NCBI RefSeq assembly: GCF_040938485.1
Contig: NW_027271394.1
Span: 2,170,001 to 2,234,000, forward strand
Reading direction: 5' to 3'
DNA: 64,000 nt
DNA from: Diadema antillarum
Taxonomy: Eukaryota
The position numbers and the translations under genes were made by a program. The notes beneath the pieces were generated by a model, which was not told where the DNA came from, did no database searches, and saw nothing but the letters and a program-made list of their open reading frames with translations. Below are positions 1 to 64,000 of this stretch, piece by piece (position 1 is the stretch's first letter; every line of letters starts with the position of its first letter).

Positions 1-209
1 CATCATGGACAAAACTGTATAAATACCTCAATCAGAAAATTTGTTTTTGATGCTTTTATAGATTTAAATGCCGATTTTTCCCTCTTTCTGATTATTCCAC
101 TCTAAATAATCAAGCATAGGCGTGGCCACATTGGACTCAGTGCATAGCATCTAATGTCAGCGTCAGTATTGTTCCCTCTTGCTGATAATTATCGGATTTT
201 TAAGTCATG

Positions 210-850
210 CAATGATTCAATTCAATTCAATTCAATTCAATTCATTTATTTTCATTCTTCTTCTTTTTTCTTTTTCAACAAAAACATAACACAAGATAAA
301 TCAAGTTTTACATCATAAACAAAGAACATTTGTCTTTGCAATTAATAAATGGTATCAATAAACATAGGAGCGCATACTGGCAAAAAAAAATAATACAAAG
401 TCATGCTTCAGTTGAAAAAAAAGGAAGAAAGAATAGAGAGGTCCACTAAAAAGCAAAACTTGTAGATTGTGAACCACTCGTAAAACCTATGAATAACTTA
501 TTTACAAACACTTGTGACGAATATGATATACGACAGGACGGGACAAAATAGAAGAAACACAACATGACACAACTTGCCAGAATAGATGAAAAGTATGGAA
601 GAAAAGAAAGAAAAAAAGAGAGAATGAGAGAATACCTACACGCTGAATAAGGGAAATGGAACAGAGGATGGTAGAGAATGTGCTTCATAGAGTTGGTGCT
701 GCATGCAGCTGAGCAAGGATTATAATGACTACTTCTTTACGTGATAATGAATTCAGTGATTGAATAATTGGTGAGTGGATGATGAACCCTGAGGTTAACA
801 AAAACTATAGCTATTACTATTAAAAACTATAGCTATTATAGCTATTAGTT
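210..850 (-). mobile_element. Probable 5'-truncated LINE 3' end, unit A only
   Basis: The block is absent at the homologous site (~31245). It begins with an (ATTCA)n tract followed by tttatt (AATAAA plus a microsatellite tail on the minus strand). No recognisable ORF; boundaries approximate. Confidence 0.4.
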
Positions 851-1356
851 TAATGGTAAACAATACGTTGTTTTCAAACAACACAATTCAAGTGTGAGTA
901 CATGTCCCCCAATACGGACTTTTATTGAAATACTCCTTTCGTATGAGTTACAGTACTGTTATTCATGTCTCCAATATCGTGGTGCAAAGCAAATGATGCA
1001 AGGAATATTAATGACATAGGTCTGCTAGAAATTGCAATTACACTTCACTACTCGCATTACGAAAAATGTAATTTCAATTTGATAAGCAGCCCAAATCAGG
1101 TGAAATAATCTTATGAGCTTCAACAAATGAAGAATGATCTATGCCATTAATCAATCAGAATTTCTGTGATTTTGTAGTAACCAGAATATCAATATCAATA
1201 CTGTTTTACGATAAGGGAATGATAATTAAAAGAGCAATGTTTTGGATGATAATATATATCAGGTTCGTCATCACGTACAGGAAGATCCAACCTGTGAATC
1301 ACCAACGAAGAAAACAGTACTATCGCTCTCGAAGCAAAAGACTATGTTATACTCAC

Positions 1357-1689
1357 GTTGTCCAGCGCATCTTACGCCCACATCATTGTCGTGCCCACAG
1401 CTGGAGACCCGATATGATGGGTAGCATCCCCATGGCCCTCTGTAGCACTCCAGGAGTGAATTCTTATCCAATGTGGAGCAGTAAATTCCATTGTCTAACC
1501 AAATAGGGCCCGATCCTTGTCCGAAGTGGGCATTGTGATGGACCGAAGCTACCGATGAGTACCCAAGCTGTCGGCACACCGCGTTCCCCTCCTCCGTACC
1601 CCAATACCGGTCACACGCCGTGCCCCAGACCCCGTCACAAAGTATCTCCACTCGGCCTTCATGTTCGCCAGACCCTCCCACAAGTCTCA
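1357..1689 (-). CDS. SRCR domain exon, left gene copy (intact, 333 bp, phase 1-1)
   Basis: VRLVGG..EGRVEI..WGTACD..W...VCRQLG..AHFGQGSGPIWLD..C..LLEC..CGH.NDVGVRC is the canonical SRCR pattern. Acceptor ttgtttAG, donor GTGAGT. Confidence 0.95.
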
Positions 1690-2838
1690 CTAAACAATAA
1701 TGAAAAACATTGGAAAAATGTTTGCAATATTGAAATAGCATGAATGAATGCCAAATCGAAATTTCAGATTCCAATGCAACCGATAGATCCAAATGAAATC
1801 AAATCAAATCGAATAAAATCATTTCCAATCCAATCCAATCCAATCGGATCAAACCAAATCAAACCGAATTGATTAACGCGAGGTATAATGCAGAAATTTC
1901 GCGACTGGGACAGAAAAATATTCAAAGCTGTCCCTCCTGAATTGCACGGTTTGTGAAAACAAACGTTGCTTTGTATTTCTTGTTCAAAATACTATGTACA
2001 AAAAAGTATAATTTGGTATGAAAGCAGAAACTGTATATCTCAAATCTGAATCATTCAAATGGGAAACAGAAAATCGGAAGACATTTGGCTCACATAGCAT
2101 TAATGCAACAAGCAATGTGTTATATCGTTATGATGTAAAGCGTAACTAACAACGAATAACATGCGTTGAAGTGGATGGAATATTAAGAAGATTACCACAA
2201 AAGCGTAACTATTTTCTTAGACATGGTGTAATTATTGCCGATACAGTCAAGTTAAACACATTGCAAAGGGACCAGGATACATTTGCAAGTTCTAAAGCTG
2301 AAACATTCACGGTTAGAAAAGAATCAGTCCTTTAAGGCTAAAGGCGTTATGGGAAGAAAACTTGCCTATAAAATGTAGTCCCATTAAAACTGAACTTCAT
2401 GATTTTTATTCAAAAGCTCTTTGCCTTAACAATAAGTTAAATATCACATGTGTTAGTTTTCAAATATGCTTTCCAAATGGTAATGCTGATGGGGAAAACT
2501 CTGATTTCTATCTTTTTTTTTTTCCAGGCATACTTAAGCTTATTCAATGTGAAATATCAGTTGAACGCAGAATTTTGAGGGTGACTTGCGGTTTCAGAAC
2601 TAACACGAAAAAAATCGTTTGATAGGTTGAATTTACTAAACATTGCTAAAAGTCGGTCACGATTTGTAATCCCTGTTATTTACCTCATGTTATATGTAAC
2701 GTGAATAAGTGGAATTTATATAGACATGCAGATAGAACTTCCGTGGACTGAGAAACACGTACGTACCACCGATTCACCCATTCGTTTGTTTGTTGGTTTG
2801 GTTCTTTGGAATGAATCCACATTTTTCGCTGTACTCAC

Positions 2839-2874
2839 CAGTTCTGCCATCGCACGGCCGTGAGCAGTGACTGC
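2839..2874 (-). CDS. 36-bp linker exon (GSHCSRPCDGRT), left gene copy
   Basis: Acceptor tttccaAG, donor GTGAGT. The two differences from the 34313-34348 copy are both synonymous in the phase-1 frame, which joins in frame to VRLVGG. Confidence 0.8.
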
Positions 2875-5800
2875 CTTGGAAATTGAGCGTATTATAAAAG
2901 TGGTAATGTTAGAGAGTAGGCTGATAAAAGAACACTATCTTCCTTTTGCTACGTGTAGGATACATGGCGTGTATTGTCCTCGATTGACACGCTTTTCACG
3001 ACAGAGTATTATGACTTATTATTAGCTCAACCACGTCGGTATTTCATCTTTTGCCGCTGTATATCACAGAACAGTACTTTTTTATTTTTGTTTTAACAAA
3101 CTGAACGAGGTATAACAGAAGAAAAATTGAGAAACTGCATAATATTACTGAATTATTAACCCTGATGCACTGCATTAGGATTTACCGGAGTAAGAGATGA
3201 AAATTCAGGATATTTCGTCCTTTTTAGCTTCATACAAAGAGTTTTCGTATTAACCACTCATAAAAGGGACGCTTTCACTAAATTCCGTCGAGTTGTTGTA
3301 CTTATTGAACAGCTAACGTCTTCTTTGCTTAACGACACTACCGAAAACACTGCTGATATTCGTGTGTTACTTACGGACAGCATCCGGTAACGTTAGAGCA
3401 TGACGAAAAACTTTCAGCTCTAAAGGGTGATCAAGTCCAGTTTATTGCTTCCAAAAGCTTCCTGTCTTGACTGTCATGATAGTTCTGATTTATTGATATC
3501 ATATTAATTGTGCGATGATGATTGGGAGGTGATTAGGACATAAACAAAAATTCCTTCGTTTCATCCTAATATGTAGATCCTCTAGGTAGACCGTTGTCAG
3601 TGGAAGCTGTTCAGTCCTTTAACTCCCGATGAAACCTTGATCGCATGTCTCGTAAAATCTGAAGATTTGACGGTAATTATCCGTGATATCAAAATTTCAA
3701 ATTGTCAATGGTAGTCCGTGTACTTTTACCGTACTTGTTGAGCACTGTGGAAAGAAATGCATGCTTGCTGTATAAAGGGGAGATTGATTATCTCCTTAAA
3801 CTCGCATGTTCATTTCCGTCGCCTTTCGCACCTTTATAACAAATTATCGAATTATTGCAGAGAAAATTATTTTGAGCGTGTTTGGTATGAAGCATACCAG
3901 TCAGTGGTAATGTCTCTTATTGGATGCATTGAACACTATACGCAGTAACATGCTTCTAAAAGTATGAAGCTCGTGTTCAGAAGAGAAGATTGTAAACGTG
4001 AGTATATTTCGCGTGGGCATAAAACATCTCTTGACTGTACCAGACAAGCGTATTTTGCTAGGAACTAACCAGTGCAATAACGGACACATAGACACCACAT
4101 AAAACGGGAGGAAGAAAAATCAGTCCTTAGTGTAACGGAAATGATGGCATTTTAAGTACCTTGAGGTTTCGATGCAAGGTGACATTATGATTTATGTAGT
4201 GTTGGTTGATGTATAATTTGTTTCACCAATGTTAGTCGACTTTATTTCTGTTTTCAAATTGACATCTTCCTCTCTAGCTGAATCCTCAAAGAGTCCGATG
4301 AGGGAGTGGTAAATTTCTGCCTTCAAACCATTACGGGAGAATGAGGGGTGCTGCTTGGTATTTTCGTAGTTTCTGGTTTAACGATGAAAAGCATTGTTTC
4401 GATATTCACACATTACCATATCAGAGATATCCCTGACCGATTTCATGTGCTTTTCTGACAGGATCGCTCTCTCGAGGCACCGTAAATTCGATTTGAAACA
4501 GTGTAGGGTTATATCTGTGTGAGAGTTCACTTCCGTCGCATAAAATCCTGTATCGTTGACTCTGTGTTTTGATTCGAATGAGGAGCGGATATTCCATAAT
4601 GATGAGTCATCTAATTTGGTTCGGGTATCCCAAATGATGATCATCTGCGGATGGAACTGAGGGAAGAAGTTTTTATATATTGAATGCATTTGGATTGGCT
4701 CCACCTGCAGAAGTATAAAAACGGATTCTCGTGTTTTTTAAGTCCTATGTTTTGCACCCCTTTTACTGTTTTATCCTTGATGTACAGCTCTCTGTACAAG
4801 CAGGATATATAAACTTGTCACTACTTTTAAAGGGCTTAATACAGTCATTTACAATGTATCAAATTGGCATCCTTTGATTGATTTTAAAGCAAGGTTGATT
4901 TTAAATATCCCAGTAATGTATTATGTTCAAACAAAGAATAAACTTGCGTAGATCAAATGACCACAAAGGCCCGTCAATTAACATGATCAATACTAAACTC
5001 TTGGGGAAGTATCCATTTCATTTATTATCATTTGTGATATCATTTATCATTATTTTCAAACACTTCAGGCTTTGATAAACATTTTGTTGCTGTCAGGTGG
5101 TTGTGCTGGCACTCACTATATTCATAAGGTTTACCAGAATAGTCATTACATCACATATGTTTAACTCAGTGAATTTAAAAACCTACATGCCTGTTATTAA
5201 AAAAAAAAAAATGATCTTTTTCTGCTCATGCGTATCGCAAAGTGGCTGATTGTCGTTGCTTTTATTGATATATTACTAGTAATGTTATCTCGGTTTCTAA
5301 GACAAGCCGTGTTTACAGCGTGAGATGTGACTGTGGTCTTTTCGAAGTATATTGAAAATAAGGTGCTGACCAGTTTGGACTATTAATTCTTTGTACTTTC
5401 CATAGTACACTGTACGATTTAGAGGAGGTTAAATTTCTATGTCTCTGAGTTCTTGGTTTAAAGCCCTGTTTTATGAAGAGTTGAAATTAATTTTATAGTT
5501 GATTTCAACTGAAAGTCTATGGCAGCCTGTGTGGTAAGGAAATTTAACATCGATTTTATCTTTTGATAAAACGGGGCCCAAGTCTATTAATTCTTATCTG
5601 TACAAAAGAAAAGTATATTTGTATATTACGTTTGTCTTGAAATTGAATAAATGAATAAATGTCAAATCAAATCAAGTCATTTTTCCAAAATACATATAGA
5701 AAGTCAGCGTAGCACACTCGTTCTCATGAATAAACATGTCGCGACTTCCTTTTTTTTTTAAATCAGTGGCGTAAGAGAATCTTAATTCTGAAACTTTTCA

Positions 5801-6379
5801 TGGCTTCTTGTGTTTGTAAGTGTTTGAGTGTGTATGAGTGGGTGCTTTTGATGTGTAGAGGGGAAATGTATTCTTTATTTTCATCGAAAGTCCTTGACAA
5901 ATTTTGGAGGAACTGCATTGGTAAAAGGCCGCCCGCAATAATCAAAGCTAAACCACAATGAAATTGTCAAATCTGAAAAGACAACGTGAAAATATTGATT
6001 TGACATTATGAGTAGTACATACATTATAGGCAGTGATATGAAATAATAAGAGCGTCGATTTTTAATTTATCTTAATGATTGCAAAATAGACGTATTTTAT
6101 ATAATGCCTTCTCATGTACACATGTATTGTACGTTCAACATCTCACAAATGAACAATTATGTCTTGTTTCAGTTAGATTGAAAGACGTCTCAAAGGGAAT
6201 CCCACTCGCCATTTGACGTCACTTGTTTGAAGGACGGCGCGACATTTTGGGCAAGGTTCCAGGGAGAGGAAGGCGCGAAGACTGGCAGAAAATGATGCCG
6301 AAATCCAACCAGTTTTTCAAAACTATCACGGAGTCGCCAAAATGCTATGGTAAAAGCTATATGAAATTAACATATGCTT

Positions 6380-6627
6380 CTAAAAAGGAACATAAATAAG
6401 CACTTTCAAATATCTAGAATTTATGTCCGAATTTTTTGCAGATTCTCTATATCTGTCCATCAGACTATCCACTGTACTCGTCGTTTGCACGCCGTCGGTA
6501 ATCTGTACGCCATTGAAGTACCAGAACACGCGTTCTGATCCAAACACTTTATCGGCTGTACAGATAGCTGTAACATCCTGGTTTGGTGTCAGAGGGCTTG
6601 GTACTTCAAGAGTCACGCTGGTTCCGC
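6380..6627 (-). other. Partial Ig (C2-like) exon, N-terminal half only, with no good donor; left gene copy
   Basis: Acceptor ctctttAG, then GGTSVTLEVPSPLTPNQDVTAICTADKVFGSERVFWYFNGVQITDG (B-strand Cys plus C-strand WY). It reads through to a stop at 6380 with no second Cys. Confidence 0.7.
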
Positions 6628-7100
6628 CTAAAGAGGGGTAATAACAAAAGAAAGTGAAAGAGAATAATGCGGCTTGATGGACTTACGACAAAAATCACCT
6701 TACTTGAAATTCACTCCACCAGCTTCTTTTTCAGGGACCAGATGTAAGCCTAATTGTCCCGATAGTAAAAAAGAAAGAAAAAAAAACAATAAAAACCCCA
6801 ACAATTTACCACTTTTCAAAATATGGGGCAAGCATTGTCATGTGAAGGATTTCTTTTTGTGTGTGTTTGCCCCTTAGACACAATATCTTTTTTATTGTTT
6901 CCGTCTCTTAAGCGACATACAAACGGACTTTAAAAAGAATAAAGCGAATCCCTGAGAAAATGAATATTTACAAACAAGTACAGCAACTAACTGAATTGGC
7001 AATTAAACTATAAGTCCAAAACTAAGTTTTCTGTGAAATGTATATATATATATTATATATACATATACAAGTTGAATCCTATTTGGTATGCATATCTTAC

Positions 7101-7164
7101 CAATAAAGGGGATGGCGATGGAAAATATTCCAAGTAGAAATAGTCTTCGTCTATCAGCCATCAT
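7101..7164 (-). CDS. Signal-peptide exon (MMADRRRLFLLGIFSIAIPFI-G), left gene copy
   Basis: ATG, basic n-region and hydrophobic core, ending at a phase-1 GTAAGA donor. A polypyrimidine acceptor lies upstream (~7187), and the exon is conserved at 39635-39698. Confidence 0.85.
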
Positions 7165-8528
7165 TCTCAAACGCCGATGAATCCTGCTGATAAAGATAGA
7201 AGGCAGAAAAGGGGAAAATATAAGAATTTAGCAACTCTGGTAACAGCTCGAACGGAAAGATCGAAAATAATCTTCATTGCTATTGCTATTTAAATTGCAT
7301 TTATTGCATTAAAAAAGAATACAGTTTGTTGTATAATGCTTACAAGAAGATGTTACAAATTATGTAGGTAAGCCCCACAGTGTAAAAGACTTCGGAATGG
7401 CTGCAAATTTTCTCTTTCGTGGAATTTTTCAAACTTATCACCGATACATTCCGATACAGAGCGAAAGTTACCCAAGTTTATCTTCAACCTGAAAAATGCC
7501 GAATCGATGGATACAAATTTAATGAGAACAAACAATGTACGCTGCAATGCGGCGTTAAAATGTTGGCAAGCTCGACCGCCTGATGTCCGCTTTCACTGGC
7601 GGTCTTTTATTCTTGCGTCCTTGTAGACCATTCGACCATCGCACACTCTTCCTGCATGAGATTGATCCGCGTTTGCAGTTATTGTTTAGAACTTTACAGT
7701 TCATAACATTTCTCCAACGAATAACATTACACACGAGGTAATCTATTAGATATAAGTATGTGCAATCTGTTATCGTCCTTTTCAGTATGAATGTAGTTGT
7801 TCTGGCTCTCTATGTGAATAATTGTATGTGGAACTACTTTATTTAGTTGCGCCATGACACATTGATAGTGATGTAAATCGGTATTGTAATGAATATCAGT
7901 TTGATATATGAACCCCGTTTCCTGTGTGCTCGTAACAACGACCAGTCTGATGTCAACATGTGTCATCAATACATCCTGGTTTCAAAATTCAACACGACGT
8001 GTATAATTTTTTGTTACACTGTCAACATAATAATAGACGACCATTAGAGATTCAGGTTGTTGAGTTTAGTTTGAGTTGGAGTTTATTTTATTTCACCACG
8101 GGTCATTCGCTGCAGCCAATGGCTGTTCTTCTGTGACTCCGAGTAAAAAACCATACAATTACAAAATACAGCACTTTATACATAGTATAGGAAATGAAAA
8201 GTAAACAAACAAATGAACAAACACACAAAGCAAAACATCCTGATGTGTGGCGTGTAAGTATATTGACGAATGGATACATCTGATGAGAGCTGACCAATTT
8301 TAGACCCTAATTTAGTGTATTCATGTGAAAAAGTCCATAAAGTATCAGTACACCTGACGAAGTACTCTGTGATACTTTGCAACACTGCCTCAAAAAATTT
8401 AGTGGCGAAACACATTATCGACATTATGATCTATTTCTTCCTTATACCTCCAGTCCTTCGTATATTTTGATGGACACATTCACACACACCGCCATAACAT
8501 CAATTTAATCGACTACTGCAGAGTTGTG

Positions 8529-8608
8529 ACCCCTATGGAAACCAGCTCTGCTGATCAGGGTGTTCCACCCCATGAAGAGGAAATAAATTCAGAATAAGAT
8601 AATAATTC
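8529..8608 (+). mobile_element. 80-bp retroposon 3' remnant with 7-bp TSD, unit A only
   Basis: Flanked by agttgtg on both sides, while unit B has a single agttgtg (~41064). AATAAA and an A-rich end are present. Confidence 0.6.
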
Positions 8609-8845
8609 AGTTGTGTCAATTATAAATATATCTTATTTTGTAAAGAAAAACTTAAAATCTGAATATCAACTATATACAAACTTTATATAAAAAAGGACAC
8701 ATTTTCCTGTTTCTTATAAGTTCAATTATATTTCTGTAAGAATGCAAAATATACCGCTTTCACATAAAGTTTAAATTGATAAAGCAATTCCTATCAGCCC
8801 ACCACCGAAATGTCTGAGATGGTTTGCTAATTCTTTTTTTCAATT

Positions 8846-9347
8846 GAGTATCTGAATATAAGAACGACCCAAGTCCATGGAAGACCATTTCGAGTAAAAG
8901 TAAAAAAACTTCATATCTTTTTTATTTGTCCAATAATATTCTATTTAACTGTGATGGGAAGGCAACATTCGATATACAAATTAGAACACATATTATTATG
9001 ACAATCAACATTTACATTAATTGTGGAGAGGCCATTTTTTTGTGATGGACTTGGGTCGTTCTTTGAATCATATGGACTTGGGTCGTTCTTTGAATCATAT
9101 ACATGATATTCTGCTATAGAGATGAGAGAAGGATGAGAGAGGGCGCTATAATATGAATGTAAGAATGACCCAAGTCCTTCATTCTTACATTCATATAAGA
9201 ATTAACTCATTCATTTCTAGCACTTCCGGGGGTATTTGGGATTTATCATTTATACACAAGATGAGTCCATGCATAAGCTGCAATTTCCCATGTCAAACTG
9301 AATTTGGCCAAAAATTGGACTTGGGTCGTTCTTATATTCAGGTCTTC
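8846..9347. mobile_element. Non-autonomous TIR element (Sola-like), unit A only
   Basis: Imperfect TIR ..ctgaatataagaacgacccaagtcca at both ends with an AATT duplication. Internal copies of ggacttgggtcgttctt; empty site at ~41305. The superfamily is inferred from the termini and TSD only. Confidence 0.65.
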
Positions 9348-9599
9348 AATTGGTCATCGGACGTTCATCATTAAATTGTACGTACATCCAAAACAAAATG
9401 GGAAATTTACTTCATTACTATACTGTCTATGATTTTTATCTCATTAGTCTAATTCTTGAGCAAAATGTTTTTATGACTCTGCTAGTACAGATTTTCCCAG
9501 TCAGTTTCATACTTTTGTCACTCATATTCTTATTTCGAGCATTCAATTTCACGCATTCCACCCTCGCAGATAGAACTGAATTAGGAATCAATTTCAAAA

Positions 9600-9680
9600 T
9601 CCGGTCATTTGGATTCACTATCGGAGCATTGAAATTCACCATCGGAGCATTCAAATTCACTATCGGCGCATCAAAATTTA
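9600..9680 (+). repeat. ~21-bp tandem repeat (ggagcattcaaattcactatc), also at ~41560-41630
   Basis: Three to four degenerate units visible in both duplication units. Confidence 0.6.
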
Positions 9681-10597
9681 AGAGAGAAGCACACATTTCA
9701 GCAATGAGCATTCAAATTCATCTCAAGCTGGCGACGGAATCTCGTGGGTCATTCAAATTCGTAAATAAGCAATCAAGTTTCCTAACTGCTTTCAATTTAA
9801 AAGAAGTTCTGAATTTAGTTAGTTTGGGGCCGTGAATGTGTGTCTTTTTCATTTAGCTTAAATACAGACAAGTTAAAATCAAGTATGTGTGCTTTTGGTC
9901 ACATTTTACCATGGTATGACTGAGACTTCTCGATGTTTTGTTTTTGTCTAAGACAGGAACAGCAGCCAGAGTAAAATCAATGAAATAATCAATATATTGT
10001 TTCAAATTGACAAGAAAAATCGTGCAGTTTGCTTAAGTTTTCACCGCTTTGTGGTTGTACATTCATCGCGTCCATATAAAATGAATAAATCAATCGAACT
10101 TCCTCTTTGGATTGGAACACTAAGTCATGATTGGATATCACTTAACACATACAGCCAAAGATTTCCGTAATATCGTAATATCACGCATTGGATTGTTGTT
10201 CTTTCGTATTACCTAACAAAACACAGGAAGCAGTTCTTATTGACTTTGCCAGGAGATGCGTTTGTAAGAGAGTCAACCCGTTTAAATTGTAGACCAGCCG
10301 TGGTTTACTTCCGCATTTGACATAATGCATGCAGTCTGCTCTCTACTGCGCATGACGTTTAGTAGTGAAAAATCTGTCATACTATGTCAGTCATTTATGA
10401 TCAGCAGACAAATTCTTTTCGAGGTAATTGATGGGATATGTTCGTTTCTCCTAACAATGAGGACATTACTCTCTTGAAAATGGGAATGTTATATCTGTCT
10501 CAGTTTTTAGTTTATTTCTAAAGATGCGTAGCATGTGAAGAGGCACACAATAAAAGAAATCGGGAAGGATGGGATGGCAGCCACACACAAGCGCGCG

Positions 10598-10600
10598 CAC

Positions 10601-10654
<54 letters not shown>
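10598..10654 (+). repeat. (CA)n microsatellite
   Basis: Read directly; the homologous site in unit B is an N gap. Confidence 0.95.
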
Positions 10655-10657
<3 letters not shown>

Positions 10658-10826
10658 TCCAACTTCTACAACATAAATTCTACGACGTTAGTTAACGTAT
10701 TTTGATAATCAGGTACCCGGAAAAACACTTCCAGATTTATGGAAGCACCGGCATTCAACCATGGAGGTACGGTTTAACACTCGTGAATTATCATTGCCAC
10801 GTTCTGCCCAATCATACTTAGATTAA

Positions 10827-11220
10827 AGGGATGGAATAGTTTGGTTACGATGGGGCTTCAGGTTTCCAATTTTCTTTGTAAGATAATGAGAAACCTCCTA
10901 ATAAATATTTATCAAAGAGCATGCAATTCTGAGAAGAATCTAATGTTTATTTGAGAAAAAATGGTTTTGAAGTGGCTGAGATATAAAAAAAAAAACAACA
11001 AAAACAAAGAGGACCTAATAAAAGGTAAGTCCCACCACTTTGTTTTACTTTCTTTTTGAATATCTCAAGTCATTTCAAAGCCAATTTTTCTTAAGATAAA
11101 CTTTGAATTCCTCTAAGAATCGTATGTTCTTTAATATTTCATAAGTGGTTTCTAATAATCTCGCAAAAAAGTTAAAATCTGAATCTCCTTTCTTAACCAA
11201 AACTACACTATACCATCCCT
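10827..11220. mobile_element. Kolobok-like MITE (shared; homolog at 42943-43324)
   Basis: ttaa|agggatgg...ccatccct|ttaa, i.e. TIRs with a TTAA TSD. The same family occurs at 24865-25246. Confidence 0.7.
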
Positions 11221-11840
11221 TTAAAGGGAAATACAAAGCATAGTCATAAATATTGTCATAGTGACGAAAGTCCGCAATGTTAACTGCAAATCCACATATT
11301 CATAAACACACACATACACACACTGACACACACACAGCCATTCCATAATATAGGTGTTTATCTAACGCACATCCACAAACAAGTCGTGTATAAAACAGTT
11401 ATGCGAAAGGAAGGGATAAATATAACTTTGAATATTACTCTCTGCTGAGCTACTTCACCATGACGGGGTCACTACTCACAAAAAGTTCGTAAGTTGAATC
11501 TTTTCTCATTTTCATCTCACAGGTTGAACTCTGTGATCGAGAGGGTTTTTTTTTTCTTTTGTTTTCTTGTCTCGTTTTCGTATGGTGTGAAACTGTCACG
11601 CTAAATAAATCATGCTTAAGATCATTTGTAACTCTTTATGAAACAGGTCCCAGATTAAACATTGAAACCATCATGCTACAGTGAATGTACACAGGCTCAA
11701 AACACACACATGTATACCCACACACAAACAAACAAATAAACTCAAAAGCATTACCAGAATTCATTTTAATAATATGTTACTATACTAGCATGGCAAATTC
11801 GTTTTACTTGCTATTGTGACATTCCTTGTGCTAGTTAAAA

Positions 11841-12573
11841 CAATGGACCTACTACACATATGGACCATGAACGGAGGTCTTTCTTTGATCCAATGTTCAC
11901 CACCGCCACCTGATTATGTGCATCTTAATGAGTACATTCAGACGTTTGGACAATGACGATTGTGTAATCGTGCATCATCACTGACAAAACAACCCGGTTT
12001 CCCTCATTTCGGTCCTATTTGGCTGAGGTGCCTTTTCAGACTCAACTGCCTTTGAATAAACACCAATGATGGGGAGCACCGAACCTGAAACAAGGCCAAA
12101 TTTTGCGTCACAAAATTGGTAATTACTGAAGCGGCCACTTGCGGCCATGCCTGTAACATTCCTGAATGGCAAGACAAGCATGTCGTCTACTGTTACTGTC
12201 CATGTTTACTCTAAAACAATGTGCAACAAATGGGGAAAAATAGATTACAAATCACAGTCAATCTGCTCAATTAGTTGCTTTTTCTTGTAAAGTACTTGCA
12301 TTTCGCAAATGAAATTACTTTAGCGATGATTTTGCAATATACACTACAACTGCACATGCATTTTTCTTGATTTAAGAGAGTTATTAGCTCTAGCGCACGT
12401 AGTTTTTAGATTTCACAAAGCGCCGTCTTGTTTTTATCCAGGCTGGCTGTCGGTGGACAACACTGGATCAAAGCAGGAAAGCATGTTCAAAATGTTTTTG
12501 TGACGCTTTTGACAGAAACAGGTGCACGAATTAATTAACGAGCGATGAATGTCCATGTGTAGTAGGTCCATGG
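11841..12573. mobile_element. 733-bp non-autonomous TIR element, unit A only
   Basis: TIRs c(a/c)atggacctactacacat / atgtgtagtaggtccatgg, with taaaa on both flanks. Empty site ctagtaaaaccaag at ~43920. Confidence 0.8.
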
Positions 12574-14462
12574 TAAAACCAAGACACTTAAAACAAAATG
12601 AGGATGAATATAACTTCACAGCAGTGTGCGATTGCGTAATGGATTTTTAATGCTCACACAACGCGTCCTGGACGATTCAATCATTTGCATACAGTACTCT
12701 GCAGATAACATGTCACATTCCTCCTTGACCTGGTAAAACCTACATGACTTTCGTGCCATGCGCCGCCAGCGGTGGAAAAATTACAGCTATATAATACCAG
12801 TGTGCAATAGTCACAAACCCCTTCTGAACAACAACTACAACAAAACGAAATGGATGAAACCAGGCGGAAACCAAATATATACGAAAACTCCGTAATTGTG
12901 ACATGAATGTGCGTAGACAAGTGCATTTCGGAAGAAGAAATCGATTCCATAATGATACAGCTATACACCATGTACAGAGTATAGCTACAAACAACTTCTG
13001 AACACCACTGCAATAAAACGAAATGAATGTCACCAAGTAGAAACCAAATTAAACGAAAACTCCATTTGACATGCATGTACGTAAGTGTGATTCGGAAGTA
13101 GAGATCGCTTCCATGATAATAATCATGTATAAAATATCGTATTCTTAAAAGTACCACTCTTATTACCATTTCTTCTTCCTTCTACAACTATACCGTACTA
13201 CTACTAATGATAATAATACTGCCACTACTATTACTGATACGAATGACAAAAAAAGACAAATATATTTGATAGTTTTATGACACATTTCATATCACATTGT
13301 AATAGGGATTAATTTATTAATATGACTTTTTTTTGTTCCAATCCACGCGAGTGAATATATATATGATGAACATTTGCATAGTCAAGGATTATATCCAAAG
13401 TGAACCAAATATTCAAGATATGTTATCATTTGACGTTTGCATTACCTTTGTATATTGATTGGAAATGAAAATAAAACATGAATGAACATGAACATTCTAG
13501 AAATAACTTCTTTGTATGGAAATAACTTCTTTGTACGGAAATTGTACAGACGCTTGAATCACACTTATACAGACGCCTAGTTTAGAAGAACATAATGACC
13601 CGGACATTTGATACTTTACAGAGAAAAAAGTACAGCTGAAATAAATACAGTCGATTTAAAGAAAGGGGCTGTGATTTATGGTGGGGCTCTGGAACACTAG
13701 AGGTTTTATTGTGGCAAGAAATGGCAGCCGACTAGAAGGTCATACCATTATATTCAAACCACGGTCAAACTGGAAATGTACCTTTTGCAAGAGACGTATT
13801 CTTGACAGAAGTGTAAGATTACTTTAGATGCCAATAAGAACGGGATGGTTTTTGGGGTATAAGTACCTTTTTCAAAAGTGGTGAAAAGAGGTTATTAACT
13901 ACGTCTTTAAACTTGTACAAACTATATCATATATAAAATTTTGATTTCAGATTTTGCCATGGTTGGTTGGTCCCTCGTAATTCATATGAAAATACTTGGT
14001 GAGATCATAGGCCATATCTATAAACAGAACGGGATGATTATTGGAGTACAAAGTATACCTTTTTCAAAAGTGTTGAAAAGAAGTTATTAACTACATATTT
14101 AAACTTGTACAAGCTATAACCCACTTTGATTTCGGACTTCGCTATGTTAGGTAGGTCCCTCATAATACTATGTGAAAACATTGGTGAGATAACACCTAAA
14201 ACAGACGGATAGCGTCTCAGTGGTAAGTTCCTTTTAAGGAGATTTTGACTTGTTCTTTTTTTCAAGTCACTTTATATCTACTGGAGACGAGGTAGGTGTT
14301 GGGACGGGTGAGAGAGGAGCCTGCTCTGGATTATGATGTATGTACTATAAAATGTATTGAAGCACCTAGTTAGAATATGGACTAGGTCGTACTTTTTCCT
14401 GCAGTGTCTAAGATTACAAAGTGCATTTCACTTTTGTCATCTTTTCCATGTGTCCAGCGTCC

Positions 14463-14494
14463 TCAGTTCAAGATTTTGTCCTCATAAAGTCGTT
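14463..14494 (-). CDS. Candidate terminal cytoplasmic exon (ERLYEDKILN*), middle gene copy
   Basis: Strong acceptor gttttccttgtctttcAG, present in both units, with the phase-1 frame open to a stop. The frame is ambiguous if an intervening micro-exon (~14826-14861) is used. Confidence 0.45.
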
Positions 14495-15278
14495 CTGAAA
14501 GACAAGGAAAACATGTGATGAATGTTTAATGATTTATACCTCCAAACAGCAGCGTGTTGCTGATAATGTTCTTCTACTATACATGCATTACATAAGTCTA
14601 GGGATACAAAGATACATGCCTCTATGACAAAGAAAGAATGACATATATTTCTGAGCAAAACTGGAAAAATGACTGGGAATGAAAGTTAAAGTAAAAACAA
14701 GATCAGTATAAAATTGAAGTCTCCGGGTTCTAGGTAAACAAGGAATTGGCCTATTGATCTAGACAGCTAATTTTGGATTGCTTTATCTCATATGGAATGA
14801 GTTACCATTACTGAAGTGTTCATACCGTCTTTTCTTCTTTCTTAATTTTTAAGATTGTTTTCTATTGAAATTAAGTATGTTTGGGGATTAAATGAGAAGG
14901 CAATGAGTAGATATCTTTGAGTTGGGTACTATCTGCGTATCCCAATAGTAGGAGCTCAACGCTTTTCTCTCTTCCAACGAATGCTACCTATTCCATTCGC
15001 AATAGCAAAATGTGTCCTGAAGTTTTAAGGCTTTAACTCTTAAACATTTTCGATGTATTCTGCCCAGCCTTTTAGGTTGTACCTTTCGTCAAAGAATTGC
15101 CATTCGGCGATCGTTTGCTTACATGCCCTATGATTTCTCAAATGTAGCTCAGACTAAGTTCACAAACATTGTTGCCTGTTTCTGAATTGTTTCCAAATGA
15201 AATGTCCTATAAAGACAAAGCCGGGATACAACTGTATATTCGCATAAAACTCTTTTCTGTCACAGATTCCAGACAAAC

Positions 15279-15413
15279 CTGTTACTTTGGGCGTGTCTTT
15301 CTTCCTCTGCATGACGGTGACGACGCACACCACAACAGCGAGAACGAAAAGGACGATGAGGAGGGCGTACGTTGTCGACATTGTTTGCAGGATTCCAGTT
15401 ACATGTACGAAGT
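15279..15413 (-). CDS. Transmembrane exon 2 (DFVHVTGILQTMSTTYALLIVLFVLAVVVCVVTVMQRKKDTPKVT), middle gene copy
   Basis: Hydrophobic stretch followed by the RKK stop-transfer motif. Acceptor ttctccAG, donor GTTTGT, 135 bp phase 1-1. The units differ by a frameshifting indel just past the donor, consistent with intron. Confidence 0.85.
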
Positions 15414-16276
15414 CTGGAGAAACAGACAGACAGACAGACAGACAGACGGAAAGGCACGTTATGGCGTTTTATGAATGATTTCGTAATTTCATCAGATTGC
15501 AGTTCTCGTTTGTAACCACTGGTAACCTACCAAGATGAAAATAAACTTGGTGTGTACGATCGCACAACACCGAAATTAAAACGTCCCGTCTTGAAACGTA
15601 TTACATTGTCACCGTCTCTCTAATAAGTGGTCGCTACCATATGATCTGACATTGCAGTAAATGTCAGCGTAAAACTACGTTTAAATTCCTAGTCCTATCT
15701 CAAATTGCACAAACATGGTAGTTCATTTCACCAAGAATCGTCATGTATTAGCACTATCTTAAACATTTATTTTAGAAGTTATGTAACAGATATTATGTCT
15801 ACACATGTTATGTTCGTTGTGCTTATCTATAACCGACTACCATACGTAACTGGACATTAAAATTCTACTCAAATAGAATACGAAACGTTGTCTTTTTCAC
15901 TCTTTTGTTATGTGATTTGATATGATGCATTTTTCAGTTCTCTCAGCCTCTGTCTTCATCCGATCTAACAAAACAAATCCCATGCAAACTTTAGGTGTAC
16001 TCGAACATTGGCACTACTATATTTTGCGTCGTACACAAATATATTAAATATGCTGCTGACATATATAAGGATTTTTAGCTTCTGAGAAAGAAACGTATGC
16101 AGGCCTATTCTCTGTTTTTATGATATAGAGCTTACCCTGTGTAAGTTGTAAAACGAAAGTGGGAAATGGTCGAAAGTAATAGACAAACTCAATATCATTC
16201 TTCGTCTTATTCAAGAGTAAACAGATGTTATATCCACGAAATTTGTGGATGATATTGTTGTTTACCAAACGCCTAC

Positions 16277-16540
16277 CAGTTGGACAATAAATTTCCGATG
16301 CAGTGATGAAACCGAAGTCGTTGAGGGCGCTACAAGTGACAGAGACACATTTCACAGGTTTGGGGCTGAGATAGACCCACGGAGATCTGCCCCTCGAGAG
16401 CGTCAGGTTGTCTGCTGTAATCACGTACTGGTGGAAATCAGGGTGGGGTTGGTAATCTTCGGTCACGTGACACAAAATTACGACAACCGTCACATTGTCA
16501 TCGGACGTATACTTGGACAACTTGATCTCAATCACATCAT
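16277..16540 (-). CDS. 4-Cys Ig-like domain exon 8, middle gene copy
   Basis: DDVIEIKL..VVILCHV..YQPHP..PKPVKCVSVTCSALNDFG..YCPTG. AG/GT boundaries, 264 bp. Confidence 0.85.
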
Positions 16541-16875
16541 CTGTTAAAGTATTCAGGAGACATTAGAGAAACAAGCGAGTATGAGTGCACTGAAGTCTGA
16601 GAGAGTTTATGCCTGTCTTCATGAAAGCAGTATACCTACTCACACTGGATGGTGATGTAAACAACAACAAAGATTGTAAAGTTGTGAATATGAAAAGAAT
16701 GAAATATGCAATCTTCATTGTGTTCGAAGTACTCACTGTGCAGTAATAGTAATGAAAGTGACAAATAGCAGTTATTTTCCAAGTTCTTTTACACCGGAGG
16801 ATGACCGCCATCCACCATAGTTCAATATGTATAGACGCGATGAGCGGCCGTACATCTTTGAAAGTATCGAAGTAC

Positions 16876-16956
16876 GGACACGGACACGGACATGAGGAAG
16901 AACAGCCGTCTGGCTGAATCATGTGCCGAGTTGAAATAAATAAATGAAATAAATGA
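16876..16956 (+). mobile_element. 81-bp retroposon 3' remnant with 6-bp TSD, unit A only
   Basis: aagtac on both sides with an aaataaataaatgaaataaatg tail; single aagtac in unit B (~49537). Confidence 0.6.
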
Positions 16957-17061
16957 AAGTACAGCATCGTCAAAAGAATGAAAGCGCAACTCTTTATACG
17001 ACTAATTGGATTAGGGGATTATAACTCATCGTCTGTGTTAAGAAAGTCAGATATCACGTAC

Positions 17062-17331
17062 CTCTGGGACAATGCAAACTAAGAGAGGTTGTTAACCCAT
17101 GGACATTGCTTCCTGTGCATCTGATGTTGAGACACCTGTTCTGATGTGACGTCACAATGGCAGACGTATTTGTTGAAGAGACGATCATGCTTTCACCGTT
17201 TACCTCGATACCAAAAATGTTGATAGGATGTTTTGGTTGGTTCGACGAATCGATAGAACAGGTGATGTTAATATTGGTGGTATCCGTGTCGTTTTGAAAT
17301 TGAATTGAGATCAGACCTTCTTCCGGTGGAT
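17062..17331 (-). CDS. 4-Cys Ig-like domain exon 7, middle gene copy
   Basis: DPPEEGLISI..INITCSIDSSNQPKHP..RCLNIRCTGSNVHG..HCPRG. AG/GT boundaries, 270 bp. Confidence 0.85.
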
Positions 17332-18454
17332 CTATCAAGATCAAGTGTAATGGGTGAATGGCAGTAGTAGAAATAAGGAAGATACGACTTTCTGCCACAA
17401 ATGTTCATAATAACTTCAGTGCAAGTATACACGATAAAAGATTTCATGAACATTGACACGAACCTCCAGTTGTGATGGAATACGTCAATCACTATAGAAC
17501 TCAACATCAGAAAGTTTAACACATTCTCTTCTTAAAGTAGAATTGGATAAGGCTCCTTTTACGAGTCTTTCACGCAGATGTTTTTGTTTTTCAGATGTTA
17601 TACTTGAATATTGTGATTGAATATGTAACTGGTGTTTATCTGTAAGCCTCGATATTGTATCTTCGTCTTGTTCTGTTTTCTTTCTCTTACTACTCTAGTA
17701 AACTGAGAGATTTAGTTATGACACCGCCAAGTTTTAACTTTCAAAAAGTCTTGTAAAGTTTCGCTTTGAAATGTGTAGACCTCCAGGGTCAAATCTAAGT
17801 TCACATTCTCCTCCGATGATTTATTGGGTAACTACTACTGTATCTCACATGATGCTGGACAAGTGATGCTTTTCAAAGTTTTTTTTTGTTTCCTTTCTCT
17901 CTTGTTCCCCTTTGCTATGTAGCCTTTTTCTGTGTGCCCTGATTGGAATCTAAAGCATTTGGTTTCTTAAGGGTTTGATACGCAAATCATTGAGCTATAA
18001 AGGACAAGCCCCCCAAAAAGTTTTGCTCTTAAATATTGTTCACTTTGTTATTTACATTTTCATAAATTATCTCTCTTTTCCCTTAAACTGTCACTTGTTT
18101 ACTCAGGGGGAATCGTGACGTCTCTACAGGTAACAAAGTTTCCGGAAGATGTAGTTGTAAACCGTACAGACTGAATTGAGATCTTTTATCATACTAGGTG
18201 TTACAAAAAACATTTCCCACTTTTGATCCTTTATAGTTTGAAAACTAAGGATAAAAAGTATGAAATGTTTTTTTTTTTTAACACCTAGTAGTTTTTCGTA
18301 ATGACAGCACGCGGTTATAGCGATAAGCCAAAGAGAATGAAAGTAACATGTCAGTATTATACATATATGCGTACATGTACATTACAATTAAGGAAAACAC
18401 ATCCACACATCTATGACACAAGCACGCGTATGATTTGATTTAAATCTACTTCAC

Positions 18455-18730
18455 CTGTAGGGCAATATGTTTCCGTAGTGTTTGTCGAACCGAGATCGTT
18501 GGTTCCAGTGCAAGTTACTACGGTACAGTTTTCAGGCCTTGTCGATATAGTGGTCGATGGCCTGGTTGACAATGATACAGTCTTCTTTCCAACCTTGACT
18601 TCGAAAGTATGCAGTGGAGGATGAAGCACAATCGTTTCATTTACGTGACAGTTTATGACCAATATTGGTTGCTTATTTTTGCCCAGTTTCTCTTCCAGCC
18701 GAATGTCGATTATTGCAGGGCCAGGTGGAT
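18455..18730 (-). CDS. 4-Cys Ig-like domain exon 6, middle gene copy
   Basis: DPPGPAIIDI..LVINCHVNE..RPENCTVVTCTGTNDLG..YCPTG. A (CT)n tract precedes the acceptor; 276 bp. Confidence 0.85.
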
Positions 18731-18756
18731 CTATTAACATGTGTTCCAAAGAGAGG

Positions 18757-18787
<31 letters not shown>

Positions 18788-19238
18788 CCAAAAACAAAAG
18801 AAAAAAAGGGAGCGCATCTAGATATGATCTGTCAACACGTAACATTGAAAATGTCGCAGTCATTAAAGACAAGAGATATACACATTAAAGTGATTTGGAA
18901 GAAAAGAATGAATAAAGGCAACTATGGTATCTTACCTTTACGGCAAGAATTTCTCGGAGTAGAAATAAAATGATGTTTGTCGGTTTTCATGAAGCAATTT
19001 CCGCCTTTTTTGTTGTTGTTGTTGATGTTATGTGCTTGAATGTATAATCTATCTCTTGAGCACTTAATTGCATCTAAACTTCAACTGTGAATGGTTAATC
19101 AGGGGGAACCAAAAAAAAAGCCTATACGTTTCAAGGTTGACATATTAAACATGAATGTTCCTTCTGATTCTAGTCTTAAGAAGCCAAACGAAAAATGCTG
19201 ACGTTGGTGCAAGCATCCTACAATTTGCATCCCCTCAC

Positions 19239-19508
19239 CTCTTGGGCAGTAGGTCTCGATAGAAGAAGTCGACCCATAGTCATTCTGACCAATACAAGTG
19301 ACGTTCATGCACCATTCGGGGCGGGGTGATAGGATGAGAGAGCTTGTGTTAGACTCCGTCCCAGTCTCCGTTTGGATGATGAAAGTGTGCAGACGAGGAA
19401 ACGGCTGGTCTCGCGAGTCCACGTGACAAGTGATGGAGAGGTTGACTGTAGTGCTGGGTAGTCGTTTCTCCAGCAATTCCACAGATATTATATCGGCGAC
19501 AGGCGGAT
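19239..19508 (-). CDS. 4-Cys Ig-like domain exon 5, middle gene copy
   Basis: DPPVADIISV..LSITCHVDSRDQPFP..RPEWCMNVTCIGQNDYG..YCPRG. Donor GTGAGG, 270 bp. Confidence 0.9.
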
Positions 19509-19645
19509 CTATGAAAAAGTCAAGTTAAAGAATTACTCAGTTAAAGTGATTATTTCGAGTATGTTTGCTTCAAACTTAGTTTAGCTTTATCTATCTAAAA
19601 GAGTATAAGGCTAACTTGTTATAGGTGACTTACACCTGATATTAC

Positions 19646-19898
19646 CTTTTGGACAGTATATTGTGGATGCTGTTGTTTCCAACACAAGACACTTGGATAC
19701 ACCATGTAGGACGAGGTGATATGGTAGTGCGAGGAGATGAAGACAAAATGACGTCATCAGCCGAGATGACGTAAGACTCGATAGCCGGAAAGGGTTTGTC
19801 CCTGGAAATCACGTGACATTCGATGTCGAGGGATATTTGGTTCTGAATGTCTACTTGCTCATGAAACCTGATGGACAGTGTGCCGTTTAATGGAGGAC
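19646..19898 (-). pseudogene. 4-Cys Ig-like domain exon 4, frameshifted in the middle gene copy
   Basis: 253 bp versus 276 bp in the paralog (53093-53368). It has a 6-bp in-frame deletion plus a 17-bp deletion (ttcgccaatcccgttgc) that removes the NGIG motif and shifts the frame. Confidence 0.85.
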
Positions 19899-21218
19899 CT
19901 AAGTGTGAAATTGAAATAAAGATTCATATCATTCACATTAACTGCTTCTTCTCCTCTCAGAAATTTCACGAAAACTGACGAAGATGAAAACACGTGATCA
20001 CTGATTATCATGATTGTCTCCTTCAGCTGTGCATACACCGCGTCTGTCAAGACGCATAAACTGATTTCAAGATTGACGATTTTTAAATATCATTTAAGAT
20101 ATGTAATGGTAAGAAAGGATTGGTGTGAAAAATTTGGTACCTCAAATTACATTCACCATTAAGCTTCAATATCTGGATCTCAGGAAGCAAGCATGTTCAT
20201 GAATTTTGAGTTATGACCGCAGCTTTCGTACATTGCCTATTGAATTTCTTCGTAATTCCTGCTTCTTGTTCTTAGCAAGATGTGCTTATGGAAAATAAAC
20301 GATACATGGATATGCTGTTGCCGCTTTGCTTTTGTGATCAAACTGTTTATATCTTACAAGAGTAAGGCAGTTTGTGGTACTTGGATACAGTAATGGAATG
20401 TGTAGATATTGATGAGGAGGTCACTGCGTTGATGATACTGTTATCATTATTATTAGGTATGCTTTTATCAATACTGAAATATGCCCATCTCGTCACTTTT
20501 TATTCAGGTGTCTTTTTTTCTTCATATCATGTTGGAGTACTCAATTATTAGCTCACGAAGGATTGGTCAAATTGATCAATGACATATATTCCATGTGGAT
20601 AACTCACACAGACGAATGTATATCATACAGAACTCATGGACCAACAAACCACACACACACACACACACACGCATACAGATACAAGACGTAGATTCATGAA
20701 AAAAGACACTCATACAGATGTACAGCTACACACATAGATACGTCATACATAATAACATACACTTGTATACCTACATGTGTTGATTCGCACAAAAGTCATG
20801 CTTACATAGTATTATTATCATTATTATTATTATTTCCATGTATCATAGGTGTAACGATATCTTTCAATGTAGTGAAAATCTAATATTTGTTTTGTTTCTC
20901 ATTTCTTGACGATAATACATTTATCTCTGTGACCAACTTGGATGGTACTTCAGGATGAATTTGATTGTATATTATTTGTTTTGTTTCTCAATTCTTGACG
21001 ATAATACATTTATCTCTGTGACCAACTTGGATGGTAGGGCCTACTTCAGAATGAATTTATCTCCTCAATTATCTCCTTTCATATGACATCCTATTTTGGC
21101 CTAAACCAATGAGGTGCATCTGCTGTACAATGACTAAGCATTCAATTGATCTTGATGTTATTATAAAGCTGCCTAAATGGCAATTGATAATTACGTTTAA
21201 GAAATCTTGTTCTACACG

Positions 21219-21221
<3 letters not shown>

Positions 21222-21263
<42 letters not shown>

Positions 21264-21310
21264 TGTATCATATATATGTATATATGTATGTGTGTGTGTT
21301 CGCGTCCACG
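21222..21310 (+). repeat. (TA)n/(TG)n microsatellite
   Basis: Read directly; the homologous site in unit B is an N gap. Confidence 0.9.
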
Positions 21311-23633
21311 CGCGTGCGTGTGTGTGAGTTTGTGTACTAATGTCATCATTCATGAGTTACGATTCACTTTTAATAACTTTCAACATGAATTTCTCGCTAT
21401 ACGTTGGTGTTACAACTATCTTAGTTTGTTCGTCACAATTTTCAACACTCATGTTGATTTTTATTTTTATTTTTTTTTTTTTTACAGAGAGGGTTGATAT
21501 ATATACCACGAACACCGAATCAGAACTACACATACATTCGGTTTCTCTGTTAAACCAGCAGTTTATTTATTGACGTGACCATCACTCACTAAGATCACTG
21601 CGGGCCATGCAAAAAAAAATCAAAAGAATATTACATCTTATTTATGGAAAAGAGAGAGAGGATGAACACATAAGACACTATAAAAAGAACAGAAACGCGA
21701 CTGATTGCTTTACATACATTGTAAGATACTTCAAGGAAACCGAAAGTACCACCAATGATGTCATTAGAAAATAATTGCTCTACTTCGTTTCCATAATGAA
21801 AAGACATTATACAAGGCTCAACATTTGATGTAGCCCTGTGGCCCGGGGCTCCCAGAAATAGATGTTGGGCAACCACTTAATAACAAAGTATATGTTTGTG
21901 AGCCCTTTTAACATACCTGCCAATTTTCGCATAATTGTCAAGGTTCTTAGTCATTTTAATTTTCTTATGTGTTACTTTCTTACTTCTTAGTCACAGTACG
22001 TGGTATTTGACACACATTGTCGAACATGTAAATATTCAAACAGTTATCATGATTTATTGTATTATCTTAATGTTTTATAAAAATAGTTCTTATTTTTCGG
22101 GCCATAAAAAGAAAATGCAATTCAATTATTCTGATGGCCCCAATGGGCCCCAAAAGAAAAAGTTGATATCGAGCCTTCTATTTTATATCATACACATCTA
22201 AGTAATGTGACGTAGAATTAAATCATATGAAGTAAAGTAGCTTCTTAATCAGTTCTATTTCTGTTTTCGACCGCCAATACATGAAACTAAAATTAACATA
22301 GTGACGGCATAATTAAATGAATTATACCCATCAATATTCATTATATTGTGTTTCAATTAGTCAAAACGTATTAAGTAAAAATACAATGCGATGTCAAGTT
22401 GAAGGTACACTATATAGCAGAGAAAATACTTTGAACAAGGTTTTGAGAAATTAATAATTTTGACAAGCAGAGGACCATCTTCATAAGCAAAGCTTGACTG
22501 GGAAAATGGCCTCAGATAATGTTGCAACATAAAATAAACTATCACAAAAGTACGCTATAGACATTGCCACTCACTATATAAAGTGTAATCAGCAGTTACT
22601 ATAAATGTAAGTAGGCGAGAAATCATACATCTTATATCAGACTTATCAGGAATTTTGTACATCAAATCAATACACGGTAAAATTTATCGACAATACTACA
22701 ATGAACATAAGATTAACGACAGTTGCATCACAATTATTCCACTGGCTACTTGTGGTTTGAAGACGTGCTCTTCATTTCGTTTCAGGTCACTTCCAATGAC
22801 ATAAAGATTATTGATAGGCAATAGAATCTATTTTGGAAACTACAGATAAGACATAATAACATGTGAATGATTTCAGACATTGTCAGAGTGAGTTAAGATA
22901 CAAAGTGTACAAATTATGATTCTTCATTCGGAGAAAATATTGTTGGTGTGCATCCAAGGCTTTCCCTCATTTTGACCCTCGCAGCTTTCCATACCTGCAG
23001 GCAAATGTCATAAAGGGATCTTAAAATTGTTGCCAAAGACATATAAACATGCGGGATATGGTGTCAACTGAAGATAAACAAATATTGTAGGCAGTACTGT
23101 GTGTTCTCAACAAAACCAAGTTTGTCTACAGAAAGGTAGTTCGTAGCAGTCAATTAAAGAATATTACTTGAGGCACTTCTGCGGTAGGAAAGTGAAACGC
23201 AATAAAGGCAGTGAATATACATCTAAAATGCGACAAGAAAATAAATCGTGAAAAGGGGGACATGGTATATCTATCTTTTAATGCAATAAAATCTTAAGTC
23301 ATTGATGAAATGTAAGAGTAGCAACATAGATGAAGCTAAGCGTGTTCTAAAATGTCTATGGAGGAACACAGCATGTCAAACCAACGAGTGTATTTTTTTT
23401 TTCCCCGATGAAAGACAATATCCTCATTTCTTTCGATTACCGATTACCGCTCGTCTGCATCTCTCATAATTGTATCTGGGCAATGATTCAAGTTAAGTTT
23501 ATCCAGGAGTATCAGGTTTTCTTGCCAAGTACTAAACCTAGAAAGTAGTAAGTAATTGTGCATTCTACTTGATAAATTTTTCAAAGCGCACGGATTCAGT
23601 AAATAAAACACGCTATGAATATACTCACCTCAA

Positions 23634-23767
23634 TCAAAAGACATTTTTTCTCTTCACGAGGACAGTGAAGCAGGTGATGATGGAGAGGATGAAAACGACG
23701 ACGAGAAGAGCGTACGTGGTCGACGATTGTTGAAGGACCCGTCGATGAGGGCTAGCTATGGGACCCC
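23634..23767 (-). CDS. Transmembrane exon 1 with stop (GGPIASPHRRVLQQSSTTYALLVVVFILSIITCFTVLVKRKNVF*), middle gene copy
   Basis: Phase-1 acceptor tttatcgatAG, hydrophobic helix, KRK, then TGA. A GTGAGT donor follows 5 nt after the stop. The STTYALL motif is shared with TM exon 2. Confidence 0.8.
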
Positions 23768-23882
23768 CTATCGATAAAGCACCAATGGACAACGGTAGTG
23801 TTTTCTTCTTCCTGTGTTAGTGTCACTGTATTCCCTCCGTACTACGCGGTTTTTAGCTTGGACTTGATAGCCAACAACTTAA

Positions 23883-24860
23883 TCCTATTCAGCCCAAGCT
23901 ATTTTGACCCCTCGCAGGCCCAAGGGGGGCACATTGTGCCCCCCTATATAACTTTTTTATTATTTGATGTATCATCATCATATTTGGCACGTGGGTAGAG
24001 TAACTCATACTCTACATGACCGTACGTTTTAATTTTCACAAGGTCACCCATGGAGGGCGCTATTTACAAAAATATAAAGAAATACATAGGAAATATGCTA
24101 AAAGCATGATTTTTCGGTATAATTTCTTTATCCCCATTATATATGTCTTATTATAGACCAATCATTTTCATATTTGTCACAAATGATAAGCAAGTAGAAT
24201 CTTATTATTTATGTTTGAAATTTCTCAAGGTCACCACATGGGGGCGCTATTCATATCAACATAGTGATACATTATGAGACCTGAGATGAAATGTTTGGGA
24301 TGTGTACATGTATAGTTATGACATTTCATATTTGCATAATACTGGAATTTTGAGATTGCAAATTGATAATATGATAAACTGATGATATTAGAGGCATAAC
24401 TTGGGTGAAGGAATCAAAATAACTCAAAATATAAAGGCAATTTGTAGAAAATATTATTGTTTTCAATTATCTCTATTATATCTATTGTTTAATGCCTTTG
24501 TCACATAAAAACAAAGGAAATAAAAAGAAAAAATCTTCCACGACCATAATTACTTCAAATTTTGCTTCTTCAACAAATTTCAGCCAAGAAACATCCATTT
24601 CATACACTGTAATGCTGTTAAATATAATGGGAACAGAAAAAAAGATGCAAAATCTGACTGACATGGTTGTCAGTTTATGGTTGCCATGGCAACCAGCAAC
24701 ATCAAATATAGCTAAATCATATACCAAAATGTTCGCAATAAGATTTTAGGAAAAGTCACCGAATTTGGTTGAAATCGAATTAAGGACGGAGGAGTGGCAA
24801 ACGAAAATCTCGTAGGAGGGGCACAATGTGCCCCCCCCCCCCCCCTTGGGCTTTATAGGG
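23883..24860. mobile_element. piggyBac-like non-autonomous element, unit A only
   Basis: ttaa|tcctattcagcccaag ... cttgggctttataggg|ttaa, with subterminal inverted gggggcacattgtgccc. Empty TTAA at ~63736. Confidence 0.7.
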
Positions 24861-24864
24861 TTAA

Positions 24865-25246
24865 AGGGATGGTACAGTATTGATGGAGATGAGAATTGGG
24901 CTTTTAACTTTTTGCGAGATACCAAGAAAACACTTATGATATAGTACAGAGCATACCATTTTATGAGGAATTCAAAGTTTATTTGATGAAAATCGGGTTT
25001 GGAATGACTGAAACATCCAAAAACAAAGTAAAACAAAGCGATAGTAATAAAGTGTGGGTCCCACACTTTATTAGAATCTCTCTTTTTTGGATATCTCAGC
25101 CATTTCAAAACCAATTTTCATCAAATAAACATTGAATGCCTGAGAGAATTACATGCTCTTCCATATTTCATAAGAGGTTTCTCATTATCTCACCAAAAAA
25201 TGTTAGAAACCTGAAATTAGGTCTCAACCAAAACTGTACAATCCCT
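24865..25246. mobile_element. Kolobok-like MITE, unit A only, inverted relative to 10827-11220
   Basis: ttaa|agggatggtacag ... ctgtacaatccct|ttaa; the internal sequence is the reverse complement of the 10827 family. Confidence 0.7.
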
Positions 25247-25837
25247 TTAAACGCTGTCTAAGTGTAATTGCTATCGCAAAGAGCGCAATGATGCATTCCT
25301 TGCTGAAACGTATCTGTTTTAAATTGTCGATTTAAGTATTTTTCTACCTCATCTAAAGCATTGTATATTTTGTCAAAAGGTCGCAGAATAATTATGGAAG
25401 GAAATACGACATAAAAAAATAACAATCAAACTGTCGTGCTGTTCAAATTAAGTGTGCTGTTCCAACCTAACGGTATAAAACTTGAACACGTACTAGACTT
25501 GAATTGCTGAAAGTATAGTAAAATCAGACGAATATACAGATACAGAAGGTGATCTGTGACGATCATGGATCATGTGACAAGTATTTCATTTGTTTGTAAC
25601 CTTCAATGAAACTATCTAGCGCCCTCTCTTGTCTCAGTGCCCACAGATTATTACCTTCTTCTCTACCCCGTGAAGTGACTAGGAGATTTCTGATTACCAT
25701 CATGCACACAAATTTGAAAAAAAAAAAGCGCGATACAATTAATGATTATTGTCAGGTACTTATAGGAGCACTTTTAGGTCCATATACCCACTGTGTGCTT
25801 TGCTTTGAGAAGGATGACTCATGATACTTTAACTTAC

Positions 25838-26137
25838 CAGAAGGAGTTTCTGTCCGGCAATGTTCCATCCATGACAACGTGTCTCCGATTCCGTTGGTCG
25901 CAGAACACGTGACATTGATGCAGGCATCGGGGAGTGGAGACAGGATCGCTGAGGCACAGCTGGAGGAGGACAAGGTGTCGTTATCAGCTGTAATGGTGTA
26001 TGTGTGGAGATGTGGGTAAGGCTGGTCAGAGAGGTCAACATGACAGGTGATGATTAGAGTTACCAGGTTTCCTTCACCTCTGATTTCCGTCGTCTGGATC
26101 CTAAGGATGTTGCTACCAGGTTGTTCGGGACCGGTTT
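25838..26137 (-). CDS. 4-Cys Ig-like domain exon 3, middle gene copy
   Basis: ETGPEQPGSNIL..LIITCHVDLSDQPYPHLHTY..PLPDACINVTCSATNGIG..HCRTETPSG. Donor GTAAGT, 300 bp. Confidence 0.9.
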
Positions 26138-27059
26138 CTAGAACGAGACAGAATAGCAAACGAGGAAAGGGTAAAATTAATACTTATCATGGAAAAGCCT
26201 GTTTAGAATTTTCATTGCCATACTGTCATCAGTGATGTTATAGCGATATGGAAAGTGATTATATCAGCAGTTTTGATATTTAAGCCTACTGTTGGCACGT
26301 TAAAGGTAAAACATGGTAGGCCTACTTGTAAGGGCTCAAAATTCATCACAATTCCCTTGCTATACATCGAAAAGCTCTGTCAAGGAAATCGCCGGGCTGA
26401 CGCATCTTGATGGGAAAATAAGTTTGTTTGTTTGTTTGTTTGAGTATTTCGAAAGTGTCAAATAATATACCGACTTTTATTCCTGAAGCGCCCTCCCTGC
26501 TGAGTAGTGGGTATGCAGAACGAAGGAGGTACCTGGATACCGCAGTGGCCCGATATATTGTATGTAATCAAATGTAACAAATCACGTAGCCACCACCATC
26601 AGGTAAGCTCTGAGAATGTATAGTACTTTCGGCGAAGCCTTTTGGCTAGTATTGCTCATTTTTGTCATTATCTAATTGAAATCGTATTATGAAAGCGTTA
26701 TCTAACACACTTGTGCATGGTATACGAGAACTGTGATTTGGTTTTAAATTTATACTGTATGTGATCATTTTGGTTTCAGTAATTTTCTAGTTAAAGGTGT
26801 CACAACTGCTGTTACGCTATGAACAGTTTAACTTAACTGTAACCCCACGAGGAGCTAATGCGTTTTTAATTTTGTAGAAACTTTTGTGAAACTTTCACTG
26901 CAGATATATATAAACGATTAAAGGTTATTGAAAACTGCAATTTCTTTCATTTTGGATAGCCACTTTAAATTGGAGAACAAACTTAATGTATACTCTGCGT
27001 TTTCTTACTTTACTGTTCGTTCAAAAATAACAAAAAGAAAGAATGTGTTTTGTATTTAC

Positions 27060-27335
27060 CTGGCTGTGGGGGACAGTAGGTCTTGGTCATTTCAGTCTCC
27101 CCATATTCATTTATACCAGTGCACACGACATCGATGCATGTGTTGGGTTGAGGGTCTATGGTCACCGTAGGAGAAGCTGAATCGGAAATGACGTTATCAT
27201 CGACTGCAATGAGGTACGTGTTGATTGGTGGAAACGGTTGGTCTTCTGGATCCACGTGACAAGTAATGATGAGACTTGATTCAGCAGCTTCTTGAGTCTC
27301 AAACCCCACATTGATGATTCTTTCTGGTGGCTTAT
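27060..27335 (-). CDS. 4-Cys Ig-like domain exon 2, middle gene copy
   Basis: DKPPERII..LIITCHVDPEDQPFPPINTY..PQPNTCIDVVCTGINEYG..YCPPQPG. Donor GTAAAT, 276 bp. Confidence 0.9.
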
Positions 27336-27958
27336 CTGTTGTATAAAATATGATCAGTTGATGTATTGATTACTGTCTAAACCAGGAACCCGTCACCTAT
27401 CGGAAATTGAAATGGATGTACCTTAAGTCTTTAATTTATCCCAGATGAACGGAAAGGATAGGGGAGGACTTTAACAATATACTTTGCGCTCAGTTTCTTA
27501 TAAGACCTCCAGAAAGCAGGTGTTACATGGAGCAAACACGAGCCGATTATCATGGTTATCATTATACCTAGCAGTAAAGTGTACAATGCCATAACAACGA
27601 TGTGTTTTATCACATGACTACGCTGACTCGATTTTTAAAGACAAAAATGAAAAGGAACGTGTAGGCATGGATGTCTGAGCGAGCATGATCAATATCTTAT
27701 ATCGTTTTATTTAGCTTTTGTAACACTGAAAATATTGTAAGACCAGACCAGAGGAAATTGTATGGAAATTTATATGCAATTACGAGTTCCTTAAGTTGCT
27801 ACTACATAGTTTAACATGACCTATAGCCACCTCAGGCTGCAGTAAAAGCAACAAAAAAATAAAAATAAAAAAAAAATATATATATATATATAAAGACACA
27901 AAAACCGAAGACAGAATTGTCGCCCTGTTAACGTGCACACTGTATGAAGACTACTTAC

Positions 27959-28288
27959 CTCGAGGACAGTGTGTGAGCGTGGCTGAGGTCGTTCCAATCC
28001 CGTTCGTCGCGGAGCACGTGAGTTCGATGCAGGCGTTAGGGCGTGGTGAGAGGATTGCTGAGCCGGAGCTTGATGACGATAGAGTCGTAGAGTCAGTACT
28101 GATGGTGTAGGTGTGGAGGTACGGGGACGGCTGATCAGTGAAGTTCACTCGACAGGAGATGACCAGATTAACCAGGTTATCCTCGCCTTTGATCTCTGCA
28201 ACATCGATTGATAAGATGTTCTCTCCTGGAGGGGTACTGGGACTTGGAGTGATACATGGCGTGATGGACCGGGGTACATCGACACCAC
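27959..28288 (-). CDS. 4-Cys Ig-like domain exon 1 (with Pro/Thr-rich linker), middle gene copy
   Basis: GGVDVPRSITPCITPSPSTPPGENIL..LVISCRVNFTDQPSPYLHTY..PRPNACIELTCSATNGIG..HCPRG. Donor GTAAGT, 330 bp. Confidence 0.9.
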
Positions 28289-29277
28289 CTGTTTAGTCAG
28301 TTCAAATGCAGTCAGCACGTTATTCGTTTAAAAGTTCATTGTTATTTAACGGTACAAGGTACATCTTGAAAAGAAAAACAGACATTATATGGCAGTCTAT
28401 CATGATAGTGATAACAATAGAACAAAAAGCAATTCAAGCACACTACAAATAAATGATGATTGTGAGGCTCTTATCCAGTCTTTTGACGCTCATTCATGCA
28501 AATGACTGCTTCAAATCTTATTTAGCAATGACATGAATAGCATACGTGTATTTAGGTAATTTAAGTCGAGAACATCGCATGAAAAAGACAAGAATTTGAC
28601 ATTGAATTACGTTTGTTACTACACAAAACGTATTGAAAAGAAAGGAATTGAATGCATGTTTTGTTACGTACAGAAAGCGTTGGGTTTTTCGCAAAGTAGA
28701 AGGAAAGTTATGAAGCCATTTCCCTGTTTAGCTGCACGCTTCGCGCGTGAACAGATCATCTAAGTTTGCGTTGATCAAGTTTTACGTCTCCTAGGACTCA
28801 GCCTAAAGGAAAAATATGTCAGTATCAAATAGTGAGATGCGTAAAGAGATAGACGCAGATTTAGTTATAAATATTCTATTTTGCAATCGCAATTTCAGTC
28901 GACAGGTGTCAAAGGAGTGGTAAATCTTTGACTATAACTGCTTACACCAGCCTTTTAACTTTGCATGTGGCATACTAACACAGCTGTATATACTTTTAAC
29001 TTTAATTGCATGTGGTATACTAACGCAGCTGTATATACAATGTGTGTATGGTCGTGCGCATCAGGGAGTGGGACGGGGGCCAGGGATCTGTTGCCTACTC
29101 CCCCCCCCCCCCCCCCCCCCCCCATCGGAATTTTTTAAACCCATTTTTTCTTTAGACTCGAATCGTAAGATTCTCAAGTATTTTGATCAGAAAATTACAA
29201 AATCAGGTCCTGTGTGAAAATACGAATGTCATTATATCGTGTTATTTGTCACGGCTCCATGCACTGCCGTTTATTTT

Positions 29278-30378
29278 GGGCCGAATGCATAAATCAAGCA
29301 ATTGCTTCAAGCAAAAGCACAAGCTCGTCTAGCAAAAGGTCTAGCTCAAGCAATTGCTTAAATCCATATGCATAACCTTTTGCTTGTCCCGCACAAGCAA
29401 TTACTTGCGTTTTCAACAAAAGGAACGTCACGCCTGTGCGAACACAAGAACAAAGGCGAGTGTGACAGCATGTATTTGAAAGGATGTGTGTGTGCGAAAC
29501 ATTTCCTGACATAGCAAAAATGCGCACACAGACGCACACACACATCTTTACACACACAAGTACTGGCTGATTCCCATCACTGCTTATAGAGATAGCACGG
29601 ATCTGCCAGATCTCATGTGGAGAGAGGTCTCCTTGCTCTCCACCGAAGTCAGACATCTACCTGTTTTTCATCACACTTTGCGTGCTGACCACTGGACATT
29701 CCCGTTGTTGAAATGAAAAAGTTTCTAACACTGACAAGGAGTAATTTCTTGTAGAATTATACCACCCTGCACAAGTGTGGTCTTTCTTGTATGAATGTGA
29801 AAATAATACTTAAAAGGGAACGTCCAAGTTAAGCAAAAGCTCAAGTTCATTTTACAGAGCTTGGAAAATCGTAAGCAATTGCTAGCAAGAACAAGCAAAA
29901 GGTATGTTTTATGCATACGTTTTTAAGCAAACGCTTCGTCTCTAACGCAATTCCTTGCGGGCAGCAAGCAATTGCTTGTGCTTGCTAGCAAAAGCTCCTG
30001 CTCGCAAGCAATTGCTTGTTTTTATGCATACTCTCTAAAAAAATCGAGTGAATATATTCACTCTTAAAAGAGTGAAAACAAAAAAGAGTGCATTTACAGT
30101 GAAATTGGAGTGAATTTCAAGTGAAAATGTTCACTTTCACTCGTTTTGGAGTGACCTCAGGGATCACTCCAAAATCTTCGAGTGATCCCTGAGGTCACTC
30201 CAAAATGAGTGAAAATGAACATTTTCACTCAAAATTCACTCCAATTTCACTCAAAATTCACTCTTTTTTGTTTTCACTCTTTTGAGAGTGAATATTTTCA
30301 CTCGATTTTTTTTAGAGAGTATACGGATTCGAGTAAAAGGCTAGCACAAGTAATTGCTAGTGTTTATGCACCCGGCCC
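29278..30378. mobile_element. PIF/Harbinger-like non-autonomous element with caagcaattgctt subterminal repeats
   Basis: TIRs gggccgaatgcataaa / tttatgcacccggccc with a 3-bp ttt duplication; the palindromic aagcaattgctt occurs near both ends. Confidence 0.7.
30029..30321. mobile_element. Fold-back MITE nested in the Harbinger-like element
   Basis: Near-complete palindrome tactctctaaaaaaatcgagtgaa...ttcactcgattttttttagagagta, with core ggagtgacctcagggatcactc inverted around a ~10-nt loop. Confidence 0.85.
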
Positions 30379-30610
30379 TTTGTCATAACTCATTGCCGGT
30401 GAGCGCTATTCACATTCATATAATAGGCTTGTAACACAGTGAAGACGCACACGCAAACAAGATGTAACAGAGACCACGATTTGTTCATCAAAATTTCCCC
30501 CTGAATATTTATTTTTCATCCAATACTACTTCTCGCGCACTGTGTATGAAGTATGATATTATATTGTAATTGATTATGTTTGTACTGATGCCAAGTTAAA
30601 AAGAAATCAC

Positions 30611-30802
30611 CTGTAACCGCCAGAGTAGCAGAACGCACAACACCGTACACATGGCACTGAAGTGTATCGCCGTGGCTTGCCGTCTTTGGGGTGAATGTCA
30701 ATCTACTCGTCATGTCGTAATAAGTGAAGCGATCAACGCCGTAAGTTAGGCCTTCGTTCAAGTCTGCGTTGGCAAATATTGCGGCCGCAGCACTCAGATT
30801 CC
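30611..30802 (-). CDS. Partial Ig (C2-like) exon, C-terminal half, middle gene copy
   Basis: NLSAAAAIF..YYDMTSRLTFTPKTASHGDTLQCHVYGVVRSATLAVT carries the E/F/G-strand pattern (SxLTFTP..GxxLxC). AG/GT boundaries, 192 bp, phase 1-1. Confidence 0.8.
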
Positions 30803-31774
30803 CTATACATTGTACATTAAAAAAAAATAATGATAACGAACTCAATACATTGGTACATCAGTACAACGTCTACATCTAACATCATGCGGGAACATTTGGT
30901 CAGTATCACGTGACATATTCTCCTAAAGTAAAGACTGCACTAAAAGTATTAACAGGACGGGATATGGTGATTCTTACTTCTTGCATCTCTGTTAGCCTCA
31001 TCACTGTAATATAATTAAAGTCCTGGTTTATCATCATGGACAATAATTTATAAATACCGCAATCAGAAAATTTGTTTTTGATATATAAATTTAAATGCCG
31101 ATTTTTCACTCTTTCTGATTATTTCACTCTAAATAATAAAGCATAGGCGTGACCACATTGGAATCAGTGCATTGCATCTTAAATGTCAATGTCAGTACTT
31201 TTCCCTCTTGCTGATAATTATCGGATTTTCCAGTCATACAATGATTAATTTCATGACAAACAATGCGTTGTTTTTAACCAACACAATTCAAACTGTGTGA
31301 GTATACATGTCCCCCATTGACTGGAATTGGAAATACTCCCTTTGTGTGAGCTACAGTACTATTGTAAATGCCACTTGGGTGGGAAGGTCGAAAACAAATT
31401 ATGATGTGATATACTGATGATATTTATAGGTCTGCTAGAAATTGCAATGGCTATTCTGACATTAAAAAAATGTGACTTCAATTTGATAAAAGCTTAGTAC
31501 TAAAATGACGATGTTAGTAACCCATATCAGGTGAAATATAAACTTCAACAAACTTGTTAATGAAAAATAAATATGCCATTAATCATCAAATTTTCTGTAA
31601 TTTTGTGGTAACCACAATATCTATATAAGAAAATGTACTATTTTCCAAAAAGCTAATGAGAGTTATGTTTGGGATGATGTCAGACTCGAGATGCTATCAC
31701 GTACAGAAAGATCCGACTTACAAAACACCAACGAAGGAAAGCAGCACTATGGCTTTTGAAGAAAGAGACTAATT

Positions 31775-32553
31775 CTTCGTCCTACTAGATGTGCACGCAA
31801 TTTAGGGGTTCTTTTTGATGATCAACTGATGCTGATTGATCATATTAACAGTATATGTCGTACAGCGTCATTTTGGACTACAAAGAATTGGTTCAATTAG
31901 ACGTTATCTTGATCAATGTGCGACTGAACGGTTTATACATGCTTTTGTAATGAGTAGAATTGATAATTGTAATGGATTGTTATATGGTTTGTCAGATTCA
32001 ATGTTAGGTACACTGCAGCGAATTCAAAATTCAGCTGCAAGATTGGTTACCCGAACTCACATATATGACTCTATTTCTTCAATATTACACATGTTGCACT
32101 GGTTGCCAGTCAAAGATAGGTTAGTTTATAAGTTACTTGTAATTGCATATAAATGTCAACATCAGTTAGCTCCTTATTATTTGCAACAGCTCCTCCAAGA
32201 ATATCAACCTTCCAGACAACTTCACTCAAGCACCAAACAATTGTTAAAACCGGTTAATGTATCGACTAAGTCATATGGTCAACGATCATTTCAATATTCA
32301 ATACCTCAACTTGGAATCAACTCCCCAATTATATCAGAGAATGTTCATCATTAGATCAGTTCAAGTCTTTATTGAAGTCTCATTTGTTTGTAAAGTAACC
32401 ATTGTTCTGTAAATTGTTTAATGATGTGTTTTAAGTTGATATATATGTAATTTTCTACTTTGTATTGTGTGTTCTTACACATGTATAATCTGTCTTTTCT
32501 CATTTCAAAAAGCGCTTAGAGACTTGAATGTAATTTGCGCTCTATAAAAATGG

Positions 32554-32627
<74 letters not shown>
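31775..32627 (+). mobile_element. 5'-truncated L2-clade LINE (C-terminal part of ORF2, 3' UTR and (TTA)n tail), unit B only
   Basis: PTRCARNLGVLFDDQL..HINSICRTASF/IGSIRRYL..SRIDNCNGLLYG..LQRIQNSAARLV..LHWLPV are motifs typical of L2/CR1-group ORF2. One frameshift near 31875; absent from unit A (~1340). Confidence 0.9.
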
Positions 32628-32628
<1 letters not shown>

Positions 32629-32645
32629 CGGATGTATGAACTCAC

Positions 32646-32978
32646 GTTCTCCGGCACATGTTACGCCCACATCATCGTCGTGCCCACAACTGGAGCGATA
32701 GTTCTATGCGTAGCATCCCCACGGCCCTCTGTAGCACTCTAATAGCGAATTCAGGTCCCTTGTTGGACAGTAGATTCCATCGTCTAACCAAATAGGACCT
32801 GAGCCTTGCCCAAAGTGGGCATTGTGATGGACCGAAGCTACCGATGAGTACCCAAGCTGTCTACACACCGCGTTCCCCTCCTCAGTACCCCAACCCAAAT
32901 CACACGCCGTACCCCAAACCCCGTCACACTGTATCTCCACTCGGCCTTCATGGTCGCCGCTCCCTCCTACAAGTCTCA
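32646..32978 (-). pseudogene. SRCR domain exon with in-frame premature stop, middle gene copy
   Basis: 333 bp and colinear with 1357-1689. TAG at 32704-32706 (..GCYA*NYRSSCGHDDDVGVTC), with the frame resuming intact after the stop. Confidence 0.9.
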
Positions 32979-34312
32979 CTGAAAAATAGCGAATAACATT
33001 GGAAAAGTGTTTGCAAAATTGTAGAGAGTGAATGCCAAATCGAGAAATTCAGATTACATTGCAACTGATACTATTAAATCAAATCAAATCAAAACAAATC
33101 AAATTAAATCAAATCATATCATATCAAATCAAATCAAATCAAATCAAATCAAATCAAATCAAATCAAATCATATCAATTTTAGTGAGGTACCACCAAAAT
33201 TTCGAGTCTTGGAAAGAAATTTTCAAAACGGTTTTTGAAAACAAATATTCCTTTGTATTTCCTGTTCAAAAATACTACATACAAAAAGCATAATTTCATA
33301 TGAATGCGGAAGCTATATAGTTCAAATTTGAATAAACAGAAAATTTGAAGACTCACATTAGTACTATAGGAGTCTAAGACCTTTGATTTACATTATACAA
33401 TTCAACAAGAGATATCTTACATTTCTATGATGCCAAGTGTAACTAACAAACACTGAATAACATGCGATAAAGTGGGTGGTTTATTAACAAGATCACCATA
33501 AAAGCGTAACATTTTCATGTTTTTTTCCTTTTGACAAGATGAAATTATGGCATTCAAGGTAAATACGTTGTAATTAGACTAGGATAATTTTGTTACTTAC
33601 ACACGATTAAACTTTCATGGTTTGAAAACATTCAGTCTTTAAATGCAAAGAGATGTTATGAGAAGTGTACTACCGTTAAAAAGTAGCAAAAATTATAGGA
33701 GTAGATCAACAAGTACTTTTACAGAACCTATGCAACACAGCCTGTAACAGAAACTGGTGCCGTGCTAGAGTAGCTACATTACACTGAACTTCATCATTTT
33801 CATTTTAAGAGTTCATTTCATCATTAAAAGAGCCTTAACAATTAAGGAAAATATCACTTGTCAATACATCGGGCTTAGTAATCGTAGGTCGAAGGATTTT
33901 TTTTTTTTTTTTCAAATGAACACATATGCATTTTCTTATGGGCTAAATTAGCTTTGCAAATGGTCATGCTCATTGGGTAAATCGGTTTTCTATTTCGTTT
34001 TTGTTCAATATCACTTGAACGCAGAATATTGTGTGAGGACTTGCTCTTTCAGAACCGCAGTAACAAATTCGTTTAAAACATTGAATTTACTAGCAACTCG
34101 GTTCTACTTCATAATCCTAGTTACATTGTACTTACCTCATGCTTTGTACTGTGAATAGGTGGAATAGATGTATCAATTGACATGTAAACACACGATCAAA
34201 ACTTCCATGGAATGAGGAACACGCAAGAATCAACTACCTACCGACGATGACAGATCTGCTTGTGTGTTATTCTGGTTATTTGGAAAGAATCCATATTTTT
34301 CGCTGTACTCAC

Positions 34313-34348
34313 CAGTTCTACCATCACACGGCCGTGAGCAGTGACTGC
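34313..34348 (-). CDS. 36-bp linker exon (GSHCSRPCDGRT), middle gene copy
   Basis: Acceptor tttccgAG, donor GTGAGT. Only synonymous differences from the unit A copy. Confidence 0.8.
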
Positions 34349-37300
34349 CTCGGAAATTCAGCGTCCAATAATTCTAAGCTTGCCGCTGAGCGTCTGTTGC
34401 CATCTGCAAAGTCAGTGCTTCTGGTTCGTTGTTCTTTAATTCCTTTTTGCTCAAAATATTGTGGCAATATGTTCCAGAAATTATTCCTCAAGCTTCAGAC
34501 TTGTCTTTTAGACAATGACATCTCATATCATATCCTTGCTTTCGTTTTGCACCTTAGTTCTATATCAAATGAAGGACAATTCTTCATATGAAGACATTTC
34601 AGGAAATATTTTCGTTTCCGTCGTTCATAGAGAAAAACTAACAAACAAACAAAAATGATGAACAATGAAGTCAAAAGTAAACAATTTTACAATACATTAT
34701 GCTCCCACAGGTTAATGCCTTAGAGAAACTGTGTCTGAAACGTATAATGATCAATAACATTCTTTGATTATTACCACTTAGATTGATGAAAAGTTGATCT
34801 ATTTGACTAAAATGATTTATGGTGTCTATCAAATTTCTCTCACATAATCACAGAAATACGATTAAAACTCAGCAGCAATATTGTCTTTTACTACAAAAAT
34901 GACCCATAATACCCAGTCATGGCTGTCCATTGCACATAATGAACAGGAATTAGTATTTTGAGTTAAGACATAACTTACACGCAAACCTATGGGATCCTAG
35001 GGCAGAAAAAAACCTCCTGATTTTGAATAGATTTATTCTTTTACATAACTCACATCAATTCATATCCGACTAAATAGGTAATAATCACAAAATAGGTATT
35101 GTTATCTTTCTGTCACACCTTTTCAGAACCAAAACGTCTAAGATGAAAAGATTGACCGACATCGCTAGGTACCCTTAGAGAGTACGTTGACAAAAGAACA
35201 TTATCTTCCTTTTGCTACATGTAGGATACGTGGTGTGTATTGTCCTCGATCGACACGCTTTTCATGACAGATTATCATGACTTATTATTAGCTCAAGCAC
35301 GTCGGTATTTCATCTTATGCCACTGTATATCACAAAACAGTATTTTTTGTTTGCGTTTTAACAAACTGAAAGAGATATTATAGAAGATGGTTGGAGAACC
35401 TGCCTGATATTACTAAATTATTAACCCTGATGTACTGCATGATGCTTTAACGGAGTAAGAGACAAAAATGCAGGATATTTCGTCCTTTTTAGCTTCACAC
35501 AAAGGGTTTTCATATTAACCACTCCTAAAAGGGACGCTTTTACTAATTCGCATCGAGTTGTTGTACTTACTGAGTAGTTAATGTCTTATTTGCTCTTCTA
35601 CACTAACGAAAACACACCCGACATTCGTATGTAACTTACGGACAGCATCAGACAACGTTAGAGCATGACGAAAAACTGTGAGCTCTAAAGGGTGATGAAG
35701 TCCATCTCATTGCTTACAAAAGCTTCCTGTCTTGACGGTTATAATCGTTCTGGTTTATTAATATCACGTTAAATATGCGATGATGATTGGGAGGCGATTA
35801 TGACGTAAACAAACATTTCTCCGTTTCACCCTAGGTATATCCTTAGGTAGACCGTTGTCAGTGGAAGCTGTTCAGTCTTTTAACTCCCGATGAAACCTTG
35901 GTCGCATGTCTCGTAAAATCTGAAGATTTTACGGTAATTATAAGTAATATCAAAATTTCAAATTGTCGGTAGTAGTCCTTGTACTTCTATCTTGCTTATT
36001 GAGCACTCTTGAAAGAAATGCTTGCTTGATGTAAAAATGGGGGACAGATTACAACTCCTTCCACTCGCATGAGACCAAAGTTCATTTCCGTCGCCTTTCG
36101 TACCTTTATTAGAAATTATCGAATTAATGACGAGAAAGTTATTTTGAGTGTGTTTGATATGAAGTATAACAATCAGTGGTAATGTCTCTTATTGGATGCA
36201 TTGAACACTATACGTAGCAACATGCTTCCAAATGCATGAAGCTCGTGTTCAGAAGATAACATTGGAAAAATGAGGTTTATTTCGCGTGGGCATAAAACAT
36301 CTCCTGACTGTACCAGACAGTCGTATTTTGCGAGGGTTTAACCGGTGCAAAATGGACACATAGACACCACGTAAAATGGGAGGAAGAAAAATCAATTCTT
36401 AGTGTAACGGAAATGGCGGCATTTTAAGTATTTAGAGGTTTCTATGTAAGGTGACATTATGACTTATGTAAGGTTGGTTGTAACCGTAATTTGTTTCAGA
36501 CATGTTAGTCGACTTAATTCTTATTTTCAAATTGACGTCGTCCTCTCTATAATATCCTTAGAGAGTCCGATGAGGGAGTGGAAAATTTCTGCCTTCGAAG
36601 CCTTACACCAGATCGAGGGGAGGTGCTAGGTATATCCGTTTTTTCTGGTTTAACGATGAAAACCATTGTTTCAATATTCACACATTATCTTGTCAGAGAT
36701 ATCCCCGACTGATTTCATGTGTTTTTCTAACAGTATTGCTCAATCGCGGTACCTTAAATTCGATTTGAAAGAGTGTGGTGATGTATCTGTGTGAGAGTTC
36801 ACTTCCGTCGCACAAAACTATGTATCGTTGACTCTGTGTTTTGATTCGAATGAGGAGCGGATATTCCATAATGATGAGTCATCTAATTTGGTTCGGGTAT
36901 CCCAAATGATTATTATCTGCGGATGGAACTGAGGGAAGAAGTTTTTATTTAATATTGAATGCATTTTGATTGGCTCAGCCGGTAGAATTATGCAAACAGA
37001 TTCTTGTGTTCATTATGTCCAATGTTTTGCACCCCTTTTACTGTTTTATCCCTGATGCAAAACTTTCATACCAAGCAAGAAATATTAACCTTGCCATCAC
37101 TTTTTAAAGGGCTTATCAAAGTCATAAACAACGTAGTAAATTCTTAGTTTTAAAGCGAGGTTATTTCTAAATTTCCCTGGAATGTGAATTGTTTCAGCTC
37201 ATAGTCATGCCAATGTATATGTTACATTTCTCCTTCCCTTGCTATTTTGCTATATCGCCAACAGTATATTAATGAGCCATATCGTAATTAGCTTCTGTGC

Positions 37301-38892
37301 AATTTGGAAGATGATTTTTCATTTTTTTCTCAATTGGCTGGGCACTTTTAAAAGCAACGTAAAAGCTTTTCCAACGAAACAATCTGTGGAGTTTATATTG
37401 AAATAAAGAATAAACTTGCGCAGACCAAATGACCACAAAGGCCTGTCAATTATCATTATTAACACTAAACTCTTTGGGAACCATTCATTTCATTGATTTG
37501 CATTTAACGCATTAACAAACTACAGGTGTATATGTATATTTTTATTTTCAAATACTTAAGGTTTTGATAAACATTTTGTTGCTGTCATTTGCGCTTGCAC
37601 CCACTATTCATAAGGCATGGTGTAAGGGTTACATGAATAGTCATTACATCACATATGTTCATCTCAGTGAATTAAAAAAACACCAAAATGCCTGTTATGG
37701 CAAATGGCTCTTTTCTGCTCATGCACACGGCGAAGTGGCTGATTGTTGTTGCTTTCATTTATATGTTACCAGCAATGTTATCTCAGTTTGGAAGGCAGGC
37801 CGTGTTTACAGTGTGAGATTGTGGTCGTCTGATATTCAGTCTTTTCAGAGTATATTGAAAATGAGGTGCTGAACAGTTTGCACTGTTCAATAGTGCAATA
37901 TAGAGGAGGTTAAATGTTTGTGTCTCTGAGTAAAAGGTGGCATATGTCGCAAGCAGAAAAAAAAAGGATTTTTAGAATATCTTATCTTATTATCTAGATA
38001 ACAAGGGAGTAAAATTTTCTGAAAATGCCCCCTTAGATTGTACCTTTAAATCATTTTATGTACCTTTATATCATTTTCTTTATTATCGATGTACCGTGTG
38101 ATTTGTATTGTCAATACTTTGTATTCGCCAAGTCCATTAATTCTTCTTTTCATATGATATGTACGAAAGAAAAGTGTATCTATACATATCGGTTGTTATG
38201 AAATTGAAGAAATAAATAAATGTCAAATCAAGTCAAGTCAAATCAAGTCAAATGTTTTTCAAAATATACGAAGTCAGCGTAGCACAATCAGTTCATGAAT
38301 AAATCTATCGCGACTGATTTTTTTTTTTAAATCAGTAGAGTAAGAGAATCTTAATTCTGAAACTTTTCATGGCTTATTGTGTTTGTAAGTGTTTGAGTGT
38401 GTATACTGTGTAGGTGCTCGTTGATGTGTAGAGGGGAAATGTATTCTTTATTTTCATCGAAAGTCCTCGACAAATTTTGGAGGAACTGCACAGGTAAAGG
38501 CCGTCCGCAATAATTAACGCTGAACTACAATGAAATTGTGAAATCTGAAAAGACAAAGTGAAAATTTTGATTTGTCGTTATTAGTACATAACTATAGGCG
38601 GTGATATGAAATTATAAGAGTGTCGATTTTCAATTTGTCTTAATGATTGCAAAATAAACGTATTTTATATAATGCCTTCCCATGTACACATGTGTTGCGT
38701 TCGACATCTCCAAAATGAACCCGTTCTGTCTTATTTCATGCAGCTTGAAAGACCTTGGAAAGGGAATCCCACTCGTCATCTGACGTCACGGGTTTGAAGG
38801 ACGGCGCGACATTCTGGGCAACGCTCCAGGGAGAGGAATGCGCGAAGGATGGCAGAAAATGATGCCGAAATCCAACCAGATTTTCAAAAATA

Positions 38893-39194
38893 TCATGAGA
38901 ATACCAAAAAACTATGGTTAAGAATATATGAAATTAAGATATGCTCCAAACAGCAATATGAATAAGCACTTTCAAATATCGTGAACTTATGTCCATATTT
39001 TCTTTCAGACTTTCTATAATAGTGGATCAGACTATCCACTGTACTCGTCGTTTGTATGCCATCGGTAATCTGTACGCCATTTAAGTACCAAAACACGCGT
39101 TCTGAGCCAAACACTTTATCGGCTGTACAGACGGCTGTAACTTCCTGGTTTGGTGTCAGAGGGCTTGGTACTTCGAGAGTCACGCTGGTTCCAC
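38893..39194 (-). other. Partial Ig exon, N-terminal half only, with no good donor; middle gene copy
   Basis: Acceptor ttatttAG, then GGTSVTLEVPSPLTPNQEVTAVCTADKVFGSERVFWYLNG, running to a stop at 38893. Confidence 0.7.
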
Positions 39195-39634
39195 CTAAAT
39201 AAGATAATAACAGAAGAAAGGAAAAGAGAATAATGCGGCTTGATGGACTTTAATACGACAAAAATCACCTTACTTGAAATTCACTCGTCCAGCTTTTTTT
39301 TTTCAGGGACCAGATGTAATTGTCCTTTTAATAAAAAAAAAGAAAAAAACAATTAAAAACTCCAACAATTTACCACTTTTCAAACTATTGCACAAGCACT
39401 GTCATTTGAATGATTTCTTTGTGTGTGTGTGTGTTTTCCCCCTTGGATCCGATATCTCATTTGTTTTCTCTGTTTATACAAACGTACTTTAAAAAAGAAC
39501 AAAAAGAATCCCTGAGAAGTGGAGTATTTACACAAAACTACAGCAACCAATTGAATTAGCAATTGAGCCATAAGTCCAAGACTAAGTTTGCTGTGAAATA
39601 AATATATTAAACCTTTTTGATATTCATATCTTAC

Positions 39635-39698
39635 CAATAAAGGGGATGGCGATGGATAATAGTCCAAGTAGAAATAATCTTCGTCTCTCAGCCATCAT
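39635..39698 (-). CDS. Signal-peptide exon (MMAERRRLFLLGLLSIAIPFI-G), middle gene copy
   Basis: ATG, hydrophobic core and phase-1 GTAAGA donor; only conservative changes from unit A. Confidence 0.85.
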
Positions 39699-42589
39699 TC
39701 TCAAACGTCGATGAATCCTGCTTATGAAAGATAGAAGGTAGAAAAGGGGAAAATATAAGTATTCAGCAACTTTGATAACAGCTCAAACTGAAAGATCGAA
39801 AATGATTTACATTGCTATTGCTACTTTGCAGCGCCACATAAAAAAAAATACAGGGTGTTATAGTGCTTAAAAAGAGATGTTATTACTTATGTGTGTAAGC
39901 CCGGACACTGTGTAAAAGACTTCGGAATGGCTGCAAATTTTCTCTTTCGTGGAATATCCAAAACTTATCACCGATACATTCTATCAAAGACAGACCGAAT
40001 CTAACCCAAGTCTACCTTCAACCTGAAAAATGCCGAATCGATGGATACAAATTTAATGAGAATGAACACTTTACGCTGCAATGTGGCGTTAAAATGTTGG
40101 CAAGCTCGACCGCCTGATGTCCGCTTTCACTGGTGGTCTTTTATTCTTACGTGCCTGTAGACCGTTCGACAATCGCACACTATTCCTACATAAGATTGAT
40201 CCGCGTCTGCAGTTATTGTTTAGTACTTTATATAACAGCTCAAAACATTTGCCCAACGAACATTACACACGAAGTAACGTATCAAATGTAAATATGTGTG
40301 AGCTGTTATCGTCCTTTTCAGTATGTATGTAATTGTTCTTGCTTTCTATGTGAATAATTGTGTGTGGAACTACTTTATTTAGTTGCGCCATGACACATTG
40401 ATAGTGGTGTAAATCGGTATTGTAATGAATATCAGTTTGATACATGAACCCCGTTTCCTGTGTGATCGTAACAACGACTAACCTGATGTCAACATGTGTC
40501 ATCAATACATCCTGGTTTCAAAATCCAACACGACTTGTATAATTTCTTGTTATACTGTCAACATGATAATAGATGACCATTAGAGATTCAGGTTGCTGAG
40601 TTTAGTTTGAGTTTAAGTTTATTTTATTTCACCACGGGTCACTCGCTTCAGCCAATCATATGGCTGTTATGTGAGTGCGTGTAGTTTAAAAACCATACAA
40701 TTACAAAATACAGCATTTTATACATAGTATAGGAAATGAAAAATAAACAAACAAATAAACAAACAGACAAAGCAAAATATACTGACGTGTTGCGTTTATT
40801 TGACGTGTGGATGCTTCTGGTGAGAGCAGACCAATTTTAGACCCAAATTTAGTGTCACCAGGATATTGTGAGAAAGTCCATAAAGTATCAGTACACCTGG
40901 CGAAATACTCTGTGATACGTTGCAACACTGCCTAAAAAAGTTATTGGAGAAACACATTATCGACATTTTGATCTATTTCTTCCTTATACCTCCAGTCCTT
41001 CGTATATTTCGATGGACAAATTCACACACACCACCATAACATCAATTTCCTAGACTACTGCAGAGTTGTGTCAATGATAAATCTATTTTGTTTTGTAAGG
41101 AAAAACTTCAAATCTGAATATCAACTATATGATACAAACTTAATATCAAAATGACACATATTCCTGCTGTTTCTTATAAGATCAATTATTTCTCTATAAG
41201 AATGTAAAATATATCGCTTTTATACATAAAGCTTAAATTGGTATAAAGTAACTCCTATCAGCACACCACCGAAATGTCTGAGATGTTTCGTTAATTCTTT
41301 TTTTTATTGGTCATCAGAAGTTCATCATTAATTTTTACGTAAATCCTAAACAAAACGGGAAATTTACTTCATTACTATGTTGTCTAGGATTTTCTCTCAT
41401 ATGTTTAATTCTTGAGCAAAATGTTTTTTATGACTCTGCTAGTATAGGTTTTCCCAGTCAATCTCATAATTTTGTCATTCAAGTTCTTATTCCGAGCATT
41501 CAATTTCACGCATTCCACGCTCGCAGAACTGAATTAGGAATCAATTTCAAAATCTGGTCATTTGGATTCACTATCGAAGCATTCAAATTCACCATCGGAG
41601 CATTCAAATTCACTACCGGAGCATCAAAATTTAAGAGAGGAGCACACATTTCAGCAATGAGCATTCAAATTCATCTTAAGCTGGCGACGGAATCTCGTCG
41701 GTCATTCAAATTCGTAAATAAGCAACCAAGTTTCCTAACTGCATTCAATTTAAAAGAAGTTCTGAATTTAGTGAGTTTGAAGCCGTGAATGTGTGTCTTT
41801 TTCATTTAGCTTAAATACAGACAAGTTAAAATCAAGTATGTGTGCTTTTTGTCACATTTTACCATGGTATGACTGAGACTTCTATGTTTTGTTTTTGTCT
41901 AAGACAGGAACCTCAGCCAGAGTAAAATCAATGCAATAATCAATATATTGTTTTAAATTTACAAGAATAATCATGCAATTTATTTAATTTTTCACCGCTT
42001 TGTGGTTGTACATTCATTGGGTCCATATAAAATGAATAAATCAGTCGAACTTCCTCTTTGGATTGGAACATTAAGTCATGATTGGGTATCACTTAACACA
42101 TACAGCCAAAGATTTCCGTAATATCGTAATATCACGCATTGGATTGTTGTTCTTTCGTATTACCTAACAAAACACAGGAAACAGTTCTTATTGACTTTGC
42201 CAAGAGATGCGTTTGTAAGATAGCCAAAGAACCATAATTTGACACCACATCAATGATACCCATTCCTCTCCCTATTAAGTTTCAAAACGAATTTCACTCA
42301 ATTTTAGACCAGCCGTGGTTTACTTCCGCATTTGGCAGAATGCATGCAGCCTGCTCTCTACTACGCATGACGTTTCATAGTGAAAAATCTGTCATACTAT
42401 GTCAGTCATTTATGATCAACAGACAAATTCTTTTCGAGGTAATTGATGGGATATGTTCGTTTCTCCTATAAACAATGAGGACATTACTCTCTTGAAAAAG
42501 TTGTATCTGTCTCAGTTTTTAGTTCATTTCTAAAGATGCGTAGCATGTGAAGAGGCACACAATAAAAGAAATCGGAAAGGATGGGATGG

Positions 42590-42800
42590 NNNNNNNNNNN
42601 NNNNNNNNNNNNNNNNNNNNNNNNNNNNNNNNNNNNNNNNNNNNNNNNNNNNNNNNNNNNNNNNNNNNNNNNNNNNNNNNNNNNNNNNNNNNNNNNNNNN
42701 NNNNNNNNNNNNNNNNNNNNNNNNNNNNNNNNNNNNNNNNNNNNNNNNNNNNNNNNNNNNNNNNNNNNNNNNNNNNNNNNNNNNNNNNNNNNNNNNNNNN
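42590..42800. other. Assembly gap (N run)
   Basis: Ns at the position homologous to the (CA)n tract at 10598-10654. Confidence 1.
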
Positions 42801-42942
42801 TAAATTCTACGACGTTAGTTAATGCATTTTAGGTACCCGGAAAAACACTTCCAGATTTATGCAAGCACCGACATTCAACCATGGAGGTACTAACACTCAT
42901 GAATTATCATTACCACGTTCTGCCCAATCATACTGAGATGAA

Positions 42943-43324
42943 AGGGATGATATAGTTTTGGTTGAGATGGGGCTTCAGGTTTCCAATTTTCTTTGTAAGA
43001 TAATGAGAAACCTCCTAGGAAATATTTATTAAAGAGCATGCAATTCTGAATGTTTATTTGAGAAAAAATGGTTTTGAAGTGGCTGAGATATCAAAAAAAA
43101 AACAAAAAAAAAAACAAAGAGGACCTAATAAAAGGTGAGTCCCACCACTTTTTTTTTACTTTCTTTTTGAATATCTCAGTCATTTCAAAGCCAATTTTCT
43201 TGAAATAAACTTTGAATTCCTCTAAGAATCGTATGTTCTTTAATATTTCATAAGTGGTTTCTAATAATCTCGCAAAAAAGTTAAAATCTGAATCCCCTTT
43301 CTTAACCAAACCTATACCATCCCT
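42943..43324. mobile_element. Kolobok-like MITE (homolog of 10827-11220)
   Basis: agggatg...ccatccct|ttaa with the left TTAA mutated. It sits at the same position in both units, so it predates the duplication. Confidence 0.7.
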
Positions 43325-44577
43325 TTAAAGGGAAATACAAAGCATAGTCATAAATATTATCATAGTGACGGAAGTCCGCAATGTTAACTGCAAATCCACA
43401 TATTCATAAACACACACATACACACACAGACACACACACAGCCATTCCATAATATAGTTTACCTAACGCACATCCACAAACAAGTCGTGTATAAAACAGT
43501 TATGTGAGAGGAAGGGTTAATATAACTTTGAATATTACTCTCTGCTGAGCTACTTCACCATGACGGGGTCACTACTCACAAAAAGTTCGTAAGTTGAATC
43601 TTTTTTCATTTTCAGCTCACAGGTTGAACTCTGTAATCGAGAGGGTTTTGTTTTGTTTTCTTTTGTTTTCTTGTCTCGTTTTCGTATGGTGTGAAACTGT
43701 CACGCTAAATAAATCATGCTTAAGATCATTTGTAACTCTTTATGAAACAGGTCCCAGATTAAACAATGAAACCATCATGCTACAGTGAACGTACACAGGC
43801 TCAAAACACACACAAACAAACAAATAAACTCAAAAGCATTACCAGAATTCATTTTAATAATATGTTACTATACTAGCATGGCAAATTCGTTTTACTTGCT
43901 ATTGTGACATTCCTTGTGCTAGTAAAACCAAGACACTTAAAACAAAATGAGGATGAATATAACTTCACAGCAGTGTGCGATTGTGTAATGGATTTTTAAT
44001 GCTAACACAACACGTCCTGGACGATTCAGTTTATCATTTGCATACAGTACTCTGCAGATAACATGTCACATTCCTCCTTGACCTGGTAAAACCTAGATGA
44101 CTTTCGTGCCATGCGCCGCCAGCGGTGGAAAAATTACAGCTATATAATACCAGTGTGCAATAGCCACAAACCCCTTCTGAACAACAACTACAACAAAACG
44201 AAATGGATGAAACCAGGCGGAAACCAAATATATACGAAAACTCCATAATTGTGACATGCATGTGCGTATACTAGTGTATTTCGGAAGAAGAAATCGATAC
44301 CATAATGATACAGCTATACACCATGTACAGTGTATATAGCTACAAACAACTTCTGAACAACACTGCAATAAAACGAAATGAATGTCACCAAGTGGAAACC
44401 AAATTAAACGAAAACTCCATATGACATGCATGTACGTAAGTGTGGTTCAGAAGAAGAAATCGCTTCTATGATAACATCATGAATAAAATATCGTATTCTT
44501 AAAACTACCACTCTTATTACCGTTTCTTCTTCTTCTACAACTATGCCGTATTACTACTATACTACTACTATACTGCC

Positions 44578-45839
44578 GGTAATCATGTAGAAATGCACAC
44601 CTACCGTTCGCTTCGCCGTTGGTCAATCAAATTTTGTGCAGCTCTTGGAGATGCTTAATTGAACCATATCAGAGAGTTTTCATAGAATTAGAAAGCCGAA
44701 AAGGGAAGAAAAATGAGAAATCGGAGTTGAAAAGTACGTCGGTCGCGATCATAGTTCCGACGTAGTAAGTAGTGCATCGATTTCGTAGAGCACGATGTCA
44801 ACGATTATAATCGATTCTGGTAGTCTCTAATTAGCCGCTTACTAACAATATTAACACGACTTGTGCAATACGTGTGGGCCCTAGATCTACTTTCATTTTC
44901 GTATTTTTTCTCATTCTTTTCATTGCCACTATCATGATTATCACTATTTAGATTATTGATACAGATTATTCATACCAGGATTTAGACATCCTTTCTTTAG
45001 AAATTGTGGCAAGTATTGATTTTATCATGACAAAAGTTGATGATTTAATTTGAATAGTGGTGAAGGGAAAAAAATGAGGTTGAAGGAAAAGTGGAAGAAA
45101 AGAGTAAATAAAGGCTATTAGAAGGAGGAAGAGAGAGAAAGAGAGAGAAAAGAAGATGAGGAGGAAGGTGAATTCGAAGGGGATTTGTTTGTTTCTGGTG
45201 ATGGTAAAATGGTATTAAATTTATTTTTTTAATTGATAAGTTCAATTTATAGTATAAATTATTGTTTTTCATGATAGTATAATGCTATTCATTTTTCCAT
45301 TTCATTTTATTAATTATGTATACAAGAACTGGAACCCCAATATTTGCTTTTGTTTCTTAGTAAGGTCCATTTTATTGTCTTTTGGTACACATATTATCCT
45401 CCCATCATTCAGTCAGCAAAATATGTTGACAGATACAATGTTTGTATACAGTCAAACGCAGCACGCAGGAGAAAATTAACTAAAACAACAAAAAACAGAC
45501 GCATCGAGATCACTTTCTTTTTTCAACTTTTTTAAGCCGACGTAATTATTGTGGTTAAACACCAAACAAGCAGCTGTATCACAGACTACAACGATCGATC
45601 ATCATCATTATATCGCTTTTCCACATAATCGATCATCAATCATGCTACGCTGATACAACCGTCGATCGGCGTACTTTTGAGTCAAAATTAGCTACTTTTC
45701 TTCTGTAATTGGCTATGAAATTTCATGAAACCATCAGATATGGTTCATCTTGACATTTCTGATAGCCACGAAAAGTTTTATTGACAAATTAAGGAAGGAA
45801 ATGGTAGGTGTGCATGGTGTGCATTTCTACATGATTACC
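44578..45839. mobile_element. Merlin-like non-autonomous DNA transposon, unit B only
   Basis: 24-bp TIR GGTAATCATGTAGAAATGCACACC and near-perfect 8-bp TSD (atactgcc/ctactgcc), with long imperfect subterminal inverted repeats. Empty site at ~13220. Confidence 0.75.
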
Positions 45840-47132
45840 CTACTGCCACTACTATTAGGCCTACTAATACGAATAACAAAAAAAAAAGGCAAATATATTT
45901 GATAGTTTTATGACACATTTTATATCACATTGTAATAGGGATTAATTTATTGATTTGACCTTTCTTTGTTCCAATCCACGCGAGTAAATATATATATGAT
46001 GAACATTTGCATAGTCGAGGATTATATCCAAAGTGAACCAAATATTCAAGATATGTTATCATTTGACGTTTGCATTACCTTTGTATATTGATTGGAAATG
46101 AAAATAAAACATGAATGAACATGAACATTCTGGAAATAACTTCTTTGTATGGAAATAACTCATTTGTACGGAAATTGTACAGACGCTTGAATCACACTTA
46201 TATAGACGCCTAGTTTAGAAGAACATAATGACCCGGACATTTGATACTTTACAGAGAAAAAAAAGTACAGCTGAAATTGATACAGTTGAGTAAAAGAAAT
46301 GGGCATTGAATTATGGTGGGGCTCTGGAACACTAGTGGTTTTATTGTAGCAAGAAATTCCAGCCGGCTAAAAGGTCATACCATTATTTCAAACCACGGTA
46401 CCTTTTGCAGAAGACGTATTCTTGACGGAACTGTAAGATGACTTTAGATGCAAATAAGAACGGTACGGTTTTTTGGGTATAAAGTACTTTTTTCAAAAGT
46501 GGTGAAAAGAGGCTATTAACAAAGTCTTTAAACTTGTACAAACTATATTATATATAAAATCTTGATTTCAGATTTTGCCATGGTTGGTTGGTCCCTCGTA
46601 ATGCACATGAAATACTGGAGAGATCATAAACTATAAACATATATATTCTGAACGCAACTAGAAGATGCCTGCCTTTGATGTCATTAAAAGAACGGGATGA
46701 TTATTGGGGGTACAAAGTATACTTTTTTTTTTGAAAAGTGTTGAAAAGAAGTTATTAACTGCATACTTAAACTTGTACAAGCTATAACCCACTTTGATTT
46801 CGGACTTCGCTATGTTAGGTAGGTCCCTCATAATACTATGTGAAAACATTGGTGAGATTGCATCTAAAAAAAGATGGATAGCGTCTCACTGGTTAGTTCC
46901 TCTTGAGAAGATTTGGACTTGTGTTTCCTTTCAAGTTACTTTATATCTACTGGAGACGAGGTAGGTGTTGGGGTGGGTGAGAGAAGGGCTTGCTCTGAAT
47001 ATGATGTATGTAAATTATACAAATGCATTGAAGCACCTAGTTGAAATATAGACTAGGGCGTACTTTTTCTTACAGAGTCTGAGATTACACAGTGTATTAC
47101 ATTGTGCCATCTTTTCCATTTGTCCAGCGTCT

Positions 47133-47164
47133 TCAGTTCAAGATTTTATTCTCATAAAGTCGTT
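47133..47164 (-). CDS. Candidate terminal cytoplasmic exon (ERLYENKILN*), right gene copy
   Basis: Same strong acceptor as at 14494. The frame depends on whether a micro-exon near 47507-47538 is used. Confidence 0.45.
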
Positions 47165-47958
47165 CTGAAAGACAAGGAAAACATGTCATGCAATGTTTAA
47201 TGACTTATACCAACAAACAGTAACGTGTTGCTGATATGTTCTTCTTCTATACAAGTATTACATAAATCTAGGAATACAAAGATGCTTGTCTCTATGACAA
47301 AGAAAGGATGACATATATTTCTGAGCTAAACTGAAAAAAAAAATGACTGGGAAAGAATGTTGAAGTTTGCCGTGTGCTTAGAATAAGATCAGTATAAAAT
47401 TGAAGTCTCCGGGTTCTAAGCAAGGAATTGGCCTTTTGATCTAGACATCTAATTCTGGATTTCCGTATCTCATATGGAATAAGTTACCAATACTGAAGTG
47501 TTCATACCTTCTTTTCTTCTTTCTTAATCTTATTGCTTTCTATTAAAATTGAGTATGTTTGGGGATTAAAGAGAAGGCAATTAGGACATTCCTTTGAGTT
47601 GGGTAGTAGCTGCGTATCCCTAGTAGGAGCTCAACACTTTTCTCTCTTCCATCGAATCTTACCTATTCCATTCGCAATGGCAAAATGTGTCTCAAAGTTT
47701 AAAAGCTCTTCCTCTTAAACATTTCCGATGTTATCATCCCAGAATTTAAGGTAGTACCTTTCGTCAAAGTATTGCAATTCGGCGGTCGTTTGCTTACATG
47801 CCCTAAGATTTCTTGAATGTAGTTCAGACTACGTTCATAAAGATTGTTGCCTGCTTCTGAATTGTTTCTGAAGTGAAATGACCTGTAAAGAGAAAGCCGG
47901 GATAAAACTGTATATTCGCAAAAGAGAAATCGTTTTCTGTCACAAATTCCAGACAAAC

Positions 47959-48093
47959 CTGGTACTTTGGGCGTGTCTTTCTTCCTCTGCATGACGGTGA
48001 CGACACACACCACAACACCGAGAACGAAAAGGACGATGAGGAGGGCGTACGTTGTCGACATTGTTTGCAGGATTCCAGTTACATGTACGTAGT
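47959..48093 (-). CDS. Transmembrane exon 2, right gene copy
   Basis: DYVHVTGILQTMSTTYALLIVLFVLGVVVCVVTVMQRKKDTPKVP. 135 bp, AG/GTTTGT. Confidence 0.85.
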
Positions 48094-48944
48094 CTGGAAA
48101 AACAGACAGACAGACAGACAGACGGAAAGGCACGTTATGGCGTTGTATGAATGATTTCGTAATTTCATCAGATTGCAGTTCTCGTTTGTAACCACTGGTA
48201 ACCCACCAAGATGAAAATAAACTTGGTGTGTACGATCGCACAACATCGAAATTAAAACGTCCCGTCTTGAAACGTATATATGACATTCTCACCGTCTCTC
48301 TAATAAGTGGTCGCTACAATGATTTGATTTTGCAGTGAATGTCAGTGTTTAAATTCCTAGTCCAATCTCAAAATGCACAAACATGGTAGTTCATTTCACC
48401 AAGAATCGTCATGTATTAGCACTATCTTAAACATTTATTTTAGAAGTTATGTAACATATATTATATCTACACATGTTATATTCGTTGTGCCTATCTATAA
48501 TCGACTACCATACGAAACTGGACATTAAAATTCTGCTCAAATAGAATACGAAACGTTGTCTTTTTCACCCTTTTGTTATGTGATTTGATATGATGCATTT
48601 TTCAGTTCTCATAGCCTCTTTCTTCATCCGATCTAACAAACCAAATCCCATGCAAAGTTTAGGTGTACTCGAACATTGGCACTTCTATATTTTGCGTCGT
48701 ACACAAATATATTAGATATGCTGCTGACATATATAGATATTTTTTTAGCTTCTGACAAAGAAAAATATGCTGGCCTATACCCTTTTTATGATATAGAGCT
48801 AACCCTGTGTAAGTTGTTAAACGAAAGTGGGAAATGGTCGAAAGTAATAGACAAACTCTATATCATTCTCCGTCTTATTCAAGAGTAAACGTAAGTTAAA
48901 TCCACGAAATTTGTATATGATGATGTTGTTCTCCAAACGCCTAC

Positions 48945-49208
48945 CAGTTGGACAATAAATTTCCGATGCAGTGATGAAACCAAAGTCGTTGAGAGCGCTA
49001 CAAGTGACAGAGACACATTTCTCAGGTTTAGGGCTGAGATAGACCCACGGAGATCTGCCTCTTGAGAGTGTCAGGTTATCTGCTGTAATCACGTACTGGT
49101 GGAAATCGGGGTGGGGCTGGTAATCTTCGGTCACGTGACACAGAATTACGACAACCGTCACATTGTCATCGGACGTATACTCGGACAACTTGATCTCAAT
49201 CACATCAT
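48945..49208 (-). CDS. 4-Cys Ig-like domain exon 8, right gene copy
   Basis: Paralog of 16277-16540; open frame, 264 bp, same splice sites. Confidence 0.85.
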
Positions 49209-49801
49209 CTGTTAAGGTATTCAGGAGACATTAGAGAAATAAACGAGTACGAGTGCAATGAAGTCTTATAGAGTTTATGCCTGTCTTCATGAAAGCAGTA
49301 GCTACTCATGCTGGATGGTGATGTAAACAACAACAAAGATTATAATGTTTATTGAATATGAAAAGAATGAAATATGCAATCTTCATTGTGTTCGAAGTAA
49401 TTACTGTGCAGTAAAAGTAATGAAAGTGGAATATAGCAGTTATTTTCCCGGTTCTTTTACACCGGAGGATGACCGTCATCCACCATAGTTTGTATGTGTA
49501 GACGCGATGAGCTGCCGTAAATCTTTGAAAGTATTGAAGTACAGCATCGTCAAAAGAATGAAAGTGCAGCTTTTTATACGACTAATTCGACTAGGAAATT
49601 ACAACATTAAACTGTATGTCTCTGCTTTATAATATTCATCTATAAATTCTTGCGTAACAATGATAATGACTGACAGGGTTTAATGTTAATCGGGCATGAG
49701 CTTTTTTAGTAACAGGTAAGCTTTCCACGGCCACCTTTTGAATATATCCTAAGAATAGCTCACACTCATCGTCTGTGTTTAGAAAGTCAGATATCACGTA
49801 C

Positions 49802-50071
49802 CTCTGGGACAATGCAAACTAAGAGAGGTCGTTGACCCATGGACATTACTTCCGGTGCATCTAATGTTAAGACACCGGTTCTGATGTGACGTCACAATGG
49901 CAGACGTATTTCTTGAAGAGTAGATCATGCTTTCACCGTTTACCTCGATACCAAAAATGTTGATAGGATATTTCGGTTGGTCCGACGAATCGATAGAACA
50001 GGTGATGTTAATATTGGTGGTATCCGTGTCGTTTTGAACTTGGATTGAGATCAGACCTTCTTCCGGTGGAT
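49802..50071 (-). CDS. 4-Cys Ig-like domain exon 7, right gene copy
   Basis: Paralog of 17062-17331; open frame, 270 bp. Confidence 0.85.
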
Positions 50072-51196
50072 CTATCAAGATCAATTGTAATGGGTGAATG
50101 ACAGTAGTAGAAATAAGGAAGATACGACTTTCTGCCACAAATGTTCATAATAACTTGAGTGCAAGTATACACGATAAAAGATTTCATGAACATTGACACG
50201 AACCTCCAGTTGTGATGGAATACGTCAATCACTATAGAACTCAACATCAGAAAGTTTAACACTTTCTCTTCCCAAAGTAGAATTGGATAAGGCTCCTTTT
50301 ATGAGTCTTTCACGCAGATGTTTTTGTTTTTCAGATGTTATACTTGAATATTGTGATTGAATATGTAACTGGTGTTTATCTGTAAGCCTCGGTATTGTAT
50401 CTTCGTCTTGTTCTGTCTTCTTTCTCTTACTTCTCTAGTAAACTGAGAGATTTAGTTATGACACCGCCAAGTTTTAACTTTCAAAAAGTCTTGTAAAGTT
50501 TCGCTTTGAAATGTATAGACCTCTAGGGTCAAATCTAAGTTCACATTCTCCTCCGATGATTTATTGGGTAACTACTACTGTATCTCACATGACGCTGGAC
50601 AAGTGATGCTTTTCAAAGTTTTGTTTTTTTTTTGTTTCCTTTCTCTCTTATTCCCCTTTGCTATGTAGCCTCTTTCTGTGTGCCCTGATTGCAATCTAAA
50701 GCATTTGGTTTCTTAAGGGTTTGATACGCAAATTATTGAGCTATAAAGGACAAGCCCCCCAAAAGTTTTGCTCTTAAATATTGTTCACTTTGTTATTTAC
50801 ATTTTCGTGAATTATCTCTCTTTTCCCTTAAACTGTCACTTGTTTACTCAGGGGGAATCGTGACGTCTCTACAGGTAACAAAGTTTCCGGAAGATGTAGT
50901 TGTAAACCGTACAGACTGAATTGAGATCTTTTATCATACTAGGTGTTACAAAAAACATTTCCCACTTTTGATCCTTTATAGTTTGAAAACTAAGGATAAA
51001 AAGTGTGAAATGTTCTTTTAACTCCTAGTAGTTGTTCGTAATGACAGCACGCGTTTATAGCGATAAGCCAAAGAGAATGAAAGTAACATGTCAGTATTAT
51101 ACATATATGCGTACATGTACATTACAATTAAGGAAAACACACTCGCCCACATCTATGATACAAGCACGCGTATGATTTGATTTAAATCTACTTCAC

Positions 51197-51472
51197 CTGT
51201 AGGGCAATATGTTTCCGTAGTGTTTGTCGAACCGAGATCGTTGTTTCCAGTGCAAGTTACTACGGTACAGTTTTCAGGCCTTGTCGATAAAGTGGTTGAT
51301 GGCCTGGTTGACAATGATACAGTCTTCTTTCCAACCTTGACTTCGAAAGTATGCAGTGGAGGATGAAGCACAATCGTTTCATTTACGTGACAGTTTATGA
51401 CCAATATTGGTTGGTTATTTTTGCCCAGTTTCTCTTCCAGCTGAATGTCGATTATTGCAGGGCGAGGTGGAT
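51197..51472 (-). CDS. 4-Cys Ig-like domain exon 6, right gene copy
   Basis: Paralog of 18455-18730; open frame, 276 bp. Confidence 0.85.
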
Positions 51473-51496
51473 CTGTTAACATGTGTTCGAAAGAGA

Positions 51497-51543
<47 letters not shown>

Positions 51544-51976
51544 GGAGAGGGAGAGCCAAACACACACAAAAACAGGAAGCGCCTCTAGATGTGATCTGTC
51601 ATCACGTAACATTGAAAATATTGCAGTCATTAAAGACGAGAAATATACACATTAAAGTGGTTTAGCAGAAAAGAATCAAGGAAAGGTAACTATGATATCT
51701 TAACTACCTATGACAAGAATTTCTCGGAGTAGGAATAAAATGTTTGTCGGTTTTCACGAAGCAATTTCCGTCTTTGTTGTTGGTGTTGTTGTTGTTGATG
51801 TTATGTGCTTGAATGTGCAATCTAGCTCCTGAGCACTTGACTGCATTTAAACTTGAACGGTGAATGGTTTATCAGGGGGTACACAAACTCTACGTTTTAA
51901 GGTTGATACATTAAACCTGAATGTTTCGTCTGATTTTGGTCTTCAGAAAGCAAACGAAACATGCGGAATGTTAGTG

Positions 51977-64000: not shown

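Follow-up and report, generated by a model that had tools for sequence, protein, structure and literature searches.

A region on the minus strand of the 64,000-nt stretch of Diadema antillarum DNA analysed here (the window, to which all positions refer) is probably one unit of a Diadema tandem array of at least 11 units, in which a subtype of C2-type immunoglobulin (Ig) domain forms the stalk and the exons fall into two modules, each with its own transmembrane (TM) exon. The four-cysteine module that recurs in this stalk is a divergent form of the C2-type Ig domain and varies a fold already known; the feature specific to Diadema is a second pair of cysteines.

Organization of the tandem unit

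The array unit measures approximately 32.5 kb, the window region represents one such unit, and further units follow on the same contig, which bears out the tandem duplication proposed in a preliminary description of this DNA. At the level of the genome, at least 150 exons encoding the four-cysteine domain were counted (150 of 150 scored matches at E ≤ 8e-30, from 1947 candidates). The orthologous array of Diadema setosum displays the same alternation of modules A and B, and stand-alone B-type genes composed of Ig halves, Da-D7 and TM exist elsewhere. Exons were searched one by one, and the whole proteins used were database entries. Three read runs were classified as DNA because they cover introns and exons alike, with no splice joints. 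The proposed joining of exons follows automatic models of other species, of which P0047-49 and P0164 include odd inter-unit fusions.

Module A begins with an exon (39532..39571) in which a start codon, a hydrophobic signal peptide and a phase-1 donor (T followed by GTAAAT) can be read; its position matches that of exon 1 in the D. setosum paralogue P0034, and it is the probable signal-peptide exon of this module. It is followed by an Ig N-half exon (39016..39194) covering C2-set strands A to C' with the B-strand Cys and the C-strand Trp, which gives weak Pfam C1-set and C2-set_2 matches and is 80% identical to residues 21-86 of P0034; models of the D. setosum orthologue use an internal donor at 39129/39128 within this exon. 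The scavenger receptor cysteine-rich (SRCR) domain announced in the preliminary description is present as a single phase 1-1 exon of 333 nt with eight Cys (32646..32978; Pfam SRCR 3.4e-18), and its profile match (PF00530, 66 bits at a cut-off of 26), its eight Cys and its one-exon structure place it in group B. The same exon carries an in-frame TAG at 32706-32704, which was seen in the translation and in DNA alignments with the intact downstream copy and with D. setosum, and because of this TAG module A looks disabled in the window copy. The Ig C-half exon (30611..30802; weak C1-set match, 75% identity to residues 206-257 of P0034) supplies strands E to G and the F-strand Cys of the same Ig domain as the N-half. 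Both halves are collinear with the respective halves of nectin-like C2 domains, and in an AF2 (AlphaFold) model of the paralogue they pack into a single Ig sandwich; this model also reaches Z 14.5 to solved SRCR domains. These two half-Ig exons on either side of the SRCR exon had been missing from the preliminary list of features. A plus-strand open reading frame at 31836-32354, transposon-like in appearance, was discarded as a candidate after it gave no Pfam match.

The head exons are followed by three four-cysteine domain exons, D1 (27959..28288, with a preceding Pro/Ser/Thr linker), D2 (27060..27335) and D3 (25838..26137), the last of which keeps 95-99% identity throughout the array and in D. 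setosum. According to its translation, the terminal coding exon of module A, TMb (23634..23767), encodes a TM helix, a basic cytoplasmic tail of about 7 residues (KRKNVF) and a TGA stop; it corresponds to the C-terminus of the RefSeq paralogue P0034 and of the orthologues P0047-49.

Module B opens with Da (19597..19898), a domain exon identified by tblastn that is broken by deletion of the G-strand region and by a stop codon. Its counterpart in the upstream unit is intact (53368-53094), and the D. setosum counterpart is frameshifted. Da is followed by D4 (19239..19508), D5 (18455..18730), D6 (17062..17331) and D7 (16277..16540). Thus, of the eight one-exon domains described earlier, seven (D1-D7) are intact, each with an AG acceptor, a GT donor and phase 1-1, and the eighth, Da, is not. 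One domain per exon in phase 1-1, as seen in all 7 intact exons, is also the arrangement of Ig C2-set domains, and with all domain-exon junctions in phase 1 every exon combination stays in frame. The second TM exon (15279..15413), recognized by translation, ends in a phase-1 donor (G followed by GTTTGT); left unspliced, its frame continues to a stop at 15160, and D. setosum models splice it to the Ig exon of the next unit. A search for a cytoplasmic tail exon downstream of it yielded no convincing candidate, and poly(A) signal positions were uninformative. The upstream unit's module B (47870..53393, likewise on the minus strand) comprises an intact Da', D4', an 85-bp minisatellite of the D4' exon end, D5', D6', D7' and TM'. 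Upstream of module B no convincing signal-peptide exon was found, candidates being microsatellite-derived or weak; module B may accordingly rely on exons farther upstream, and a long form would then be conceivable.

A four-cysteine variant of the C2-type Ig domain

The four-cysteine module is 88-100 aa long, and C27, C66, C71, C87, N75, G78 and P88 are invariant in the 12 copies in the window. Among 148 distinct Diadema domains the B/F cysteines are kept in all and the extra pair in 143, in agreement with the two additional cysteines noted before; four B-type D7 domains lack C68, yet keep C89. The aromatic position of strand C is occupied by Tyr (119/148) or Phe (27/148) and never by Trp (0/148), so that the canonical Ig Trp is missing. 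The module had been called Trp-less, which is correct but does not set it apart, as its nectin-like relatives mostly carry Tyr or Phe as well, and a number of accepted C2-set domains also lack the C-strand Trp.

The AF2 model of D4, the structure prediction that had been proposed as a check, is a confident beta-sandwich (pLDDT 89.9) with six main strands at 7-15, 21-29, 41-46, 56-59, 67-74 and 79-86. C27 lies in the second and C71 in the fifth of these, which are read as Ig strands B and F; the two residues show the Ig spacing of 44 residues and align to the B/F cysteines of I-set domains, and they would form the core B-F disulfide. In the strand register of the model, C66 pairs across strands with C87 at the base of the F-G hairpin, which a second disulfide between them probably staples. 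The structural neighbours share the C2-Ig/FN3 topology (CD22, CD48, MAG, gp130; Z up to 9.7).

No match at the gathering threshold was obtained in Pfam with single exons or with 46 diverse single domains, and whole proteins gave Ig_2 matches only below threshold. A profile of the domain searched against the whole protein library retrieved the third domain of nectin-like proteins and I-set repeats (E 1e-6 to 6e-4), hhalign linked it to the third domains of nectin-like proteins (98.6%, E 5.7e-16, 83 columns) and to I-set with both cysteines aligned (E 2e-4), and all ten nearest protein-language-model clusters were Ig. A profile search of solved-structure sequences gave a best hit of only E 0.2, an Ig domain of SYG-2. 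Hence the earlier assignment to an Ig variant stands, since sequence-profile links lead to Ig domains only and the first and third Cys together with the C.[GA].N..G motif find their aligned counterparts in bona fide Ig domains. All strong matches among 1.84 billion proteins come from Diadema and are labelled 'uncharacterized', which agrees with the proposed lineage specificity. The module is unnamed, as it has no Pfam match and its RefSeq proteins are 'uncharacterized'; the single Diadema genome paper located contains no description of it, in line with the suggestion that it was possibly undescribed.

That the module is an FN3- or PKD-like sandwich with incidental cysteines rather than an Ig domain is highly improbable. 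Many FN3 and PKD domains are among the top structural matches and score as high as Ig C2 domains do, neither Foldseek nor VIA structure searches separated Ig from FN3 or PKD, and one of 46 domains gave a weak PKD match. FN3 domains of gp130 and PTPRD tie with Ig C2 as the best structural neighbours (Z 9.2-9.7), and cytokine-receptor FN3 domains agree with the module in strand topology and show a comparable A.N..G turn between strands F and G. However, FN3 domains have no sequence-profile link to the module: no Pfam fn3 match occurred in the 46 domains and no fn3 cluster was among the language-model neighbours, so that the similarity exists at the fold level only. FN3 domains are not known to carry a B-F disulfide, and their core contains Trp and Tyr residues of its own. 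The FN3 hallmarks are absent from the module, the cysteines of which fall within the predicted B and F strands with the spacing of an Ig domain. Moreover, it stands where nectin-like proteins have their third Ig domain, beside a C2-set domain.

The closest known counterpart is the third Ig domain of nectin-like or 'V-set and immunoglobulin domain-containing protein 10-like' proteins, namely P0024 (Lytechinus variegatus), P0027 (Diadema setosum), P0025 and P0029. It has equal length and the same place before the TM segment, and the two have in common the PP..I.V start, the B-strand Cys, QP.P, an aromatic-Ile pair in strand C and C.[GA].N..G.T in the F-G region. It differs in having two cysteines only, with non-Cys residues at the positions of C66 and C87. 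An exact alignment of Tyr42 to the Trp of P0027 was considered and rejected, as the alignments put that Trp one column later. Nectin-like proteins contain the domain once (P0024 and P0025 twice), after their V-set and C2-set domains, and have neither SRCR domains nor arrays, whereas the unit has no V-set exon and a tail of about seven residues instead of one with a PDZ- or FERM-binding motif; the relation is thus one of descent of two domains only and not of nectin membership. The four-cysteine domain probably descended from the membrane-proximal Ig domain of such echinoid proteins, with the B-F disulfide pair retained, Tyr or Phe at the usual Trp site and a second cysteine pair gained. With vertebrate C2-set domains (CD22 d3/d6-7, CD48 d2, MAG, CD146) it shares the seven-strand sandwich (Z 7.9-8.8 over about 80 aligned residues; Z 8-9 to the C2 domains of CD22, CD48 and MAG, with FN3 domains scoring equally) and the B-F cysteine pair, but sequence identity is 14-18%, and the extra F-G staple pair and Tyr/Phe in place of Trp set it apart.

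Proposed two-module receptors and competing readings of the locus

Two modules are proposed because TMb ends in a stop and P0034 and P0047-49 end there. Module A would comprise signal peptide, Ig N-half, SRCR, Ig C-half, D1-D3 and TMb with its stop, and module B the broken Da, D4-D7 and TM. The likely products would be type I membrane glycoproteins, in which an SRCR domain displayed from a split Ig domain forms the head, possibly with a role in ligand binding, and three to five stapled Ig domains serve as the stalk that holds this head off the membrane; the predicted cytoplasmic tail would be too short for signalling alone. The position of the four-cysteine domains between head domains and membrane fits the stalk function assigned to them previously.

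The preliminary description had assumed one receptor with an SRCR and eight four-cysteine domains, and such a single eight-domain receptor is unlikely given the TMb stop after D3, the broken Da, the TAG in SRCR and the lack of any annotated relative that combines an SRCR with eight such domains. The closest annotated models either stop at TMb, with three domains, or connect the second block to the following unit. A related reading, in which one gene encodes one long receptor (signal peptide, SRCR, D1-D3, possibly Da, D4-D7, TM) and TMb is an alternative terminal exon yielding a short isoform, is given a low probability, roughly that of a one-in-several chance. It would agree with the exon order of the unit, which is collinear with the stand-alone B-type genes apart from the extra SRCR and D1-D3-TMb, with the uniform phase 1 of the junctions, with a module B devoid of a signal exon of its own, with the skipping of a TMb exon in RefSeq model P0164 and with purifying selection on module B. 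However, among the retrieved relatives mapped onto the window, from the annotated sets of both species, an SRCR domain followed by more than four D domains was found in none; no SRCR-containing model exceeds six D domains (P0061), D3-Da or D3-D4 joins occur in none of these relatives, models of the orthologous array in D. setosum have their start in module B and extend into the module A that follows, and Da is broken in both species.

Array copies are under purifying selection, with pN/pS values of 0.19-0.39 within the array and of 0.27 for module B copies, and these gene-level values contradict the earlier label of a 'diversifying' family. Selection also bears on the possibility, somewhat doubtful but the most serious of the alternatives, that birth-and-death turnover of the array has left the window unit as a decaying copy that no longer functions and is largely a pseudogene. 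The in-frame TAG in SRCR, the broken Da, the usual donor of the Ig N-half exon, which is not evident, and a TAG in D3 of another array unit are what decay would leave behind. On the other hand, no damage is seen in the seven other D exons or in either TM exon, pN/pS lies well under 1, the SRCR exon with its 333 nt in phase 1-1 can be skipped with preservation of the frame, and the TAG may be an allele or an assembly error. A combinatorial exon-cassette system, in which read-through and alternative splicing would generate varied SRCR/Ig receptors, stalk lengths and anchors from one locus, is conceivable because the domain exons are in phase 1-1 and annotated models splice across units (from TM to the next Ig exon, or from D3, bypassing TMb, to the next Ig exon), although we consider it rather improbable. 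The reading as two-module membrane receptors is preferred.

A lineage-specific family of putative receptors in Diadema

The SRCR exon connects the array with the sea urchin SRCR family and group B proteins (DMBT1-like, CD163, CD6), with which it has the single-exon, eight-Cys SRCR domain in common; the shared part amounts to only about 17-20% of the query. While DMBT1-like proteins consist of long SRCR runs, the Diadema gene encodes one SRCR domain per protein, nested between two Ig exons and followed by an Ig-like stalk. Expanded SRCR families have been reported from echinoid genomes (cited in 10.64898/2026.05.24.727502). Echinoids are known for expansions of TLR, NLR, SRCR and 185/333 genes, and the array adds to these an IgSF/SRCR family specific to one lineage. 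Within a single sea urchin genus, an unnamed and strongly conserved Ig subtype, in which the second Cys pair would act as a hairpin staple, is present in no fewer than 150 exons and perhaps in many more. It offers a natural example of an SRCR domain inserted into an Ig fold and, if the second disulfide forms as predicted, of stalk stiffening. Diadema antillarum is a keystone species that has been hit by mass die-offs, and for this reason a large private family of surface receptors is a candidate set for host-pathogen work. A profile of the four-cysteine domain would label dozens of proteins that are now 'uncharacterized'.

Exon arrangement and the two-module reading

All coding features of the region lie on the minus strand, and the D modules were located by a motif scan together with tblastn. 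Module A comprises a signal-peptide exon (39571-39532), an exon encoding the N-half of a C2-set Ig domain (39194-about 39016), a single SRCR exon with eight cysteines (32978-32646; Pfam 3.4e-18), the exon for the C-half of the same Ig domain (30802-30611), the intact four-cysteine domain exons D1 (28288-27959), D2 (27335-27060) and D3 (26137-25838), and the transmembrane exon TMb (23767-23634). Module B follows with Da (19898-19597), a copy in which a deletion and a stop codon have disrupted the exon, the intact four-cysteine domain exons D4 (19508-19239), D5 (18730-18455), D6 (17331-17062) and D7 (16540-16277), and a transmembrane exon, TM, that differs from TMb (15413-15279). A second, upstream set of Da', D4', D5', D6' and D7' (53368-48945) is intact throughout. 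The signal-peptide, SRCR and TM exons of the preliminary description were all located, and its eight domain copies become seven intact ones plus the damaged Da. Each intact D copy is one exon, bounded by AG/GT and in phase 1-1. C27, C66, C71, C87, N75, G78 and P88 are invariant in 12 of 12 aligned window copies at an identity across D types of just 33-45%, which is far beyond chance, and this alignment keeps the Cys, Asn, Gly and Pro positions of the consensus proposed earlier, which is essentially right. On the opposite strand, an ORF of 172 aa (31836-32354, plus strand) inside the SRCR-Ig intron has the look of a transposon remnant, and a Pfam search with it gave no match.

The exons had been read in the preliminary description as one SRCR receptor with eight D domains, an architecture that none of the mapped models has. 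TMb, behind D3, carries a stop codon seven residues past its helix, and the closest paralogue in RefSeq, the D. setosum protein P0034, consists of signal peptide, Ig N-half, SRCR, Ig C-half, D1-D3 and TMb and terminates there. The same alternation is found in the orthologous D. setosum array (L002; OZ188202.1:11445296-11490295), in which module A consists of Ig, SRCR, Ig, D1-D3 and TMb and module B of a frameshifted Da, D4-D7 and TM. The RefSeq proteins P0047-49 of this array, 90-100% identical to the window exons, start in module B, skip D5 and D6, continue from the TM exon into the Ig exon of the following unit and stop at TMb. Among the retrieved models mapped onto the window, none contains a D3-to-Da or D3-to-D4 junction or an SRCR followed by eight D domains, and the most D domains in any of them is six (P0061, with SRCR; P0001, without SRCR). 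These observations speak against a single long receptor joining SRCR, D1-D3 and the module B domains. In its favour, the unit is collinear with stand-alone B-type genes (P0040, P0184 and P0005 at locus L003: Ig N-half, Ig C-half, Da, D4-D7, TM, tail) to which the exons for SRCR, D1-D3 and TMb have been added, a search for a signal exon of module B gave nothing convincing, and one D. antillarum model, P0164, leaves out TMb and extends over three units. On balance we regard the long eight-domain form as unlikely, and two modules as the better supported reading.

RefSeq models also cross array units, joining either TM or, with TMb left out, D3 to the Ig exon of the following unit, and yield proteins with an internal TM segment or three SRCR heads; they represent either real read-through transcripts or prediction artefacts in arrays of phase-1 exons. 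The three sequencing runs found have equal intron and exon coverage and no splice joints, and are therefore DNA, from other individuals. In the searches the window contributed its exons unjoined, and every complete protein used is a database entry.

Fold and identity of the D domain

Structure prediction, proposed earlier as a check, returned from the 12-copy alignment a confident all-beta AlphaFold2 model (pLDDT 89.9, pTM 0.77; strands 7-15, 21-29, 41-46, 56-59, 67-74, 79-86), in which C27 falls on strand B and C71 on strand F, the positions usual for Ig domains. A four-residue turn joins strands F (67-74) and G (79-86) into a hairpin; by strand register residues 66 and 87 would be cross-strand partners, so that the C66-C87 pair most likely staples the open end of this hairpin. 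In the structure search, C2-type Ig domains (CD22, CD48, MAG, amphioxus IgVJ-C2) tie with FN3/PKD domains (Z up to 9.7). Since C2-type Ig, FN3 and PKD domains have one common topology, the fold alone does not decide between them.

Profile searches, likewise proposed earlier, gave no Pfam match for single D domains and revealed homology to an echinoid domain. Among 1.84 billion representative proteins the D profile had 29 matches, which beyond its own family fall on the third, membrane-proximal domain of echinoid 'nectin 1a-like'/'VSIG10-like' proteins and next on ordinary I-set repeat proteins, in both of which the C.[GA].N..G motif and both cysteines align. In profile-profile comparison, 46 diverse D domains matched six nectin-like third domains at 98.6% (E 5.7e-16, 83 columns) and I-set repeats at E 2e-4, and among protein-language-model clusters the ten closest all belong to Ig families (C2-set_2, Ig_2, Ig_3, I-set). 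The profiles and language-model neighbours argue strongly for a divergent C2-type Ig domain, and the alignment of both cysteines and the profile links uphold the earlier proposal of an Ig variant. Having the fold, cysteines, exon phase and profile homology of an Ig domain while lacking the classical Trp and falling below all Pfam thresholds, the D module is classed here as a novel C2-set Ig variant.

The description as Trp-less and four-cysteine is true on both counts: in 148 distinct Diadema domains the aromatic C-strand position is never Trp, and the second Cys pair is kept in 143. The echinoid nectin-like third domains, however, mostly carry Tyr/Phe at this position, so that the Trp-less state is common to relatives outside the D family, whereas they have two cysteines and the D domain four; the derived character of the D family is the second cysteine pair.

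Distribution, array structure and selection

The proposals that the family is lineage-specific and possibly undescribed have held up. All 21 strong profile matches looked up (18 representatives plus cluster members; P0013, P0019, P0020 and P0021 lie outside that set) are 'uncharacterized proteins' from one of two species, Diadema setosum and D. antillarum; the remaining echinoderms in these libraries gave just two-Cys relatives or unrelated SRCR proteins, and a literature search found no paper describing the D domain or its gene family. A profile search of the D. antillarum assembly (1.755 Gb, 2,963 contigs; consistent with the draft assembly described in bioRxiv 10.64898/2026.05.24.727502) gave 1,947 first-look candidates, of which 150 were scored; all 150 had E<=8e-30, 149 were stop-free, and they lie on at least 30 contigs. 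Tandem duplication is confirmed by a repeat unit of ~32.5 kb in the window's self-comparison and by D3-type exons spaced 31-48 kb across 365 kb of its contig, which therefore carries at least 11 units.

The claim of diversification does not hold gene-wide. Comparison of the window's two module B copies gives pS 0.105 and pN 0.029 (ratio 0.27), with introns about 8% diverged; over 8-11 array units pN/pS is 0.34 for D1, 0.19 for D2 and 0.39 for D3, and D3 is 95-99% identical even across the two Diadema species. Such values reflect purifying selection, possibly alongside gene conversion. Unit copies 1351-23865 and 32640-63705 diverge unevenly, with 79-85% identity on the module A side (SRCR pS 0.36) and 90-94% on the module B side (pS 0.105), a pattern that points to differing ages or to gene conversion between units. 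Directly behind D4', the upstream unit also contains some eight tandem repeats of ~85 bp each (52658-52007), made up of the final 19-20 codons of D4' together with the donor region of that exon, and a short version occurs in D. setosum (L002:11638-11694). Between TMb' and Da' the upstream unit has ~7 kb extra (54339-61301, including an N run at 54600-54737) vs a 3.7 kb spacer in this unit.

State of this copy and the putative receptor

In the assembly sequence the SRCR exon contains an in-frame TAG (32706-32704), a site occupied by sense codons in the window's downstream copy (1690-1352) and in D. setosum. Where the Ig N-half exon ends, this unit shows no clear counterpart of the usual donor; D. 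setosum orthologue models splice instead from a donor inside this half, located at the codon for the B-strand Cys. Because of the TAG and the donor, module A of this unit may be non-functional or reliant on skipping of the SRCR exon, which at 333 nt preserves the frame. At 19672 and 19679 the loose ends of contigs built from the DNA runs (X1-X3) continue into the stretch missing from Da, so intact Da forms exist in other units or individuals. The remaining exons of this unit are intact.

A phase-1 intron splits one C2-set Ig domain into two exons, and the SRCR exon lies within this intron; nectin-like C2 domains align collinearly with both flanking halves. In the AF2 model of the P0034 head (residues 22-262; pLDDT 71) the halves come together in a single sandwich that carries the SRCR as an insert; solved SRCR domains align to residues 59-172 (Z 14.5), and single Ig domains align over both halves (Z 6-7.5). 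The genes probably encode type I membrane glycoproteins, with D domains carrying N-glycosylation sequons. In these, a group B SRCR would project as the head from a C2-set Ig loop, on a stalk of three to five D domains that the extra disulfide probably stiffens one by one. SRCR-mediated ligand binding may be expected by analogy with group B SRCR proteins of other animals. The tail of ~7 basic residues is unable to signal alone, and any signalling would therefore need a partner; without one, a role in adhesion, capture or shedding would be conceivable. We regard the genes as a lineage-specific mosaic of IgSF and SRCR parts, and the family as clear-cut, large and still without a name, with a known fold, in an ecologically important urchin.

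What the first reader, a model, noticed from the sequence alone, without database searches (positions are those of the whole stretch)
15279..25838. Two paralogous TM exons in one unit: short versus long receptor isoforms, or a hidden second gene
Seen: TM exon 1 (23629-23767) ends in KRKNVF* and has a donor 5 nt after the stop. Five more Ig-like exons and a second TM exon (shared STTYALL motif, RKK tail) follow downstream. I found no convincing signal-peptide exon between 23629 and 19898. Ig-like exon 3 (donor at 25838) can join exon 4 (acceptor at 19898) in frame by skipping TM1. Inference: one gene produces a 3-domain, nearly tail-less receptor and an 8-domain receptor with a cytoplasmic tail, a possible decoy/signalling pair with different ectodomain reach.
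Basis: partly seen in the sequence, partly recalled or inferred. Interest (0 to 1): 0.75.

Follow-up and report, generated by a model that had tools for sequence, protein, structure and literature searches.

The report
Two-bodied sea-urchin receptor repeat unit
The stretch is one slightly damaged copy of a repeat unit in the sea urchin Diadema, where a complete surface-receptor gene is followed by a second receptor body that has no start or signal-peptide exon of its own yet still evolves like working coding sequence, so both probably share one leader, though no RNA data could test this.

Summary
The coordinates hold. On the minus strand lie D1-D3, TM1 (23767-23629, TGA, donor 5 nt later), D4-D8 and TM2 (15413-15279), nearly all phase 1-1.

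- D4 is 253 nt, with a 17-nt deletion, so D4 to D5 is out of frame.
- The upstream SRCR exon has an in-frame TAG.

The unit is really 39698-14463. It reads leader, half-Ig, SRCR, half-Ig, D1-D3, TM1 (A body), then D4-D8, TM2 and a short tail exon (B body). It recurs about 8.5 times in 264 kb, at least 36 times genome-wide, and in Diadema setosum.

The donor behind TM1 probably leads to a conserved terminal exon, an ordinary 3'-UTR intron.

The B body is under purifying selection (100 synonymous, 110 non-synonymous, 0 stop variants; p=3e-12). No leader was found between TM1 and D4.

Best reading (0.5): one leader serves two alternative receptor bodies.

No RNA data exist here. RefSeq models in this array never join D3 to D4. 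Both tails are short and lack known motifs.

The scan had already found this Diadema-only family on other DNA.

The parts
39633..39698 (-). Leader (signal-peptide) exon of the unit, MMAERRRLFLLGLLSIAIPFIG, phase-1 donor
   Evidence: It is homologous to the leader of D. setosum XP_072173864.1 (P0039). It is the only leader-like exon found in the unit.
39045..39194 (-). N-terminal half-Ig exon (first Cys of the pair). The 3' end is uncertain: phase-1 donors lie at 39129|39128 and 39045|39044.
   Evidence: The far donor used in D. setosum A-only genes is lost or out of phase in this array.
32646..32978 (-). SRCR exon (333 nt, phase 1-1) with a private in-frame TAG at 32706-32704
   Evidence: Pfam SRCR E=6.6e-18. 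Sequence read. Seven sister units are open at that codon.
30611..30802 (-). C-terminal half-Ig exon (second Cys), 192 nt, phase 1-1
27959..28288 (-). D1 domain exon, 330 nt
27060..27335 (-). D2 domain exon, 276 nt
25838..26137 (-). D3 domain exon, 300 nt.
   Evidence: 89% identical to D3 of RefSeq A-type proteins.
23629..23767 (-). TM1 exon with stop TGA at 23636-23634, then TTGAG|gtgagt
   Evidence: Protein is 100% identical in at least 24 copies genome-wide. RefSeq A-type proteins end at the same place.
22900..22994 (-). Conserved block with acceptor CCTGCAG|G. Probably the terminal 3'-UTR exon of the A body. The 3' end is not defined.
   Evidence: 98-99% identical among 7 units against about 90% for the flanks. 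99% identical to D. setosum L039, and also present behind an A-only gene in L015. AATAAA at 22058 and 21571.
19646..19898 (-). D4 domain exon, damaged: 253 nt with a 17-nt frameshifting deletion
   Evidence: 52 of the 53 D4 copies that scored E<=1e-30 in the genome are full length; this one is the exception.
19239..19508 (-). D5 domain exon, 270 nt
18455..18730 (-). D6 domain exon, 276 nt
17062..17331 (-). D7 domain exon, 270 nt
16277..16540 (-). D8 domain exon, 264 nt
15279..15413 (-). TM2 exon, 135 nt, phase-1 donor, no stop
14463..14494 (-). Tail exon of the B body: (G)AA..AAC TGA, reading ERLYEDKILN then stop
   Evidence: Acceptor and stop are kept in 7 units. The exon plus its 30-nt flanks on each side (93 nt) are 100% identical in D. 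setosum L039.
20775..20799 (-). Homologue of the 25-nt 'MTFVRINT' mini-exon that D. setosum RefSeq models use as start codon before D5. It has no signal peptide, and the donor is lost in 2 of 7 units.
48945..53368 (-). Sister unit's intact D4'-D8' (D4' is 276 nt), used as reference for the D4 lesion. TM2' lies at 48093-47959 and TM1' at 63606-63468.

Best explanation
Shown. The finding is one repeat unit (39698-14463, minus strand) of a tandem array specific to Diadema. G000 matches the D. antillarum assembly in size and contig number. Each unit holds two receptor bodies.
- The A body is complete: leader, half-Ig, SRCR, half-Ig, D1-D3, then TM1 with its stop inside the TM exon.
- The B body lies 3.7-10 kb behind it and has no leader: D4-D8, TM2 and a 10-codon tail exon.
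- All exons from the leader to TM2 keep phase 1, except TM1, which carries the stop, and the damaged D4.

Inferred. The TM1 donor leads across a short 3'-UTR intron to a conserved last exon.

Inferred. The B body evolves as coding sequence, and the only leader exon found in the unit is the A leader. B is therefore most likely expressed from the same promoter and leader as A, by skipping the A 3' end. This would give two alternative membrane receptors from one unit.
- The other joins the half-Ig exons to D4, which recreates the stand-alone B-type protein known from other Diadema loci (about 0.3).

This particular unit is decaying. It has a TAG in the SRCR exon and a 17-nt frameshift in D4. Only forms that skip those exons could still be read through.
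For: Architecture:
- Exon map and phases.
- The same order of 15 exon types recurs in about 8.5 units over 264 kb.
- TM1 is followed by D4 at 3.8-10 kb in all of about 36 copies on C506, C95 and C1184, and in diverged arrays on C132 and C25.
- The same composite unit occurs in D. setosum L039.

B body is coding:
- 44 of 44 D5-D8 exons have AG/GT, length 0 mod 3 and no stop.
- dN/dS is 0.24-0.53, like D1-D3 at 0.17-0.57.
- 210 distinct variants split 100 syn, 110 nonsyn, 0 stop, against 55, 149 and 6.3 expected if neutral (p=2.8e-12).
- Against D. setosum, pN/pS is 0.36 for B and 0.30 for A, and all 11 B exons are intact.

No own leader:
-.
- Stand-alone B-type genes do have a leader plus half-Ig exon before D4 (P0034; L014).

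TM1 donor explained:
- A conserved exon with a good acceptor lies 635 nt downstream. It is also present behind A-only genes.
- A paralogue (P0002/L013) uses the homologous donor to reach a coding tail exon.

Lesions private to this unit.
Against: - There is no transcript evidence at all. No RNA run holds the stretch, and the runs laid were DNA contigs.
- No database protein of this subfamily joins D3 or the half-Ig exon to D4 among models of 333-1708 residues.
- D. setosum RefSeq models instead run from D5 through TM2 into the next unit's A exons. Their start codons look ab initio, and the products would carry an internal TM.
- A short, fast-evolving leader exon could have escaped my scan.
- AATAAA signals behind the A terminal exon would have to be bypassed.
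- Selection was measured among paralogous copies. The events are not fully independent.
Confidence: 0.5

Rival explanations
1. A hidden second gene. The B body has its own promoter and an unrecognised first exon in the TM1-D4 interval. A and B would then be two adjacent genes that are simply amplified together.
For: - Stand-alone A and B genes exist as separate genes elsewhere (L013, L015, L014).
- The A body has its own terminal exon and AATAAA signals before D4.
- The interval contains conserved blocks, for example 22497-22438 at 96%.
- That block holds a conserved ATG-ORF with a phase-1 GT, MKMVLCLSKLLISQNLVQ at 22484-22430.
- D. setosum RefSeq models start in this interval.
Against: - No homologue of any family leader or half-Ig exon lies in the interval.
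- The 22484 ORF has a Lys inside its hydrophobic core.
- Its few differences between units are all non-synonymous, including L>P.
- The RefSeq mini-exon encodes 8 residues with no signal peptide. It loses its donor in 2 of 7 units, skips D4, and differs between models (mini-exon, TE ORF, intron).
Confidence: 0.22
2. The unit is phased the other way, as RefSeq draws it in D. setosum. B exons would be 5' exons of transcripts that continue from TM2 into the next unit's half-Ig/SRCR...TM1. These would be conjoined or read-through RNAs running along the array.
For: - Six D. setosum models (XP_072177035, 37, 38, 39, 40, 43) join D5, part of D7, D8 and TM2 to the next A body.
- They use odd internal donors, which suggests some read support.
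- D. antillarum models P0181 and P0182 also chain neighbouring units.
Against: - The products would lack a signal peptide.
- They would place disulfide-rich SRCR and D domains between two TM segments.
- They skip the intact, constrained D4 and D6 exons and the conserved tail exon with its stop.
- Symmetric phase-1 exons make such chains easy for a gene predictor to build.
Confidence: 0.13
3. The B body is a dead, 5'-truncated gene fragment that hitch-hikes in the amplified unit.
For: - It has no leader.
- D4 is frameshifted in 2 of 11 cassettes in the 264 kb.
- No D. antillarum RefSeq protein of this B subfamily was found.
Against: - There is strong codon-level constraint and no stop codon among the 210 variants of D5-D8.
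- Splice sites are intact in 44 of 44 D5-D8 exons.
- 52 of the 53 D4 copies that scored E<=1e-30 genome-wide are full length.
- All B exons are intact in D. setosum.
- The lesion rate is the same as in the A body: 3 A-exon against 2 B-exon lesions.
Confidence: 0.08

Closest known systems
Diadema 'A-type' uncharacterized proteins (RefSeq, e.g. D. setosum XP_072173864.1 = P0039, XP_072173866.1 = P0008; D. antillarum XP_071503323.1 = P0037)
   Same: - Same exon order: leader, half-Ig, SRCR, half-Ig, D1-D3, TM.
- 80-90% identity in D1-D3.
- The protein ends 6 residues after the membrane, inside the TM exon (KRKVVY / KRKNVF).
   Different: - At the D. setosum loci L013 and L015, no D4-D8/TM2 block follows the TM exon.
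- The window's copy has a TAG in the SRCR exon.
- Its half-Ig exon has lost the far donor.
Diadema 'B-type' uncharacterized proteins (D. antillarum XP_071505158.1 = P0034; D. setosum XP_072172362.1 = P0007)
   Same: - Five D domains colinear with D4-D8.
- A TM with the STTYALL motif.
- A short tail encoded by a small last exon.
- D4 follows a phase-1 donor.
   Different: - They have their own leader and half-Ig exon directly before D4.
- They are only 40-58% identical to the window's D4-D8.
- They lie in separate arrays with a period of about 20 kb.
D. setosum composite-array models XP_072177035-043 (P0044-46, P0166-168)
   Same: - Orthologous array (L039) with the same composite unit.
- D5, D8, TM2, D1-D3 and TM1 are 89-100% identical to the window.
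   Different: - The models are phased B then A.
- They skip D4 and D6, and D7 wholly or in part, as well as the tail exon.
- They start at doubtful ATGs.
- None joins D3 to D4.
Genes with alternative terminal or TM exons, or split loci. All from my own knowledge and not tested here: Drosophila Dscam1 exon 17.1/17.2, membrane/secreted Ig heavy chain, CEACAM1 long/short tails, and Botryllus FuHC, later resolved into two genes.
   Same: One locus with two alternative membrane-anchoring 3' ends. As with FuHC, the question is whether there is one gene or two.
   Different: Here each alternative 3' part would bring its own multi-domain ectodomain, not just another TM or tail. The whole arrangement is also amplified at least 36 times. 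No transcript evidence exists yet.
Paired activating/inhibitory immune receptors (KIR, LILR, PIR; from my own knowledge)
   Same: Short-tailed and longer-tailed relatives lie side by side in a rapidly duplicating cluster.
   Different: There is no ITIM/ITAM-like motif in the roughly 20-residue tail and no charged residue in TM1 or TM2. The two ectodomains also differ.

Membership tests
Diadema A-type SRCR/D-domain receptors | Exon order leader, half-Ig, SRCR, half-Ig, D1-D3, TM, with the stop inside the TM exon | tested here: met
   against P0039, P0008 and P0037
Diadema A-type SRCR/D-domain receptors | Open reading frame through all exons | tested here: not met
   TAG at 32706-32704 in the SRCR exon of this unit only
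Diadema B-type D4-D8 receptors | Five colinear D domains, TM, then a small tail exon with the stop | tested here: met
   D4 is frameshifted in this unit.
Diadema B-type D4-D8 receptors | Own leader and half-Ig exon directly upstream of D4 | tested here: not met
   None lies between 23629 and 19898, nor in any of 8 sister intervals
Immunoglobulin superfamily domain | Match to a Pfam Ig-clan profile | tested here: not met
   No hit at E<=1 for D1-D8, apart from one stray 0.22 hit
Immunoglobulin superfamily domain | Seven-strand beta sandwich with a Cys pair in strands B and F | tested here: met
   AF2 pLDDT 95 with 7 strands. The invariant C31 and C77 fall in strands 25-33 and 73-80. Disulfide geometry was not measured.
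Immunoglobulin superfamily domain | Conserved Trp in strand C | tested here: not met
   No invariant or near-invariant Trp in 57 aligned domains
Fibronectin type III domain | Closest solved folds are FN3 | tested here: inconclusive
   Best Z is 10.6 (gp130 FnIII, rmsd 2.7, 95 aligned), against 8.7-8.9 for Ig C2 domains. Foldseek gave no hit at E<=0.001, and there is no Pfam fn3 hit.
One gene with alternative terminal (TM) exons | Transcripts that share 5' exons and end in either TM1 or TM2 | not testable with these tools
   No RNA run holds the stretch. Only frame compatibility and codon constraint could be shown.
Paired inhibitory/activating receptors | ITIM/ITSM in the long tail, and a charged TM residue in the short-tailed partner | tested here: not met
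   The tail QRKKDTPKVTERLYEDKILN has no [SIVL]xYxx[IVL]. TM1 and TM2 have no charged residue (read by eye).

The most novel reading that the evidence does not exclude
Each unit of this Diadema array would be a single transcription unit. One promoter and signal-peptide exon would feed two mutually exclusive receptor bodies, each with its own ectodomain, membrane anchor and 3' end. One body is an SRCR-in-Ig head on a 3-domain stalk. The other is a 5-domain stalk, or 15 domains where the cassette is triplicated. Exon phase 1 throughout would allow further in-frame shuffling. This two-bodied design has been amplified at least 36-fold and is kept in two species.
Probability: 0.45. Interest if true: 0.75.

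Novelty: new variant of a known kind. Interest (0 to 1): 0.55.

Why it matters
Sea urchins are known for very large, lineage-specific innate-immune gene families. This family is restricted to Diadema, with only 29 representatives among 1.84 billion proteins, and it has no Pfam domain and no described function.

If one leader really drives two different receptor bodies, the array would be a compact way to double a receptor repertoire. It would also couple the expression of two ectodomains. That makes it a clean test case for alternative 3'-cassette choice in an invertebrate immune-type locus.

The result also flags a practical problem. Symmetric phase-1 exons in tandem arrays lead automatic annotation to chain neighbouring genes, so the RefSeq models of this family need transcript-based revision. 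This matters for studies of D. antillarum die-offs that rely on those models.

Tried and rejected
- **Pfam.** Scans of every exon gave nothing beyond SRCR.
- **RNA evidence.** The one run search found only three DNA-type runs.
- **Reads laid on 19000-24999.** This gave short DNA contigs from many paralogous copies. No indel was listed at the D4 lesion, but no listed contig spans it, so the 17-nt deletion is neither confirmed nor refuted by reads.
- **Leader search in the TM1-D4 interval.** The only hydrophobic ATG-ORFs with a phase-1 donor were two: one made of a (TG)n repeat, and MKMVLCLSKLLISQNLVQ at 22484-22430. I rejected the second as a likely signal peptide.
- **The RefSeq 'MTFVRINT' mini-exon.** I rejected it as a real leader: 8 residues, donor lost in 2 of 7 units.
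- **Far donor of the half-Ig exon.** This donor, used in D. setosum A-only genes, is out of phase, absent or preceded by stops in this array.
- **G000 and the annotated assembly.** An identity test with P0034 gave best exon identities of 94-98%. That is uninformative, because only 76 of 2011 candidates were scored. The size match with the preprint is the better clue.
- **Spliced models.** Exons were searched one by one by reference, and full-length comparisons used database proteins only.
- **N runs.** The N runs at 42590-42800 and 54600-54737 were left untouched.


Full report
**What is in the sequence**

The window is AT-rich animal DNA.

| Exon | Coordinates | Note |
|---|---|---|
| D1 | 28288-27959 | |
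| D2 | 27335-27060 | |
| D3 | 26137-25838 | |
| TM1 | 23767-23629 | KRKNVF, TGA, TTGAG, then gtgagt |
| D4 | 19898-19646 | 253 nt |
| D5 | 19508-19239 | |
| D6 | 18730-18455 | |
| D7 | 17331-17062 | |
| D8 | 16540-16277 | |
| TM2 | 15413-15279 | |

Every domain exon has AG/GT borders, starts in phase 1 and is a multiple of 3 nt long. D4 is the exception at 253 nt.

I aligned D4 to the sister copy in the same window (53368-53093, 276 nt). D4 has lost 6 nt in frame and another 17 nt out of frame, removing the G-x-N-G-I-G part of the domain. D4 to D5 is not, and the shifted frame hits a stop inside D5. The 8-domain product therefore cannot be read from this unit.

**The unit is larger than the finding**

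Searches with the domain profile found homologues only in Diadema. These were RefSeq 'uncharacterized proteins' of D. setosum and D. antillarum. Only 29 representatives out of 1.84 billion matched, 22 of them strongly.

These proteins fall into two architectures.
- A-type (P0039, 606 aa): leader, N-terminal half of an Ig domain, SRCR, C-terminal half of the Ig domain, D1-D3, and a TM ending KRKVVY.
- B-type (P0034, 572 aa): leader, half-Ig, five D domains, TM and a short tail.

Mapping these parts on the window places four more exons in front of D1:
- a leader exon at 39698-39633;
- the half-Ig exon from 39194;
- an SRCR exon at 32978-32646 (Pfam SRCR E=6.6e-18);
- the second half-Ig exon at 30802-30611.

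The finding's D1-D3/TM1 is thus the 3' part of an A-type gene. D4-D8/TM2 is colinear with the body of a B-type gene, but it has no leader or half-Ig exon of its own.

A small exon at 14494-14463 follows TM2 in phase and reads ERLYEDKILN then stop. Its acceptor and stop are kept in seven units. The exon plus its 30-nt flanks on each side (93 nt) are 100% identical in D. setosum.

In this unit the SRCR exon carries an in-frame TAG at 32706-32704. Seven sister units lack it.

**Array context**

- Window 2553-25484 is a tandem duplicate of 34007-63973 at 85-97% identity.
- With 200 kb of adjoining contig, 264 kb hold about 8.5 units. All have the same order: leader, half-Ig, SRCR, half-Ig, D1-D3, TM1, D4, D5, a minisatellite, D6-D8, TM2.
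- One unit carries the D4-D8 cassette three times before a single TM2.
- Genome-wide, TM1 copies at 93% identity or more lie on C506, C95 and C1184, about 36 in all. Each is followed by a D4 at 3.8-10 kb.
- Diverged arrays on C132 and C25 show the same adjacency.
- TM1 is 100% identical in protein in at least 24 copies.
- G000 has 1,754,659,819 bases in 2963 contigs. The D. antillarum HiFiasm v0.4 assembly has 1,754,675,526 bp in 2,964 scaffolds, with 84% duplicated BUSCOs (10.64898/2026.05.24.727502). The two match apart from one mitochondrion-sized record. Part of the copy number therefore reflects two haplotypes.
- D. setosum has the same composite unit (L039). It also has loci where A-type (L013, L015) and B-type (L014) genes stand alone.

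**The donor behind the TM1 stop**

A block starting at 22994 is 98-99% identical among units, while its flanks are about 90%. It is preceded by the acceptor CCTGCAG|G. It is 99% identical in D. setosum L039, and a 71%-identical counterpart lies behind an A-only gene in L015.

In a paralogue (P0002, locus L013) the homologous donor joins a small coding tail exon. The simplest reading is an ordinary 3'-UTR intron. The stop lies 5 nt before the last junction, which by general knowledge is too close to trigger nonsense-mediated decay. The donor does not point to D4.

**Is the second body alive?**

Yes, by several measures.
- In the 264 kb, 44 of 44 D5-D8 exons and 9 of 11 D4 exons are open, with correct borders and lengths.
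- Pairwise dN/dS is 0.24-0.53 for D5-D8, against 0.17-0.57 for D1-D3.
- Counting each variant once, D5-D8 show 100 synonymous, 110 non-synonymous and 0 stop changes. Neutral expectation is 55, 149 and 6.3 (chi-square 53, p=2.8e-12). D1-D3 give p=7e-10.
- Against D. setosum, pN/pS is 0.36 for B exons and 0.30 for A exons, and all B exons are intact there.
- Of the 53 D4 copies that scored E<=1e-30 genome-wide, 52 are full length. The finding's copy is the exception.
- Lesions are equally rare in the two bodies. The A exons have three: the SRCR TAG here, a D2 frameshift and a D3 stop elsewhere. The B exons have two, both D4 frameshifts.

**Where could its leader come from?**

No homologue of a family leader or half-Ig exon lies between TM1 and D4 in any unit.

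A scan for ATG-ORFs with a hydrophobic core and a phase-1 donor gave two candidates.
- One is a microsatellite artefact.
- The other is MKMVLCLSKLLISQNLVQ at 22484-22430. It is conserved as DNA, but it has a Lys in its core, and its few differences between units are all non-synonymous, including L>P.

Because all exons are phase 1, two upstream donors fit D4. The other is a conserved phase-1 donor in the half-Ig exon (39045|39044). That route would recreate the stand-alone B-type order.

**What the annotations say**

No protein of 333-1708 residues in the collection joins D3 or half-Ig to D4 in this subfamily.

Six D. setosum models run D5, part of D7, D8 and TM2 into the next unit's half-Ig or SRCR and on to TM1.
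- Their start codons sit in a 25-nt mini-exon (window homologue 20799-20775, donor lost in 2 of 7 units), in a transposon ORF, or in intron sequence.
- Their products would lack a signal peptide and carry an internal TM.

D. antillarum models P0181 and P0182 chain neighbouring A genes, one by skipping TM1. I read these as chaining artefacts or read-through RNAs. They show that the predictor finds such in-frame joins easily. They do not define the gene.

**Domain fold**

Fifty-seven D domains share invariant Cys31 and Cys77, plus Cys72 and Cys93 in at least 90% of them, and no conserved Trp. AlphaFold gives a 7-strand sandwich at pLDDT 95. Foldseek finds nothing at E<=0.001. VIA-align ranks FN3 domains first (gp130, Z 10.6) and Ig C2 domains at Z 8.7-8.9. 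'Ig-like' is fair at the level of fold, not of family.

**Tails**

The A tail has 6 residues and the B tail about 20. I see no ITIM/ITAM-type motif and no charged TM residue. The decoy/signalling idea has no support beyond the length difference.

**Limits**

- No RNA run holds the stretch.
- The laid runs were DNA contigs from many copies and do not settle the D4 lesion.
Exons were searched singly by reference.

**Verdict**

The best-supported reading is a two-bodied unit with one leader (0.5). A hidden second promoter (0.22) and the RefSeq-style phasing (0.13) are the live rivals. This particular copy is damaged in both bodies. Earlier notes of this scan had already found the Diadema-only SRCR-in-Ig family on other DNA.

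Noticed in passing
window 32704-32706 (-): Private in-frame TAG in the SRCR exon of the finding's unit. Seven sister units have a sense codon there.
   Followed up: yes
window 52007-52658 (-); also L039:15114-16450: Minisatellite made of the last ~20 codons of D5 plus its donor. There are 6 copies behind D5' in the sister unit, none in the finding's unit, and about 16 in a D. setosum unit.
   Followed up: partly
C506:2,080,000-2,100,000 (window coordinates about -74,000 to -89,700): One unit has the D4-D8 cassette three times (5.45-kb period) before a single TM2. Similar D4 triplets recur on C95 and C1184. This would give a 15-domain stalk if all are spliced.
   Followed up: partly
window 23629-23767 and at least 24 copies genome-wide: The TM1 exon is identical in protein in every copy and nearly so in DNA, while neighbouring ectodomain exons differ by 5-16%. 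This points to strong constraint or homogenisation on the membrane anchor.
   Followed up: partly
window 39016-39194 (-) and sister units: The half-Ig exon has an 8-nt deletion relative to D. setosum A-only genes. The annotated far donor is therefore out of phase, absent or behind stops. Two internal phase-1 donors share the heptamer GTACAG, and one of them cuts out the Ig cysteine.
   Followed up: partly
window 54931-61301: A 6.4-kb insertion in the sister unit's TM1'-D4' interval, next to the N run at 54600-54737. Content was not examined.
   Followed up: no
window 31836-32354 (+): A 172-aa ORF in the SRCR to half-Ig intron that looks like a retroelement fragment. It has no Pfam hit.
   Followed up: partly
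L014:16600-16790 (D. setosum stand-alone B-type locus): An open C-terminal half-Ig exon (..LTFTPSSSHHGKTLQC..) with a gtaagt donor lies between the half-Ig exon and D4, but it is not in the RefSeq model P0007. B-type proteins may have a complete Ig domain.
   Followed up: partly
window 32545-32640 (-): A long (AAT)n microsatellite directly behind the SRCR exon donor.
   Followed up: no
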